DNA of 64,000 bases from an uncultured Acidobacteriota bacterium (GTDB lineage Bacteria > Acidobacteriota > Polarisedimenticolia > J045): NCBI GenBank assembly GCA_963702425.1, contig CAVPCQ010000021.1:32001-96000 (forward strand), in the 5' to 3' direction. Positions 1 to 64,000 of this stretch are shown one piece after another; position 1 is the first letter of the stretch, and each line of letters opens with the position of its first letter. The notes beneath the pieces are model-generated. The model was not told the origin of the DNA, ran no database searches, and saw nothing but the letters and a program-made list of their open reading frames with translations. The position numbers and the translations under genes are program-made.

Positions 1-1568
1 ATCCCCGAGACGTTCGACGCGTACGCGCCCAGGTTGCGCAGGACGACCGCCATGTCGGTCGTCTCCCCCGGGTCGAGCACGCCGTTGCCGCCCGTGCCAT
101 CCAGAATGGTGTAGCTCGTCGGCTGCAGGTCGACCGTCGTCGGCTGCATGGCGACGTCGCGCCGGGCCGCCGGTCCTCCGACCGGGACGACCACTTCGCG
201 CAGGATCTCGGTCACGTGCCCGGAGGCGGACAGTTCCAGCGTGTAGGTTCCGGGCAGCACCAGCCGGTGGTAGTCCCCGACCTCCGGGTCGCCGTAGCTG
301 TTGGCCGCGTTGCCGACGACCTTGACCGTCGCCTTCAGCGGCGCGCCGGTCGTCCCATCGGTCACAACCCCCCGTACCCCGTCCTGCACCCGCTCCAGGT
401 AGGCCAGCATCGCCTCCCGGTTCTCTTCCCAGTAGCTCGGCAGTGACGAGGCGGCCGGCCACTTGGTGCCGATCTCCATCGTGATGTCCCACGTCCCGCG
501 CCAGACGTAGTTCCAGTCCTGCATCCCGCCGCGGACGACGTACCAGTCGGCCCCGTTGCAGATCCCGTTGAAGAAGGAGCTGTCCGAGTTGTTGGCGAAC
601 AGGCTCGGGTTCCGGTCAGCGTAGGTCCGCGCCAGCGAGACGAACGGCACGTCGTCCGGGCAGGCGCTGTAGACCGACGAGCCGCTCGCCGTGCCGTCGT
701 AGGGGTAGTTCGCAATCAGCTCGCCGCCGTGGAAGTTGGCCGAGATGTTGACCGAGTGCGCGAAGCCCCAGTTCATCACCGCCTGGACCTCGAGCGGGCG
801 CCCGGCCGGGCTGTCGACCGGATCGGTGAACTGGTCCGGGAAGCTGCGGTTGAGGTCATAGCCGTTGGCGTTGTAGCGCTGCCCCAGCTCGGTGCCGTCG
901 GGGTTCATCGACGGCAGGATCCAGATCTCCGTCTCGTCCACCATCCGCTTGATCCGCGGATCGGTCGCGTAGTTGTCGACCAGCAGGTTGATCAGGCCGA
1001 TGCACAGCTCCTTGCCGACGACCTCGTCACCGTGGATCGCAGCGATGTAGCGGGCCGCCGGCTCATCCTCCGCCACGCCCGGGTTGTCGGAGACCTTCAT
1101 GATCCACAGCTCGCGCCCCTGCACCGACAGGCCGGCGCTGTAAAGCCGCACCAGGTCCGGGTGCGCCGCCGCGATCTGCTGCAGTTCCGAGGTCAGCGTG
1201 GCGTAGGTGTGGTACGAGGGCGGGATCGAGTCCGGCGCGGCCGGCGCGAGCGGGGCCTTGGCGGCGCGCTCGCGCTCCCACTGCAGGTGCGCCTCGTCGG
1301 CGACCTGCTCGACGTCGAACCCCAGCTCGCGCAGCTTCACCAGCTCCTTCTCGACCAGGTAGGCGCGCGCGCGGTCGAAGCGCACGCCGTCGACGTCGAT
1401 GTCCAGCTCCAGGAGCAGTCGGAGGTCCTCGACCCGGTCGCGCAGGCGGATCTCGACCGGGAAGACGGGGCCCGGCTCGCCCCGGCCGGCGGCGAGGCCG
1501 GCCGGCAGGGATCCGAGGAGCACGAGCAGCGCAACCAGGGCGAGGAGCGTCGTCTTCAAGGTCTTCAA
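1..1568 (-). CDS. Secreted M14 (N/E subfamily, carboxypeptidase D/E-like) zinc carboxypeptidase; 3' end lies outside the window
   Basis: Absent from the ORF track because it runs off the window edge; translated by hand. TTG start at 1568 after GGAGG, signal peptide MKTLKTTLLALVALLVLLG. Motifs YHTYATL, IHGDE (Zn ligands), SMNPDG, RYNANGYDLNRSFP, ANFHGG, ANYPYD, GGMQDWNY, ITMEIG. These are followed by a carboxypeptidase regulatory-like domain (GDYHRLVLPGTY) and an Ig-like domain (GNGVLDPGE). Confidence 0.9.
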   Translation of the reverse strand, partial: MKTLKTTLLALVALLVLLGSLPAGLAAGRGEPGPVFPVEIRLRDRVEDLRLLLELDIDVDGVRFDRARAYLVEKELVKLRELGFDVEQVADEAHLQWERERAAKAPLAPAAPDSIPPSYHTYATLTSELQQIAAAHPDLVRLYSAGLSVQGRELWIMKVSDNPGVAEDEPAARYIAAIHGDEVVGKELCIGLINLLVDNYATDPRIKRMVDETEIWILPSMNPDGTELGQRYNANGYDLNRSFPDQFTDPVDSPAGRPLEVQAVMNWGFAHSVNISANFHGGELIANYPYDGTASGSSVYSACPDDVPFVSLARTYADRNPSLFANNSDSSFFNGICNGADWYVVRGGMQDWNYVWRGTWDITMEIGTKWPAASSLPSYWEENREAMLAYLERVQDGVRGVVTDGTTGAPLKATVKVVGNAANSYGDPEVGDYHRLVLPGTYTLELSASGHVTEILREVVVPVGGPAARRDVAMQPTTVDLQPTSYTILDGTGGNGVLDPGETTDMAVVLRNLGAYASNVSG

Positions 1569-1606
1569 GCCATCCTCCGCGGCGGACCTCAGGGACAATC
1601 CCTATC

Positions 1607-4600
1607 TTACGGGCAGACGCCCGAGCTGTTCTGGTTCCGCGGCCCCGTGGTCGCGTTACCGGCAGGCCCTTCGCCGCCGGCGTTCGCCGCGCGCACCAGG
1701 TACCAGTGCAGCCCGCCCGCCGGCGGCGCCTCCAGCAGCACCGGACCGGTGAACGGATCGGTCGTCGTCAGCCGCAGGCAGGAGTCGTTGGCCGCCGTGA
1801 CCAGCGCCGGCAGGTCGGCCCCGATGCCGCGGTAGAGCCGGTACGAGGTCGCGCCGGCGATCGGCTCCCACTGCTGGGCGGTCTTCCCGATCCAGGCCTG
1901 CTGGACCGGCTCGGCCGTCGGCGGGGCCGACAGGCAGTCGTTGCAGGCGTAGCCGGAACCGGTCGTCAGCTCGAGCGACCAGCCCGTGATCGTCCCGGTG
2001 TCGCTGCCCGCGGAGTCGACGGCCTTCAGCGTCCAGGTGCCGTTGGCCGCGATCCCGCTCAGCCCGCTCAGCGGGGCGTCCGGGATGAAGGAGCCGGTGA
2101 AGGGGGCGGTCCCGCTGGCGATCGGCGTCGTCGCCGCGTCGTCGAAGACCGTCTCGACGAAGTTGTCGCCGGACGAGCCGCGACGGTTCGAGAGCGCGAT
2201 CGGGACACCGTTGGGCCCGATCAGCGTGAGGGTCAGGTCGCCGTCATAGGTGTGCGTGATGTTGACCTTGACCTTCACCTTCTGGACCGGGTTCGTGTCG
2301 GTGACGACGATCGTGCTGCTCGCGCCGGTCGGATCGCTGTCCGGGATCGGCTTCGGAATGTCGATCGACGGGTAGGTGGTCGTGGCGTACGCCAGCGCAC
2401 CGACCTTCACCGTGAAGGGGCTGCTGAACGTCCCCTGGCTGGTCCGGACCGTCAGGACAAAGGCGATGTCGCTGCCGCACGGCACGCCCAGGCCCGCGAT
2501 GAAGCCGAAGTGGGGGACGACACTCGCCGCGGTCGCGTTGACCGCGAGATTCGGGTAGGTGGCGACCGCGCGCGTGACGTAGACATCCGGCGTGGTCGTG
2601 GTCAGCGTCGCCGAGACGCCCGCCAGGTCGATCGCGCCGTTGTTGCGGATCACGACCGGCAGCGTGACGTCGTCGCCGCGGTCGACGATTCCGTTGCCGT
2701 TGCCGGGGCCGCCCGCGGCGCAGGTATCGGCTGCCACGGAGAACGACTGGTAGACGGCCGACGGCCCGCAGACCCGCGGCTCGTAGGTGAACTGCAGGCT
2801 CCAGTCCTGGATCGTGCCCGAGTCGCCGGAGGCCGAGTCGACCACCTTCAGCTTCCAGGCGCCGCTCGCGACCTTGCCATTCACCGCGCTCAGCGGGTTC
2901 TCGGGGCGGTACGAGCCGCTGAACGGGGCCGTACCGCTGGCGATCGCCGTCGCGGCCGCGTCGTCGAAGATCGTGCCGGTGTAGTTGTCGCCGGACGAGC
3001 CGCGCCGGTTCGACAGGGCGATCGTCGTCCCGTCGGGGGCGACCAGGCTCAGCGAGTTGTCGCCATCGTAGGTGTGGGTGATGTTCACGACGACGTTCAG
3101 GTCGACGATCTTGTCGAGGTCGGCCACGTTGATCGTGCTCGTCGCGCCCGTCGCGTTGTTGTCCGGGATGGCGAGCGGCGTGTCCGTGCTGGTGTACGTG
3201 GCGTTCGTGTTCTGCAGGGTCGTGAAGAGGTAGTAGTTGCCGCCGTTGGTGTCCACCGTCGCGTTGCCGTGCGCGTCCACCGACTCGACCGCGTAGTAGT
3301 AGTTCGAGCAGGCGGCGAGCCCGGTCAGGGCCACGGCGTGACCGGTGACGAGGGCGCCGGCCGAGGTCGTCAGCCCCGGCGGGATCGCCGGCCCGTAGTG
3401 CACCACGCTGGTCGCCGCGTCGTCCGTCAGCCATTGGACCACCGCGCTGTTCCCCGTGACGCCCGACGCGAAGACGTTCGAGATCACCGGTGCATCGCAG
3501 TCGGTGCCGGCGGTGGTGCTGACCGGGACGTTGAAGTTCCCCTGGCCGTCGTCGGCGTCGAGGTAGGTGACCGTCAGCGTGTCCGCGTTCACGACGGAGA
3601 CGACGCCGTCGCCCGGGGAGGCCGGTGCGGCTGTCAGGGTGACCGTCCCCTGGAACCAGGTGTCGCGCGGCGCGGCGAGCCGCGTCAGGGTCACGCTCTC
3701 GCCGATCGTGTCGGTCTCGGAGGTCGCGGCGACCGTCAGCGTCGGCCCGGCGACGTTGGTGTCCTTGACGGTGATCGTTGCGCTGCCGGTGCAGCTATAG
3801 ACGTCGGCGTCCAGGCCGAGCTGCGCCCCGCAGGGCGCCGGCGGAAAGAGCAGCGTCAGGGACCAGTTGTCGATCGTCCCGGTATCGCTGCTCGCGTTGT
3901 CCACGACCTTCAGAGTCCAGTCGCCGTAGGACGCGATGCCGTTGAGGACGGCGAGCGGGCTTTCCGGCCGGAACGAGCCGGTGAACGGCGCCGTGCCCGC
4001 GGAGATCGCGGTCGCCGCGTCGTCGTCGAAGGCCGTGGCCAGGTAGTTATCGCCGGACGAGCCGCGCTTGGTCGAGAGCGGCACCGTGCGCCCGTCGGGC
4101 GCAATCAGCGTGAGGGCGATGTCACCGTCGAACGAGTGGGTGATGTTGACCGTCACGACGATCTTCGACACGTACTCGAAATACGGGACGTTGATCGTGG
4201 CGGTCGCGCCCGCCGCGCTGTTGTCGGGGATCGGCACGGCCGGACCGGCATACGGGTAGGTCGGGTTGGTGTTCGTGCCGGTGCGGAAGCTGTAATACGC
4301 GCCGCCGTTGGTGTCGGTCGTCGGGTTGCCGGCCGGGTCCGTCGACGTCACCGAGTAGTAGTAGGTCGTGCACGGGAGCAGGCCGGCCAGGTTGACGAGG
4401 TGGTTCACGGTCACGACGGCGCTCGATGCCGACCCCGCGACGGGCGGTGAGACGGTGTCGTACGTCACGGAAGCGGTCGACAGCTCGTCCGTGGTCCAGA
4501 CGACCTGGGCCGAGTTCCCGGTCACGTTCTGCGTCGCGACGGCCGAGATCATCGGGCCGGCGCAGTCGATCAGCGCAGTCGTCGTCACCGGCACGTTCAC

Positions 4601-6310
4601 GCCGCCGTTGCCGTCGTCCTCGTCGATGTAGAGCACGGTCACGACGTCGCCCGGGCGCACCGAAAGGTGCCCGTCGCCGTTGACCGGCGCGCCCGGGGTC
4701 ACCGGGAAGGTCCCGGTGAAGAAGCCGGACCCCGGCTCGGTGGCCGTCAGCACGACCGTCTCGGGCGCGGTCTCGGTGTTCGACGTGACGGTGACCGCCT
4801 GCGTCTCGTAGCCGCGCAGGTTGTCGTCGCGCAGCGTGATCAGGATCGTGTCGGTGCAGGCGTAGGTGGCGCTGTCGAGCGAGATCGACCCGGTCGGGTT
4901 GAAGGCGCAGACCACGCCGGCGACGCCGTCCATCGTCAACTGGCCGGTGACGTTCGGGTCCAGCCAGTCCGACAGACGGCTCGCGCTGGTGCCGCCACCG
5001 ATCCACGAGGCGTCGACCTTGCCGTACTCGTCGTAGGTGATGCTGGTGCACGACGCCGTGCCGCCGTGAAGCTGGCCGATGATGTGGTGGTTCTGGTCGA
5101 AGAGCGGCGAGCCGGAGGATCCGGGCTCGGTCGTCCCCTGCTCGTACTCCCCGATGCGCCAGTGGTTGGGGCCCCAGTTGCTGCCGTTCGTGGCCGGGTC
5201 GTCATCGTAGGCGATCTTCTTCACGTCGCCCCGCGGGTGGTGGATGACGGTGCTCTCGTTCGGGGGGGTCGTGCCGCGGTTCCAGCCGTTGTAGTAGGCG
5301 TTCCACGCCTCGAGCGGGCTGCCGTTCATCTGCAGCAGGGTGAAGTCGCTGCTGGCGTAGTTTGCCAGGACGGTCGCGCCGCTGACGGTCTGGGTGCTTG
5401 GAGGCGGCGGGTTGCCGCTCCCGCACGCCGAACGCTCGAAGTTGAACCCGAACACGGTGCTCGTGCCGGCATTGCAGTGGGCGGCGGTCAGGACGTAGGG
5501 CCGGCAGTCGTTGGCGGTCGTGTTGATCAGCGAGCCGGAGCAGAAGCCCTCGCCGCCGCTCAGCAGGATCACCGCGCCGCGCTTCTCGTTCTGCCAGTTT
5601 GCGCCGAGCGGACAGGCGACGTCGATGTTGCAGGAGCCGGAGTCGCCGATCCCCTTCTCGCCGGCCTTGGCCCGGCCGATCGTGCCGAACGGCAGGTAGC
5701 CGTGCGACACGGCGCCCAGGTGCAGCCGGGGCGCGACCCCCGCGAGCTTCGCGGGCCAGACCAGCTCGACGACGAGCTGGTCACCCTCGATCGGCGGCGT
5801 CCAGAGCTCGCCGTGGGGCCGGACGTCGGCGGCGGTGTACGAGCGCGGGCTCTTCAGCGCCGGGTCGTAGACGAAGAGGGTCGCCCCGTCCTCGATCCGG
5901 AACTCGTCGAAGCCCAGGACGATCCACAGCGCGTCGGCGGAGCGGACCGAGAGGCGCCAGATCCGGCCGCCGTCCTTCAGGTCCTCCCAGGTGCCGCTGC
6001 TCGCGGGCGAGAGGTCGGTCGCCATCCGGTAGCCGATCCGCAGCGGCGTCCCGAGCTTCCCGTCGCGGGTCGCGTCCTCCCGCAGCAGCTTCGGGACGTC
6101 GACCGGCGGCGACGTCCATGCGGCCACCTCGCCCAGGGGCTTGAGGCCTTCGCGCGCCGGCGAAACCGGCATCGCGGACCCGTCCGCGAGCGCGACGACC
6201 TGCAAGGCCGCCGACGCGAGCAGCGCGAGCAGTCCGGCGGCGGCACGGGACGGGCGGATCAGGCGGGACGGACGGACGGAGCGGGAACCTGGAGCCTGCC
6301 TGCGTGTCAT
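1607..6310 (-). CDS. Large secreted lysyl-endopeptidase-like (S1, Achromobacter protease I type) serine protease with Ig/FN3 modules, three proprotein-convertase P-domains and a C-terminal CP domain
   Basis: LTAAHC, SDFTLL, HHPRGDVKKI, TEPGSSGSPLF, GQLHGG, RLSDWLDP. Three P-domains (ITHTYDGD...L.L..P.G...SGDN...G.W.LKVVD....D.GTI..WSL). The ATG at 6310 is the likely start. Confidence 0.9.
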   Translation of the reverse strand: MTRRQAPGSRSVRPSRLIRPSRAAAGLLALLASAALQVVALADGSAMPVSPAREGLKPLGEVAAWTSPPVDVPKLLREDATRDGKLGTPLRIGYRMATDLSPASSGTWEDLKDGGRIWRLSVRSADALWIVLGFDEFRIEDGATLFVYDPALKSPRSYTAADVRPHGELWTPPIEGDQLVVELVWPAKLAGVAPRLHLGAVSHGYLPFGTIGRAKAGEKGIGDSGSCNIDVACPLGANWQNEKRGAVILLSGGEGFCSGSLINTTANDCRPYVLTAAHCNAGTSTVFGFNFERSACGSGNPPPPSTQTVSGATVLANYASSDFTLLQMNGSPLEAWNAYYNGWNRGTTPPNESTVIHHPRGDVKKIAYDDDPATNGSNWGPNHWRIGEYEQGTTEPGSSGSPLFDQNHHIIGQLHGGTASCTSITYDEYGKVDASWIGGGTSASRLSDWLDPNVTGQLTMDGVAGVVCAFNPTGSISLDSATYACTDTILITLRDDNLRGYETQAVTVTSNTETAPETVVLTATEPGSGFFTGTFPVTPGAPVNGDGHLSVRPGDVVTVLYIDEDDGNGGVNVPVTTTALIDCAGPMISAVATQNVTGNSAQVVWTTDELSTASVTYDTVSPPVAGSASSAVVTVNHLVNLAGLLPCTTYYYSVTSTDPAGNPTTDTNGGAYYSFRTGTNTNPTYPYAGPAVPIPDNSAAGATATINVPYFEYVSKIVVTVNITHSFDGDIALTLIAPDGRTVPLSTKRGSSGDNYLATAFDDDAATAISAGTAPFTGSFRPESPLAVLNGIASYGDWTLKVVDNASSDTGTIDNWSLTLLFPPAPCGAQLGLDADVYSCTGSATITVKDTNVAGPTLTVAATSETDTIGESVTLTRLAAPRDTWFQGTVTLTAAPASPGDGVVSVVNADTLTVTYLDADDGQGNFNVPVSTTAGTDCDAPVISNVFASGVTGNSAVVQWLTDDAATSVVHYGPAIPPGLTTSAGALVTGHAVALTGLAACSNYYYAVESVDAHGNATVDTNGGNYYLFTTLQNTNATYTSTDTPLAIPDNNATGATSTINVADLDKIVDLNVVVNITHTYDGDNSLSLVAPDGTTIALSNRRGSSGDNYTGTIFDDAAATAIASGTAPFSGSYRPENPLSAVNGKVASGAWKLKVVDSASGDSGTIQDWSLQFTYEPRVCGPSAVYQSFSVAADTCAAGGPGNGNGIVDRGDDVTLPVVIRNNGAIDLAGVSATLTTTTPDVYVTRAVATYPNLAVNATAASVVPHFGFIAGLGVPCGSDIAFVLTVRTSQGTFSSPFTVKVGALAYATTTYPSIDIPKPIPDSDPTGASSTIVVTDTNPVQKVKVKVNITHTYDGDLTLTLIGPNGVPIALSNRRGSSGDNFVETVFDDAATTPIASGTAPFTGSFIPDAPLSGLSGIAANGTWTLKAVDSAGSDTGTITGWSLELTTGSGYACNDCLSAPPTAEPVQQAWIGKTAQQWEPIAGATSYRLYRGIGADLPALVTAANDSCLRLTTTDPFTGPVLLEAPPAGGLHWYLVRAANAGGEGPAGNATTGPRNQNSSGVCP

Positions 6311-6508
6311 GAGCGCCCCTCTCACTGGACGAAACCCCACACTTCACCCGCGACGGAGCCGCGAGCCCAAAACTCCGGTGAAAGGTCCGGTTCCTGGCGC
6401 GTCGCGGCAAGGCAGAATCTGGCGGGGTCGCGCGGCCCGATCGGGCGCGGTGTCTTACCCGCGTAACGCGCGAGGTGCCTCCCCCTGTCCCCTATACTCC
6501 GCCCCGCC

Positions 6509-7981
6509 ATGGACACCCCCCGCAGCGAGGCCCGGCGCCGCCGGATCGAGGCCAGCCTGGACTGGCTCGCGCGCTACGACGCGATCGTCGACGACCCGGC
6601 CGCCTTTCGCGCCGCGCTCGAGCCTCCCACGCCGGTCGACCTGCTCGTCCACCCCGGACGCACGACGCCTGCGGAACTCGGCAAGGCACTCACCGCGCGC
6701 GGCCTCACCGTCGAGACCCTCGACTGGGCCCCGCACCACCTGCGCGTCGGCCCCGGCGAGGCGCCGCTGCCCGGCGCCGGCACGCTGCCCGAGGTGGTCT
6801 TCGGCTTCGCCCTCCCGCAGGGCGCGTCGAGCGCGACCGCGGCGCAGGCGCTCGCGCCGCGCGCCGGCGAGATCGTCGCCGACCTCTGCGCCGCGCCGGG
6901 CGGCAAGACCGCGCTGCTCGCGCTGCTCGCCGGCGACCGCGCGCGGATCGTCGCCGGCGACCCGTCGGCCGATCGCTGCGGCCTGCTCGTCACCAACCTC
7001 GCGCGGCTGGCGCTGACGGGGCCGCTGGTCGTGAAGCAGGACGCGGCGGCGATGCCCGCCGCGGCGCCGTTCGACGCGATCCTGCTCGACGCGCCGTGCA
7101 CCGGCGAGGGGACCTTCCGCCTCGCTTCCCCGCGCTACGAGCCGCGCGGCGAGAGCGGCTTCGGCCCGGCGTGCGCGCTGCAACGGCGGCTGCTCCACCG
7201 CGCGCTCGACCTGCTCGCGCCCGGCGGGCGGCTGGTCTACGCCACCTGCTCGTACGCGCCGGAGGAGAACGAGGAGGTCCTCGCCGCCGCACTTGCCGCG
7301 CGCGACGACGTGGCGCTGGCACCGCTGCCGGCCGGGACGCCGGGGCTCCCCGGCCTCGCCGCCTGGGGCGACCGGCGCTTTCCCGCGGAGATGGCGCACG
7401 CGCGTCGGCTCTTCCCGCACCACACCGGCTCGTGGGGCTTCTTCCTGGCGAAGCTGGAGAAGCGCGCCAGCGACGGCGGCGGCTCGATCGGCTCGCTCCT
7501 CGCGCCCAACGCGAAGGCCGCCGACGCGCCCCCCACCGACGACCCCGGAGCCCGCGCCGAACTCGCCGCCTTCCTTGCCGACCGCTTCGGCGTCGACACC
7601 GACTCCGCCCTCGCCGAGCACCTCGTCACCGCCCGCGGCCGCGACCTCTGGCTCCTCTCGCGTCCCGCTGCCCTCGCCGGCCACGACGTCGATCTGTCCG
7701 CGCTCTCCGTCGTCGCCCCCGGGATGCGCGCGCTGCACCGCACCAACACCGGTCCGCGCGCGACCAACAGCCTGCTGCGCTGGCTCGGCCCGCGGATCAC
7801 GCAGCGCGTCGCGGAGCTGGACGGCGAGACCGCGCGGCGGCTACTGGCATGTGGACCGCTCCCCTGCCTCGATCAATCACTGCGCGGCGCGGTCGCCGTG
7901 CGGGTGGACGGGGTCGTCGTCGGCGCGGGACACGTCAGGGACGGGATGCTCCAGTTCGAGATCCCCGCGGCCTGGCGCTGA
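6509..7981 (+). CDS. RsmB/RsmF (NOL1/NOP2/Sun) family RNA m5C methyltransferase
   Basis: DLCAAPGGKT, ILLDAPCTGEG, LVYATCSYAPEENE, RLFPH..G..GFFLAKL. Confidence 0.9.
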   Translation: MDTPRSEARRRRIEASLDWLARYDAIVDDPAAFRAALEPPTPVDLLVHPGRTTPAELGKALTARGLTVETLDWAPHHLRVGPGEAPLPGAGTLPEVVFGFALPQGASSATAAQALAPRAGEIVADLCAAPGGKTALLALLAGDRARIVAGDPSADRCGLLVTNLARLALTGPLVVKQDAAAMPAAAPFDAILLDAPCTGEGTFRLASPRYEPRGESGFGPACALQRRLLHRALDLLAPGGRLVYATCSYAPEENEEVLAAALAARDDVALAPLPAGTPGLPGLAAWGDRRFPAEMAHARRLFPHHTGSWGFFLAKLEKRASDGGGSIGSLLAPNAKAADAPPTDDPGARAELAAFLADRFGVDTDSALAEHLVTARGRDLWLLSRPAALAGHDVDLSALSVVAPGMRALHRTNTGPRATNSLLRWLGPRITQRVAELDGETARRLLACGPLPCLDQSLRGAVAVRVDGVVVGAGHVRDGMLQFEIPAAWR

Positions 7982-9137
7982 GGTCCGACGCGATCGCCCG
8001 CGCCGCCACCGCCCCGAACTGCGCCGCCGCGCGCACCGGCCCGGAGCGCGCCGCGGCGCGGCGAAAGGCCCACGACAGCACCGTGCCCGGCGGCGTCGTG
8101 CGTTCGTCGGCCGGCCGCGGCTCCAGCGTCAGCGCGCCGCCGGAGCAGCTCACGACGCAGACCCCGCAGCCGATGCAGCGCTCTCCGTTCACCGCGTAGC
8201 CGCTGTCACCCTCGACGATCGCGCCGGTCGGGCAGCGTCCCGCGGCGCAGGTCCCGCATAGCAGGCAGTCGTCGCCGGTGATCTCCGCGACCCAGTTGCT
8301 CCGCACCAGGAAGTTCGGCGCCTCGAACTCGTTCAGCCCGCGCAGGAAGCCGCAGCAACAGGGACAGCAGTTGCAGAGGAACATCGGCCCCTTCTGCACG
8401 TTGAAGGTGCAGTGGACCAGCCCCTCCTCCTCGAACCGGTCGAGCAGCGCCAGCGCCTCCTCGCGCGCGATCCGCCGGCCCCACGACGGGAAGTCCTGCA
8501 GCCCCTCGGGATCGGGCGAGATCGCAAGGCACGTCTCCGAGGTGTGGCTGCACGGCGACCCCAGCGCCGCCCTCTCCTTGCGGCAGATGCAGTCCATCAC
8601 GCGGAACGACGCGCCGTCATCGATGATCGCGCGCACGCGCTCGTAGCGCAGCACGGCAGGCGGGGCGTCGATGTGCACGCCGACCGGAACGACCCGCGCC
8701 ATCGCCGGGCGGTGTCCGCCGAGCTCCTTCATCAGGGCCGGTATGTACTCCTCGAACAGCTCCGCCAACTCGCGGTCGATCCGCGGCAGCTGGAACTCGT
8801 AGATCCCGATCACGAACGGAAGCAGCGAGTAGCGCGTCTCGCGCGCCGCTTCGCCCGCCGCCGCGTCGCCGGGCCCGCCGCCCCGCCGGACCGCGAAGAT
8901 CTGACCCTTCGCCGCCATCTCATCCAGCTGGTCCCGCATCGCATCGGCCGGCCGACCCAGCCGCCGCGCGATCGCCTCGACGCGCTCGGGAACCGGCAGC
9001 AGCGACGCCGCGACCGCGGCCTCGTCGGGGGAGAAGAGCCGCTCGAGGATCCTCAGCTCGACGCCCGACGCGGTCGCAGGGTAGCCATTGGGGAGCGCAT
9101 CGAGCGCGGCCGCGAGCTTCCGGTAGGCATCGCTCAT
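7935..9137 (-). CDS. 4Fe-4S binding protein with N-terminal HTH-like region and C-terminal ferredoxin domain
   Basis: C-terminal part of ORF 7935..10940; ATG at 9137 gives MSDAYRKLAAALDALPNGYP. Motifs CICRK, CNCCPCCC, CLLCGTC..RCP, CIGCGVCVVSC. Confidence 0.85.
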   Translation of the reverse strand: MSDAYRKLAAALDALPNGYPATASGVELRILERLFSPDEAAVAASLLPVPERVEAIARRLGRPADAMRDQLDEMAAKGQIFAVRRGGGPGDAAAGEAARETRYSLLPFVIGIYEFQLPRIDRELAELFEEYIPALMKELGGHRPAMARVVPVGVHIDAPPAVLRYERVRAIIDDGASFRVMDCICRKERAALGSPCSHTSETCLAISPDPEGLQDFPSWGRRIAREEALALLDRFEEEGLVHCTFNVQKGPMFLCNCCPCCCGFLRGLNEFEAPNFLVRSNWVAEITGDDCLLCGTCAAGRCPTGAIVEGDSGYAVNGERCIGCGVCVVSCSGGALTLEPRPADERTTPPGTVLSWAFRRAAARSGPVRAAAQFGAVAARAIASDLSARPRGSRTGASRP

Positions 9138-9269
9138 TGCCGCCTCCGGGCACACGGTACCACCGGCAAGGGTTCCGGGGTGGTCCGCGGCGGTTCGAGT
9201 TCGCGTCCGCCGCAGTTCGTATTCGCGCCTGCGCCCGGCGCCCGCGATCCGGGCCCTACATTCGACGTG

Positions 9270-11159
9270 ATGAGACTCGTCGCCCGCATCGCGCCGTTCG
9301 CCCGCATCGCCCGGGAGTTCGCCCTGGCGGGCGTCCTGCTCGCGGTCGCGGTCGCAGCCGCGGGCGGGACCGCGCCGGTCCGCGCGGCCGTCCAGCCCCC
9401 CGTCCTGAAATGGCAGAAGGGTGGCTGCTTCTCGAGCTGGTGCGAGACCGGCTGGTACTCGTCGCCCGCCGTCGCCGACCTCGACCGCGACGGCACGCCG
9501 GAGGTGATCGCTTCCGCCTACTCGATCGTCGCCCTCGACGGCCGCACCGGCGCGCTGGAGTGGCGGATCAGCTCGGGCCACGACCGCTCCCAGCCCGGCG
9601 CGTCGAACGTCGGCCGGACCTGGCCGGGGATCGTCGCTGCCGACCTCGACGGCGACGGCAGCGTCGAGATCGCCGCTGCGCACTCCGGCGGCTGGGTCTC
9701 GGTCTACGACGCGCAGGGCTACTTCAAGGCCGGCTGGCCGCGCCAGCCGACGACCTCCGAGCTGCGCGGCCTCGCCGTCCACGACCTCGATGGAGACGGC
9801 CGGCTGGAGGTGATCGTCACCGCGGCGATCGGCTCGCAGACCAACACGTGGATCTACAGCGCCGGGGGCGTGCTGCGCGCCGGCTGGCCGCAGCTCGCGA
9901 GCGGTGCGCCGGGCTACGCCTGGGGCGTCTACAACGCCAACGCCGCCGCCGGCGACCTGGACGGCGACGGCACCGGCGAGATCGTCGTCCCCTCCGATGT
10001 CCACTACCTCTGCGCCTACGAGGCCAACGGCCAGCCGATCCCGGCCAGCACCGTCTTCGGTGCCGGAAAAGTCTGGGGCCAGGTGGGCGTGTGGGAGAGC
10101 CAGGTCCCCGAGCTGCGCGGATGGGGCGCCTGCGACGGCGTGCGCGCCGAGAGCTACCGCACCAACTTCGCCGACGGCGCGGCGGTGCTGGCGGACCTCG
10201 ACGGCGACGGCACGCTCGAGGTCGTCGTCACCGGCAACACCTACGACTGCTCGCGCGATCCGTACCTCAGCCGCTACCACGGCGTGCACCTTTTCAACCG
10301 CGACCGCAGCCGCTACAACAAGGCGGGCCGCGACTGGCGCTCGCCCCCGGTCGACACCGGCGCGCCGATAGCGGAGGACTACAACACGATCGAGTCGGCC
10401 GAGCCGAACCCTGCCGTCGCCGACCTCGACGGCGACGGGACGAAGGAGATCGTCTACAGCGCGTACGACGGCCGCGTGCACGCCTTCTGGCTGGACAAGA
10501 CCGAGCACGGGAGCTGGCCCTACGCGATCTACCGCACAGCGGACGGCTTCTTCCGCTTCGCTTCCGAGCCGGCGATCGCCGACCTCGACGCCGACGGCAA
10601 GGCCGAGGTGATCGTCGCCTCCTGGACGCAGAAGGGGAGCAACGCCTACGGCCGGCTCACGATCCTCTCGTGGGACGGCAAGCTGCTGCAGCAGGTCGAC
10701 CTCCCCGCGCCGTTCGGCGGCGGCGACTGGAACGGCGCGCTGGCCGGCCCGACGCTGGCCAACCTCGACGGCGACGCGGACCTCGAGGTGGTGCTCAACA
10801 CGGCGCACAGCGGCCTCGTCGCCTACGACCTGCCCGGCACGGCCGGCGCGCGCGTGCTGTGGGGCTCCGGGCGCGGCGGGTTCCTGCGCGGCGGGGCCTG
10901 CGCGCAGCCGCGGCCGGCCGAGATCCGCGACTCGCTGCACGTCACGCGGAGCGGCACGGCCGACATCCGCCTCGCGTGGGGCGCGGCGGCGGGCGCGATC
11001 AGCTACCGCGCGTACCGCTCGACTTCGGCGCAGATGAGCGGCGCGACGCGGATCGGCGAGACGGCGGCGCTCGTCCTGCTCGATCTCGGCGCGCAGCGGG
11101 ACGGCGTCCGGGCGGTCTTCTACCAGGTGCGCGGCGCCAACGGGTGCGGGGTGGAGTAG
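9270..11159 (+). CDS. Secreted FG-GAP/VCBS repeat beta-propeller protein with shortened C-terminal FN3-like tail
   Basis: Signal peptide followed by about 8 repeats of ADLDGDGxxEI/VV (Ca-binding FG-GAP); start ATG 9270 inside ORF 8412..11159. Confidence 0.85.
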   Translation: MRLVARIAPFARIAREFALAGVLLAVAVAAAGGTAPVRAAVQPPVLKWQKGGCFSSWCETGWYSSPAVADLDRDGTPEVIASAYSIVALDGRTGALEWRISSGHDRSQPGASNVGRTWPGIVAADLDGDGSVEIAAAHSGGWVSVYDAQGYFKAGWPRQPTTSELRGLAVHDLDGDGRLEVIVTAAIGSQTNTWIYSAGGVLRAGWPQLASGAPGYAWGVYNANAAAGDLDGDGTGEIVVPSDVHYLCAYEANGQPIPASTVFGAGKVWGQVGVWESQVPELRGWGACDGVRAESYRTNFADGAAVLADLDGDGTLEVVVTGNTYDCSRDPYLSRYHGVHLFNRDRSRYNKAGRDWRSPPVDTGAPIAEDYNTIESAEPNPAVADLDGDGTKEIVYSAYDGRVHAFWLDKTEHGSWPYAIYRTADGFFRFASEPAIADLDADGKAEVIVASWTQKGSNAYGRLTILSWDGKLLQQVDLPAPFGGGDWNGALAGPTLANLDGDADLEVVLNTAHSGLVAYDLPGTAGARVLWGSGRGGFLRGGACAQPRPAEIRDSLHVTRSGTADIRLAWGAAAGAISYRAYRSTSAQMSGATRIGETAALVLLDLGAQRDGVRAVFYQVRGANGCGVE

Positions 11160-11160
11160 G
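11141..11160 (+). repeat. 20-bp direct repeat, copy 1 (CGGGTGCGGGGTGGAGTAGG)
   Basis: Exact match to 11887..11906; includes the stop codon of the FG-GAP gene. Confidence 0.85.
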
Positions 11161-11341
11161 GCCGGGCGTCTTGTGCCAGCGGCTCTTGGCGGCTCTGTCG
11201 ACGCTCAACTGAATCGGTCTCCGGGATCCCCGGGGCGGCTTACCTCTCCGCCTCCGACCGATTCACGCGAATCGGCAGGTGTACACTCCGCGCGTTCGGA
11301 TCCGCCTGCCCGTGCAGCGAAGCGTCGAGGAAGGAGCCGCC

Positions 11342-11719
11342 ATGAGTGAACAGGGGCCGCCGCCCATCCCGCCCATTCCACCCACTCCGCCTCCGCCCGC
11401 CCCAGACCCGAGCAACCGTACGATCATGTTGATCCTGGCCTACCTCGGGCCGCTCGCACTGGTTCCGTTGCTCACGGAGAAGGACGACCGCGAGGTGCAA
11501 TGGCACGCGAAACACGGCCTGGTGCAGCTCGCTGCGTTCCTGATCGCCTTTGTCGCGCTGAGCGTCCTCAGCTCGATCGGCATCCTCTGCGTCTTCGCGA
11601 TCTTCATCCCGTTCATCGGGCTGGCCTGGATGATCGTCACCATCGTGTCGATCGTGACGGCGCTGAACGGGCAGCGGTTCATCATCCCGGGGATCTCGCA
11701 GTTCGCCGACAGGTTCTGA
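11342..11719 (+). CDS. DUF4870-like small membrane protein
   Basis: AAGGAG RBS; Pro-rich N-terminus, LAYLGPLALVPLL.EKDD.EVQWHAKHGL, three TM segments, IPGISQFADRF. Confidence 0.8.
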   Translation: MSEQGPPPIPPIPPTPPPPAPDPSNRTIMLILAYLGPLALVPLLTEKDDREVQWHAKHGLVQLAAFLIAFVALSVLSSIGILCVFAIFIPFIGLAWMIVTIVSIVTALNGQRFIIPGISQFADRF

Positions 11720-11832
11720 GCCGGGATCGCCACCGCTCGCGCCGGACCCCGCATCCACGGACGCAGAGTGGCCTGTCGATCGGCGGCCGCGCCGCGGTGC
11801 GACGCCGCTCCTGGAGTATCCCTGAAGCTGTC

Positions 11833-11906
11833 GTGAGCGTGCCCTACCGCGACTGCGTCGCCCGCTTCTACGACATCGTCTACGCGCGGGTGCGGGGTGG
11901 AGTAGG
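11833..11906 (+). pseudogene. Possible 5' remnant of a class I SAM methyltransferase gene
   Basis: Reads VSVPYRDCVARFYDIVYARVRGGV, resembling methyltransferase N-termini (ARFYDxxY); becomes uninformative right at the 20-bp repeat. Confidence 0.3.
11887..11906 (+). repeat. 20-bp direct repeat, copy 2
   Basis: Identical to 11141..11160; followed by a GGCCCC-TTCG-GGGGCC hairpin (11915..11930). Confidence 0.85.
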
Positions 11907-11990
11907 CGCCCGGCGGCCCCTTCGGGGGCCCCCTTCGCCCGGCGCGGCGGCTCGGGGTAGCCTTCCCGTTCCCGCGGAGGCTTCCCCACC

Positions 11991-13496
11991 GTGTTCCCCC
12001 TGGGCCCGAGGTCAGTCGTCGCCGCGCTCGCCCTGCTCGCCGCCACCTGCGCCGGGTGCCGCGCGGATGCGCCCGGAGCGCCGGCCCCGGCAGCACCCGA
12101 GCCGCCCGACATGCCGGCCGCGGCCCCCCTGCCCGCCCGCGTCCAGGACGCCGCGACCCGCATCATCGAGGCTGCGCGCAAGGACGAGGTCTCCTACCGC
12201 CGCCTGCAGGAGTTGTGCGACCGGATCGGCCACCGCTCGGCCGGGACCCCGTCCTACGACCGCGCCGCGGCCTGGGCAGTCGAGCAGCTCCGGGCCTTCG
12301 GGATGTCCAACCCGCGCCTGGAGAACGTCCCGATCAACCGCTGGGTCCGCGGCCGCGAGTCGCTGACGCTGCTGACGCCGGGCGGCCCGCGCCCGATCCC
12401 GATGCTCGGGCTGGGCAAGAGCGTCGGCACGCCGCCGGAAGGGATCGCCGGCGAGGTCGTCGTGGTCCGCGACTTCGACGAGCTGGAGCGCGTCAAGGAC
12501 ACGGTCAAGGGGAAGATCGTCCTCTACAACTTCCCGATGAGGGAGCAGGGCGACGGGTTCGGCGGCTACGGCGAGGCCGTCGCCTACCGCACCGGTGGCG
12601 CCAGCCGCGCCGCGCAGCACGGGGCGATCGCCGCGCTGGTGCGCTCGGTGACGACGCGCAGCATGCGCACGCCGCACACCGGCATGATGAGCTACCAGGA
12701 CGATGTCCCGAGGATCCCCGCCGCCGCGATCCCGATCGAGGACGCGATCATGTTTCAGCGGCTCTTCGACCGCGGCGACAAGCCGACCGTCCGGCTCTTC
12801 ATGGAGGCGAAGAACCTCCCCGACGGCCCCAGCCCGAACGTCCTGGCCGAGCTGCCGGGGCGCGAGAAGCCGGAGGAGATCGTCGTCATCGGCGCACACC
12901 TCGACTCGTGGGACGTCGGTTGCGGCGCGCACGATGACGGCGCGGGGGTGACGATGGCGATCGACGCCGCGCGCCTGCTCGGGGAGCTGGGGCTCACCCC
13001 GCGGCGGACCGTGCGGGTCGTGCTCTTCACCAACGAAGAGCGCGGCGTCGACGGCGGCCGCGGTTACGCCGAGCTGCACCGCGCCGAGGCCGGCCGCCAC
13101 TTCGCCGCCTTCGAGACCGACAGCGGCGGCTTCCGCCCCAATCGCATCGGCGTCGGCGCGACCGATGACGCCGTCGCGATGGTCCAGCGCTATGCGCCGC
13201 TGTTCGAGACGCTCGGCCCGGTCGAAATCCGGAAGGGTGGGGGCGGCGCCGACATCTCCTTCCTCGGGAAGGACGGCGTCCCGCAGCTCGGCCTGGGGAC
13301 GGAGAGCGGGCACTACTTCGACTACCACCACAGCGACGCCGACACGGTCGACAAGGTCGACCCGAACGACTACCGCGAGTCGCTCGCCGCGTTCACGCTG
13401 ATGACTTACGTGCTGGCCGAGATGGACGAGACGCTGCCGCGCACGCCGCCGCCCGCGCCCGCACCGCCGCCGCCCGCGCCGGGAGGCGGCCGGTGA
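11991..13496 (+). CDS. M28 family (carboxypeptidase Q-like) metallopeptidase, probable lipoprotein
   Basis: Lipobox CAGC; PA domain VKGKIVLYN; IGAHLDSWDVG.GAHDDG, FTNEE.G, ETDSG, YFDYHH. Confidence 0.9.
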   Translation: MFPLGPRSVVAALALLAATCAGCRADAPGAPAPAAPEPPDMPAAAPLPARVQDAATRIIEAARKDEVSYRRLQELCDRIGHRSAGTPSYDRAAAWAVEQLRAFGMSNPRLENVPINRWVRGRESLTLLTPGGPRPIPMLGLGKSVGTPPEGIAGEVVVVRDFDELERVKDTVKGKIVLYNFPMREQGDGFGGYGEAVAYRTGGASRAAQHGAIAALVRSVTTRSMRTPHTGMMSYQDDVPRIPAAAIPIEDAIMFQRLFDRGDKPTVRLFMEAKNLPDGPSPNVLAELPGREKPEEIVVIGAHLDSWDVGCGAHDDGAGVTMAIDAARLLGELGLTPRRTVRVVLFTNEERGVDGGRGYAELHRAEAGRHFAAFETDSGGFRPNRIGVGATDDAVAMVQRYAPLFETLGPVEIRKGGGGADISFLGKDGVPQLGLGTESGHYFDYHHSDADTVDKVDPNDYRESLAAFTLMTYVLAEMDETLPRTPPPAPAPPPPAPGGGR

Positions 13497-14515
13497 GCCA
13501 CGCGCTGAGTGCCGTATCCGCCGGTCCGCGCGCCGTATCCGCCGGCCCGCGCAGCGCCGCCGCCGCGCTCGCCGCCGCGCTCGCCGCCGCCCTCCTCCTG
13601 CTCGCCCCCGCCTGCACCCCGCACGAGCACACGACCGGCCCGCGCGCCGTTTCCCCCGAGGCCCCGCTGCGCGTCGCGGTCACGATCCGCCCTCTCGAGA
13701 TGATCGTGCGCGAGCTGGTCGACCCGGCCGACGCGGCGCTGGTCCGGATCGATACGCTCATCCCTGTCGAGTCGACCCCGCACGGCTTCGACCCGCCTCC
13801 GGCGCAGGTCGCGGCGCTCGAGAAGTCCGACCTCGCGGTCTCAGTCGGCTACGGGCTCGACACCTGGGCCGAGAAGGTCCGCACCGGCCGCCCGCTCGTC
13901 GTCTTCGCGTCGCTCGAATCGACGCTGGACGGCACGGCAGCCCCCGCGGACGGCATGCCGCCCCACGCCCACCCGACGCACCACCCGGCCGCCGACCCGC
14001 ACCTGTGGCTCGACCCGTCGCTGGTCGCGCCGCTGGCCCGGGCAGTGACGGCGGCACTGAAGGCGCAACTCGCGCCGGGCGCGGAGAGCGCGGCGCTGGC
14101 GGCGCGGCTCGACACGCGGCTGGCCCGCTTCCTCGACGTCGTGGCGCGCACGGACGAGCTGACCCGCACGACGCTGGCGCCATACCAGGGGCGGGGCGTC
14201 GTCACTTTCCACGACTCGCTCCACCGCTACGCCGACCGCTACGGCCTGGTCATCGCGGCGGTGCTCAAACCGATCGAGGGGGTCGAGCCCGCCCCGGCCG
14301 ACCTGCGCCAGACGATCGACGAGGTCAAAGACCACGGGATCACGACCCTCTTCGTCGAGCCGGAGTACCCGACCACCGCGGCCGAGCGCGTGGCCGACCA
14401 GTCGGGGGTGCGGTTGATGTCGATCGACACGCTCGGCCTGCACGCAAACGACTGGCCGCAGATGATGGAGGTCCTGGCGCGGACGCTGGCCGAGGGGATC
14501 GGTGACCAGCCCTGA
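13493..14515 (+). CDS. Zn/Mn ABC transporter substrate-binding lipoprotein (ZnuA-like)
   Basis: Lipobox LAPAC; TPHGFDP, His-rich loop, DPHLWLDP, TFHDSLHRYA. Confidence 0.9.
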   Translation: MSHALSAVSAGPRAVSAGPRSAAAALAAALAAALLLLAPACTPHEHTTGPRAVSPEAPLRVAVTIRPLEMIVRELVDPADAALVRIDTLIPVESTPHGFDPPPAQVAALEKSDLAVSVGYGLDTWAEKVRTGRPLVVFASLESTLDGTAAPADGMPPHAHPTHHPAADPHLWLDPSLVAPLARAVTAALKAQLAPGAESAALAARLDTRLARFLDVVARTDELTRTTLAPYQGRGVVTFHDSLHRYADRYGLVIAAVLKPIEGVEPAPADLRQTIDEVKDHGITTLFVEPEYPTTAAERVADQSGVRLMSIDTLGLHANDWPQMMEVLARTLAEGIGDQP

Positions 14516-15302
14516 GGGCGCGCCGCTCGCGGCGCTTCCCGCCGCGAAGCCGGCCGTCGCCCTGGCCGGCGCGAGCTACACCTACCCGCGCGGACAAGTC
14601 GCCCTGGAAGACGTCCACCTCGACGTGCCGCCGGGCACGCGGCTCGGAATCTTCGGCCCGAACGGCGGCGGCAAGTCGACGCTGCTGCGGCTCGTGCTCG
14701 GGCTGCTGTCGCCCCAGGAGGGGCGCGTCGAGGTCTTCGGGCGCCCGCCGCACGACGCGGTCCGCGACGGCCTCGTCGGCTACGTCGCGCAGCGCCAGGC
14801 CGCGGAGCTGCGCGCGCCCCTGTCGGTCCGGCAGGTCGTGGCGATGACGGCGGCCCACGGCGTCCCCGCCTGGGCCCCGCTGTCGCGCGCCGCCACCGAG
14901 CGCGTGGAACGCGTGATGGAACTCGCCGGCGTCGCCGACCTGGCCGATCGGCCGATCGGGGCGCTCTCCGGCGGCCAGCAGCAGCGCGTCTTCATCGCGC
15001 GCGCACTGGCCGGCGCGCCGCGCCTGCTGCTGCTCGACGAGCCGACGGTAGGGATCGACCGCTCCGGGCGCGAGCGCTTCGCCGGGTTGCTCTCCGCCGC
15101 CCGCGCGGAGCTTGGCGTCACGCTGCTGCTCGTCACCCACAACCTCCAACTGATCGCGGCGACGTGCGATCGGATCGCCGTGCTGGCGCGCACGCTCCAC
15201 TACCACGACACGCCGGGCGGCCTGACGCCCGAGGTCCTGACCGAGGTCTTCCGCCACGACATCGCGCACGACTGGTCCGAGGACACGGGAGGCGACGGGT
15301 GA
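14502..15302 (+). CDS. Zn/Mn ABC transporter ATP-binding protein (ZnuC-like)
   Basis: GPNGGGKST, LSGGQQQRVFIARAL, LLLDEPTVGID. Confidence 0.9.
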   Translation: MTSPEGAPLAALPAAKPAVALAGASYTYPRGQVALEDVHLDVPPGTRLGIFGPNGGGKSTLLRLVLGLLSPQEGRVEVFGRPPHDAVRDGLVGYVAQRQAAELRAPLSVRQVVAMTAAHGVPAWAPLSRAATERVERVMELAGVADLADRPIGALSGGQQQRVFIARALAGAPRLLLLDEPTVGIDRSGRERFAGLLSAARAELGVTLLLVTHNLQLIAATCDRIAVLARTLHYHDTPGGLTPEVLTEVFRHDIAHDWSEDTGGDG

Positions 15303-16189
15303 TCGCGGCGCTCAAGACGCTCGAGTACCTGTCGTTCGATTTCGCGCGGCAGGGGCTGGTGACGGCGCTCGCCGTCGCGACGGCCTCGGCGGCGCTCTCG
15401 TACTTCGTCGTGATCCGCCGGCTGTCGTTCGTCGCCCAGGGGGTGAGCCACGCGGCCTTCGGCGGCCTCGGGATCGCGGCGATCCTGGGGCTGTCGGCGC
15501 TGGCCGGGGACGCGGTCGTCTTCGCCTTCTGCGTCGCCTCGGCGCTGGCGATCGGCGTGCTCGCCGCCTCGCGCACGACGCGCGAGGACGCGGCGATCGG
15601 GATCGTGCTGGTGGCGGCGATGGCGGCCGGAATCCTGCTGCTCTCGCTGCGCCAGAGCCTGCTGCGATTCGACTGGTACCGCGACTGGCTGGGCTCCGCG
15701 GCCGGGCCGGTGAGCTGGGAGGCGATCCTGTTCGGCTCGGTCCAGACCGCGGGACCGAGCGGCGTCGTCGCGTCGGTGGCCGCGGCAGCGGTCGTCGTCG
15801 GGCTCCTGGCGTGGCACCGCCGCGCGCTGATCTTCTACACCTTCGACGAGCTGGCGGCCGAAGCGGCCGGGATCCCGACCGCCCGGATGCGGGCGCTGCT
15901 GATGGTGCTGTTGGCGCTCGTGATCGTGGTCGGGATGCGGCTGGTCGGCGTCGTGCTGATCTCGGCGCTGCTCGTCCTTCCCGGCGCAACCGCGCTCCAC
16001 CTGACGCGCCGCCTCGCGCCGGCGTTCGCGCTGTCCTGGGCCGCCGCCGTCATTGGCGTCCTCGGCGGCCTGGTCTTCTCGTTCGAGTTCGACGCGCTGC
16101 GGCTGCCTTCGGGTCCGTGCATCGTGCTGGTGCTGGTGCTCGAGTTCGCGCTGGCGGCGCTGGTCTCGCGCGCACGCCGTCACGCGTAG
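15299..16189 (+). CDS. Zn/Mn ABC transporter permease (ZnuB-like)
   Basis: GTG start overlapping the upstream stop; GVSHAAFGG, ILFGS, TFDELAA, GVVLISALLVLP. Confidence 0.9.
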   Translation: MIAALKTLEYLSFDFARQGLVTALAVATASAALSYFVVIRRLSFVAQGVSHAAFGGLGIAAILGLSALAGDAVVFAFCVASALAIGVLAASRTTREDAAIGIVLVAAMAAGILLLSLRQSLLRFDWYRDWLGSAAGPVSWEAILFGSVQTAGPSGVVASVAAAAVVVGLLAWHRRALIFYTFDELAAEAAGIPTARMRALLMVLLALVIVVGMRLVGVVLISALLVLPGATALHLTRRLAPAFALSWAAAVIGVLGGLVFSFEFDALRLPSGPCIVLVLVLEFALAALVSRARRHA

Positions 16190-16590
16190 ACGAATTCCAC
16201 ATCGACCACCGTGTCCGGTCCCAGCGACGCCTTGACCGGGCACCCCAGCGCCGCGGCCTCCAGCACCGGCCGCGCCGCCGCCGGCACGCCCGGGGGCATC
16301 GTAATCGTGACGGAGAGGCGCGCGATGTGACGCCGCGGGACCGCCGACATCTCCTTGATGACCTCGGCCCGCGTCCCCTCGATCGCCCAGCCGCGCGCCC
16401 GCGCCGCGATCCCCATGATCGTCACCATGCAGGTGATCATCGCGGTCCCGACCAGGTCGGTCGGCGAGAAGTGACGCCCCTGGCCCTGGTTGTCGGTCGG
16501 CGCGTCGGTGAGCATCGCGTCGCCCGACGGGCCGTGGACCGCGCGGCAGATCAGATCCCCTTCATAGATCGCTTCGACGCGAACACTCAT
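16180..16590 (-). CDS. OsmC family protein
   Basis: MSVRVEAIYEGDLICRAVHGPSG..LTDAPTDNQG.G..FSPTDL..C, CPVKASL (C-terminal part of ORF 16180..19041). Confidence 0.88.
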   Translation of the reverse strand: MSVRVEAIYEGDLICRAVHGPSGDAMLTDAPTDNQGQGRHFSPTDLVGTAMITCMVTIMGIAARARGWAIEGTRAEVIKEMSAVPRRHIARLSVTITMPPGVPAAARPVLEAAALGCPVKASLGPDTVVDVEFVYA

Positions 16591-16728
16591 GGAACCCTCC
16601 GATCGCCGGGAATTTCGGCGATCTGTTTCGACACGGTCGCAACAGACGATTCCTGTGACATTACGCAAGCCGATGCGGTGCAACGGGCGCACTCTAGCCG
16701 AGCCCGGTCCCTTTCCGTGGAGGCGATC

Positions 16729-19242
16729 ATGTCCCAAGTCCCGCTCCGCCGCGCTCGGCATTCCGCCGGCCCGTCCCTGCTCGCCGTCCTGTCGATCCTG
16801 GCACTCGCACTCCTGCTCCCCCACGCGTCGGCAGGGCCGGGCGGCACCGGCTACACGCTCGTCGGCTGGAACGACCTCGGCATGCACTGCATGGACGCCG
16901 ACTTCTCCGTCTTCTCGATCCTGCCGCCGTTCAACACGATCCACGCGCAGCTGATCGACGCGCGAGGGAACCTGGTCGTCAACCCGGGCGGGATCACGAT
17001 CACCTACCAGGCGGTGGCCGACCCGCAGGGCTCGTTCAACTCGACCTCGAAGGACAAGACCAACTTCTGGCAGTACGTGAAGCCGATCTACGGCGCCGAC
17101 CTCGCGGTCGACCACGGACTCGCGGGCCAGGCGATGCCGGGCCTCTCGAACACTCCCCAACCGATGTCGTTCGACGCGGTGCAGGCCTGGTTCTCGGCGG
17201 TCGGGATCCCGATCACGCCCACCGACGACCATGGCACGAAGAACGCCTACCCGATGATGCGGCTCACCGCGCGCGACGCGTCGGGGGCGGTGCTGGCCAC
17301 GACCGACATCGTGCTGCCGGTGTCGGACGAGATGGACTGCCGAGCCTGTCACGGCTCGAACAGCAACGGGGACGCGCGGCCGCGCGGCGGCTGGGTCAAC
17401 AACCCGGACCCGCAGATCGACTACCGCCTCAACATCCTGTTGCTGCACGACGACCGGCGCGACAACCGGACCAAGTACGAGCAGACGCTGACGGCGGCGG
17501 GCTACAACACGGGCGGCCTCTACGCAACCGCGCACGACGACGGCCATCCGATCCTCTGCGCGGCCTGTCACCCCTCGAACGCGCTGCCGGGGAGCGGGCA
17601 GGCCGGGATGCCGCAGCTGACGCACTCGGTCCATTCCATCCACGACAACGTCCAGGACCCGCTGACGGGCATGACGCTGGGCCAGAGCGCCAACCGCTCG
17701 GCCTGCTACCGCTGCCACCCCGGCTCGGCGACCCGCTGCCTGCGAGGCGCGATGGGCGCCTCCGTCGCCGCCGACGGCACGATGGCGATGCAGTGCCAGA
17801 GCTGCCACGGCACGATGAGCGAGGTCGGCTCGACCGCCCGCACGGGCTGGCTCGATCAGCCCGCCTGCCAGAACTGCCACAGCGGCGACGCGATGGCCAA
17901 CGCCGGGCAGATCCGGTACACGACCGCGTTCCTGCCGAACGGCACGCGCCGCCAGCCCGCGAACCAGCGGTTCGCCACCAACCCGAACGTCCCCGCTCCG
18001 GGCTTCGATCTCTACCGCTTCTCCTACGGGCACGGCGGGGTGGCCTGCGAGGCGTGCCACGGCTCGACGCACGCCGAGTATCCGGCCGCCCACGGCAACG
18101 ACAACGTGCAGAGCGTCAAGCTGCAGGGGAATGTGGGTGTCCTGTCGGACTGCCGGACGTGCCACAACCGCAACCCGGGCACGGTGACGGGCGGCCCGCA
18201 CGGCATGCACCCGGTCGGGCAGTCGTGGGTCGGGGATCACCCCGACGCCGCGGAGGACGGCGGGGCGGGACGCTGCAAGGCCTGCCACGGCAGCGACTAC
18301 AAGGGGACCGTCCTTTCGCTCGCGCTCGGCGACCGCCAGCTCAGCTCGGACTTCGGCAAGCGCAACTTCTGGCGCGGCTTCCGGATCTCCTGCTACGCCT
18401 GCCACAACGGACCGGATTCCGAGAGCGCGACGAACAACCGTGCTCCCACGGTCAGCGACGTGACGGTGACGGTCACGCCAGGCACGCCGCGCACCGTCGC
18501 GTTGAGCGGCACGGACAAGGACAAGAACCAGACCCTGACCTTCCGCGTGATCACCCAGCCGCAGCACGCGAGCGTCGGCATCACCGGGACCACGGCGACG
18601 ATCTTCCCCGACGCCGGCTATCTGGGGAACGACAGCTTCACCTTCGCCGCCTGGGACGGCCTGACCGACTCGAATCTCGGCACGGCCACGCTGACCGTCA
18701 GCGGGCAGGGCTGCCGGCTGACGTGCGCGGCGACCGTCCCGGCCGGCGCCGGCGAGGGTGCGAGCGTCTCCTTCCAAGGGAACGCGACCGCCAACGGCTG
18801 CACCGCGGCGCCCCAGTACGCGTGGGCCTTCGGCGACGGCCAGAACGGCACCGGCTCGCTGATCCAGCACGCCTATCCCCTGTCCGGCAGCTACGCCTGG
18901 ACGATGACCGCCAGCGCCGACGGGACCTCCTGCAACAGCTCCGGCTCGATCACGGTCGCGGGCGCGCCGCCGGCGATCACGAAGATCAGCAAGTCGGGAG
19001 GCAACTCCTTCAAGCTCGCCGTGACCGGCACCAACTTCCACAGCCGGTTGGCGGTCACGATCGCCGGCCAGCTCTGGACCGACGTCAAGTGGAAAAGCGC
19101 GACCTCGATCACCCTGAAGGGCGGCAAGGCTCTCAAGGCCCTGTTCCCCAAGAAGACCTGGGTGCCGGTGGCGATCACCAACCTCGACGACGGGCTCTCG
19201 GACACCGTGCAGTACAACGTGTCAACGAATAAGATCCAGTGA
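16729..19242 (+). CDS. Secreted nonaheme c-type cytochrome with Ig-like, PKD and Lys-rich C-terminal domains
   Basis: Signal peptide; WNDLGMHC N-terminal motif; nine CxxCH (CRACH, CAACH, CYRCH, CQSCH, CQNCH, CEACH, CRTCH, CKACH, CYACH); Big_9-like GNDSFTF; PKD YAWAFGDG. Confidence 0.9.
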   Translation: MSQVPLRRARHSAGPSLLAVLSILALALLLPHASAGPGGTGYTLVGWNDLGMHCMDADFSVFSILPPFNTIHAQLIDARGNLVVNPGGITITYQAVADPQGSFNSTSKDKTNFWQYVKPIYGADLAVDHGLAGQAMPGLSNTPQPMSFDAVQAWFSAVGIPITPTDDHGTKNAYPMMRLTARDASGAVLATTDIVLPVSDEMDCRACHGSNSNGDARPRGGWVNNPDPQIDYRLNILLLHDDRRDNRTKYEQTLTAAGYNTGGLYATAHDDGHPILCAACHPSNALPGSGQAGMPQLTHSVHSIHDNVQDPLTGMTLGQSANRSACYRCHPGSATRCLRGAMGASVAADGTMAMQCQSCHGTMSEVGSTARTGWLDQPACQNCHSGDAMANAGQIRYTTAFLPNGTRRQPANQRFATNPNVPAPGFDLYRFSYGHGGVACEACHGSTHAEYPAAHGNDNVQSVKLQGNVGVLSDCRTCHNRNPGTVTGGPHGMHPVGQSWVGDHPDAAEDGGAGRCKACHGSDYKGTVLSLALGDRQLSSDFGKRNFWRGFRISCYACHNGPDSESATNNRAPTVSDVTVTVTPGTPRTVALSGTDKDKNQTLTFRVITQPQHASVGITGTTATIFPDAGYLGNDSFTFAAWDGLTDSNLGTATLTVSGQGCRLTCAATVPAGAGEGASVSFQGNATANGCTAAPQYAWAFGDGQNGTGSLIQHAYPLSGSYAWTMTASADGTSCNSSGSITVAGAPPAITKISKSGGNSFKLAVTGTNFHSRLAVTIAGQLWTDVKWKSATSITLKGGKALKALFPKKTWVPVAITNLDDGLSDTVQYNVSTNKIQ

Positions 19243-19250
19243 GGCGTGGC

Positions 19251-19285
19251 GCGTCGCTCGGGGCGGTCTACGCCCCGAGCGACGC
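19251..19285. terminator. Perfect 15-bp stem hairpin downstream of the cytochrome gene
   Basis: GCGTCGCTCGGGGCG-GTCTA-CGCCCCGAGCGACGC; no U-tract. Confidence 0.5.
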
Positions 19286-19309
19286 CACCGCCGCCGGCTG
19301 GAGGCGTGC

Positions 19310-19771
19310 GTGAAGATCCTCGTCGCTCCCCTCGTCCTACTCGTCGGCCTCGGGCTGCTCGGCGCCGGTGGCTGTGCCTCCGGTCCGGAGGCCCGCCGCA
19401 CGGTGACGGCCCCCGGCGCCCCCGCCGCGATCGGCCCCTACTCCCACGCCGTCGAGGCCGACGACACGCTCTGGGTCTCGGGCCAGGTCGGGATCGACCC
19501 GGCGACCGGTCAGATGGTCCCCGGCGGGATCGAGGCCGAGACCCGGCAGGTCCTGAAGAACCTCGAGGCGGTGCTGAAGGCGGCCGGCTACACGGTGCGC
19601 GATGTCGTCCAGGCCCAGGTCTTCCTGGCCGACATGAACGACTTCGCCGCGATGAACGCGATCTACGCGGAGACCTTCAAGAGCGAGCCGCCCGCACGCG
19701 CCACGGTGCAGGTCGCGCGGCTGCCGAGGGACGCGCGGATCGAGATCGCGTGCGTGGCGGTGAAGCGCTGA
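19310..19771 (+). CDS. RidA/YjgF family enamine deaminase with N-terminal lipoprotein-like signal
   Basis: APAAIGPYSHAV, VSGQVGIDP, DFAAMNAIYA, PPARATVQVARLP, IEIAC; N-terminus MKILVAPLVLLVGLGLLGAGGC. Confidence 0.9.
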   Translation: MKILVAPLVLLVGLGLLGAGGCASGPEARRTVTAPGAPAAIGPYSHAVEADDTLWVSGQVGIDPATGQMVPGGIEAETRQVLKNLEAVLKAAGYTVRDVVQAQVFLADMNDFAAMNAIYAETFKSEPPARATVQVARLPRDARIEIACVAVKR

Positions 19772-19899
19772 CGGGGGCCATCCCGCTGCGGCGGGTCGCG
19801 GAGGTCCGGGTCCGGCGTTGTGCCCCGGCCGCGAAGGAATCTTAAGTCATTCATAATAAATGAGATGCGGCCTCATTGAGGCTCCGCGAAAGATCGGCC

Positions 19900-19941
19900 T
19901 TGCCTCCAGAAGAAATAGTGATATAGTCCTCTATGTCACTA
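19900..19941 (+). promoter_or_regulatory. Sigma70-like promoter overlapped by a YtrA/GntR-type inverted-repeat operator
   Basis: TTGCCT(19900)-16 bp-TATAGT(19922); inverted repeat TAGTGATATAG-TCCT-CTATGTCACTA (19916..19941, one mismatch). Confidence 0.7.
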
Positions 19942-19957
19942 GATCTTCGAGGCCGCC

Positions 19958-20749
19958 ATGACGCTCGCCCCCGTGCCCTCCCGCCCGCTCCCGCCGATCG
20001 AGCCCGGCGCCGTCCCCTCGCTGCGCGAGGTGCGTCTCGCCCGCCGCGTCCAGGCCCGGCTCTTCCCGCAACACGCCGTGACGGAAGGCTCGCTCGAGGC
20101 GGCGGGGTTCTCGCGCCCCGCGGCCGGCGTCGGCGGCGACTTCTTCGACTTCCTGCCGATCGCGCCGGGACGGATCGCGCTCGCGATCGGCGACGCGTGC
20201 GGCAAGGGGCTGCCCGCGGCGCTGATCGTCACCGCGCTGCAGTCCGCGTTGCGCAGCCACTACGCGCTGCCGGCCGGGGACCTCGCCGCGCGGGTCCGCG
20301 CGCTCAACCGCCTGCTCTTCGAGCTGACGGAGCCCGAGCACTACGCGACGCTCTTCCTCTGCGAGTACGACGACGCGTCGGGGCAACTGCGCTACGCCAA
20401 CTGCGGCCACCCCACGCCGCTGGTCGTCCGGCACGACGGCGCCGTCCTGCGGCTGGACTCGACCGGCGTCCCGCTCGGCCTCTTCCCGTCGTGGCGGGGC
20501 GACACGGATACCGCCGTGCTCGCGCCCGGCGACGCCCTGCTTCTGGTCACGGACGGGATCTCGGAACGGATCGACGCGACCGGTGCGTTCGTGAGCGAGA
20601 GCCGGCTGATCGACGCCTTCCGCGCGGGACGGGGCCGCGCGATCGACCTGCTCGTGCGCGAGCTGGTCGACGGGATGCCGGGCGCCGGCGGGGCCTTCCC
20701 GTGCGACGACGCGACCGTCGTCGTCGCACGGCGGCGCGCGGCGCGGTGA
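19958..20749 (+). CDS. Stand-alone PP2C/SpoIIE (RsbU-like) phosphatase
   Basis: LARRVQARLFP, VGGDFFDF, IGDACGKG, YANCGH, LLVTDGI, DDATVV. Confidence 0.9.
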   Translation: MTLAPVPSRPLPPIEPGAVPSLREVRLARRVQARLFPQHAVTEGSLEAAGFSRPAAGVGGDFFDFLPIAPGRIALAIGDACGKGLPAALIVTALQSALRSHYALPAGDLAARVRALNRLLFELTEPEHYATLFLCEYDDASGQLRYANCGHPTPLVVRHDGAVLRLDSTGVPLGLFPSWRGDTDTAVLAPGDALLLVTDGISERIDATGAFVSESRLIDAFRAGRGRAIDLLVRELVDGMPGAGGAFPCDDATVVVARRRAAR

Positions 20750-20756
20750 GGTCGCG

Positions 20757-21140
20757 ATGCTGATCCACGTCCAGCCGGGCGACGAGCTGCCGATCTACCG
20801 CCAGATCGTGCGGCAGGTCCTGGACGCGATCGCCGGCGGGCGGCTCGCGCCCGGGGAGCGGATGCCGTCGCACCGCGAGCTGGCGGCGCAACTGGTGATC
20901 GCGCCGCTGACGGTCAAGAAGGCCTACGACGAGCTGGAGCGGGACGGTCTGATCGAGACGCAGCGCGGGCGCGGAACCTTCGTCAGCGAGCGCGCCGCGC
21001 CGCCCGCCGATCCGGCCGAGAACCGCGAGCGTCTGCGCGATGCCGCCGAGCGCCTGCTCTCGCAGGCCGCGCTCTGCTGCGTCCCGCTCGGCGACGTGAT
21101 GAATCTGCTCGAGGAGATCGAGCGGGAGAAGAGACCATGA
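20757..21140 (+). CDS. GntR family, YtrA subfamily transcriptional regulator
   Basis: PIYRQI, GERMPSHRELA, TVKKAYDELERDGLI.TQRGRGTFV; short C-terminal domain. Confidence 0.9.
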   Translation: MLIHVQPGDELPIYRQIVRQVLDAIAGGRLAPGERMPSHRELAAQLVIAPLTVKKAYDELERDGLIETQRGRGTFVSERAAPPADPAENRERLRDAAERLLSQAALCCVPLGDVMNLLEEIEREKRP

Positions 21141-22032
21141 GCGCCCTCCGATTTCGAAGACGTGCACCGCGCCTACCGGCGCGGGCAGGACGTGCTGGCC
21201 GGCGTGAGCTTCGCGGTCGAGCCGGGACAGGTCGTCGGGCTGATCGGCGAGAACGGGGCCGGCAAGACGACCCTGATCCGGATCGCGATGGGGATGCTGG
21301 TCGCCCAGCGCGGGCGGGTGCGGGTCTTCGGGCTCGACCCGCGCGAGCGGCCGGTCGAGGTCAAGCGCCGGATCGGCTACGTGGCCGAGGACCAGATCCT
21401 CCCGCCGTACCTGACCGTCGGCGAGGTGATCGCGCTGCACCGCTCGCTCTTCCCGACCTGGGACGACCGCTCGGCCCGCGTCCTGGCCGAGCGCTTCCAG
21501 GTCGACCCCGCGGTCGAAGGTGCGGACGCTCTCGCGGGGACAGGCCCGCCGCGTCGCGCTGCTGTGCGCCGTCGCGCACCGTCCCGAGCTGCTGCTGCTC
21601 GACGAGCCGGCGAGCGGGCTCGATCCCGCGGCGCGGCGCGAGTTCCTCGAGACCTCGATCGAGCTGCTCAACGAGGCCGGGACGACGATCCTGTTCTCCT
21701 CGCACTACATGACCGACGTCGAGCGGATGGCCGACCGGATCGTCATGCTGCACGGCGGCCGGGTCCTGATCGACGAGGGGCTGGACGAGCTGCGCGAGGG
21801 GTTCGCGCTGGCGCTGGTGCCGCGCACGCCGGGCGTCACCCGCGAGCAGCTGCTGGCGCTGCCGGGTTGCGTCGGGGTCCGCGAGCGCGCCGACGCGCTG
21901 CACGCGATCTTCCACCTCGACCCGCGCCGCGCGGAGGAGCAGCTGGCCCGGGACCTGGCCGGCTCCGGCGCGCAGTGCCGGTCGATCGCGCTCGAGGACA
22001 TGTTCGTCGAGCTGGTCGGGGGGCAGCCATGA
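21137..22032 (+). CDS. ABC transporter ATP-binding protein (YtrB-like), two apparent frameshifts
   Basis: GENGAGKTT in ORF 21162; LSRGQARRV and LLLDEPASGLD in ORF 21520; frame changes near 21150 and 21515. Confidence 0.85.
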
Positions 22033-23453
22033 ACCTGCGCCTGGTGCGGAACGACGCGGCCTTCCGCGCGAGCCCGGCGTGGGCCCTGCTCGCCGGGCTC
22101 AACGCGGGGGTCGTCTCGGGCCTGATCGTGATGGCGGCCCTGGGCCGCGCGGCCAGCCCGCCGGTCGGCGTGATCGCCCTCGCGATCTGGCTCTCGGTCG
22201 GGGTCTACCTGGTCGCCGGACCGGTCACGACCCGCGCCACCGAGCACGAGCTGGCGCTCCCGCTCTCGGGCCGCCGGCTCTGGCTCCACCACGCGCTCGC
22301 CGTCCTGGTCGGCTGCCTCCTGATCGTGGCCGTGGGCGCGATCCTGCTCGGGCTGCTCGCGGCGGTCGCGGCGCTTCGGGGGCCCGCGCGGCTCTCGGTC
22401 GCTGCGCCGACGGCGCTCGCGGCCGCGGCGTCGCTGCTGGCGGTGGCCCTGATCGAGGCGGCCGCGCGGGGCGAGGCCGAGCTGGCGGGGCGGTGGCAGC
22501 ACCGTGCGTGGCGCGTCGCCGTGGTGCTGGCGATCGCGGTCGCGGTCGTCTCTGCCGGGCGCGCGCCCTGGGTGGCCGCGCTCGGCCTGCTCGCGCTGGC
22601 CGCGCTCTGCGGGGCCTTCGCCCTGCGCGGCGTGCCGCCGGCGCTCGAACTCGTACCGCGCGCCACGGTCGCCGCGCCGCGGCGGGACGCGCGCGCGGGG
22701 AGGGACGCGTCCTCCGACCGGACGGCGACGCACCAGCGGGCGCGGCTCGCGCCGCTCCTCTTCCGGTGGCTGCCGCACTTCTCGCGCTACGGCTGGCTCG
22801 TCTTCGCCGCGCTCCTCGGCTTCCTGTTCGCGGGCGGCGCCGGCGCGCTGTCGGAAGACCCCGACCTCGCGGGGATGCGCCTGTTCTACCTCTACCTCGT
22901 CGCGTACATGCTGATGTCGACCAACGGCCCGCTGCTGCGGCCGCTGCGCTTCGTCGATCCGCTGCCGCTGCCGCGCGGGCGGGTGTTCGCGCGGTTGTTC
23001 GCGCCGCCCCTGGTCGGGATCGCGGCCGGAATGGCCGCCGGGTCGGCGGTCCAGACGGTCCCGTTCGGGGTGCTGGCGCTCGAACTCGCGCTGGTCGTGA
23101 CGCTGTGGCTGCTCGCGCTCGCCGCGCTGCTGACGGCCTACCGCCCCGGGGTGCCGGGCGCGGTCCGGCAGGCGCTGTACTGGGGCCCGCTCGCCCTGTT
23201 CCTGATCATCCCGATGCGCAGCCTGATCCTGGGGGTGAGCCGGCGCACGCGCCCGTTCGCGCTCGAGGCCCGCCTGGAGGTCTCCGCCGCCGAACTGATG
23301 AAGTCCCCTGCCGGCGCGCTCGCGCTGGGGCTGGGCGCGGCGGCGCTCGTCGCGTTCGCCGCGTGGCTGGCGCTGCGCCAGTTCCGCCGGATGGAGATCC
23401 CCGTGCGCTCGGTGCGCTACGAGCTGGTGGAGTGGGCGTGCGAGGACCGCTGA
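22029..23453 (+). CDS. Putative ABC permease / polytopic membrane protein
   Basis: ATG overlaps the ATPase stop; roughly a dozen hydrophobic segments. Confidence 0.7.
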   Translation: MNLRLVRNDAAFRASPAWALLAGLNAGVVSGLIVMAALGRAASPPVGVIALAIWLSVGVYLVAGPVTTRATEHELALPLSGRRLWLHHALAVLVGCLLIVAVGAILLGLLAAVAALRGPARLSVAAPTALAAAASLLAVALIEAAARGEAELAGRWQHRAWRVAVVLAIAVAVVSAGRAPWVAALGLLALAALCGAFALRGVPPALELVPRATVAAPRRDARAGRDASSDRTATHQRARLAPLLFRWLPHFSRYGWLVFAALLGFLFAGGAGALSEDPDLAGMRLFYLYLVAYMLMSTNGPLLRPLRFVDPLPLPRGRVFARLFAPPLVGIAAGMAAGSAVQTVPFGVLALELALVVTLWLLALAALLTAYRPGVPGAVRQALYWGPLALFLIIPMRSLILGVSRRTRPFALEARLEVSAAELMKSPAGALALGLGAAALVAFAAWLALRQFRRMEIPVRSVRYELVEWACEDR

Positions 23454-23492
23454 GGCGAAGCGGATCGGGGGCCGGCCGCGCCGCAGGCGTCG

Positions 23493-24608
23493 CTATCTCG
23501 TCGCCCGCGTGGCTGCGGCGGTCCGGCGAACGAAGTCCCTGATCGCGCGCTGCATCACGGCGACGTCTTCTCCCTCGGCGCCGTGCCGGGAATGCGGCAG
23601 CATCAGGAGCGACTTCTGCGGCGCCGGAGTGGCGATCGCGTCGAGGATCGCCTGGCCGACCTCGGGCGGGGCGACCAGGTCCTTCTCCCCGTAGACGAGC
23701 AGGGTGGGAATCGCCAGCCTCGGGACCGTATCGCGCAGGTCGCTCGAGGTGACCACCCGGAGCATGAACCGCTCGGCCCGCACCGTCCTACGGTGGTTGA
23801 GGTAGTACGCCCAGCCATTGAAGGGCGAGAACACGGAGGCCCGGAACGCGGACCAGATCCGCTCCAGCAAGCTCGTGGAGACGCCCATCGCCCGCCCCAC
23901 GTACTCGTCGTGCCGGCCGGCATCGCGCAGCGTGACAAGCGCCGGGGTCGCCCGGTAGAACTCGAGCGCCTCGCCCCACGTGGGCACGTCGATCCCGGTA
24001 GCGATCCTCTCCTCGGCGTGCCGGACGATCCTGGGCCTCGCGGCCTGGTACGCGAGGTCCTGCTCGTGGTTCCCCTTGTAGCCGATGTAGCCGGCGATGC
24101 CGGCCTGGTTCTCCCGCCAGCTGGCCACGTGGGTCAGGTAGCTCATGGCGACGGCGTGGCCCCAGCTCTGGCCGATCAGGAAGAGGTGCTCGACGTGGTG
24201 TCGCCTCCGCAGCTCGCGGACGACCAGCGCAAGGTCCTCGCCGAAGTCCTCGGGCAGGCTCTCGTCGGGATCCGCCGGGCCGCGCGACATGCCCGAATGA
24301 CGCTGGTCCCAGTAGACGACGGAGAAGTCGGACTCGAGGAACTGCAGAGGCGACGGATGATCGAACCGGCCGTCGGCCGGGCTGACCTCGAGGATGGACT
24401 CGAGCGTGCCGCTGCTGCCGGGGCCGCCGTGGACGAAGACGACGAAGACGCGGGACGCCGTGTTCCCCCGGACCCAGACCGGTATCCGGGCCCCCTGGCG
24501 GTCGACCCAGAAGTACTCCTTCGGCCAGGCCTTGATCACGGTCGAGCCGAGGATGACCGCCACGAGCAGGAGGCTTGCAGCGAGCAGGCCGGAGAGAGTT
24601 CGCTTCAT
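23493..24608 (-). CDS. Alpha/beta hydrolase (proline iminopeptidase-like) with N-terminal signal or anchor
   Basis: HGGPG, YWDQRHSG, GQSWG nucleophile elbow, YGEKD, HSRH. Confidence 0.85.
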   Translation of the reverse strand: MKRTLSGLLAASLLLVAVILGSTVIKAWPKEYFWVDRQGARIPVWVRGNTASRVFVVFVHGGPGSSGTLESILEVSPADGRFDHPSPLQFLESDFSVVYWDQRHSGMSRGPADPDESLPEDFGEDLALVVRELRRRHHVEHLFLIGQSWGHAVAMSYLTHVASWRENQAGIAGYIGYKGNHEQDLAYQAARPRIVRHAEERIATGIDVPTWGEALEFYRATPALVTLRDAGRHDEYVGRAMGVSTSLLERIWSAFRASVFSPFNGWAYYLNHRRTVRAERFMLRVVTSSDLRDTVPRLAIPTLLVYGEKDLVAPPEVGQAILDAIATPAPQKSLLMLPHSRHGAEGEDVAVMQRAIRDFVRRTAAATRATR

Positions 24609-24895
24609 CGGAAACGCCCCCGGTGTCGGTCAGCGGCGCGTCGCCTCGCCCGCGCGCGCCGGACGATGGAGCAAGGGTAACACCGGGCGCTCGGCGGACG
24701 GACAGCCGCGCGGAGGTCCGTTCCCGCGTTGACGGCGGCGCCGGTTCCGGAGAGCGATCCCGGGGCCTGACCCTCGGTGACCTGCACCCGCGACCTCGGC
24801 GCGCGGAGGCTCGCCGTGCCGCCGGGCCCCTCGCGCAGTATTCGCTCGCCGCGGCCGGGGAAGGCCGTAGACTGGCCTCTCGCCGCGGAGGCTCC

Positions 24896-27800
24896 TTGCG
24901 CGACGCCCGTTCCGCGACTCCCGGTTCGCGCTGCCACGCGCCGCGATCGCCCTGCTCGCTGCGGCCATCCTGGCGGCCGCGGTGGCCCCGCCGCGTCCTC
25001 GCCCACCGCCTGCCGCTGCGCGTCTACACCGTCGCCGACGGCCTGGCGCGCGACAGCGTGCGCTGCATCGTCGAGGACTCGCGCGGCTTCCTCTGGTTCT
25101 GCACCGACGAGGGGCTGTCGCGCTTCGACGGGAGCGAGTTCCGCAACTACGACGAGAACGGACGGCCTGGCCGGCCCCTCGGTGCGCGCCGTGCTGGAGC
25201 AGGACGACGGGACCTACTGGGTGGGAACCAACGCCGGCCTGTTCCGCTTCGATCCGCGCCCGCGGCCCGGCCGGCCGCTGTTCGAGCGCGTCCCGCTGCC
25301 GACCGATCCGCCGCGCGCCGGTGCCCGGCGAGCCACCGCCCGACCGTTCGACCGAGGTCCTGGCGATCGTTCTCCACCGCGACCCCGCGGGCCGCCTGTG
25401 GGTCGGCTCGACGCGCGGCGCCGCGTATCTCGAGCGCGATGCGTCCGGCGCGTGGCGCGCGACGCCGGTCGCGTTCGTCGACGAGCGCGGCGCGCCGCTC
25501 GAGGTCGTCGTGCGCGGCTTCGCCGACGACGGGAACGGCGCGGTCTGGATCGGCACGCGCTGGTGGGGCGTGTTCCACGCGACCCCGCCGGGCGCCGGAG
25601 AGGCCGTCGACGAGCGCCCGTCTCGCCAAGCGCTGGATCACGCACGACGAGATGGGCGGCGACGTGCGCGCGCTGCTCCGCGACCGCGCCGGCCGCCTCT
25701 GGGCCGCCTCGGTCAGCGGCCTGATCGAGCTGCGTCCCGACGAGGCGACGGGGCGGCTGCGCCGCGGAGCGGTCTATGCCCGCGAGGACGGCCTGCCCGA
25801 CAGCTCGGTCCAGGCGCTGGTCGAGACGGCGGACGGGCGGCTGCTGCTCGCCACCGACGCCGGCGCCGCGATCGTCGAGCGCGCCGGCGAGCCGGGCGCG
25901 CGCGTCACCGCGATCGACCGCGCCGATGGCCTGCCGCCCGGGATCCAGGCCTCGGTCGCCGAGGACTCCGCCGGCAATCTCTGGGTCGGCTCGGCCGGCG
26001 CCGGGCTCGCGCGGATCGCGCCGCGCGGCCTCTCGACCTACGACGCCGCGGACGGCCTGGCGCTCGAGCGCAGCGTCGGGGCGCTGCTCGACGCCGACGG
26101 GCGGCCCTGCTTCGTCACGCGTTCGGCGGCCCTGCGCGTGATCGTGAGCTGCTTCGACGGCGAGCGGTTCGAGTCGGTGCAGGCGCCGTTCCCGCGCGGG
26201 GTCCTCGAACTGGGCTGGGGCGTCGTCCGCCCGGTGATCGCGACCGAGCGCGGCTGGTGGTTCGCGACGGAGCGCGGTGTCGCGCACTTCCCGGGCGACG
26301 GGCGGCTGCGCTCGCTCGCCGCATCGGGGCCGCCGCGGCTCCTCGGGATGGAGGACGGCCTGCCCGGCCGCGACGTCGTCGCGCTCTTCGAGGCGCGCGA
26401 CGGCACGATCTGGGCCTCGGCGGGGATCGAGACCCCCGGGGCGAGCACGCTCAACTACCTTCCCCCCGGCGCCAACCGCTTCGTCAACGTCCCCGCGCAG
26501 GAGGCGATCCCCGACGGCTTCGCGCTCGATTTCGCCGAGGACCGCGACGGCCGGCTCTGGGTCGCCTTCACCGGACGCCTGGTCCGCGGCCGGCAGGGTC
26601 GATTCGAGCAGGTGGCGGACGAGGAGGCCCTCGGCCTGCTCCCCGAGCTGCTGCACGCCGACTCCACGGGGCGCCTGTGGGTGCTGGGAACGGGCGGCGT
26701 CGTGCGCCTGGACGATCCGGCGGCGGAGAAGCCCGGCTGGACGCACCTCGGACCGGGCCAGGGGCTCGCCAGCATCGACGTCGGCTGCGCGACGACCGAC
26801 GCGCGCGGCCGCCTCGCGATCGGCACCGCGCGCGGCGTCGACATCCTCGATCCGGCGAGCGGCCGGCTCCGCCACCTCGGGCGCGACGACGGCCTGGCCG
26901 GCAACCAGGTCCGGCACTGCCTGACCGATCCGCAGGGGAACGTCTGGTTCGCCGTCGACGGCGCCGTGTCGCGGCTGCCGCCGGGAGACGATCCCCCGCC
27001 GCGGCCGCCGCGGCTCCTCGTCGGCGCGGTCCGCGTCGCCGGCTCACCGTGGCCGATCTCCGAGCTGGGCCAGCCGGTCGTCGACGAGGTCGTCCTGCGG
27101 CCGGGCCAGCGGCAGCTGGCGATCGACCTGATCGGCTTCGGCTCGGCGTCGGGCGGTCCGCCGCGCTTCCAGCACCGCCTGCTCGGCGTCCGGCGACGAC
27201 GCCTGGAGCGCGCCGCAGCGCGAACGGACCGTCTCGCTGGCCGGCCTCGCGCCCGGCCGCTACCGCTTCGAGGCGCGCGCCGTCGACGGCGCGCGGCAGG
27301 TCAGCGCGGAGACGGTCGCCGTCGCGCGTGCGCGTGCTCGCCCCGTTCTGGCAGCGGCCGTGGTTCTGGGCCGCGCTCGCGCTCGCCGGCCGCGGGCGCG
27401 CTGGCGCTGTGGTGTGCGCGCGCGGGCCCGCCGCGCGCTGCAGCTCGAGCGGCTGCGCACGCGGATCGCGATGGACCTGCACGACGAGCTGGGCTCGGGC
27501 CTGGGCGGGATCGGGATCATGTCGGCGCTGCTCGGCGAGGAGAGCCTGCCGGCCGACGAGCGGCACGGCCTCGCACAGCGCGTCGTCGCGACGGCGAACG
27601 AGCTGGGGTTCGCGCTGACCGACATCGTCTGGGCGCTGCGGCCCGGCAACACGCGCCTCGAGCGGCTGGCGTACTTCCTGGCCGAGCGCGGCGGGCGGCT
27701 GTTCGCGGGGGGCGGGGCGCGCTTCGAGACCGCTTTCCCGGAGCGCTTTCCGGACCTGGAGTTGACGCTGGCGGCCCAGCACGCGGTGCAGCGCGTCGGC

Positions 27801-28136
27801 CTCGAGGCGCTGCACAACGCGGCGAAGTACGCCGAGGCGTCGCGCGTGACGCTGTCGCTCGCGCCGGCGGCGGGCGGGCGCTGGACGCTGGCGGTCGAGG
27901 ACGACGGGGTCGGGATCGCCGCACCCGGGCTGCTCGCCGCGGCGGACGAGGACGACGCCGCGCCGCACGGCCACGGCCTGCCCGGGATGCGGCGTCGGGC
28001 CGCGGAGATCGGCGCGGAGCTGGCGATCGGGCCGGGCGCGGGCGGGCGCGGGACCCGCGTCGCGCTGACCTTCGACCCGGCGCGGCCGACCCGCATGATC
28101 ATGCGGTCGACCGGCCGGCCGCTGGAAGGAGAATGA
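24896..28136 (+). CDS. Sensor histidine kinase with Reg_prop beta-propeller and Y_Y_Y periplasmic region and HisKA_3/HATPase_c core; several apparent frameshifts
   Basis: YTVADGLARDSVRCIVEDSRGFLWF and repeated D..G.LW motifs; LAGLAPGRYRFEARA; RTRIAMDLHDELGSGL, EALHNAAKYA, VEDDGVG, GHGLPGMRRRA. The start is approximate. Confidence 0.85.
28088..28106. promoter_or_regulatory. Palindromic operator candidate upstream of the response regulator
   Basis: Perfect 16-bp palindrome CCGCATGATCATGCGG (28091..28106); 15/17 identical to 28866..28882. Confidence 0.55.
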
Positions 28137-28828
28137 CCGCCGTGAGCCTGCGCGTCGCGATCTTCGAGGACGATCCCGGCTACCGCGAGGGGCTGGCGGC
28201 GCTGCTGCGCTTCGCGCCCGGCTTCGAGCTGGTCGGCGTCTACGGGGCCGCCGCGTCCGCGGTCCGGGCGGCGGAGCAGGCCGCGGAGCGCGGCGAGCCG
28301 TGCCCGTGGGAACTGGTCCTCTCGGACATCGAGATGCCCGGGATGAGCGGGATCGAGGCCTGCCGCCGGCTCAAGGAGGCCTACCCCGGCCTGCCGGTGA
28401 TCGTGCTGACCGTCTTCGAGGAGCCGGCGACGATCCTCGACGCGATCCGGGCCGGCGCGGACGGCTACCTGCTCAAGCGCAGCACCGCGCCCGAGCTGCT
28501 GGCCGGGCTGCGCGCGATCGCGGGGGGCGGCTCGCCGCTGACGGCGGGCGTCGCGCGCTCGGTGCTGGAGCTGCTGCGGCAGGGCGAGGGCGGCGGCGCG
28601 ACGACCGGACCGGCATCGACCACCGCCCCGCAGCGCCTCGAGCTGGGCGAGCGCGAGCAGGAGGTCCTGCGCGGCCTGGTCCGCGGCGGGACCTACGCCC
28701 AGATCGCCGACGAGATGGGGATCAGCCTCGACACCGTCCGCGGCCACATCCGCTCGATCTACCGCAAGCTCCAGGTCAACAGCGCGAAGGCCGCGGTCTC
28801 GCGCGCGGTCCGCGAGCGGCTGGTCTGA
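28133..28828 (+). CDS. NarL/LuxR family two-component response regulator
   Basis: FEDD, LSDIEMPGMSG, LTVF, GYLLK; HTH REQEVL..L..G.TYAQIA..MGISLDTVRGHIRSIYRKLQV. Confidence 0.92.
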   Translation: MTAVSLRVAIFEDDPGYREGLAALLRFAPGFELVGVYGAAASAVRAAEQAAERGEPCPWELVLSDIEMPGMSGIEACRRLKEAYPGLPVIVLTVFEEPATILDAIRAGADGYLLKRSTAPELLAGLRAIAGGGSPLTAGVARSVLELLRQGEGGGATTGPASTTAPQRLELGEREQEVLRGLVRGGTYAQIADEMGISLDTVRGHIRSIYRKLQVNSAKAAVSRAVRERLV

Positions 28829-28865
28829 GCAGGTCCCGCGCGGCCGGCTAACTGCCGCTTTCGCA

Positions 28866-28885
28866 GACCCGCATCTTCATGCCGG
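28866..28885. promoter_or_regulatory. Second copy of the operator candidate, upstream of the secreted-protein operon
   Basis: GACCCGCATCTTCATGCCGG versus GACCCGCATGATCATGCGG. Confidence 0.5.
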
Positions 28886-28938
28886 TGCCGCCGCGCTCCG
28901 CGACGGGACACTCCTCCCGTCTCGTGGAGGAGCCTCGG

Positions 28939-29491
28939 ATGCGCCCGGTCGTCGTTGCCGTCCTGCTCGCAGGTGCCGCTCTCGCCGGCGGTACCGGCCC
29001 TCGCCCAGCAAAGCGCCAGCTACAAGCTGACCGAGAGCGCCGTCAACGCCGGCGGCCGCCCCGTCAACGGCGCGGGCGCCTCGTCCGCCAGCTACCGCGT
29101 CAGCTTCGACGCGATCGGCGACGCGGTCGCCGGCGGGGCGCCGTCGAGTGCCTCGTACCGGCTGGGCTCGGGTTTCGTGTCCTGGTTCCCGCCCCCGGGT
29201 GAGGCCAAGGGGCTGCGCTTTTCCGACCGGACCACGCTGCGCTGGGACCCGGAGCCGTCGGTCGGCACCTACAACCTGTATCGCGACTTCGTCTCCGCCC
29301 TTGCCGGCGGCGGGACGGGCACCTGTTTCGTGAATGGTGTCTCCACCGAGCAGGCGTCCGACGCGGGGAGTCCCGGCGCCGGCAAGGGCTTCTTCTACCT
29401 CGTCACCGCGAAGAACCGGCTTGCCGAGGAAGGGACCAAGGGGAAACGCAGCAGCGGCACTGAGCGCCCGAACGCGGCGCCGTGCCCGTGA
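28939..29491 (+). CDS. Small secreted protein: SASY-repeat N-terminal domain plus C-terminal CP domain (frameshift near 28990)
   Basis: GGAGGAG RBS; signal MRPVVVAVLLAGAALA; SASYKL / SSASYRV / SSASYRLGSGF repeats; ends FFYLVTAKN...ERPNAAPCP. Confidence 0.75.
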
Positions 29492-29505
29492 GAGAGGACT
29501 CCGCC

Positions 29506-31621
29506 ATGAGGATCGCCCGCCCGCTCCGCACTTCGCCCGCCGCGCTCGCGGCGCTGCTGGTCGGCGCGCTGACCGCTCCCGCCGCGCGACGCCGCCGCTC
29601 CCCCGCCGCTCGTCAACTACCAGGGCGTGTTGCGCGACGCCGCGGACAAGCCGCGCAGCGGCTCGTTCGACATGGTCTTCCGGTTCTTCAGCGCGGCTTC
29701 GGCCGGGGACGAGATCCTGGTCGACTCGCGCCTCGCCGCGAACGCGCTGGCGGTGACGGTCGGCAACGGGCTGTTCAGCGTGCAGCTCGGGGGCGGCGTG
29801 GTCGGCGACGGCTCGGGACCGGGCACCTACACCTCGCTGGCCGACGTCTTCCGCGACTACGCCGCGGTCTGGCTGCAGCTCGAGGTCGGGCCGGCGGGCG
29901 GGGCGCGAGAGACGCTCAACCCGCGCGTGCGGATCGTCGCCGCGGCCTACGCGATGAACGCGAGCACGGCGCAGAGCGCGCTCGACGCCGCGAACCTGGG
30001 CGGGCGCGCGCCGTCGGCCTTCCTCGACACCTCGTCGACGTTCCAGACGAAGTCCGGCGGGCTGAAGGCGCAGGAGGCATCCACCAACACGGCGGGGATC
30101 TTCGCGAACTCCGGCTCCGGTGTGAGCCTGGCGACGGCCTTCTCCGGGTTGCTGGCGAGCGGTCCTGTCACGGGCGGCGAGTTCTACAACGACTCGAGCG
30201 GGAGCTTCGCCCTCCTGAGCAACGGCAACGACGGCGTCGTCGGCCGCGGCCAGTGGGGCGGCTGCGAGACCTGCGGCGCGGGAGGCGTCTTCTCGTCGGG
30301 GACACTCTACTCCGGCCAGGCGTCGCTCTCCGTCGGGGACACGGGGCTCGTCGCCTCGGGTGACTTCGCGGCCGGGATCTTCCGCGAGAGCGATTCCGGC
30401 GCGAGTGCTTACCTCGGCTACAACAGCACCGGCGTCGCCGGCTTCGCCGTCAATCCGGGCGAGAATCCCGCCTACTTCGAGGACTCGTCCTCCGGACTGA
30501 CCTGGGCCGCGGTCGGCCAGGCCGGCTTCAAGATCAAGGGGACCGGCGGCGTCAGCTTCGTGCAGAACCACCCGTTCGACCCGACGGCGGAGATCGTATA
30601 CACGGCGCCCGAGGGGGACGAGGCCGCCGTCTACACCCGCGGTTCGGCGCGGCTCGTGAACGGCGAGGCGCGCGTGCCGCTGGGCGAGACGTTCCGGCTG
30701 GTCGCCAACCCGGACATCGGGCTGACGGCGCACGTTACGCCGCGCGGCGCGTGGGCCGACCTCTACGTCGCCTCGGTGACGACGGAGGAACTGGTCGTCC
30801 GCAGCCGCGACGGCCAGACGCCCGACGCGGCGTTCGACTACGCTGTCTGGGGCCTGCGGATCGGCTTCGAGGAGCGCCCCGCGATCCGCCCTAAGGAGCG
30901 CAACGCGCCGCTCCCGAGCCGCGCCCCGGACGAGGCGCTCTTCGCGGCGCGCCCCGATCTGCGCGCGACGACTCCGCTGGCGCGGTTCGCGGCGATGCGA
31001 GACGACGGCGCGGTGGCCGGCGCGCGGCCGCTGGACCTCGACGCGCTCGCGTGCGCTCGCCGCGGCGATCGACGCGGCCTCGCCACCGGAGTTCGCGCCG
31101 GCCGCTCCGCGCGCGGGGCGCGTCACCACGGCCGACTCGCCGCCCGCGTCGACCGGGCGCGACCGCGGCGGGACCGGTGCCGCGATGAAGCCGGGCCCGA
31201 TGTCGCAACCCGGCCCCTCGAGCCCACCACGCTCCCCGCCTCCCTGCCCGGCGCGCTTCCCGCTCCGATCGCCGAGCGGGTCGAGGTCGGCGACGTCCTC
31301 GCCGCCGATCCGCTGCGCCCGGGGACGCTGGTCCGCTCCGGTGCGGGGCTCGAGGCCACCGTCGCCGGGATCGTCGCCGGCGCGCCAGGCTCCGTTTTCG
31401 ACGGTGAGGCGCCGCTGGCCTTCGCCGGCACGATCGTGTCCGTCAAGGCCGACGCGACCGCGCAGCCGATCGCCGCGGGCGACCTGCTCGTCGCGTCGCC
31501 GCTGCCGGGCCACGCGATGCGGGCCCCGGACGGTCCCGCCGCGGGAACCGTCGTGGCGAAGGCGCTCGAGTCGCTCCCCGCAGGGACCCGCATGATCCGC
31601 GCCCTCGTGATGTCGCGCTGA
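29506..31621 (+). CDS. Secreted tail-fibre/adhesin-like protein with C-terminal intramolecular-chaperone-like domains (frameshift near 29590)
   Basis: VNYQGVLRD..G.FDMVFRFF...NGLFSVQLG N-domain; Gly-rich beta stalk; FVQNHPFDP..IVY..PEG...YTRG; GDLLVAS..PGHAM...GTVVAKALE. Confidence 0.7.
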
Positions 31622-31647
31622 CCAGGAACCGCCTCGGAGGAATTACG

Positions 31648-34621
31648 ATGCGTCCCACGATCTCTATCTCGCCGAAGCGCCTCGAACGAACGCTCCTCTT
31701 CGCCCTGTTCACTGTCGCGGCGCCGCTCGGACCGGCGGCCCTCGCCGGTGACGGCACCGTCACGGTCCGCGCCCTCGAGGCCCACATCGCGAAGGAGGGC
31801 AACGACGACATGTTCGGGCCGCAGCAGGACTTCTACGTCTGCAGCGACTTCGAGCAGCAGGGAATGCTGGTCACCAACCCGGAGATCGGCAACCACGACC
31901 ACGCGAGCTGGCCCAATCCCATCCCGCGGATCAAGGTCGTGCCGGGAAAGAATCAGCGGTTCTTCGACATCTACTTCGAGCTCTGGGACGACGACGACAC
32001 GACGGCCCACGAAGGATTCGACATCAACCCCCAGAACGGCCCCGTCGTTCCCGGACTGCCGAGCAATCAACCCCTGCACCTATCAGAACAGCATCAACGG
32101 CGTGTTTCCGCACATCAGGTACGACGTCTGCACCGGCGAGCTCGAAGTCAGCGGGGTCAACGGCTCACTGCCGATCCGGATCGGGAACGGCAGGGCCCAG
32201 CTCAACGGGATCAACACGCTGCCGGGAGGGTTCGACAACTCGGCTCGCCTGATCTTCGAAGTCACACGCGAGCCGAGCAACTGGCTTCCGGACGACGTCG
32301 CGATCACGACCGTCGAGATCGTCCAGTCGGTGAAGGGCGCGGTTGAAGCCGTCGTCGACAAGCCCACGTCGCTGCTCGTCACGATCTCCAACACGCATCC
32401 CTTCGACCTGACCGCACCGGTCACGGGAACGCTCACCGACGGGACTCACGACCGTCGCTGACTCGAAGCTGATCTTCATCGAGCGCGGAACACCCGAGCG
32501 GCCGAGCGAAACGCTCGTCGCGCTGTTCGACGGGGCGAACGCGCCGCCGTTCCGCCCGCAGAAACTCGCGGCCTTCGGGAACGGCAAGGTGAGCGGATCG
32601 GCGCAGGTCGTCTACCAGGAGTCGCTCTCCCCGAACGCGCCGCCGCAGCTCATGGACTGCGCCAACATCAACAACATCGGCGACGCGACGGAGCTTCCGC
32701 TCAAGAAGACGACCGACCGGTACACGCTCTTCATCCGATACGATTACGAAGAGGACAAGAACGTCATCACGTTCCCGCAGCTGCAGGCGATGCAGTCGCG
32801 CGAGGACGCGCTCCGTCTCGCCTCGTGGCCGCTCGCGGCGCTCGACTCCCACATCTCGTCGACGATGCTGTTCCACGACCACGGCAGCTGGTTTCCGTTC
32901 TTCGAGCCGTTCACCTCGGTCCTGGGGCTGAGCATCGGCGCTCAGCTCGGCGGCATCGACCGGATGGTGCTCTCGGTCCGCAACAACTGGTTTGCCGAGA
33001 ACCTGTTCCGCCACCAGTTCATCGCGAACGGCACGATCGGCTATTCGCTCGGTTGGTTCGCGCCGCACGCGGTTCTCGCCGAGGACGGCTACTTCGGCGT
33101 CGCGGTCCACGAACTCGGGACACACGTACGACCTGAGCCAGCACGCCTGCAACACGGGCGGGTACGACGAGTACGCGATGACCGCGCGAGTGCGGCGCGC
33201 CGTTCACCGGGGAGGGGTTCGACCCGGCGGGCACGCTGTTCCCGACGGGCTACTTCTCATCGCGCGCGGGACTGCGTTGCCCGGAGCGCGAGCCGATCCC
33301 GGGGGAGGTCTGCGCAGCCGAACATCATGGATGCGAACTCCCCGGTCCGGTACGACAACTGGATCGACCCGTTCACGTACCACTACCTGATGGACAAGGC
33401 GCTCCCACACGTCGATCCGCCGCTGCTCGCGCTCGCAGCCGTCGTCCACCTGCCGAACGGTCCGGGGGACGGCTCGGCACCGCCCGTGATCGAAGGCTCC
33501 CTGCCTCTGTCCGCGTACCAGTTCATGGGCAACCAGGACCTCGAGATGGCGCCGCTGTCGTTCGACGGCGAGACGTTCCTCGGGGTGGGGCCGTACCGGG
33601 TCCGGTTCGTCACGCCGACCGGCGTCCGCGAGTACCGCGTCGAGCCGCACATGATCGACAGCGCGAGTTCACCGGAGCAGATCGGCGCGATCGCGCTCAA
33701 CTTCCCCTGGGACCCGGCGACGGTCCGCATCGAGCTGCTCGGGCCGGTCGACCTGCGCAATGACGGCTGCTGGAACCGCTACTGCCCCGGCGACAGCGTT
33801 CTCCTCGCGTCGCGCCTCGTGTCGCCGGCCGCGCCGTCGGCGAGCGACCTGCGCGCGGGACGCGACGCCGCGGCTCCTCCGACGCCGCCGGGCAGCACGC
33901 CGGCGACGCCGACGGTCGGTCCGAACCACGAGGCGGTCGTGTCATGGACCGCGAGCGACGCCGATTCGCCCGAACTGCGCGCGACCCTGCTCCTCGCGCC
34001 GCAGGACGCCGCCGGCGGCACGGGCGGCCCGTCGACGCCCGTCGGCATCGAACTCACGGGAAGCAGCTTCCGGATCCCGCACACCCTCCTGGCGGACGCG
34101 CCGGGGCTCTACACCGGGCGCGTACTCGTGTCGGACGGCGTGAACACCGCCGAGGTCTCTCGCGGGCAGCTGTTCAGCATCTGCAACCTGCAGAACGGCG
34201 GTCTCGAGCTGTGCAACGGCGTCGACGACGACTGCGACGGCCTCACCGACAATACCCCGCCGGGACCGGTCGAAAGCGTGATGCTCAATCCGCAGCCGTA
34301 TCCACCGACTCCGGCCGGCACTCGAGCGGCTCACGTGGGCGCAGCGGTCTCGCCGCGCAGACGTTCGACATCGTCTTCGGTGACGCCGTCGCCCTGCGCG
34401 ACTCGGTCGGCGACTTCTCCCGCGCGACGCTCGGCTGCCTCGCGAACGACATCACCTCCGATTCGTTCGGGCCGCTGCCCACGCCGGAGGCGGGCGGTGC
34501 GTTCTGGTTCGACGTGCGCGCCAGCAACTGCGCCGGCCCCGGAAGCTACGACCCCGGCGATCCGGGCCAGCGCGGGACGCGGGACGCGGGGATCGCCGCG
34601 TCGGACCGCGGGTGCCCGTGA
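31648..34621 (+). CDS. Secreted zinc metalloprotease-like multidomain protein with C-terminal CP domain; multiple apparent frameshifts
   Basis: GGAGG RBS and signal peptide; ORF pieces 31648, 31748, 32589 and 33944 join into one gene. HELGHTYDLSQH is restored by removing one base near 33120. ELCNGVDDDCDG motif; ends FWFDVRASNC...RDAGIAASDRGCP. Confidence 0.65.
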
Positions 34622-34678
34622 AACGCGCCACAGTCCCCGGCGCCGCCTGCTGCCGCGCCGGCTCGCGGATCGCACACG

Positions 34679-34704
34679 GCGCGGAGGCCTGCCGGCCTCC
34701 GCGC
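34679..34704. terminator. Hairpin between convergent genes
   Basis: GCGCGGAGGCC-TGCC-GGCCTCCGCGC. Confidence 0.5.
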
Positions 34705-34718
34705 TCTCGTCACTCCGC

Positions 34719-35404
34719 TCACCAGCGCGCGAACGCGAGCAGGTCCAGGCTGGCCGCGCAGGCGTAGTGCAGCAGCACGCCCGGCAGGATGCTCCCGGAC
34801 CGCAGCGCGAGCAGCCCCAGCCCGAGCCCGAAGCCGTAGGCGAGGAACGCCTCGGGCGCCGGCTTCCCCGCGTGCATCACCGCGAACGGGATCGCCTGGA
34901 CCGCGAGCGCTGCGTTGCCGAGCGCGGGCCGGAGCCCGAAGAGCAGGTAGCCGCGGCACAGGAACTCGACCGCGAACAGGGCGAACCAGCGAGGCGGCCT
35001 GTACGACCAGGATCTGCTGCCAGGTCATGCGGCCGAAGCCCGTCGCTGGCATACACCCGGCGGAACCCTGGCTGGCGCGACCAGGCGAGCAGCAGGGGCA
35101 GCAGCAGCAGGTAGCAGAGCGCGACGTCGAGCAGCCAGCGGCGCGGCCGGCCGAGGCGCAAGCCGACGTCCGCAGGGCTGCGGCGCAGCAGCGGCAGGCT
35201 GGCCAGCGGAAGCGCCAGGAAGACCGCGCCCCTGCCGAGGGTCGCGCTGACGCCCTGCCAGGCCGGTCCGAGGGCGCCAACGCGCAGGGGAACATACACG
35301 GGCACCAGGAGGGCCGTGCAGGCGACGAAGCAGATCGCCAGCACCTCCCCCTGTCCGCCGAGCAGCCGTCTCAGCTCCTCGCGCAGCTCTCGCAGGTAGG
35401 GCAT
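34719..35404 (-). CDS. CPBP (Abi/Rce1, CAAX-protease-like) glutamic intramembrane protease; frameshifted
   Basis: MPYLRELREE start; EFLCRGYLLFG, FAVMHAGKPAPE, GSILPGVLLH. Confidence 0.75.
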
Positions 35405-35430
35405 CGCGCGCGAGCGGGGGACGCGCCGGG

Positions 35431-36243
35431 TCAGAACCGCGTCAGGTTGTACGCGATCCCGGCCTCGTGGAACTTGACGTGGTAGTTCGAAACCAGCGAG
35501 CCGTAGGTGAACGTCACCTCGGCCTCGGGCCCGTTCTCCGCGACCCAGTGTCTGGAGCCACGCGACTGGTGCCGGCCGTTGGGCGTCATCGGCAGGACGA
35601 GCTCCAGCTTGTCGGTGATGAAGAAGTTGTAGTGGCCGTAGATCGGCGCCGGCTGGCCGTTCAGCAGGACCGACGCCGTCGCGCTGTCGACGGGGACCAG
35701 GTAGGCCGTCTTCCCGCGCCAGGTCGTGGTCGCGAGGTCGGCGAACTCGGCCATCGCGCTTTGCTTGTCGCGCCAGCCCGCGTCGCCGCACTCGCCGTAC
35801 CGGGTGTCGTACGAGACCAGGTCGGAGAGCGACCGGGCGCCGGAGCAGGCGTAGTCGCAACCGGCCGTCGAACGATGTCGTCGATCGCGTCGTTGGCCGG
35901 GATTCCACGACGCGAGTGATAGTGCAGCCGTCGTAGCGCCAGTCGCAGTAGGTCTGGTCCAGGAAGATCACCGATGAGGTCGGGATCGTAGTTGTTGAAG
36001 GAGTAGAGCATCTGGTCGCCGTACTGGTTCTGGTAGACCATCGAGAACAGCTCGTCGGAGCCGTCGTCCCAGAGCGTCCCGACGGGCATGAAATGGCTCG
36101 GCAGAGTAGGCGTTGTGCCCGGTGCGGATCACGCCGCTGGAGCTGCCGCGATCGTCGGTGATGACGGGGTAGTCGCTGATGGCGCAGCCCAGCGAGACGA
36201 GCAGCAGGGGCAGCGCAACACACTTCAACGACGTGGAAGCCAT
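35431..36243 (-). CDS. Hypothetical Cys-containing lipoprotein; several frameshifts
   Basis: Lipobox LVSLGC after GGGAGGG RBS; fragments in ORFs 35968, 35661, 34877 and 35431. Confidence 0.55.
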
Positions 36244-36393
36244 CGTCCCCTCCCCGCGCCGGCTGCCCCGTCGGCTCTCCGCCGGCGGGTGCGCCGGCGT
36301 CCACAGGGTCGTCTTCTAGACCCGTGGGGCGGGGCCTGTCAACGGGCACGGCGGTGGCGGGGTCGGCGGCCGTGCGGGGCGACCCGCCCCGCC

Positions 36394-37266
36394 TCAGCGC
36401 CCCCGCCCCACCGGCACCTCGCCCAGCAGCCGCCCGACGACCGTCAGGTCCTCCTCGCCGAGCCCGTTCGCGACCGCGAGGCCGTACAGCTCCTTGACCG
36501 CCGCGGCGGTCGGGACCGGCACGCCGACCGCGAACGCGAGCTGCTCGAGGTAGTGCAGGTCCTTGTGAATCGCCGCCGCGCTGAACCGCGGCGTGGTGTC
36601 CTGCGCGAGCAGCGCCGCCTTCTTCGCGGCCAGCACGGCCGAGCGGCCGGCCGCCTCCTCGAGGATCTCCAGCACCTGCTCGCGCGGCAGCCCGGCCCGC
36701 GTCCCGACCGCCAGCGCCTCGCACAGCGCCGCGACCAGCGCGCCCAGCACCAGGTTGTTGACGAGCTTCATCCGCGTCGCGAGCGTCGGGGCGCCCAGGA
36801 AGAAGATCCGGTCACCGAGCAGGTCGAGCACTTCCTTCGCCTCGTCGAAGGCGTCGCGGGGGCCGCTGACCACGATCTTGAGCGTGCCCTCGGCGGCCGG
36901 CCCCACGCTGCCCATGACCGGCGCCTCGAGGTAGAACGCTCCGCGCGAGGCCAGGAGCTTGCCGAACCGCTCGGCCGCCTCGACGCTGTTGGTCGTCGTG
37001 TCGATGACGATCTTCCCCTCGCAGTCGCCCGTCAGCAGCCCGCCCTCGCCGAGCAGGACCTGCTCGACGGCGCGGCTGTCGAACAGGCTGAGCACGGCGA
37101 TCGGGACGTCGCGGATCAGTCCCGCGGGGCTGTCGGCGATCGTGGCGGAGAGGTCGAGGGCCTTCTCCTCGGTGCGGTTCCAGACGACGAGTTCGACGCC
37201 CGACGAGGTGAGGCGCTGCGTCATGGCACGGCCCATGCGGCCGAGCCCGATCAGTCCCAGGTTCAT
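36394..37266 (-). CDS. NAD(P)-dependent oxidoreductase, 3-hydroxyisobutyrate/6PGD family
   Basis: GLIGLGRMG, VWNRT, EAPVMGS, MKLVNN, KDL. Confidence 0.9.
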   Translation of the reverse strand: MNLGLIGLGRMGRAMTQRLTSSGVELVVWNRTEEKALDLSATIADSPAGLIRDVPIAVLSLFDSRAVEQVLLGEGGLLTGDCEGKIVIDTTTNSVEAAERFGKLLASRGAFYLEAPVMGSVGPAAEGTLKIVVSGPRDAFDEAKEVLDLLGDRIFFLGAPTLATRMKLVNNLVLGALVAALCEALAVGTRAGLPREQVLEILEEAAGRSAVLAAKKAALLAQDTTPRFSAAAIHKDLHYLEQLAFAVGVPVPTAAAVKELYGLAVANGLGEEDLTVVGRLLGEVPVGRGR

Positions 37267-37380
37267 GGTGTGTCTCCCGGAGGGTTGGAGATTCTTCAAC
37301 CTGCCGGGCCGGCGCGCAAAGAAAACGGGCGGTATGTCGAGGTTCGCACGAACTTACCGGTGTTCTAGGCGGCAGAACGC

Positions 37381-37459
37381 CTGGAGGGGCTGCCCTCTGT
37401 GGCGGCCCGAACGCGGGATTCCGTTCTGTTGGGGCCGGCACGGAGGCCGGCCCCAACAG
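37381..37459. repeat. REP-like inverted doublet (REPIN-like)
   Basis: GGAGGGGCTGCCCTCTGTGGCGGCCC and, on the other strand, GTTGGGGCCGGCCTCCGTGCCGGCCC; each unit is internally palindromic. Confidence 0.55.
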
Positions 37460-37478
37460 GGTCCGTGGAGCGGCGATA

Positions 37479-38604
37479 TCACAGCACGTGGATGTTCTTC
37501 TTCTCGCAGATGTCCTTGAGCTGCTTCGGCCAGACCGTGACGCTCACCTCGCCCAGGTGCGCCTTGTTGAGCAGCAGCATCGTGGTCCGCGACTGGCCGA
37601 TCCCGCCGCCGATCGAGAGCGGGATCTGGTCGTTCGTGATCGCCTGGTGGTAGGGCAGGTCGAGGAAGTGCATCTGCCCCGACGCCTTGAGCTGCTGGAC
37701 CAGCGAGTCCTTGGTCACGCGGATCCCCATCGACGACAGCTCGTGGCGCCGCTTGGTGATCGGGTTCCAGACCAGGATGTCGCCGTTCAGCCCGTGCATC
37801 TGCTTGCCGTTCTTGACGACCGACGGCGTGATCCAGTCGTCGTAGTCCGCGGCGCGCATCTCGTGCGGGTAGCCGTCGTCCAGCACGTACCCGATGCCGA
37901 CGATGAAGACCGCGGGGAACTTCTGCAGGATCTGCGTCTCGCGCTGCTTGCGCGGCAGGTCCGGGAACATCTGCAGGATCTCCTCGGCGTGCAGGAAGGT
38001 CAGCTCGTCGGGGAGTTCCGGGTAGCGCGGGTCCTTGAGCTTGGGGAACATGTCGTGGATGAAGACCTCGGCCCCCTTGATCACCTTCCAGATCCGCTTG
38101 ACGGTGTCCTTGAGGTAGTCGAGGTTGCGGTCGACGAGCGGTGATCCGCTTCTCCCAGTCCCACTGGTCGACGTACGCGCTGTGGTCGTGGTCCAGGAAG
38201 TAGTCCTTGCGGACCGCGCGCATGTCGGTGTTGATCCCCTCGCCGACGTCGCAGCCGAACTGCTTGAGCGCGATCCGCTTCCACTTGGTCGCCGCCTGGA
38301 CGACCTGGCACTCCATGCGCTTTTCCAGCCCCAGCCCGCACGGGAACTCGATCGGCGTGCGCGAGCCGTCGCGGTCGAGGTAGTCGTTGACGCCGCTCTC
38401 CTTGGTCACGATCAGCGGCACCTCGACCGTGAAGAGGTTCAGCTCCCGGTTGAGGCCGTCCTCGATGTAGCGCTTCAGGTGAAACAGCGCGAGCTGCGTC
38501 TCCTTCGGCGTCAGGGACGAGCGGTAGTCGGTCGGGAGGATCTGATCGACCGCTTCGTACGTGGAAATGCCGGGCCCAGCGAGATCAGCCGTCTTGTCCG
38601 CCAT
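37479..38604 (-). CDS. asnA: Aspartate-ammonia ligase (asparagine synthetase A); frameshift near 38140
   Basis: SGVNDYL, VVQAATKWKR, DMRAVRKD, HSAYVDQWDWEK, HEMRAADYDDW, LNGDIL, ELSSMGIRV, SIGGGIGQSR, HLGEV. Confidence 0.92.
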
Positions 38605-38887
38605 ACATGAACTCCTCGGAGGTGGTGGGAGCAGGGCAGGGAACCCGCGCGGTCGCGCGCCGCACGGGGCGCACGGGTGCCGCTCGGGGGTGGGGGACGT
38701 CGGATTGTCCGCCCGGTACGCCGCGAAAGTCAACGGTAAGTCAGCGCCGCTCCGGGGGATGGCAGCGCCGTGGGGAACGGGGCAAGATGCGCTCCGGGAG
38801 GGAGCGTCGTGCGCCGGGCGCGCGCCGCGCCAAGCCCCTGACCCCTCGGTCCTTGGACGCCGCCCCGCGCGGCCACGGTGCCCGCTG

Positions 38888-40307
38888 ATGCGACCCCGCT
38901 TCCCGTTCGCGTATCCGTCGCCCGGAGAGGGCCCCTCCCTCCCCGCCCCGGTCCTGGCGCGCTCCCTCGGCAAGCCGGCCGCCGAGTGGACCGCCGACGA
39001 CCTGGTCGGACTGGTCCGGGACGAGGGGATCCGGATCGTCAGCCTGATGCACGTCGGCGGCGACGGCTGGCTCAAGACGCTCGACTTCACGCCGCTCAGC
39101 GAGTCCCACCTGCGCGACGTGCTGGAGGGGGGCGAGCGGGCCGACGGCTCGTCGATCTTCCCCGGCTTCGGGATCGAGCGCGGGGCCTCGGACATCGCGC
39201 TGCGGCCGCGGATCGCGACCGCTTTCCTGGACCCCTTCGCGCCGCAGCCGACGCTGGCGCTGCTGGCCGGGACACTACGGGCGCGACGGCCGGCCGCTGC
39301 CCCAATCCCCGGACGCGATCCTGCGCGCCGCGTACCAGCGGCTGGCGCGCGAGGCGGGGGTCGACCTCTGGGCGCTGGGCGAGGTCGAGTACTTCCTCGG
39401 CAAGCGCAGCGAGGAGAGCGACATCTACGGCGCCGACGATCGCGGCTACCACGCCGCCTCGCCGTTCGTCTTCGGCGAGGCGCTGCGGCGCGAGGCGCTG
39501 GCGACGCTCGCCGGGATGGGCGTGCCGATCAAGTACGGCCACGCCGAGGTGGGCTACATCGAGGCCTCAGAGGTCGACGACACGATCTGGGAGCAGCACG
39601 AGATCGAACTGGCGCTGACGCCGCTGCCGGAGGCCGCGGACGCGGTCGCGCTCACGCAGTGGGTGCTGCGCAACCTGGCCCACGAGAGCGACATGCGCTG
39701 CAGCTTCCAGCCGATCATGCGCAAGGGGCACGCCGGGTCGGGGCTGCACTTCCACTTCTCGCCGCGCGTCGGCGGCGTGCACGCCGGCGGCCGCGGCGCG
39801 GACGGCGAGCTGACCGAGTCCAGCCGCTGGCTGATCGCCGGCCTCGTCCAGTGCGGCGGGGCGCTGATGGCGTTCGGCAACCGCGTCGAAGGCTCGTTCG
39901 TGCGCCTCACGCAGGGCAAGGAAGCACCGACGTCGGTGACCTGGGGCGAGTTCGACCGCCAGGCCCTGGTCCGGCTACCGGTCGTCCCGACGGCGGCCGA
40001 CGGCCGGAAGGTGAGCCCGCCGACGATCGAGTTCCGCCTCCCCGACGGGTCGGCTCACCCGCACCTGCTGCTGGCCGGCGTTGCGCAGGCGACGCTGCTC
40101 GGCCGCGCCACGCCCGGGCTCGACGAGCTGCTGGAGCGGACGTCGGCACGCGCGCGGCGCGAGGGGCGCGGCGCGGCAGCGGAGTTCCCGAAGAGCGCCG
40201 CGCAGGTCGGGAAGGCGCTCGTCGAGCACCGCGCCGCGCTCGAAGCCGGTGCTGTCTTCCCCTCCCCGATGCTCGACGGGTTCGTGGCGCAGCTGGCGAA
40301 GGGCTAG
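38888..40307 (+). CDS. glnA: Glutamine synthetase type I family protein; frameshift near 39275
   Basis: DGSSIFPG, GEVEYF, HAEVG, QHEIEL, HAGSGLHFH, RL..GKEAP, IEFRLPD. Confidence 0.8.
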
Positions 40308-41106
40308 ACCCGCCGCAGCACGACCTGCCACCAGCGCACCCGCACCGTCTCGTCGGGCGCCACCGCCGCCGTCGCCGCGCGAACCCACGCCGCCCGGTCC
40401 GTGCCCGAAACCGCCGGATACATCCGGCCTCCGATCGCCGGCACCGCGAGCAGATCCGCGAGTTCCTGCTGCGCGGCCGCCACCTCGATCCACTCCTCGT
40501 GGATCGGTTCGAGCCCCGCCTCGCGCGCGGCGCGCAGGACCTCGGCGCGCGCGCGCACCGGCCCGCCAGGCTCGGGCGGCGTGCCGAAGCGGGCCAGCCC
40601 CTCGCGCGCCAGCGCCAGTTGGAGCGGCGCCGGAGGCAGGTCGGCCTCGCCCGCGAGCTGAGCAGCCGGGGCGTTGAAAGCGAAGCGCCCACCCGGCACC
40701 AGCACCCGCGCCAGCTCCGCGAACGCCGGACCGAGCGCCGGGAAATGCCACATCGCGGCGCTGCAGGTGCCGCCACGGATGGCCTCGGCAGCGAGCGGCA
40801 GCGCCGCCGGGTCGGCGCGCACGAACGAGGCCTCGGAGAAGGGCAGCGCGCGGCGCGCGACCTCGAGCATCGCGCGCGAACGGTCGGCGCCGACGATCGC
40901 CGCCGCCGGCCCGAGCCGGGCGAAAAGGCGCTCGGCAACGATCCCACTGCCGGTCGCGAGGTCGAGCCAGAGGCCGCCTCCTTCCGGCGCGAGCGCGTCC
41001 ACCAGCCTCGCGGCGAGCGCGCGGTACAGCTCCCCTCGTGCACCGCCTCGGCGTAGGCCTCGGCCCCGGAGGGATCCTCCCAGCTGTCGGGCCCGGCGGC
41101 GTTCAC
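40304..41106 (-). CDS. Class I SAM-dependent methyltransferase; frameshift near 41030
   Basis: WLDLATGSG, GADRSRAML, LARVLVPGGRF; GTG start overlapping the upstream stop. Confidence 0.8.
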
Positions 41107-42278
41107 GACCGCAGCGCTCCGCGGACGAGACGCTCCAGCGCGTCGGCGGCGAGCGCCAGGGCGCCGGGATCGAGATTCTCGGCGCGGTCGCGCGCGGTGT
41201 GAATCGCGCGCACCGCCCGCGAGAACGAGCCGGTCATCAGCGTCACCACGGGAAGTCCGGCCCGCGCGAGCGGCCAGGCATCGGACATCGCGGCCGGGAG
41301 TGCGCCGATCCGCCGGCCGCGCGCGCCGGCCGCACCGACCGCCTCGAGCACCAGCGCTGCGGCGCCGCGCGGCCCCTGGACACCGAGGCTCCCGGGCGCG
41401 CCGAGCGCCTCGAGGTTGATCACCAGCGCGGTCCCCTTGCACCACGCCTCGCCCCGCTCGCGCACCAGGTGCCGCGCGCCGGCCATCAACAGTTCCTCGG
41501 CGCCGGTGAAAACGACGACCAGCTCGCCGCCCGGCTCCGGCGCCCGCGTGACGCGACGCGCCACCTCGAGCGCGACCGCCAGCGACCCCGCGTTGTCGAG
41601 ACCGCCGGGTGAGCGATTCCCGACCCCGTTGAGCCCGAAGGCCGCGGCCGCCACGCCGCCCGCCGCGATCGTCGCGGTGAGCGCGACGGACACGCCGCCG
41701 GCCGGGCCGCCAGCCGGGCCGACCCCGGCGGCGCGCAGCAACGCCTCGGCCGCGAACGCCGCGATTCCCGCGAGCGTGACGGCCAGCAGCAGCGCCCGCC
41801 CGCCGAAGCCGATCGTCTGCGACTTGCTGTCGTGGTGCGCGACGACGACGACGCGCCGTCCGCCGCTCTCCCCCGCGAAGCCGAGGAGGTTCGTGGTGGC
41901 GATCTCTCCCTTCCCGGCGATGAAGAACCCCTCGTCCCAGGCCAGCGCGACCACGACCGCGGCGGTCCCGCAGATCAGCAGCAGCAGGCGCGTCACGTAC
42001 TGGCCGGCGCTGGTCTCGCCCCCGATGCCGAGCACGTGCAGCACGAGCGTCGCGGCGATCACCAGGAAGCCGAGCCGGAAGCGGGCCAGCGGCCGGCGCG
42101 GGTTGCAACTGAACGGCGACTCGCGCACCACGAGCCCGGCCTCGCGCAGCGCGCCGGTCAGCAGCTCCCGCACCCGCGCGTCGCCTTCCGAGCCGGCGAT
42201 GCGCGGGAACGCGAGGCGCTGCGCGTCGGCCGCCAGGCGCGCGCCTGAGGCCGCACGATCCGCTGGGGACTCTGCCAC
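41103..42278 (-). CDS. Membrane-embedded M28 family peptidase
   Basis: VAHHDSK, GGLDNAGS, TGAEE, INLE, SDA, IHTARD; TM insertions. Confidence 0.85.
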   Translation of the reverse strand: MAESPADRAASGARLAADAQRLAFPRIAGSEGDARVRELLTGALREAGLVVRESPFSCNPRRPLARFRLGFLVIAATLVLHVLGIGGETSAGQYVTRLLLLICGTAAVVVALAWDEGFFIAGKGEIATTNLLGFAGESGGRRVVVVAHHDSKSQTIGFGGRALLLAVTLAGIAAFAAEALLRAAGVGPAGGPAGGVSVALTATIAAGGVAAAAFGLNGVGNRSPGGLDNAGSLAVALEVARRVTRAPEPGGELVVVFTGAEELLMAGARHLVRERGEAWCKGTALVINLEALGAPGSLGVQGPRGAAALVLEAVGAAGARGRRIGALPAAMSDAWPLARAGLPVVTLMTGSFSRAVRAIHTARDRAENLDPGALALAADALERLVRGALRS

Positions 42279-42336
42279 GAGCGGAGTCTAGCGTGACGCG
42301 GGGGCGCCGCCTATCTTCCCTCCGGGGAGCACCGCG

Positions 42337-43224
42337 GTGGACCAACCGATCCTGCTCATGCCCGACGCGGCACCGGCCGCCGGCTCCGCGCTTCGCGATC
42401 GCCTGGAGCGGGAGCTGAGCGAAGGGCGCCTCTCGCTGCCGGTGATGCCGGAGGTGGCCGTGCGGGTCCGCCGCGACGCCGCGGACCCACGGACCGGAGC
42501 GAGCGCGATCGCCGCGGTCGTCTCCACCGATCCCGGCCTCTCGGCGCGCATCCTGCGACTCTCCAACTCCGCGCTCTACGGCGGGCTCTCTCCGGTGCGC
42601 GACCTGGCGCAGTCGATCGCACGGCTCGGCCCGCGGATGGTCCTGACCGTGGTGCTGGCGGCGGCGCGGCGCGACGCGTTCCGCTCCGACGATCCGGGCC
42701 TTGACGCGCTGCTGGAGGACGCCTGGATGGCGGCACTCCACGGCGCGGCCGCCGGCCGGCTGCTGGCGCCGCGGCTCGCGCTCGACGCGGAAGAAGGGTT
42801 CCTCGCGGGCCTGCTGCTCCCCTCCGGGATCCCCGTCCTGGCGGAATGCGTGTCGCGCCTCGCGCGCGAAGGTGCGATCGGCCGGCCCTCCGCGGCGGCG
42901 CTGCGCGAGGCCCTGCACGCGCTCTCGCCGGCTGCCGGGGCCGCCCTGCTGGCGCGCTGGGAGATGCCACCCGTCGTGCGCGACGCGACGGCGTATCAGT
43001 TGACTCCTGACGCAGCGCCGGTCCCTGCGCGACCGGCCGCCTGGCTCGGTGCGGCGCTCGCGGCTGCGGGTCCCGGCCTGGCCGCCGGAGAGCCGCTCGA
43101 TACCCTAGCCGCGTGGGTCGCAGGCGCGCTGCGAGACGGGCCGGTGCGGTGGAGTGACGACGAGCTGAGCGCGCTCCTCGAGCGCGCCGCGGACGACGCG
43201 CGCACGCTCGTTGCCTGCTTGTAG
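42337..43224 (+). CDS. Stand-alone HDOD domain protein
   Basis: LPVMPEVA, DPGLSARILRLSNSALY, FLAGLL, LLARWEMP. Confidence 0.85.
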   Translation: MDQPILLMPDAAPAAGSALRDRLERELSEGRLSLPVMPEVAVRVRRDAADPRTGASAIAAVVSTDPGLSARILRLSNSALYGGLSPVRDLAQSIARLGPRMVLTVVLAAARRDAFRSDDPGLDALLEDAWMAALHGAAAGRLLAPRLALDAEEGFLAGLLLPSGIPVLAECVSRLAREGAIGRPSAAALREALHALSPAAGAALLARWEMPPVVRDATAYQLTPDAAPVPARPAAWLGAALAAAGPGLAAGEPLDTLAAWVAGALRDGPVRWSDDELSALLERAADDARTLVACL

Positions 43225-43251
43225 GTCCCCCGGCCGGACGGGCCGCCTGTC

Positions 43252-43848
43252 TCAGAACAGCCGCCGCAGCGCTTCCTCCAGCGGCTCGGCCCCCTCGAAC
43301 AGGATCGCCCGCATACCCGCGTCGCGCGCGGCGTCGATGTTGGTAGCGCGGTCGTCCACGAACAGCACCGCGGAGGCTTCGATCCCGATCCGCAGCAGCG
43401 CCTGGCGGAAGTAGTCGGGTGAGGGCTTCCGAGCCCGCAGCAGGTAGCTGGGGTGATGCCCGCTGGCGAAACGGTCGAGCAGGAAACGCGCGCGCAGCTC
43501 CTCGTACCAGCAGGGGTAGTTCGACAGGACGTGAATCGGAACCCGCGTGGCGATCCGGATCGACAGGCGCTCCATCCCCGGGACCCAGGCGTAGCGCCGG
43601 TGCAGTTCGCGCTTGTAGCGCTCGATGTCGAAGCCGCCAGCGGACGCAGGCAGAAACCGCTGGGCGTACGTTCGCTCGTCAATCCTGCCAAGTTCGAAGT
43701 CGTGCCACGCCGCCTCGTTGCGCAGCGGCTCGAGCGCTTCGAGCGTCATTCCGGTCGTGACGACGAGCGCTTCGCGGTACGGATCGACGACGAGGGTGTC
43801 CATCAGGTCGAGGGCCAGCAGACGGATCGCGGGGCGGTTGGGGGGCAC
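43252..43848 (-). CDS. HAD family hydrolase
   Basis: LDLMDTL, LSN, RKP, FVDDRATN. Confidence 0.85.
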   Translation of the reverse strand: MPPNRPAIRLLALDLMDTLVVDPYREALVVTTGMTLEALEPLRNEAAWHDFELGRIDERTYAQRFLPASAGGFDIERYKRELHRRYAWVPGMERLSIRIATRVPIHVLSNYPCWYEELRARFLLDRFASGHHPSYLLRARKPSPDYFRQALLRIGIEASAVLFVDDRATNIDAARDAGMRAILFEGAEPLEEALRRLF

Positions 43849-43907
43849 GGGAGGCTCGCTTCGGCCGGGAGTTTCACGATGGACCGGATCGGGAGCAAAC
43901 TCCAGCG

Positions 43908-44384
43908 GTGGGCGTGGAACCTCCGCGGTTCGTCGTCGACGCGATGCTCGGCCGTCTGGCGCGATGGCTGCGCCTGCTCGGCTGCGACGCCCTGTACGAC
44001 CCTTCCGCGGACGACCGGGAGCTGGCGCGGTGCGCGGCCGCCAGCGGGCGGATCGTCCTGACCCGTGACCGCGGGCTCCTGGCCCGGCGGCTCGTGACCC
44101 GCGGCGTGCTGATCCGGGACGACCACCTCGCCGGCCAGCTGCGGCAGGTCGCGGCCGAGTGCGGCCTCGCGCTCGATCCCGCAGCTTGTTTCACCCGCTG
44201 CCTGGCCTGCAACGCCCAGACGCGCGACGTCTCCCGGGCCGAGGTCGCGGGGCGGGTCCCTCCCTTCGTTCTCCGGAGCCACGAGCGATTCCGGGCCTGC
44301 CCCGGCTGCGCTCGCGTCTACTGGGCCGGGTCCCACCGCGAGTTCGCCCTGCGCCTGCTGTCCCGCCTGCTGGAACCGTCCTAG
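43908..44384 (+). CDS. Mut7-C RNase (PIN) domain protein with Zn ribbon
   Basis: FVVDAMLGRLARWLRLLG.D, LTRD, RCLACN, CPGCARVYWAGSH. Confidence 0.9.
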   Translation: MGVEPPRFVVDAMLGRLARWLRLLGCDALYDPSADDRELARCAAASGRIVLTRDRGLLARRLVTRGVLIRDDHLAGQLRQVAAECGLALDPAACFTRCLACNAQTRDVSRAEVAGRVPPFVLRSHERFRACPGCARVYWAGSHREFALRLLSRLLEPS

Positions 44385-44501
44385 GGCGCGCCAGGAGGGC
44401 CGCTGGCAGGCTGTCCCACCCCGGCCCGACTCTGGGGTGCGCTGGCCGCCGAGCCGGACTCCGGCCCGTGGGCTGCGGGCCGCGCAGCTCCGCCGAACGG
44501 C

Positions 44502-44534
44502 AAAAAAAGAGGGGCAGCCTCGCGGCTGCCCCTC
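44502..44534 (-). terminator. Rho-independent terminator of the large surface-protein gene
   Basis: On the minus strand GAGGGGCAGCC-GCGA-GGCTGCCCCTC followed by TTTTTTT. Confidence 0.85.
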
Positions 44535-44577
44535 GGAGTGGGCGCCCCCCGGCGTCAGCCGGGGGAGGAACCGTCGC

Positions 44578-47500
44578 TTACGGCTTGATCTTCTTCGCGC
44601 CGGAGACGACGGTGTTGTAGTTGTTGCGGGCCTCGATCTTGTAGCTGTAGCTCGTGCCAGTGACCACGTCGTCGTCGACGTAGTCCGTCACGGCACCATC
44701 CACCGCGAAGATCGAGACGAACGGCCCGCCCTTGGTTGAGCGCAGGATCGAGTACGAGCGAGCGAGGCCACCGCTCGGAGCGCTCCACTCGATCAGGACG
44801 CCGCAGAACGAGCTCTTCTCGTCGCAGATGTACTCGAGGAGTTCGATTCCCGGCTTGCCGGTGAGCTTCGGGTCGACCGTGACACTGGAGTTCAGGCTCG
44901 CCGCCGGCGAGGCGATGTTGCCATTGCTCTTGTTGACGGCCCTCACCTGGTAGTCGTAGTTGTTGCCGGCTTTGAGGCCGGTCAGCGTGCACGTCATCGT
45001 GCTGATGCCCCGGTTGGCCTTGAGGTTCTTGACCACCTTCCAGGCACCGCCATTGACCGACTGCTCGATCACGAAGCCGGTCTCGTTCGTCGCGTTGTCC
45101 TGGAAGGTCAGGGTGACCTTGCCCTTCGGGAACAGCTCGGCGCTGAGATCCGACGGCGGGGTCGGCTGGTTGGCGACGGAAATCGAGAACTTGTCGAAGG
45201 CGGTAGCGGTACCGCCGTCGGGGTTCACGACTTCCAGCCCGATGAACCGCGGGAAGGCGTTCTCGTCGACGTTGACGCAGACCACGATCCGGGTCGGGTC
45301 GATGAAGCCGCCGCCCGGACGGACGTAGATCATCGAGCCACCCTCGCAGAACTGGACCTCACCCTCGCCCTCGTAGTCCAGGAAGACCTGGGCGCCCGGC
45401 TGGAACCCCGAACCGGTGATGGTCACGTTGACGTTCTGCATCCCGGCGCCGACGGTCGACGGGTCGACCCGGATGATCTTCGGCGCCGCGACGTTGGTGA
45501 TCGAGTTCTGGAAGGTGAAAACCGAGCAGCTCGGGATAGGGGTAGGGGGATCGGTGACGACGGGGGGCGGGGCCGTGACGACGAGGCTGTACGTACCCGG
45601 CACGGACACGTTGGTGGAAACCAGCGTCGTCGTGATCTGGCTCTCGCTCACGACGGTGGTGCTGTTGGGCTGGATGAAGACGCCGCCCTCGGTCGGAGTG
45701 ATCGAGACCGTGGTCCCGGGTACGAAGTTCGAACCCGTGATCGTGATCGCCTGCGAGGTGCCCTGGGCGATCGTGGCGTCGGAGATGCCGGACACGGTCG
45801 GGACTGCGGCGACGATGACCGCGTTGGGGAGCGTCGCGCTCGAGCCGTCCGGCAGCGGGTTGGTGATCGTCAGGGCGTGCGAGCCGATCGAGTTGACGCC
45901 GTCGGTGATGCTGACGTCGATGCTCAGCTCGGTCGGGGAGACAACGCGGACCGCGCGGGTCTGGACTGCAGGCCCGAAGCTCACGTTCGCGGGACCCAGG
46001 TTCGGGAGGAAGTTCGTGCCGAAGACCTGCAGGTTGTCGAGAACCTGGCCCTGGCAAACGATCGGCGGGCCCGCACCGGCAACGAAGTCGGTGATCGTGG
46101 TCCCGGCGAAGATCGCGAAGTTGTCCTGGCAGGAGAGGATCGCGCCGGTGCTCGGGTTCCGGAGGATGACGTCCCAGTTCTCGCCGAGCAGGTTGTAGTT
46201 GAAGCCCGCGAAGGGCGGCGGGGTCAGGATCCCGGTGATGCTGTTCACCTGGTCCGTCTCGTCCGAGATGGAGAGTTCGTAAATGGCGTTGCCGTTGGCG
46301 ACCGCCATCTGCGTGAAGCCCTCGAACCCCTTGCCGGTGATCGTGATGGCCGTCGGAGGACCGCCCAGGACGACCTGGTCCGGAGTCACCGTCTCGCAGA
46401 AGATCTCCGGCTTGACGGTGATCGTGATCTCGCCGCGGGCCGTCGGGCCATCGGCGCAGTCGGTGCCGCTCGGCGTCGTCACGACGACGACGTACGGTCC
46501 CGGAGGCGTGTTGGCGTCGATCACGAGCTCGGCCTTGAGGTGGCCGCTGTCGATGAAGATCGTGTTGTTGACCGTGATCGCGGATCCCTTGTCGAATCCG
46601 ATCGTGACGCTCGATCCCGGCGTGAAGTTCGTGCCGTAGATGTCGATCGTCGTCACGAGCTGGCCCTGGGTCAGGGACGGCTGCTGGATCTGGCTGGGCT
46701 GGATGCCGCTGACTGTCGGGGCCGGAACGACCACGAACTTCGTCGCCAGCGTGCAACTCTGGTTGAGACCGCAGGTCTCGCCGTTGCTGACCGTGACGGT
46801 GTAGGAACCGGCGGCCGCCTCGGCGGAAACCGAGACGAGCAGGACCATCCGGTTGCCGGAGTTCCCGTCGGTCGGGCCGATCGGGAGGTCGTCGCGGTAG
46901 ACCACCTTCTCCAGGACCGTGACGCCAGGGCCGAAGTCGACGGTGGTGCCGAAGCCGAAGTTGCTGCCGGTGATCTCGACCTGGAACGGTTCCTCACCGG
47001 GCACCCCGAACAGGCAGTTGGACCCGACGCGGACCGCGCCGCCGCAGGTGGGCGTCGCGACCACGACGATCAGCGGAGAGGTCGGGGCAAGTGGCGCACC
47101 TGCCGGCCAGACCACCGGAGGGGCGATCGTGGTCACGATCTCGAGGTAGTAGAGCTGGCCCGCGCGCTGCGTGGGCGGAACGTTGAAGTAGGCCACGAGC
47201 TGGCGGTCGCTGAGGACGGTCCAGGACGTGGCGAGCAGGTCCTCGGACGGGTCGACCGTGCTCTTCAGCGTGATGCTGAGAACGGCCGAAGTCGGGAAGA
47301 CCGGCAGATCGACGGCGAAGCCGTTGCCGTTGACCTTGACCTCGGCCGGCTGGCCCTGCAGCAGGGCGATCGAGCCGAGGCAGTTGTTGCCGAACACGCT
47401 GTCCACCGAGGGCGGTGGCGGATCGACGTAGACGCCGAGCTCCTCGGCGTAGGCCTCGGCGGTCCGGTCGGTCGGAGCCTGCGTGGGCCAGACGTAGCTG

Positions 47501-50500
47501 ACCGGCGTCGTGTCGCTCGGCGGGATGATACCGGGCGGGTCGGAGACGCCGGGGGTGTACGACCAGTTGAACCCGACGAGGTAGGCACCGGTCGGCGCGT
47601 TGAGCGGCACGTCGGTGTCGATGTCGAAGTCCGTGAAGCTGTTCACGGTGAAGCCGGTAGCCACCTGAACGCCATTCCCCAGCGCGGGGATGTAGCTCAC
47701 GTTGCTGAGCAGCGAACTGCCGTTCAACGCGGTGAAGCCGGTGCCGACGACGTTGATCGTCAGCGGCTCGGCCGTCACGCCGTCGCCGCGGCTGGTGTGC
47801 GCCCACTCGCCGGGGAAGACTCCGACGAGGCCCGGGCTGTTCGCGTCCGCCGTGGTGTTCACATCGGTGACGTCGGCGAACGGGATGATGTAGACGGTCT
47901 GGTTGAGCGCCTCGTCCCAACTGTTGATCGACGGGTTGTAGACGCGAACCGTCAGCTCGTGCGCGCCGGAGAGGGTCGTCGGCGGGTAGTTGACGGTCGC
48001 GCGCAGCTCGCCGCCCGAGATGAACGAGGTGAGGCCTTCGGCGCCGAGGGCGCCGACGTTGACGCAGCCGGCCGCGTCGGCACCGACGAGGCTGATGCCG
48101 CCCGCCGGCTGGGTCACGTCGGTGATGCAGATCACCGTGAACTGGTTGTTGAGCGCGAACGGAACCGGCGGCGGGGCGGTGTCGCCCTGCTGGCCGTAGG
48201 TCGGCCAGCCGAACGGCGAGGTGTCGTCGTCCACGGCCGTCGCACCGCTCTCGTTGACGCGGCCGGAACGGAAGTTGGCGCCGAAGGCGGCGAGTTCGCG
48301 GGTGAAGAGCGCGTTCGTGATCTGCACGACGTTCTGGTTGCCCGCGACGGTCATGTCGGTGTCCACGCCCGTGTCGAACACATCCACGGACGGGAAGACC
48401 TGGAGGCCGGGCCGCAGGGCCAGCGGCAGCACGAAGACGCCACCCGTCAGTTCGATGTCGTAGACGTAGGTGTCAGCGACCGCGGGGGTCGGGATCGTGA
48501 TCACCGCGTCGATCGTCGAGCCGTCGACCAGCGTCAGCGAGTCGACGGTGATCGCGGGCGCGTTGCCGGCGTTGGCGCCGACCGGGAGGAAGCTGGCGGT
48601 TTCGCCGCCGACGAAGACCGGGAAGCCGACGCCCTTCAGGCGAACCGTCCGGGTCGTGTAACCGGCCACGTCCCGGCCGGCGTCGACGTTGTAGTCGGCG
48701 CGCGCCCAGTTGGGCGCGCAGGTCGTCGCGTTGGTCGGGTTGTAGCCGCCCGGCAGCGCGAAGCCCAGGAGCTGGCGGTTGACCGTGAGCTCGTTGAAGT
48801 GCGCCGCAAGGTCGGCACCTTCTTCGATCATCACCTGCCATTCGAGCTGCTGGACGTTGGCGATCGGTCCCTGGATGCCGGAGGGGTTCGGGATCACGCC
48901 GTTCGAGCAGGGTGTCGTCACCCCGGGCGGGTACGCGAGATCCAGCAGATGCCGGCGGTCGATGGTGCCGCTGCCCGGATCGTCGCTGTCCAGCGGGAGG
49001 GACTCGATGTCGACCCAGTTGCTCCAGTCGCTGTAGGGGTTGCCGGTCGCGGTGGTCGCCGTCCGGAAGCGGAAGTAGATCTTCCCGCCGCTGCCGTAGT
49101 CGATCGAGAAGCGGAGGTTGTGTACGTCACCTGGAGTGATGCCGAAATCGACGATGCTCGAGTACTCCGACGCGTCCGCAGTGGTGGCCGTCACGCCGAC
49201 GAGCGACGGGGTGAGGTTGAGCTGGAAGATCGAGTTCAGCGCGCCGCCGTTGACGTCGAGTCCGCCGGGCGCATAGATGTTCCCGTTGTAGGCGACACCG
49301 TTGACGTCGCCGTCCCCGGCGAGGCCCACGAAGTTGATCAGCGTCGGCGGAACGACGATCTCGCTGAAGCTGCCGAGCGCGCCGTTGCCGAGGATCTGCG
49401 CGCGCTCGACCGAGGTGTAGACGGTCGTGGCGAGCAGCGTCTTGTTGAAGCCGCCGATCAGGTACACGTAGCCGTTCGCGACGACCGCCGCGAACAGCTC
49501 GCGCTGCCGCTCGGTCTCGATGATGTTCCCCTGCGCGTCACGGGGGTAGTTCCACCCCACACCGGCGGGCGGGTAGACCGGGTCCGGATCGTAGAGGGCC
49601 TGCGTGTCGTTGTTGATCGCCAGGTAGTAGATGAAGCGGGTCGCGCCGATCAGCTCCTGGCCGGTGTTGCCGCCGATGTAGTAGAGGTACGTCGTCGTCG
49701 TGTCGTACGACGCCGCGACGGCGAACCGTCCGCCGCCGGTCGGCAGCGGCAGGCTGGGCAGAATCTCCCACCCCGCGCCTTCGAACTCGCCGTTCGGCAG
49801 CAACTGCGCGCGCGCGACGAGGTCGCTGTTGGTCTGGCTCGCGCTGCGCGGGGTGAGCGAACCGCCGGCGATGTACAGCCAGCCGTTGACGATCGCCGCG
49901 GCCTGGTCGCCCACGCCGGCGGGCATCGTCAGGGACATCGTCGTCGCGCCGACGAGGTTGCCCGTCGCGTCGATCGTGAAGCGCTCGATGTCGTTGATCG
50001 GCACGCCGCCGTTGCCGTAGCCGCCGATCACGTAGATGTAGTCGTTCCACGCGACGACGGCGGCGCCATAGCGCGCCGTAGACAGGTTGCCGGCCAACGA
50101 TCCGCCGACGGGCGGGAAGAGGCTCCCGTCCGGGGAGATCGCGGCGCGCTCGATCGTGTCGATCGGATTCGTGCCGTTGAGGCCGCCGACGACGTACACG
50201 CACTGGTTCGCGGTGCGGTTCGGCTGAGGCGGCAGCAACAGCGGGCAGCGGGCGATGACGGCGCCCGCGCCCTCGCGCGGTGTGTTCAGCACGAACGCCT
50301 GGAAGAAGTTGCCCAACGCGACGGTCGGATCCGTCTGCGCCGCGCGCCCGATGTATCCGGAGACCAAGTCCCCTTCGGGCGGCGGCGGGCTCGTGACGAC
50401 CACGTCGCCATTGGTGGTGTAGCCGCGAACGCCGAAATCGTTGTCGGTCGTGACCGTTGTCGTCGGGGCCGCGGCAGCCAGCACGAAGCCGCCGAACGCC

Positions 50501-50568
50501 AGCGTAAGCACGCAGGCAACCACGGCGGCCCCGATGCTCGTGAGACCTCGCCCTCTCCTAACTACCAT
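44578..50568 (-). CDS. ~2000-aa secreted surface protein: Kelch-type propeller, many IPT/TIG-like Ig repeats, two C-terminal FN3 domains
   Basis: AGGAG RBS and ATG at 50568; signal peptide; YVVGG/YVIGG/YIAGG/YYIGG/YLIGG/YAPGG Kelch blades; repeated ITG.NF...G.Y...VTN; FQDNATNETGFVIEQS FN3. Confidence 0.85.
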   Translation of the reverse strand: MVVRRGRGLTSIGAAVVACVLTLAFGGFVLAAAAPTTTVTTDNDFGVRGYTTNGDVVVTSPPPPEGDLVSGYIGRAAQTDPTVALGNFFQAFVLNTPREGAGAVIARCPLLLPPQPNRTANQCVYVVGGLNGTNPIDTIERAAISPDGSLFPPVGGSLAGNLSTARYGAAVVAWNDYIYVIGGYGNGGVPINDIERFTIDATGNLVGATTMSLTMPAGVGDQAAAIVNGWLYIAGGSLTPRSASQTNSDLVARAQLLPNGEFEGAGWEILPSLPLPTGGGRFAVAASYDTTTTYLYYIGGNTGQELIGATRFIYYLAINNDTQALYDPDPVYPPAGVGWNYPRDAQGNIIETERQRELFAAVVANGYVYLIGGFNKTLLATTVYTSVERAQILGNGALGSFSEIVVPPTLINFVGLAGDGDVNGVAYNGNIYAPGGLDVNGGALNSIFQLNLTPSLVGVTATTADASEYSSIVDFGITPGDVHNLRFSIDYGSGGKIYFRFRTATTATGNPYSDWSNWVDIESLPLDSDDPGSGTIDRRHLLDLAYPPGVTTPCSNGVIPNPSGIQGPIANVQQLEWQVMIEEGADLAAHFNELTVNRQLLGFALPGGYNPTNATTCAPNWARADYNVDAGRDVAGYTTRTVRLKGVGFPVFVGGETASFLPVGANAGNAPAITVDSLTLVDGSTIDAVITIPTPAVADTYVYDIELTGGVFVLPLALRPGLQVFPSVDVFDTGVDTDMTVAGNQNVVQITNALFTRELAAFGANFRSGRVNESGATAVDDDTSPFGWPTYGQQGDTAPPPVPFALNNQFTVICITDVTQPAGGISLVGADAAGCVNVGALGAEGLTSFISGGELRATVNYPPTTLSGAHELTVRVYNPSINSWDEALNQTVYIIPFADVTDVNTTADANSPGLVGVFPGEWAHTSRGDGVTAEPLTINVVGTGFTALNGSSLLSNVSYIPALGNGVQVATGFTVNSFTDFDIDTDVPLNAPTGAYLVGFNWSYTPGVSDPPGIIPPSDTTPVSYVWPTQAPTDRTAEAYAEELGVYVDPPPPSVDSVFGNNCLGSIALLQGQPAEVKVNGNGFAVDLPVFPTSAVLSITLKSTVDPSEDLLATSWTVLSDRQLVAYFNVPPTQRAGQLYYLEIVTTIAPPVVWPAGAPLAPTSPLIVVVATPTCGGAVRVGSNCLFGVPGEEPFQVEITGSNFGFGTTVDFGPGVTVLEKVVYRDDLPIGPTDGNSGNRMVLLVSVSAEAAAGSYTVTVSNGETCGLNQSCTLATKFVVVPAPTVSGIQPSQIQQPSLTQGQLVTTIDIYGTNFTPGSSVTIGFDKGSAITVNNTIFIDSGHLKAELVIDANTPPGPYVVVVTTPSGTDCADGPTARGEITITVKPEIFCETVTPDQVVLGGPPTAITITGKGFEGFTQMAVANGNAIYELSISDETDQVNSITGILTPPPFAGFNYNLLGENWDVILRNPSTGAILSCQDNFAIFAGTTITDFVAGAGPPIVCQGQVLDNLQVFGTNFLPNLGPANVSFGPAVQTRAVRVVSPTELSIDVSITDGVNSIGSHALTITNPLPDGSSATLPNAVIVAAVPTVSGISDATIAQGTSQAITITGSNFVPGTTVSITPTEGGVFIQPNSTTVVSESQITTTLVSTNVSVPGTYSLVVTAPPPVVTDPPTPIPSCSVFTFQNSITNVAAPKIIRVDPSTVGAGMQNVNVTITGSGFQPGAQVFLDYEGEGEVQFCEGGSMIYVRPGGGFIDPTRIVVCVNVDENAFPRFIGLEVVNPDGGTATAFDKFSISVANQPTPPSDLSAELFPKGKVTLTFQDNATNETGFVIEQSVNGGAWKVVKNLKANRGISTMTCTLTGLKAGNNYDYQVRAVNKSNGNIASPAASLNSSVTVDPKLTGKPGIELLEYICDEKSSFCGVLIEWSAPSGGLARSYSILRSTKGGPFVSIFAVDGAVTDYVDDDVVTGTSYSYKIEARNNYNTVVSGAKKIKP

Positions 50569-50743
50569 CTCATCTCTCCTTTCGCTTGCACCCCCAAACA
50601 ACAAGGCATCTTGTCCAAGGAACGAACGGCCTCCCGAGGCCGGGCGGCCACCCGCCTTCCCTGGCAAAGTCGACCCCCGCGGCACGGTCGCGCCACGCGA
50701 TGGGGGCCTTTCTGCGGGGTAATACATGCCTGCATCCTGCGTG

Positions 50744-50772
50744 ATTCAACCAAATCCGAACAAAGGTGTCAA
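50744..50772 (-). promoter_or_regulatory. Possible sigma70 promoter for the surface-protein gene
   Basis: Minus strand TTGACA-17 bp-TTGAAT within an AT-enriched intergenic stretch; the -10 is weak. Confidence 0.4.
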
Positions 50773-51321
50773 TTGCACGCCAAGCAAAATAACCGGTCAG
50801 GTCCAGCCACGGGAAGTCCGTTTCCTCCGTGAAACCAACCGATTGGGCCTCTCGGAACCCCGGGCGCTTCTCAGGTGCGGGCTAGGTAGGGTTCGGCGCC
50901 AAACATGGGGTCCGGCGCGTCGAGGAGCAAGGTCGGCTCCGGCGCTATGTCCTTCCTGGAACTGGTTGACAGTCGGTCTTCCCCCTCAACCGGGTCGGGC
51001 GTGGCTTGCAGCATACACTTCCCCGGTGGGCTGCCACAACCTCCGTGGGGAATCCCCGCGGTCCCGCCGGAACCCGCTCTCGGCGGGACTTTTCCAAAGC
51101 GTGCCGGGAGGGCTATGAGCCGCCCCGGCCGGGGATCATGCCCCCCCGGTACCTACCCGTCCATTTCTCCGCCGACCGCCCGTCGGCCCGGCTCGACCGC
51201 TCGGGCGGGGGGGCCTCCCGTCCGCCCCCGGTCTCGCGCCCGCCCGGCGGCTTGAAACGGGCCCCGGGTTGCGGGCATGGTTCCGGCGGCCCGGACTGCC
51301 GGGCCCAGAGGAGGGACAGCC

Positions 51322-52689
51322 GTGGAGTTCCGCGCGATCAACCCGGCCACCGGGCACCCCCTGTCGCGCGCCTTCGCCGCCGACGACGATGCGACGCTCG
51401 AGCGGAAGCTCGAGCGCTCGGCCGCTGCGGCCATCGCGTGGCGAAGGGCGCCTTTCGCAGCGCGCGCGCAGGTGCTGCGCCGCGCGGCGGAGGTGCTCGG
51501 CGCACGGCGCGAGGAGTTCGCGCGGCTGATGGCGGAGGAGATGGGCAAGCCGGTCGCGCAGGGACTGTCCGAAGCCGACAAGTGCGCGTGGGTCTGCCGC
51601 TATTACGCCGACCACGGCGAAGCGCACCTGGCGCCGGAGACGATCGCGACCGACGCCAGCGCGAGCACCGTGCGCTTCGATCCGCTCGGCGCCGTGCTGG
51701 CGGTGATGCCGTGGAACTTCCCGTTCTGGCAGGTTTTCCGTTTCGCCGCGCCGGCGCTGATGGCCGGCAACGTCGGCCTGCTCAAGCACGCTTCGAACGT
51801 GCCGGGCTGCGCGGTGGCGATCGAGCAGGTCTTCCGCGCCGCGGGCCTCCCTGACGGCTGTTTCCAGGCGCTGCTGATCGCGGGGGCACGGGCCGAGCAG
51901 CTGGTCGGCGACCCACGCATCGCGGCGGTCACGCTCACCGGCAGCGAGCCCGCGGGGATGGCGGTTGCCGCAGCGGCCGGTCGCGCCCTCAAGAAGGTCG
52001 TGCTCGAGCTCGGCGGTTCGGATCCCTTCGTCGTATTCGACGACGCCGACGTTCCGCGCGCCGCGGAGGTCGCGGTGACGGCGCGCATGCTCAACTCCGG
52101 CCAGAGCTGCATCGCCGCCAAGCGCTTCCTGCTGCACTCCTCGATCGCGGAGCCGTTCACGCGGCGGATGGTCGAGCGCGTGCGCGCGCTGCGAGTCGGT
52201 GACCCGCTCGATCCCGAAACCGAGGTCGGGCCGCTGGCCCGTGAAGACCTGCTCGCGGAGCTGAACCAGCAGGTGGCGGACAGCCTGGCGGAGGGCGCGC
52301 GCTGTCTCGTCGGCGGCGGCCGGCTCGACCGCCCCGGTTTCTTCTATGCGCCGACCGTGCTGGAAGAGGTCTGGCCCGGCCTTCCCGTGGCTTCCGAGGA
52401 GACCTTCGGCCCGGTCGCGGCGCTGATGTCGTTCGACACCGACGACGAGGCCGTCGCGCTGGCCAACGGCACCCCGTTCGGGCTGGGCGCGAGCCTCTGG
52501 ACGAGCGACCTCGACCGCGGCCGGCGGCTGGCCGCGGCGATCGAGGCCGGCTCGGTCTTCATCAACGGAATGGTCAAGTCCGACCCGCGGCTGCCGTTCG
52601 GCGGCGTCAAGCGCTCGGGCTTCGGCCGCGAGCTGGGCCGCGAGGGGATCCGCGAGTTCGTCAACGTCAAGACGGTGTGGGTGGGCTGA
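51322..52689 (+). CDS. NAD(P)-dependent succinate-semialdehyde dehydrogenase (Sad/GabD-like)
   Basis: MPWNFPFWQ, KHASNVP, TLTGS, LELGGSD, NSGQSCIAAKR, EETFGPV, PFGGVKRSG. Confidence 0.92.
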   Translation: MEFRAINPATGHPLSRAFAADDDATLERKLERSAAAAIAWRRAPFAARAQVLRRAAEVLGARREEFARLMAEEMGKPVAQGLSEADKCAWVCRYYADHGEAHLAPETIATDASASTVRFDPLGAVLAVMPWNFPFWQVFRFAAPALMAGNVGLLKHASNVPGCAVAIEQVFRAAGLPDGCFQALLIAGARAEQLVGDPRIAAVTLTGSEPAGMAVAAAAGRALKKVVLELGGSDPFVVFDDADVPRAAEVAVTARMLNSGQSCIAAKRFLLHSSIAEPFTRRMVERVRALRVGDPLDPETEVGPLAREDLLAELNQQVADSLAEGARCLVGGGRLDRPGFFYAPTVLEEVWPGLPVASEETFGPVAALMSFDTDDEAVALANGTPFGLGASLWTSDLDRGRRLAAAIEAGSVFINGMVKSDPRLPFGGVKRSGFGRELGREGIREFVNVKTVWVG

Positions 52690-53431
52690 GGCGCGCCCTT
52701 CCGAGCAGCGTCTCGAACTCCGCTTGCGTCGCCGGCAGGTTCATCGCCAGTGGCACGAAGCCGACGCCGCTGCGCAGCAGGGCCAGCGACACCGACTGCC
52801 CCGGCCGGAATTCGCCCTCGAACCCGACCGGACAGCGCACCGGCTCGAGCCGGACCTCGTTCGCCCGCACCGCGAGCACGCGCCCGGAGACGCGCTCCAC
52901 CAAGTAGTGGCCGACGTTCATTTCGTCCTGCGAGGCGAACAGGAAGGGAGAACTGGCAAGCTCGACCGCGGCCTGCAGGCGCTCGTGACGAACCAGCGCG
53001 GCTCGGGCGCAGCGGAAGTGCCCGCGGAAGAGGGCGAGGTCGGTCGCCGTGGCCAGCCCTTCCGCGCCCAGCCAGCGAACGAGCCGGGGTGCCTCGGCGG
53101 AGAAGGCGAGCAGGACCCCGTGGCCGGCGAGGACGCTGAAGGGGAAGAGCCGAGAACACGGTCCCAGCAGCCGGGCGAGGCAGCCCGCGCCGAGCAGGTC
53201 GCGGGCCGCCCGGGGGCTGCCCCGCTCGAGCCGCCGCCTCGTCAACGGATCGAGCAGCTCGGGGCCCATCTGGTCCAGGAACTGGACGACCAGTTCGAGC
53301 GCGGCCGAGACCCCGCGGGTCTCGCCCTCACCGCTCTCGGCCAGCCGGGTCGTGGCGTAGCGCGCGAGCGCTTCCCCTGCGGTGACGGTGCGGTCCTCGG
53401 TGAACGGCTGCGGTTTCCCGGTCGCTGGCAT
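52667..53431 (-). CDS. Hypothetical protein
   Basis: GAGGGGAG RBS; protein-like composition with a helical N-half and beta-rich C-half; no motif recognised. Confidence 0.6.
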   Translation of the reverse strand: MPATGKPQPFTEDRTVTAGEALARYATTRLAESGEGETRGVSAALELVVQFLDQMGPELLDPLTRRRLERGSPRAARDLLGAGCLARLLGPCSRLFPFSVLAGHGVLLAFSAEAPRLVRWLGAEGLATATDLALFRGHFRCARAALVRHERLQAAVELASSPFLFASQDEMNVGHYLVERVSGRVLAVRANEVRLEPVRCPVGFEGEFRPGQSVSLALLRSGVGFVPLAMNLPATQAEFETLLGRARLSPPTPS

Positions 53432-53577
53432 CGGCTCCCCCTCTCCCCCGCCGTGCTGGACCCGCGGCGGAACCGGGGGAAGGTAGCCGGACCCGGCAGT
53501 GGTCGGCCGCCCGGCGTGAGGGCGTTCGTCCCCGGTGCGGGATCTCCCGCGCGCGGGATGCCGCGCCGCGGGCGAGC

Positions 53578-53606
53578 TTGACGCGGCGGGGGGCTGGCCG
53601 TAGGCT
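53578..53606 (+). promoter_or_regulatory. Sigma70 promoter of the tRNA pair
   Basis: TTGACG-17 bp-TAGGCT, 11 bp upstream of tRNA-Val. Confidence 0.75.
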
Positions 53607-53617
53607 CTCCGCTTCGC

Positions 53618-53693
53618 GGGCGGCTAGCTCAGCTGGGAGAGCACCTGCCTTACACGCAGGGGGTCACTGGTTCGAGCCCGGTGCCGCCCACCA
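53618..53693 (+). tRNA. tRNA-Val(TAC)
   Basis: GGGCGGC acceptor stem, TAGCTCAGCTGGGAGAGC D arm, anticodon loop CTTACAC, GGTTCGAGCC T arm, encoded CCA. Confidence 0.97.
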
Positions 53694-53712
53694 TCTTGGA
53701 AAGTCACGCCGC

Positions 53713-53789
53713 GGGGGCGTGGTGCAGTTGGTTAGCACGCAGGCCTGTCAAGCCTGAGGTCGCGGGTTCAAGTCCCGTCGCTCCCGCCA
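53713..53789 (+). tRNA. tRNA-Asp(GTC)
   Basis: GGGGGCG acceptor stem, anticodon loop CTGTCAA, GGTTCAAGTCC T arm, GCCA end. Confidence 0.97.
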
Positions 53790-53837
53790 ATCATCTTCCG
53801 CGTGCCCTTCGCGATCTTGCCGGGCCGCGGCGCGCCC

Positions 53838-54293
53838 TCACTGCAGCCGTTTGATGATGTGCCAGCCGTACGGCGAGTCCGGGTCGTTCCACTCCGCGAT
53901 CCCGATCTCGCCCGGCTTGAGCGAGAAGCTCACGTCGCCGAACGCCTTGACCATCCCGTAGCGCGAGTAGAACCCCTTCGGCACCTGCTCGGCGTCGCAC
54001 ATCTTGTAGATGCCGGGGGCGGAGTCGGCGGTGTACTTCTTCACCAGCGCAGTGAAGTCGCCCCCCTTCATCGCCTGCGCCAGCAGCTCCTGGGCCAGCT
54101 TGGCGGCCTCCTCCTTCGTGCGGGCGATCGTCTTCCCGGGGACCGAGCCCGTGAAGCCGACCAGGATGTGCTGCACCTCGATGCAGCCCTCGGGGAGCGC
54201 CGGCTTGGCGGCCGCGTTCTCGGCGGCATGCGGCGCGGGGACGGCGAGGGCCGCCAGGGCAAGCGCGGCGGCGGCGAAGCGGGTGAGCGTCAT
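53838..54293 (-). CDS. Exported parvulin-type peptidyl-prolyl isomerase
   Basis: Signal MTLTRFAAAALALAA; VQHILV, RTKEEA, MVKAF, SPYGWHIIKRL. Confidence 0.9.
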   Translation of the reverse strand: MTLTRFAAAALALAALAVPAPHAAENAAAKPALPEGCIEVQHILVGFTGSVPGKTIARTKEEAAKLAQELLAQAMKGGDFTALVKKYTADSAPGIYKMCDAEQVPKGFYSRYGMVKAFGDVSFSLKPGEIGIAEWNDPDSPYGWHIIKRLQ

Positions 54294-54444
54294 CGGGATC
54301 CTCCTCGCCGGACGCGATCGGCGACGCGGCGTGCCGCCGTTTCTAGCACGCCGCGCCGCCCGGAGGGAGGGGTAGGAGGCGGAGGCGGTCCGGCGGACCG
54401 CAAGGGAAACGGAAGGGGCCGGTCGGGCCCCTTCGCGGGGAGGC

Positions 54445-54999
54445 TCAGGGCACGTCGGGAGGACGACCGCCGAGCCAGGCGTCGACCGACTCCTGCCGCC
54501 GGTCACGGCGCTCGGCGCGTTCGGCCTGCAGCTGCTGGAGGAGCGCCTGCTGCTCGGCGGTGAGGATCGCGCGCGCCGCCAGGAACAGTTTGTGGTGCGC
54601 TACCGCGAGGGTCGCGTCGGGGGCTGCTGTGGCCTCGGCCGCCATACGCAGCTGCTCCTCGGTCGCCGCCGGGTCCTGGATCGCGGCGCGCAGCGACTCG
54701 TGCGCGTCGCGCGCGGCGTCGACCATCGCGTGCAGGCCGCCGTCCCACTCCCGCTGCAGAATCGCGCGCAACTGCTCGCGTTGGGCCACCGTGAGGTCGA
54801 GCTCGCGCATCGCGGGGCCGAGACCGAAGGGGCCGCCGCCGGGACCGCCGGGCCCGAAGCCGGGCCCGCGGCCGTGGCCACCGCCCGCGCCGCGGCCCGA
54901 ACCGGAACCGGCCCCGCCCGCTGCTATCGCCGCCCCGGCGAGCAGGGCCACCAGGGTCAGGATCATCACTGCCGGGATCGTCAACTTCCTGCCGCTCAT
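54445..54999 (-). CDS. Spy/CpxP family periplasmic chaperone
   Basis: Signal peptide, Gly-rich linker, LDLTVAQR and ILTAEQQ (two LTxxQ motifs). Confidence 0.85.
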   Translation of the reverse strand: MSGRKLTIPAVMILTLVALLAGAAIAAGGAGSGSGRGAGGGHGRGPGFGPGGPGGGPFGLGPAMRELDLTVAQREQLRAILQREWDGGLHAMVDAARDAHESLRAAIQDPAATEEQLRMAAEATAAPDATLAVAHHKLFLAARAILTAEQQALLQQLQAERAERRDRRQESVDAWLGGRPPDVP

Positions 55000-55055
55000 C
55001 GTCGTTCTCCTTTTATCGCGGGCCGGGATGTCCGGTCCTGCCTGCGCCGAGAGAG

Positions 55056-55152
55056 AGACGGCCGGCCGGCGTCTCGGTTGACCCGACGCCCCGTCGCGCT
55101 GGCGGGGAGCCGGGATTGCCCGGCGTCAACCGCGGCCCGGCGACGGGCGTCT
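55056..55152. promoter_or_regulatory. Two divergent ECF-sigma-type promoters
   Basis: Minus strand GTCAAC-N16-CGTCT (55082..55056); plus strand GTCAAC-N17-CGTCT (55125..55152). Confidence 0.55.
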
Positions 55153-55227
55153 TCCTTCTCGAACGCGTTACATTCCGATGGGGCGGAGCGCGGCCCGGCG
55201 CGAGCCCCGCGCAAAGGAGAACCGACC

Positions 55228-55698
55228 ATGACGTCCCGTCGCACCCTGCTCCCCATCCTTCTCATTGGTGCTGCCGTCGCGACGCCCTTCGTGCTGGCCG
55301 ACGACGCGACGCGGCAGTGCCTCACCGCCGCGCGCGACGAGGTGCGCGAGTGCCGCGCCACCTGCCAGGACGGCTTCCGGTCCGCGATCGACGTCTGCCG
55401 CAGGATCGACGCGCAGTGCGGGAAGTCCTGCCGAACCCAGCGCGAAGCCTGCACCGCCGAGCCGCGCGCGGACCGCGAGCGCGCAATCCGCGCCTGCAAT
55501 GACGCCGAACGGGGGCAGGTCCAGAACTGCCGCAGCCAGTTCCCCAACGACGTCGCCGCGCGCGACCGCTGCGTCGACGCGGCGCAGATCGCCGCCTTCG
55601 TCTGCCGCGACAACGCGCGCGAGGCGGTCAACGACGAGCTTCGCGCCTGTGCCGAGAATTACCGCGGCTGCATCGACGCCTGTCCTCCCGCGCCCTGA
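55228..55698 (+). CDS. Small secreted Cys-rich helical protein (14 Cys)
   Basis: AAGGAG RBS; signal MTSRRTLLPILLIGAAVATPFVLA; repeated CxxxC and Cx10C spacing. Confidence 0.8.
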   Translation: MTSRRTLLPILLIGAAVATPFVLADDATRQCLTAARDEVRECRATCQDGFRSAIDVCRRIDAQCGKSCRTQREACTAEPRADRERAIRACNDAERGQVQNCRSQFPNDVAARDRCVDAAQIAAFVCRDNAREAVNDELRACAENYRGCIDACPPAP

Positions 55699-55749
55699 GG
55701 GGCGCCGGGTATACTCCCTCCCGGGCGCGACTGCCCGGGAGGGTTCGCG

Positions 55750-56749
55750 ATGGAATACCGCTTCCTCGGCCGCTCGGGGCTGCAGGTCTCGACGCTTTCT
55801 TTCGGAGCGTGGGTCACGTTCGGCGACCAGATCGGCGAGGACGCCGCCCTCGAGCTGATGAAGACCGCGGTCGACGCCGGCGTCAACTTCTTCGACAACG
55901 CCGAGGTCTACGCCGACGGCGACGCCGAGACGGTGATGGGCCGCGTCATCCGGAAGGCCGGGTTCAGGCGCAGCGACCTGGTGCTCTCCACCAAGATCTT
56001 CTGGGGCGGGCCCGGGGTGAACGACCGCGGGTTGTCGCGCAAGCACATCGTCGAGGGGACCGATGCCGCGCTGAAGCGGCTGCAGACCGACTACGTCGAC
56101 CTGCTCTTCTGCCACCGTCCCGATGCGCGGACCCCGGTCGAGGAGACGGTCCGCGCGATGAACGCGATCATCGCCAGCGGCCGCGCCTTCTACTGGGGCA
56201 CCTCGGAGTGGAGTGCGGCCCAGCTGATGGAGGCCCACGGGATCGCGCGCGAGCTGGGGCTGATCGGCCCGCTGATGGAGCAGCCGCAGTACAACATGTT
56301 CCACCGCGACCGCGTCGAGCGGGAGTACGCGCCGCTCTACGGGTTGATCGGCCTCGGGCTGACGATCTGGAGCCCGCTCGCCAGCGGCGTGCTGACCGGG
56401 AAGTACAACGACGGCATCCCGCCCGGCACGCGGGCGACCCTTCCGGGCTACGAGTTCCTGCACAAGCGCTTCGTCGACGACGAGGCCACGCGGCGGATCG
56501 AGAAGGTGAAGAAGCTGCAGCCGATCGCCCAGTTGCTCGGCTGCTCCCTGGCCCAGCTGGCGATCGCCTGGACGATCAAGAACCCGCACGTCAGCACGAC
56601 GATCCTCGGCGCGACGAAGGTCTCGCAGCTTGAAGGAGAACCTGGGCGCGCTCGAGGTCGCGGCGCGGATCACCCCGTCGGAGATGGAGCAGATCGAGGC
56701 GGTGCTGCAGAACCGGCCCGCGCAGGAGTTCGAGTGGCGAGGGATGTAG
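55750..56749 (+). CDS. Aldo/keto reductase (Kv-beta/YghZ-like); frameshift near 56630
   Basis: [50 protein letters not shown]; the natural C-terminus NLGALEV...EFEWRGM* lies in another frame. Confidence 0.9.
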
Positions 56750-57836
56750 CAGCCTCGAAGTAGTGCCGCAGGATCTCGTACGCTGACGCCCCGCGGCGCG
56801 CCATCGCCGCCGCGCCCCGCTGGCACAGGCCGACGCCGTGGCCGTGACCGCGGCCTTCGATCCGCACGGCGCCGCCGGACACCGTCCAGCCGAAGCGCGC
56901 GCTCTTCACGACTGACCAGTCCCGGGCCCGGTCGAGGGCGCGCGCAAAGGCGTCCCCGGCGGCCCAGCGGCCGGTCGCTGTGTCGACCAGGCGCAGCACG
57001 CGTCCATCGGGCGCGTGCTCGAGCGCCAGCCGGTCGACCGCGACCGGGCCCTCGGCCCCGAGCACCGCACCTGCGGCGGACTCGACCTCGGCGATCCGGA
57101 GCACCGCCGTCCACGCGTCGGCGGAGCACTGCGGATCGGCTGCGGCGCGCGCGCCCGTCTGCTCGTCGCCACCGAAAACGGCCTGCGGCTCGGCGGTATC
57201 CCCGCCGCAGTCGGAATGGAAGACCGCGCGGGCGATCGCGCCCGGGGCGAGACGCAGCACCTGCCCGCGCGTCGCACGCGCCGCGCGCCGCGCCGCCGCC
57301 GCGTGGTCCGGGCCGGCGGCAGGCGCCAGGGACTGGCAGTGCGCGAGGTCGCAGAGCGGCGCTTCGCGGTGTCGCGCGCCGGGGGCCAGCGCGTACGAGC
57401 GCGCGACGATCGCCTGCGCCTCGAGCGCGGCCGGCGGCGTGCCGGGGAGCGTCTCGGCGGCGACGGCGCGGGCGACGTAGTTCTCCAGGTCGAGCGCGGC
57501 CACGATCCGCAGCTCGTCGCCGGCGGCCTCGATCCGCAGCGCAGCCTCGTAGCGCCGAACCATGCCGGTGTCGAGCGTGATCGTCCACGGCGCGCGAGCG
57601 AGCGTGACCGGTGCCGGCTGCGCTCGGCCGTCGACGCGCAGCAGGTCGCCGTCGGCCGCGACGCTCATCCCCCGCGGGCCGTCGAGCGTCGCCGCGTGCG
57701 GGTGGAACTTCGTCAGCACGAGGACCTCGACGGCGGGAGCGCCGGACTCCGCCGGGAGGGGTGCGCCGGGCTCGGCGAGCGCCCCCACGGTGAATGCTGC
57801 GAGCAGTCCCGCGCGGACCGCGCCGGCGCCGCTCAT
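56670..57836 (-). CDS. SpoIID/LytB domain protein
   Basis: [58 protein letters not shown]. Confidence 0.9.
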
Positions 57837-60196
57837 CGGACGGTGATCTCGGCGACCGCGTCGGGCGCGGCTGCTCCCGGGACCCACAGCTCCACCCGCT
57901 GGCGCCCGCGCGCCGCGGCGAGGCGCGTGACGAACGGCGCCGCGAGCGGTCGCACGGTGCCGTCGGCCAGCCGCAGCTCGAGCCGCGCGACGCCGTCCGG
58001 TGGCAGCGCCCGGAGGGGAATCGATTGATCGCCGGGCGGGAGGCCGGGATCCACGAGGTACTCGTCGCCGTCGGCAGGCGTCAGAAGCCGGGCGCGGCCC
58101 GGCGGAGCTGCGGACGGCCGTTGGCCGTCCGCAGCGAAGCGGGGCCACGGCCCGGCCGAGAGCCCCTCGCGCCGGGCCCAGGCGTAGTACGCCGGGCCGA
58201 CGTCGAGCACCGGCCGCGCTCCGCCGGCGAGGCGGTGCATCGCGCAGGTCTCGCGCGGCGCGCTGCCGGGCAGGAAGATCTCGTCGATCGACGCCGGGCA
58301 CGCGGCGCCGGCGCGCGCGCCGGACAGCGCGCAGACCGCCGCGTGCTCGAAGGCCGCGCGGTCGACGAGCGGCTCGGCGGAGAGACCCGCCATCGCGCGC
58401 TTCATGATCCTCCGGAACAGCGGTCCGGCCCCCGTCACACCGGACACCCCCTGCATCGGCTGCCCGTCGAAATTGCCGGCCCAGACCGCGACCGTGCGCT
58501 CGCGGGTGTAGCCGATCGTCCAGTTGTCGACGTGGGCCCGCGAGGTCCCGGTCTTGGCCGCGACCGGGAACGGCAGCCGCAGCGCGTTGTCGACGCCGAA
58601 GGCCGGCGCGCGCGCGAACTCGTCGGCCAGGATGTCGGTCAGCAGCGCGGTCGCGGACGCGGGCAGGAAGCGCGCCGGGGCGATCTCCGGGGCGATCGCG
58701 ACCGGCCGACCGGCCGCGTCGGCCGCGCGCCGCACCGCGGCCAGCGGGGCGAGCACGCCGCCCCGCGCAAGGCCGCGGAAGGCGCGCGCCTGCTCGTAGA
58801 GCGAGACCTCGCCGTCGCCGAGCACCAGGGCGACGCCGTAGTGGTCGGGCGACTCCGCGAGCGAGCCGTAGCCGGCGCGCCGCAGCACCTCGAGCACGCG
58901 CCCCGGCCCCAGCGCCTCGCAGAGGTGGACCGCCGGCAGGTTGTAGCTGTTGGCGAGCGCGGCGCGCAGGCGCACCGGTCCGCGTTGGCGGCGGTCGTAG
59001 TTGTGCGGCTCGTAGTCACCGGTCGGCGTCGCGTAGCGCGCGGCCACGTCCGGCAGGAGGGTCGCCGGTGTGAAACCGGCGGCCAGCGCCAGGCCGTAGG
59101 CGAACGGCTTGAGGCTGCTCCCCGGCTGGCGCAGCGCGCGCACGCCGTCGTTCTGGCCGCCGGCCTCCTCGTCGAAGAAGTCGGCCGAGCCGGCCCAGGC
59201 GAGGATCTCTCCGGTCGCGTTGTCGACGACGAGCGCCGCCGCCTGCCCGACGCGCCGGTCCGCCAGCCCCGCCAGCTCCTCCGCGATCGCCTGCTCGACG
59301 AAGCGCTGCAGCGCCGGGTCGAGCGTCGTCTCCACGCTCGCGGTGCCGGGCGGCAGCGTCGCCGCCAGCCACGCGGTGAAATGCGGCGCGCGGAACGGCG
59401 CCTCGAACGGGGCGAGGTCGAGCGGGGCGTCCGCGGCCGCGTCGGCCTCCGGGCGCGCGATGAACCCCGCGGCGGCCATCCGGTCGAGCACCCGACGCAT
59501 GCGCGCCTGGGCGGCGTCGGGGTGGCGGTACGGATCGAAGCGCGCGGGGGAAGACGCCATTCCGGCCAGCAGGGCCGCCTGTGACAGGGAGAGCTGCGAC
59601 GCCGGGCGCCGGAAGTAGACCGTCGCCGCGGTTTCGACGCCGGAGAGCGAGCGCCCCAGCGCGACGCGGTCCAGGTACGCCCGCAGGACCGTCTCGCGCG
59701 GCAGGTGCAGCGTCAGCCGCAGCGCCCAGAGCGCTTCCTTGACCTTGCCGGCCAGCGTCCGCTGGCGCGGCACGAGCCGCCGCGCGAGCTGTTGCGTAAT
59801 GGTCGAGGCCCCGCCGGTGACGCGCCCGGCGCGCGCGATGTCGCGCACGGTGCGTGCGACCGCCAGCGGATCGACGCCGGGGTGCAGTCCGAAACGGCGG
59901 TCCTCGATCGCGATGAACGCCTCGACGACGCGCTCCGGCAGGGGGCCGGGCGGGAGCGGGATCGCGCGGCCGTCCTCGCCCGAGCGCAGCTCGCGCAGCA
60001 GGCCGCCGTCGCGGTCGGTGATGCGGACGGAAGCGAGGCGCGAGCCGTCGAGCAGGCCGGCGGGAAGCGGCCAGGCGACGAAGAGCGCGGCCGCGGCGAG
60101 TGCGGCCGCGAGTGCGGCGACACTCGCCGCCATGCCCGCCCGCGCGAGCGTGCGCAGCACCCCGCGGGCGCGCGGCGCAAGGCGCCGCCCGCTCAC
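57833..60196 (-). CDS. pbpC: Penicillin-binding protein 1C
   Basis: EDRRF, GVD, GASTITQQL, RQPGSSLKPF (SxxK), NSYN, KTGTS, BiPBP_C tail; GTG start overlaps the A2M stop. Confidence 0.9.
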   Translation of the reverse strand: MSGRRLAPRARGVLRTLARAGMAASVAALAAALAAAALFVAWPLPAGLLDGSRLASVRITDRDGGLLRELRSGEDGRAIPLPPGPLPERVVEAFIAIEDRRFGLHPGVDPLAVARTVRDIARAGRVTGGASTITQQLARRLVPRQRTLAGKVKEALWALRLTLHLPRETVLRAYLDRVALGRSLSGVETAATVYFRRPASQLSLSQAALLAGMASSPARFDPYRHPDAAQARMRRVLDRMAAAGFIARPEADAAADAPLDLAPFEAPFRAPHFTAWLAATLPPGTASVETTLDPALQRFVEQAIAEELAGLADRRVGQAAALVVDNATGEILAWAGSADFFDEEAGGQNDGVRALRQPGSSLKPFAYGLALAAGFTPATLLPDVAARYATPTGDYEPHNYDRRQRGPVRLRAALANSYNLPAVHLCEALGPGRVLEVLRRAGYGSLAESPDHYGVALVLGDGEVSLYEQARAFRGLARGGVLAPLAAVRRAADAAGRPVAIAPEIAPARFLPASATALLTDILADEFARAPAFGVDNALRLPFPVAAKTGTSRAHVDNWTIGYTRERTVAVWAGNFDGQPMQGVSGVTGAGPLFRRIMKRAMAGLSAEPLVDRAAFEHAAVCALSGARAGAACPASIDEIFLPGSAPRETCAMHRLAGGARPVLDVGPAYYAWARREGLSAGPWPRFAADGQRPSAAPPGRARLLTPADGDEYLVDPGLPPGDQSIPLRALPPDGVARLELRLADGTVRPLAAPFVTRLAAARGRQRVELWVPGAAAPDAVAEITVR

Positions 60197-63100
60197 GGGG
60201 TCACCGTCACCTCGACCGCGCCGTCGCGGCCGAAGGTCTCCGGCCGGTACATCTCCGCCGCCTGCGCCGGCGGGAAGAGGAACGTGCCCGGCGTCGTCGC
60301 GCGCAGCACGAAGCGGACCTCCCAGACCCCCGGTGGCAGGCGGTCGGCGAACGCCAGCACGCGGTCGTCGCGCAGCTCGCGCCGGGCGAACGGGGTGTAG
60401 TCGCCGTAGGCCCACGCGGGCAGGCCGCCGGGCGTGCCGCCCGATCCAGTCCTCACCGAACCCCTCCCCCTGCTCGGCCGCCTCCCCCTGGGGGAGCGGA
60501 GGCACCAGCGTCGCAGCGACCGACGCGGTCGAGAGCGAGGCGTCGACCGGCTCGAAGCCGGCCGGCACCGGGACGTCGAGCGCGACGTAGCGCCGCTCCT
60601 GCGGCGTGGCGACCCGGACGGTCAACGTGACCAGCGTGCCGGCGCCGAAGCTCCGCGCCTGTCCCGCGCTGCCGTAGGGGGAGAGCCAGCGCTGTACGAC
60701 CAGGCCGCGGTCGAGTGCGCTGGCGGGCGGATGTTCCGGGACATAGGTCAGCCGCGCCCCGTAGTAGAGGATGCCCGCCCCCTGCTTCGAGAGGACGAGC
60801 GGGGCCTCGCCGGCGGCCGCCAGGTCCCGCATCGGCACGCTCTTCGTCACCAGCTCCAGCGACCGCCCGCGGAACTCCGCCGCCGCGACCTCCCTGCCGC
60901 CCAGCACGGCCTTCGCCGCGAAGTCGGGGACGACCTGCTCGCGCGTCGCCGCCAGGTCGGCCAGCGCCAGCAGCGTCCAGCCCGCTTCCTGCGTCGTGCG
61001 GTAGGCGCCGTTCGGGAGCCGCTCGCCGGCCAGCCAGCGGACGAGCATCGGGACCAGCACGTGCTGCGGAGCGTGGGCCTCGAGCAGCATCAGGACGATC
61101 GACGTCGTCGTCACGTCGGAGGACCAGGCGGCGACGTTCGAGGCCTGCTCCGTGTCCTGGAAGAAGGCCTCGCCGGCGGTGATCCGCGCCGCGTTCACCA
61201 GCTCGTCGAGCAGCGTGCGCCCGCGGGCAGCGTCGGCCGCCGCACCGCCGGGCCGCAGCAGCGCGTCGGTCAGCATGGCGCGCGAGCCGAGCGTCAGGTC
61301 GCCGCGCTGCGCGAAGAGGTCGGGGTAATACGACGCCTGCGGCGCGCCGGTGCGGGCGAGCACCCAGAGCGCGAAGGCACGGTCGTCGAGCGAGGGGGTG
61401 AAGGTGAGCGACCAGAAGCGCACCGGCCTCCCGGCCGCCACGACCTCTGCCAGGTAGCGCTGCCCCTTCGCGATCACGGCGGGATCGACCGCATGGCCGG
61501 CGTCCTTCGCGCGCGCCAGCGCCAGCACGGCCCACGAGCTGGCCCAGGGCGAGGCGTCGAGGCTGTTCGGCCAGTAGCGGAAGCCGCCGTCCTCGCGCTG
61601 CAGACTCACCAGCGCGGCGATCGTCTCCTCGACGATCGCATCCGGCGTCCTCGCCGGGCCGCCGGTTTCCGTGGCCGTGCCAGACAGATTCCCGCCGAGT
61701 CCGAACCACTCGGCCTCGCGCGCCCGCTGCTTCTCGCGCTGCTCGGCACCGGTGGGCGCGAGACCGTAGTCCTGCTGGAGCTGTCGCAGCGCGACGAACG
61801 GCACCAGCCGCGAGGCGAGCTGTTCGGCGCAGCCGTAGGGGTACGCGACGAGCTGCCGCATCGCCCCTTCGAAGCCGGCCATCGCCGTCGAGGCCAGCGT
61901 CAGCTCGAGGCCGCCGGCGTCGGGACGGACCCCCTGCGGCGGAACGATCGCCTCGGTCCGCTCGGTCTCGGTGTCGCCGTAGGTGGCCACCGTCTCGGGA
62001 GTCGCCGACGGGGCGACGACGATCGTCTGCTCGACGGCGTCGCGCTCCCCCGCGCCCCGGACGGTGAAGCGCAGCGTCGCCGGCTCGGCGCTCTTCCCGA
62101 CGAACGCGAATCGGACCTCCTGTGCGCGGCCGTCGGGGAGACGCACGCTCTTCGTTGCCGGACCGGACAGCGCGACGCCGCCCGTCGCCTCGGCGCTCAC
62201 CTCCACCGGCACGCCGCCGAGCGCCGCCGGGTCCTTCGCGTGCACGACGACCCCCGCCTCGAAGCGGTCGCCGACGCGCGCGACGCGCGGAAGCGCGGGG
62301 ATCGCCAGCAGCGGTTTGCTGACCGTCAACGCACCCTTGCCGGTGCCGAAGCGCTCGTCCTCGCCGACCGCCAGCGCCATGACCCGGTAGGTCGTCAGGT
62401 TGTCGGGCAGCTCGAACGACACGCGCGCGCGGCCGTCCGCGCCGGTCACGACCTCCGGCGCGAACAGGGCCGTCGTCTTGAATCGGCTGCGGATCTCGCC
62501 CGCCTCCTCGCCGCCGCCGCCGCCCGGAGCGCTGCCGCCCTTCTCGCCGTACCAGCGCCGCAGCACGAGGTTGATCAGCGGCTCCGCCGTGCGGACCGAG
62601 AGCGGCCGCGGGGCGAAGATCGCCTCGACCGGGTCGGGCGGCTCGTAGCCGGTCAGGCGCAGGACCGTTTCGTCGACGGCCCAGACCGCGAGCTGCGCCC
62701 TGGCCGGGCGCCCCCTGGAGTCGGTCACGGCGAGGTCGACCTCGACCTTCTGCCGCGGCCGGTAGTCGGCGCGCTCCGGCGTCACCGCCACGGCGAGCCG
62801 CCGGGACTTCTTCTCGACCTTCAGCTCCAGGTAGCCCAGCTTGAACTCCGGCCGGCCGGGATCGGCCCCCTCGCCCGCAACCTGGTCGGTGGGCACGCGG
62901 CCGCGCACCAGCACGATCGAGACGTAGGCGTTGGGGACCATCGACTCGTCGATCGGCACCGGGATCGCGCGCGCCGCGCCGTCGAGCGTCACGCGCCGGG
63001 CCGACATCACGCCGGCGCGCTCGACGGTGACGATCGCCTCGGCCTTCGGGAACGGGCTCTTGACCAGGATCTGCGCCGTGTCGCCGACGTCGTAGAGCGG

Positions 63101-64000
63101 GCGGTCCGCGACCAGGTCGATCCGGTCGGTGCCGTCGCGCAGCCACGAGGCCCAGCCGCTGCCGATCACGTAGAGCCCGGTCCGCGTCTTCTGCGTCCGG
63201 CCCGCGCCGTCCTTCAGCGTCGCCTCGAGGATGAAGAGCCCGCCCGCTTCCGGGGTGAAGCGGCAGAGCTGCGGGGTGTCGGCGGTCGTCACGCGGCACG
63301 AGGCCGCGGGCTCGTCGACCGGCTCGGTGATCGTCTCCCAGCGCTCACCGGCCCCCTTCTTGCGGATCGACTTCCAGACGCGGCGGGTGACGGCGACGTC
63401 GATCGTCAGCCCGGCGCGGCGCGTCCCGTCGGGAGCCGCTGCGATCAGCTCGACCGCGACCGGCTTCCCTTCCTCGCCGAACCCCTCGTTCGCGACGCGC
63501 ACCCCGGCGTAGGCCTCGGCCGGGTGCACGGTGACGCGCGCGCGGTTGGCGACGCGCTGGCGGCTGACGTCGGTGACCTCGGCCTCGAGCGTGTAGGACC
63601 AGGGGCGCTCGCCCGGCGCCTCGGCCCGGCCGGCGTCGAAGGCGAAGTTCCCCTGCGCGTCGACCACGCCCTCTCCCGCCGCGGTCTGCGCGGTCGACGG
63701 TCGCGGCGTCTCGTCGTCCCACCACCAGACGCTCTGACCGAACTCGAAGCCGGGATTCCCGGGCGGCGCGACGTCGAGCGGCGAGCGGATCGCGCTCCAG
63801 GTGACGGGCGCGCCGGCCATCGCGCCGCCGAAGGCATAGCGCGCGACGACCTCGGCGCCGAGCGGGTCGCCCGGCAGCGCGTCGGCCGCACCGGCCTTGA
63901 CGTTGACCAGGAACGGCGGCGCCCGGTATTCCTCGACCCGGAACGAGCCGTAGTACTCGAGCTGCGTCGTGCCGTCCTTCAGCGTCGCGCGCAGGGAGTA
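60193..64000 (-). CDS. Bacterial alpha-2-macroglobulin (5' part outside the window; frameshift near 60440)
   Basis: FRVEEYRAP, LPDNLTTYRVMA, thioester YPYGCAEQ, TTQE, VPAGFE; C-terminus ELRDDRV..FAD...RATTPGTF..PPAQA.EMYRPE.FGR in ORF 60193..60456. Confidence 0.92.

Follow-up and report, generated by a model that had tools for sequence, protein, structure and literature searches.

What does a module do that closes secreted proteins with unrelated cores? The question is raised by the window, a 64,000-nt stretch of DNA from an uncultured Acidobacteriota bacterium of the Ca. Polarisedimenticolia, a group described in the available text of one study as among the most prominent Acidobacteriota of marine sediments and as encoding many secreted proteases (10.1101/2020.10.01.322446). 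A sequence-only reading had assigned one tail, here called the CP domain, to four proteins of the window, and all four tails were found where it had placed them.

Three of the four indeed belong together, as clasped modules of about 95 aa and FN3 fold with a conserved internal cysteine and a Cys-Pro directly before the stop codon. The first (1607..1906, minus strand) is the C-terminus of a 1577-aa trypsin-like protease (gene 1607-6340) that also contains FN3-like and P-proprotein domains. The second (29210..29491, plus strand) belongs to a small helper protein and is the copy that was folded and then used in the complex model; it follows a signal peptide and an S-S-x-Y repeat region (28939..29209, plus strand), the signal peptide (ATG at 28939) being frameshifted relative to the protein body in this assembly. 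The adjoining fibre-like gene (29506..31621, plus strand), which is untagged and has a frameshift near its start, weakly matches the N-terminus of the Bdellovibrio MAT fibre (E 0.004). The third domain (34270..34621, plus strand) is preceded by a MopE-like Cys/Asp motif and closes a metalloprotease-like gene (31648-34621) split into several pieces by frameshifts, one of which, near 34340, is spanned by the tail. In a genome of the same genus (G004) the small protein is intact and the metalloprotease tail lies in a single frame. The fourth tail (10941..11159, plus strand), on an FG-GAP protein (gene about 9270-11159), is not the shortened copy it had been taken for, but a separate short, unclasped terminal FN3 ("type B") that lacks the internal cysteine and the CP end and was not retrieved by the 61-sequence profile A1 at E<1e-3. 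A type B FN3 also ends the M14 carboxypeptidase encoded directly downstream of the protease (1..1598, minus strand), whose gene extends beyond the window and has this domain outside it.

Fold and relatives of the CP domain

The CP domain of the small protein is predicted to be a beta-sandwich (pLDDT 94), and every top match in a structure search is an FN3 module. Residues 1-78 superpose on the bacterial Fn3-like modules 3mpc and 5g56 with Z 7.9-8.4, best on 5g56 (Z 8.4, rmsd 2.1 A over 72 residues), and a profile comparison with FN3 gives a weak match (E 1.7e-4). The domain shares its sandwich topology with these modules and with Pfam fn3 (PF00041), from which it differs by an inserted C-C' helix, a short G strand, the clasped Cys-Pro tail and its terminal placement; none of the 61 members matches PF00041 at E<=0.1. 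A plain FN3 or an already characterised family had been named as the outcome that would speak against a new signal. The fold is an FN3 variant, but one that is unnamed in Pfam and NCBIfam, where none of the 61 tails matches any model at E<=0.1, including T9SS CTD models of the PF18962/TIGR04183 type and dockerin PF00404. An ESM Atlas search returned only unnamed Acidobacteriota clusters (0.95-0.96), and a search of the openly accessible literature found no description of the domain or of the receptor discussed below. Like tripartite CTERM signals, the tag is C-terminal, occurs many times per genome on unrelated signal-peptide proteins and has an invariant cysteine; unlike them, it is a folded domain of about 95 aa without a transmembrane helix or basic cluster, and its cysteine pair appears structural.

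The conservation of two cysteines indicates that the domain is probably closed by a disulfide, as had been proposed, and the expected lack of a membrane anchor was confirmed, with no transmembrane helix in the tails and an extra one in 1 of 72 tagged ORFs. All 27 domains with a cysteine in the FG loop are accompanied by an upstream cysteine, versus 20 of 43 without it (a contrast whose p value is inflated by paralogues), a pairing which suggests that the tag may be stapled to the cargo side. Internal and tandem copies retain both conserved cysteines, as expected of a binding module. When compared with a generic FN3 profile, the tag, type B, the anti-sigma domain and the FN3 repeats of the PorU-like protein described below score about as high as in comparisons among themselves, so that a special kinship of the last two with the tag is unproven. 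The genome also contains a second, unrelated domain family that likewise ends in C-P/Q.

Copy number and distribution

Copies were counted with the fixed profile A1, since an iterated genome profile drifted into plain FN3. The 91 full copies in this genome, 80 terminal and 11 internal (about one in eight), agree with the predicted dozens of copies per genome, nearly all C-terminal and on diverse Sec-type cargo. The 74 cargo ORFs fall in 56 clusters, with 88% of copies terminal, and 52 of 72 tagged ORFs are signal-peptide-like as judged by a hydrophobicity heuristic and by eye. Tails ending in CP are far above chance, being found in 68 of the 99 terminal matches of the iterated profile versus 9 of 3452 non-hit ORFs of at least 500 aa, and reversed ORFs gave no matches. 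The best loci of five other genomes from five families are terminal in 30 of 30 cases, as are 41 of 47 database homologues. The tag sits on roughly 2% of genes, and several deep Acidobacteriota lineages have from 80 to more than 148 tagged proteins per genome; genome comparison supports the lineage-restricted distribution that had been foreseen. A whole-library search, in which FN3-repeat proteins make up 117 of the best 150, does not yield a family size. Two tagged homologues labelled Planctomycetota and Deltaproteobacteria lie on bin contigs of 3-6 kb and were not accepted as evidence of a wider range. The frequency of the clasped (type A) tag grows with protein length (20 of 71 signal-peptide proteins of at least 800 aa). 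Some of 40 untagged proteins sampled look extracellular too (S8, CotH/LTD, PKD, Kelch), which counts against a tag for sorting to the surface.

A candidate receptor for the tag

The tag-bearing lineages have in common a locus for a PorU-like C25 peptidase, an ECF sigma/anti-sigma pair and the SNMGFK protein, a single-copy secreted protein of about 190 aa with two repeats and no membrane anchor or lipobox. Its mature form begins with an invariant S-N-M-G-F-K directly after an A-x-A signal-peptidase site; the motif stands right behind the signal peptide in 117 of 120 homologues, all of which end in H-Y/F. The protein was found in 22 of 36 tag-positive and 0 of 44 tag-negative genomes and was read directly from the loci of two further tag-positive ones; it was not found in 12 of the 36, where the bins are fragmented, and since two known copies escaped the search, misses may also hide in the tag-negative set. 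The codon use of this gene and its neighbour is atypical (GC3 0.75-0.77 versus 0.96-0.98), a sign of high expression or of a variable locus.

In the complex model the SNMGFK strand lies along the exposed F-strand edge of the tag, with a score of 0.94 in three runs and 0.00 for the best of three controls; 116 of the 157 solved pairs attain the score mark, against 2 of the 215 mismatched ones. The score may also reflect a general affinity for FN3 edges. Contacts agree to at least 90% between runs, and the pLDDT of the partner is 91. Memory of a similar complex on the part of the model is unlikely because the receptor candidate has no PDB match at Z>=5, a result that proves neither novelty of its fold nor absence of relatives. 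The predicted interface falls on the most conserved residues of the receptor (0.68 versus 0.40, p 3e-7), whereas on the tag it is no more conserved than the remainder (0.44 versus 0.40, p 0.27). In two Anaerolineae loci the S-S-x-Y region of the small protein is fused directly to a receptor-type domain (E 2e-20 and 6e-19), and in one genome (G185) receptor paralogues alternate with CP-tagged genes.

With a probability of roughly one half, the CP domain serves throughout the lineage as a docking tag that this dedicated secreted receptor reads, and the modelled pair suggests a route, so far undescribed, by which proteins are sorted to the cell surface. The cargo would pass the inner membrane via Sec and be oxidised in the periplasm. 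The tag is predicted to fold as an FN3 sandwich whose G strand ends early. Its tail would turn back onto the C' strand, where the two conserved cysteines form the clasp, thereby leaving the start of strand F (G-x-x-F-F-Y-L) unpaired, and the receptor is predicted to complete the sheet with its N-terminal SNMGFK strand. Most likely the cargo retains its tag and is tethered by it, via the receptor, at or en route to the cell surface; a purely disposable signal is argued against by the existence of internal copies. Outer-membrane passage would, by elimination, probably use a T2SS-like cluster. The anti-sigma factor gene lies just upstream of the receptor gene, and its product ends in an FN3 without strand G that may sense free receptor. 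With the tag and candidate receptor there is a marker of extracellular proteins in several uncultured lineages, and their two-protein binding is testable in E. coli without culturing the host; if specific, they would constitute a new small tag-receptor pair with a fold unmatched in the PDB.

Other readings and known systems

The T9SS of Bacteroidota uses a C-terminal domain with a PorV shuttle and a PorU sortase (PMC5445135). Like the CP tag, this domain is a folded beta-sandwich that forms the very end of many Sec-exported proteins of unrelated kinds. The PorU-like C25 peptidase and ECF sigma factor of the tag-associated locus add to the likeness. Of the homologues of the window protease, 120 were listed; 48 of these carry a T9SS CTD, 8 a Pfam dockerin and 13 a CP domain, and none carries both T9SS CTD and CP domain. 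The CP domain occupies the slot that the T9SS CTD has on the Bacteroidota homologues, in line with the comparable role that had been suggested. The CP tag differs in being an FN3 fold with a disulfide clasp, no PF18962 match and internal copies, and its predicted partner is a small soluble two-repeat protein rather than a barrel.

A rather unlikely alternative carries the likeness further, though without a T9SS translocon: the receptor would be a PorV-like shuttle, and the PorU-like C25 enzyme would cut off the tag and link the cargo to an anchor on the surface, in whose synthesis the adjacent radical-SAM/PqqD/peptide genes possibly take part. The enzyme, of about 1200-1500 aa, keeps its His and Cys motifs intact, is encoded in the receptor's locus and has PorU (6za2, E 2e-22) as its best PDB match, but scores 124-181 bits against NCBIfam PorU NF033707, under the cut-off of 420. 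Pfam C25 occurs in 55 of the 60 genomes that are strongly tag-positive and in 79 of the 241 others, and the best 31 matches of a PorU-like profile all come from tag-positive genomes, although the profile was built from such genomes and kin are not independent. In a quick C25 tree, a branch with SH-aLRT 100 has 32 of the 33 tag-positive sequences on the same side, and a tail of 223-439 aa is present in all 33 and absent in 16 of 18 tag-negative sequences; a quick RpoB tree, however, needs four label changes, two of them forced. In tag-negative genomes, PorU-like enzymes often follow a passenger and an FN3-like domain within one fused protein, which also favours attachment, but PorU-like C25 with rSAM/PqqD is common in untagged genomes. 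The enzyme may instead serve a neighbouring surface protein or the peptide, since a cognate 38-aa peptide precursor is encoded immediately before the C25 gene, and cleavage is at odds with the 11 internal copies and the suggested stapling of tag to cargo. It is tentative, and as a whole rather improbable, that a pathway for surface display not yet described operates in several deep lineages of the Acidobacteriota, Ca. Polarisedimenticolia among them. It would combine an incomplete-FN3 tag that receives its missing strand from the N-terminus of a receptor with a novel fold, T2SS-like export, transpeptidation by the PorU-like sortase onto an anchor from the radical-SAM peptide genes and a tag-mimicking anti-sigma factor sensing receptor load. 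If true, T9SS-like attachment logic would have evolved without T9SS, and the enzyme is in any case a lead to C25 function outside that system.

It is distinctly unlikely that the tag is an autonomous FN3 module, binding a surface glycan or substrate or capping the C-terminus, spread by domain shuffling, with the receptor model a generic beta-edge artefact and the co-distribution a matter of kinship. The FN3 fold (Z 8.4), the indiscriminate generic profile, internal multi-copy use, the second family ending in C-P/Q and the unenriched conservation of the tag-side interface all accord with such a module. It is less easily reconciled with 88% terminal placement over 56 unrelated cargo clusters, with the mutual exclusion of CP domain and T9SS CTD on homologous cargo, with the strong controlled score of the complex model on invariant receptor residues, or with the receptor fusions and pairings with tagged genes.

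Searches of five tag-positive genomes, two of them single-contig, found no SprA, PorV, PorP or GldM, weak negatives in that only the PorV search gave a signal in a control genome; UPF0164 likewise had no match in five tag-positive genomes (a weak negative, control genomes being mostly silent), and PF18962 was absent from the five genomes searched, with the control silent. Export through a T9SS-type translocon finds no support in these searches, and of the expected co-variation with outer-membrane machinery there remain co-distributed envelope genes and one predicted binder, but no translocon. A still undiscovered dedicated translocon that recognises the tag, the strong form of the earlier proposal, is very improbable: the outer membrane has to be crossed by cargo as long as 2000 aa and tag frequency rises with length, but beyond these weak negatives a heuristic list of barrel-like proteins in genome G000 holds no unassigned giant barrel, and genomes G000, G107 and G023 possess a T2SS-like cluster. 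"Surface-attachment or sorting tag" fits better than "outer-membrane export signal".

A docking tag read by a secreted receptor would resemble the dockerin-cohesin pair (PF00404/PF00963), in which a non-cleaved terminal module on diverse enzymes docks on a partner, and dockerins take the same slot on protease homologues from other phyla. The dockerin fold is a helical EF-hand pair, whereas the CP tag is a beta-sandwich whose predicted partner is single-domain, not a cohesin, and would bind by strand addition; no repeated scaffold for this partner was found. In chaperone-usher and CPR Pam pili, an incomplete Ig-like fold is completed by a strand of its partner, as the available text of PMC13278184 describes, and the CP fold is predicted to be completed in a similar way. 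The tag differs from these pili in showing no sign of a polymer, in having one predicted receptor for about 80 distinct clients and in that this receptor's fold matches no solved structure at Z>=5. A further likeness is the weak match of the N-terminal region of the small protein to the CPR pilus tip protein PamT (E 4e-5, far under the cut-off).

C-terminal tag domain: counts, variants and range

The CP domain is a real, unnamed, lineage-wide C-terminal tag and not a T9SS member. The four tails on which the sequence-only reading based a shared module are present (protease, 1607-1906, minus strand; small protein, 29210-29491; metalloprotease, to 34621; FG-GAP protein, 10941-11159), but the FG-GAP one, short and unclasped, represents a second class (type B). 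The surrounding genome (G000; window at G000:C21:32001-96000) has 5.1 Mb, ~71% GC and many frameshifts; its nearest relatives carry the label uncultured Acidobacteriota, and both the tag-bearing proteins and the receptor have homologues labelled Ca. Polarisedimenticolia, which is the probable class of this genome. An iterated profile from the four tails gives 125 matches in 113 ORFs of this genome, 99 of them within 5 aa of the stop, and 68 of these 99 end in Cys-Pro compared with 9 of 3452 non-matching ORFs of at least 500 aa. As this profile drifted into plain FN3, the counts rest on a fixed profile, A1, built from 61 terminal copies, with 91 full-length matches in 87 ORFs and none in the reversed ORFs. 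Matches lie within 8 aa of the stop in 78 cases and within 10 aa in 80, in agreement with the expectation of dozens of mostly C-terminal copies per genome; the other 11 are internal, one being FN3-like and weak. Terminal domains keep the internal Cys in 79 of 80 cases and the terminal Cys in 74. A type B profile from 22 hand-picked examples adds 33 terminal ORFs beyond the CP set, a partly circular count. A second, distinct C-terminal family ending C-P/Q occurs on three large secreted proteins (G000 C19:64350-70214, C30:14635-18681, C34:36740-39346).

No Pfam or NCBIfam family matches the CP domain, and the structure model (pLDDT 94) predicts an FN3 fold for residues 1-78 (Z 8.4, rmsd 2.1 Å, 72 aligned), in which a helix is inserted between C and C′, nothing but isolated bridges comes past strand F, and the tail down to Cys-Pro has no structural match. 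Disulfide closure of the domain, between the internal and terminal Cys, is probable. An upstream linker Cys, often within a MopE- or TSP3-like motif, accompanies 27 of 27 domains whose FG loop holds a third Cys versus 20 of 43 without, a sequence pattern that would fit an additional staple joining the domain to its cargo.

All 21 relatives have a tag match. Across the phylum, 85 of 301 genomes match at E<=1e-3, 60 strongly (best E 3e-8 or lower) and 25 at a weak, FN3-like level; the 60 comprise all 28 of the class, families designated by codes only (f17, f18, f33, f35, f53 and f70), and one single match in f16. In one genome of the class, a single contig, the tag matches number at least 148 among 150 scored. 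At the best 30 loci, drawn from five families, the domain is always terminal; of 47 database homologues, 41 have it at the terminus. An RpoB tree of 28 genomes, poorly resolved at depth, needs four label changes, two forced by well-supported branches, so that the tag-positive set is perhaps not one clade.

Tagged proteins and the terminal slot

The 74 CP-tagged ORFs of the genome fall into 56 clusters. Domains among the 48 scanned include S8, M4, M10, M23 and C1 peptidases, GH10, GH39, FG-GAP, Kelch, BNR, TSP3, MopE-like, VWA and cohesin. Among signal-peptide-like, TM-free ORFs, the CP domain occurs on 34 and type B on 14 of the 222 with at least 500 aa, and on 20 and 9 of the 71 with at least 800 aa. 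Forty random untagged ORFs of this kind, scanned at a stricter threshold than the 48, are mainly envelope-type (S9, S41, S49, M1, M28, sulfatase, amidase, efflux), with 14 lacking an assignment at threshold, 3 cytoplasmic false positives and a few seemingly extracellular proteins. The window also encodes an untagged secreted Kelch-repeat protein of ~2000 aa (44578-50727, minus strand), whose C-terminus is an ordinary set of FN3-like strands. Small tagged S-S-x-Y proteins are recurrently paired with untagged fibre-like genes (window 28939-31621; G000 C1:3826-10912, C25:3-5705, C32:12948-15959), which suggests that the tagged helper carries or anchors a trimeric fibre.

The window protease has 1953 homologues, and the best 120 include 48 with the T9SS CTD (PF18962), 8 with a Pfam dockerin (further tails look dockerin-like by eye) and 13 with the CP domain, which is terminal in 12; no protein among the 120 combines T9SS CTD and CP domain. 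The CP domain therefore occupies the place of lineage-specific localisation modules; its working is likened to that of the T9SS CTD and dockerin. The exchange would fit an export signal and a docking module alike. Dockerin-like tails on proteases of other phyla end x-C(-P) (P0233, P0234, P0246, P0251, P0256, P0266, P0274, P0287, P0311), so a Cys-closed C-terminus is recurrent on unrelated terminal modules.

The PorU-like locus and a candidate receptor

A conserved locus outside the window (G000:C6:219-236 kb) contains, in order, PqqD, radical SAM, a 38-aa Cys-pair peptide, a PorU-like C25 peptidase, an ECF sigma factor, an anti-sigma factor, the secreted SNMGFK protein, a variable second secreted protein and sulfatases. 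What is new is that this PorU-like locus supplies a specific candidate for the receptor, the SNMGFK protein. It is single-copy in this genome, belongs to no family in family searches, and has a two-repeat model (pLDDT 85) with no PDB match at Z>=5. It occurs in 22 of 36 tag-positive (19 of 36 with a first profile) versus 0 of 44 tag-negative genomes; two further f17 copies missed by the profile search were seen at loci. In its 120 homologues the SNMGFK motif directly follows an A-x-A-type site in 117, an H-Y/F ending is present in all 120, and a lipobox in none.

Modelling of the receptor (alignment A5) with the tag (A1) gives 0.94 in three runs against 0.00 for the best control; this is a model confidence, no affinity, scored with the CP tag rather than other FN3 domains, and 116 of 157 solved pairs but 2 of 215 mismatched ones attain the mark, figures that apply only approximately to custom alignments such as these. 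The runs share at least 90% of contacts (partner pLDDT 91). Receptor residues 5-9 are predicted to pair antiparallel with tag residues 63-58, surrounded by receptor Y117/H118 and C-terminus and by the tag helix, P55, G78-S82 and R86. Conserved residues are enriched at this interface on the receptor side (p 3e-7) and not on the tag side (p 0.27). Genomic features hint independently at the pairing: two Anaerolineae loci join the N-terminal region of the small protein and a receptor-type domain in one fusion, receptor paralogues alternate with CP-tagged genes in one genome (G185), and another (G005) encodes one protein that has a receptor-type repeat and ends in a CP domain.

The anti-sigma factor (G000:C6:221539-222054, minus strand; L109-L122) has a periplasmic FN3 domain without strand G, stopping one residue past strand F in 9 of 14 cases, a further hint of this kind; the domain possibly mimics the tag and may provide feedback. 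The gene after the receptor (G000:C6:219374-220786, minus strand; L108-L125) encodes a highly variable secreted protein, often with Cys first after the signal peptide and with atypical codon use, a candidate S-layer-like protein. Directly before the PorU-like gene, the ~38-aa peptide (G000:C6:234121-234540, minus strand; L074 about 14120-14540) has a YEKP-type leader and a C-x6-C core and is kept also at L066, L067, L068, L070 and L077-L106; it lies beside PqqD and a radical SAM/SPASM enzyme, the latter below every NCBIfam cut-off, and may represent an undescribed RiPP linked to a secreted C25.

Function of the tag

The sequences themselves show that the domain is mostly terminal, sits on diverse cargo, keeps its Cys residues, exchanges with other modules in the same slot and is co-distributed with the receptor gene, and that the gene order at the locus is conserved; the FN3 fold and strand completion are predicted by models. 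The CP domain is probably a sorting tag read by a receptor, whether retained or cleaved. The favoured form, at a probability of about one half, is a docking tag that would be retained on the cargo and strand-completed by the SNMGFK receptor, tagged proteins presumably reaching the surface by a T2SS-like route.

A signal that is cleaved and replaced by an attachment is a doubtful second, touching on the PorU-like enzyme, which may have a role in the pathway. This protein keeps the His and Cys motifs and has PorU as its nearest PDB entry, with a score below the NCBIfam cut-off. Peptidase_C25 is present in 5 of 5 tag-positive genomes inspected for machinery, and in 55 of 60 strongly tag-positive versus 79 of 241 other genomes. 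Profile A3, run on 80 genomes, is full-length in 29 of 35 tag-positive genomes, fragmentary in 2 and absent from 4, its top 31 matches all being from tag-positive genomes, and a quick C25 tree places 32 of 33 tag-positive sequences on one side of a branch, the exception being a second copy in G015. PorU-like C25 with rSAM and PqqD in tag-negative genomes counts against the link. Five f33 PorU-like sequences end in a different terminal domain, F-R-I...V-N-x-D-G-G (L089, L091, L096, L100, L102), perhaps a second tag in f33. Tag-negative Acidobacteriota have PorU-like C25 fusions in which the enzyme follows a long passenger and an FN3-like 'NLGF...HGP' domain (L134, L136-L139, L141-L143, L145-L147), possibly a cis sorting unit.

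An autonomous FN3 module, improbable beside the retained docking tag, would accommodate the predicted fold and the 9 of 33 representatives with a strong domain and no terminal copy (a sample biased to multi-copy proteins), which argue against a strict terminal-only rule. One protein (G000:C30:45152-50176) has no CP domain at its end but four internal ones, set among TSP3-like repeats, a multivalent use with similar layout in its relatives P0012, P0017 and P0032.

A dedicated new translocon is very improbable: the T9SS-type machinery suggested by the CTD analogy was not recovered, as searches of five tag-positive genomes (weak controls) detected no SprA, UPF0164, PorV, T9SS CTD, PorP or GldM, and a T2SS-like cluster, recognised by eye apart from the secretin, occurs in three genomes (G000, G107, G023).

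No description of the CP domain or receptor was found in the literature covered, and subscription papers and supplements beyond it could hold one. The T9SS CTD, PorU and SigP are treated in PMC5445135, PamT and donor strands in PMC13278184; the passages seen of a study of tripartite signals (10.1101/2023.06.07.544157) mention neither Acidobacteria nor PorU, and those of one on the class (10.1101/2020.10.01.322446) no C-terminal domain. Elsewhere in the genome (G000:C6:309707-317071, minus strand), heuristic lists place a ~730-aa barrel-like protein in a cluster with peptidyl-prolyl-isomerase-like and lipoprotein-like proteins.
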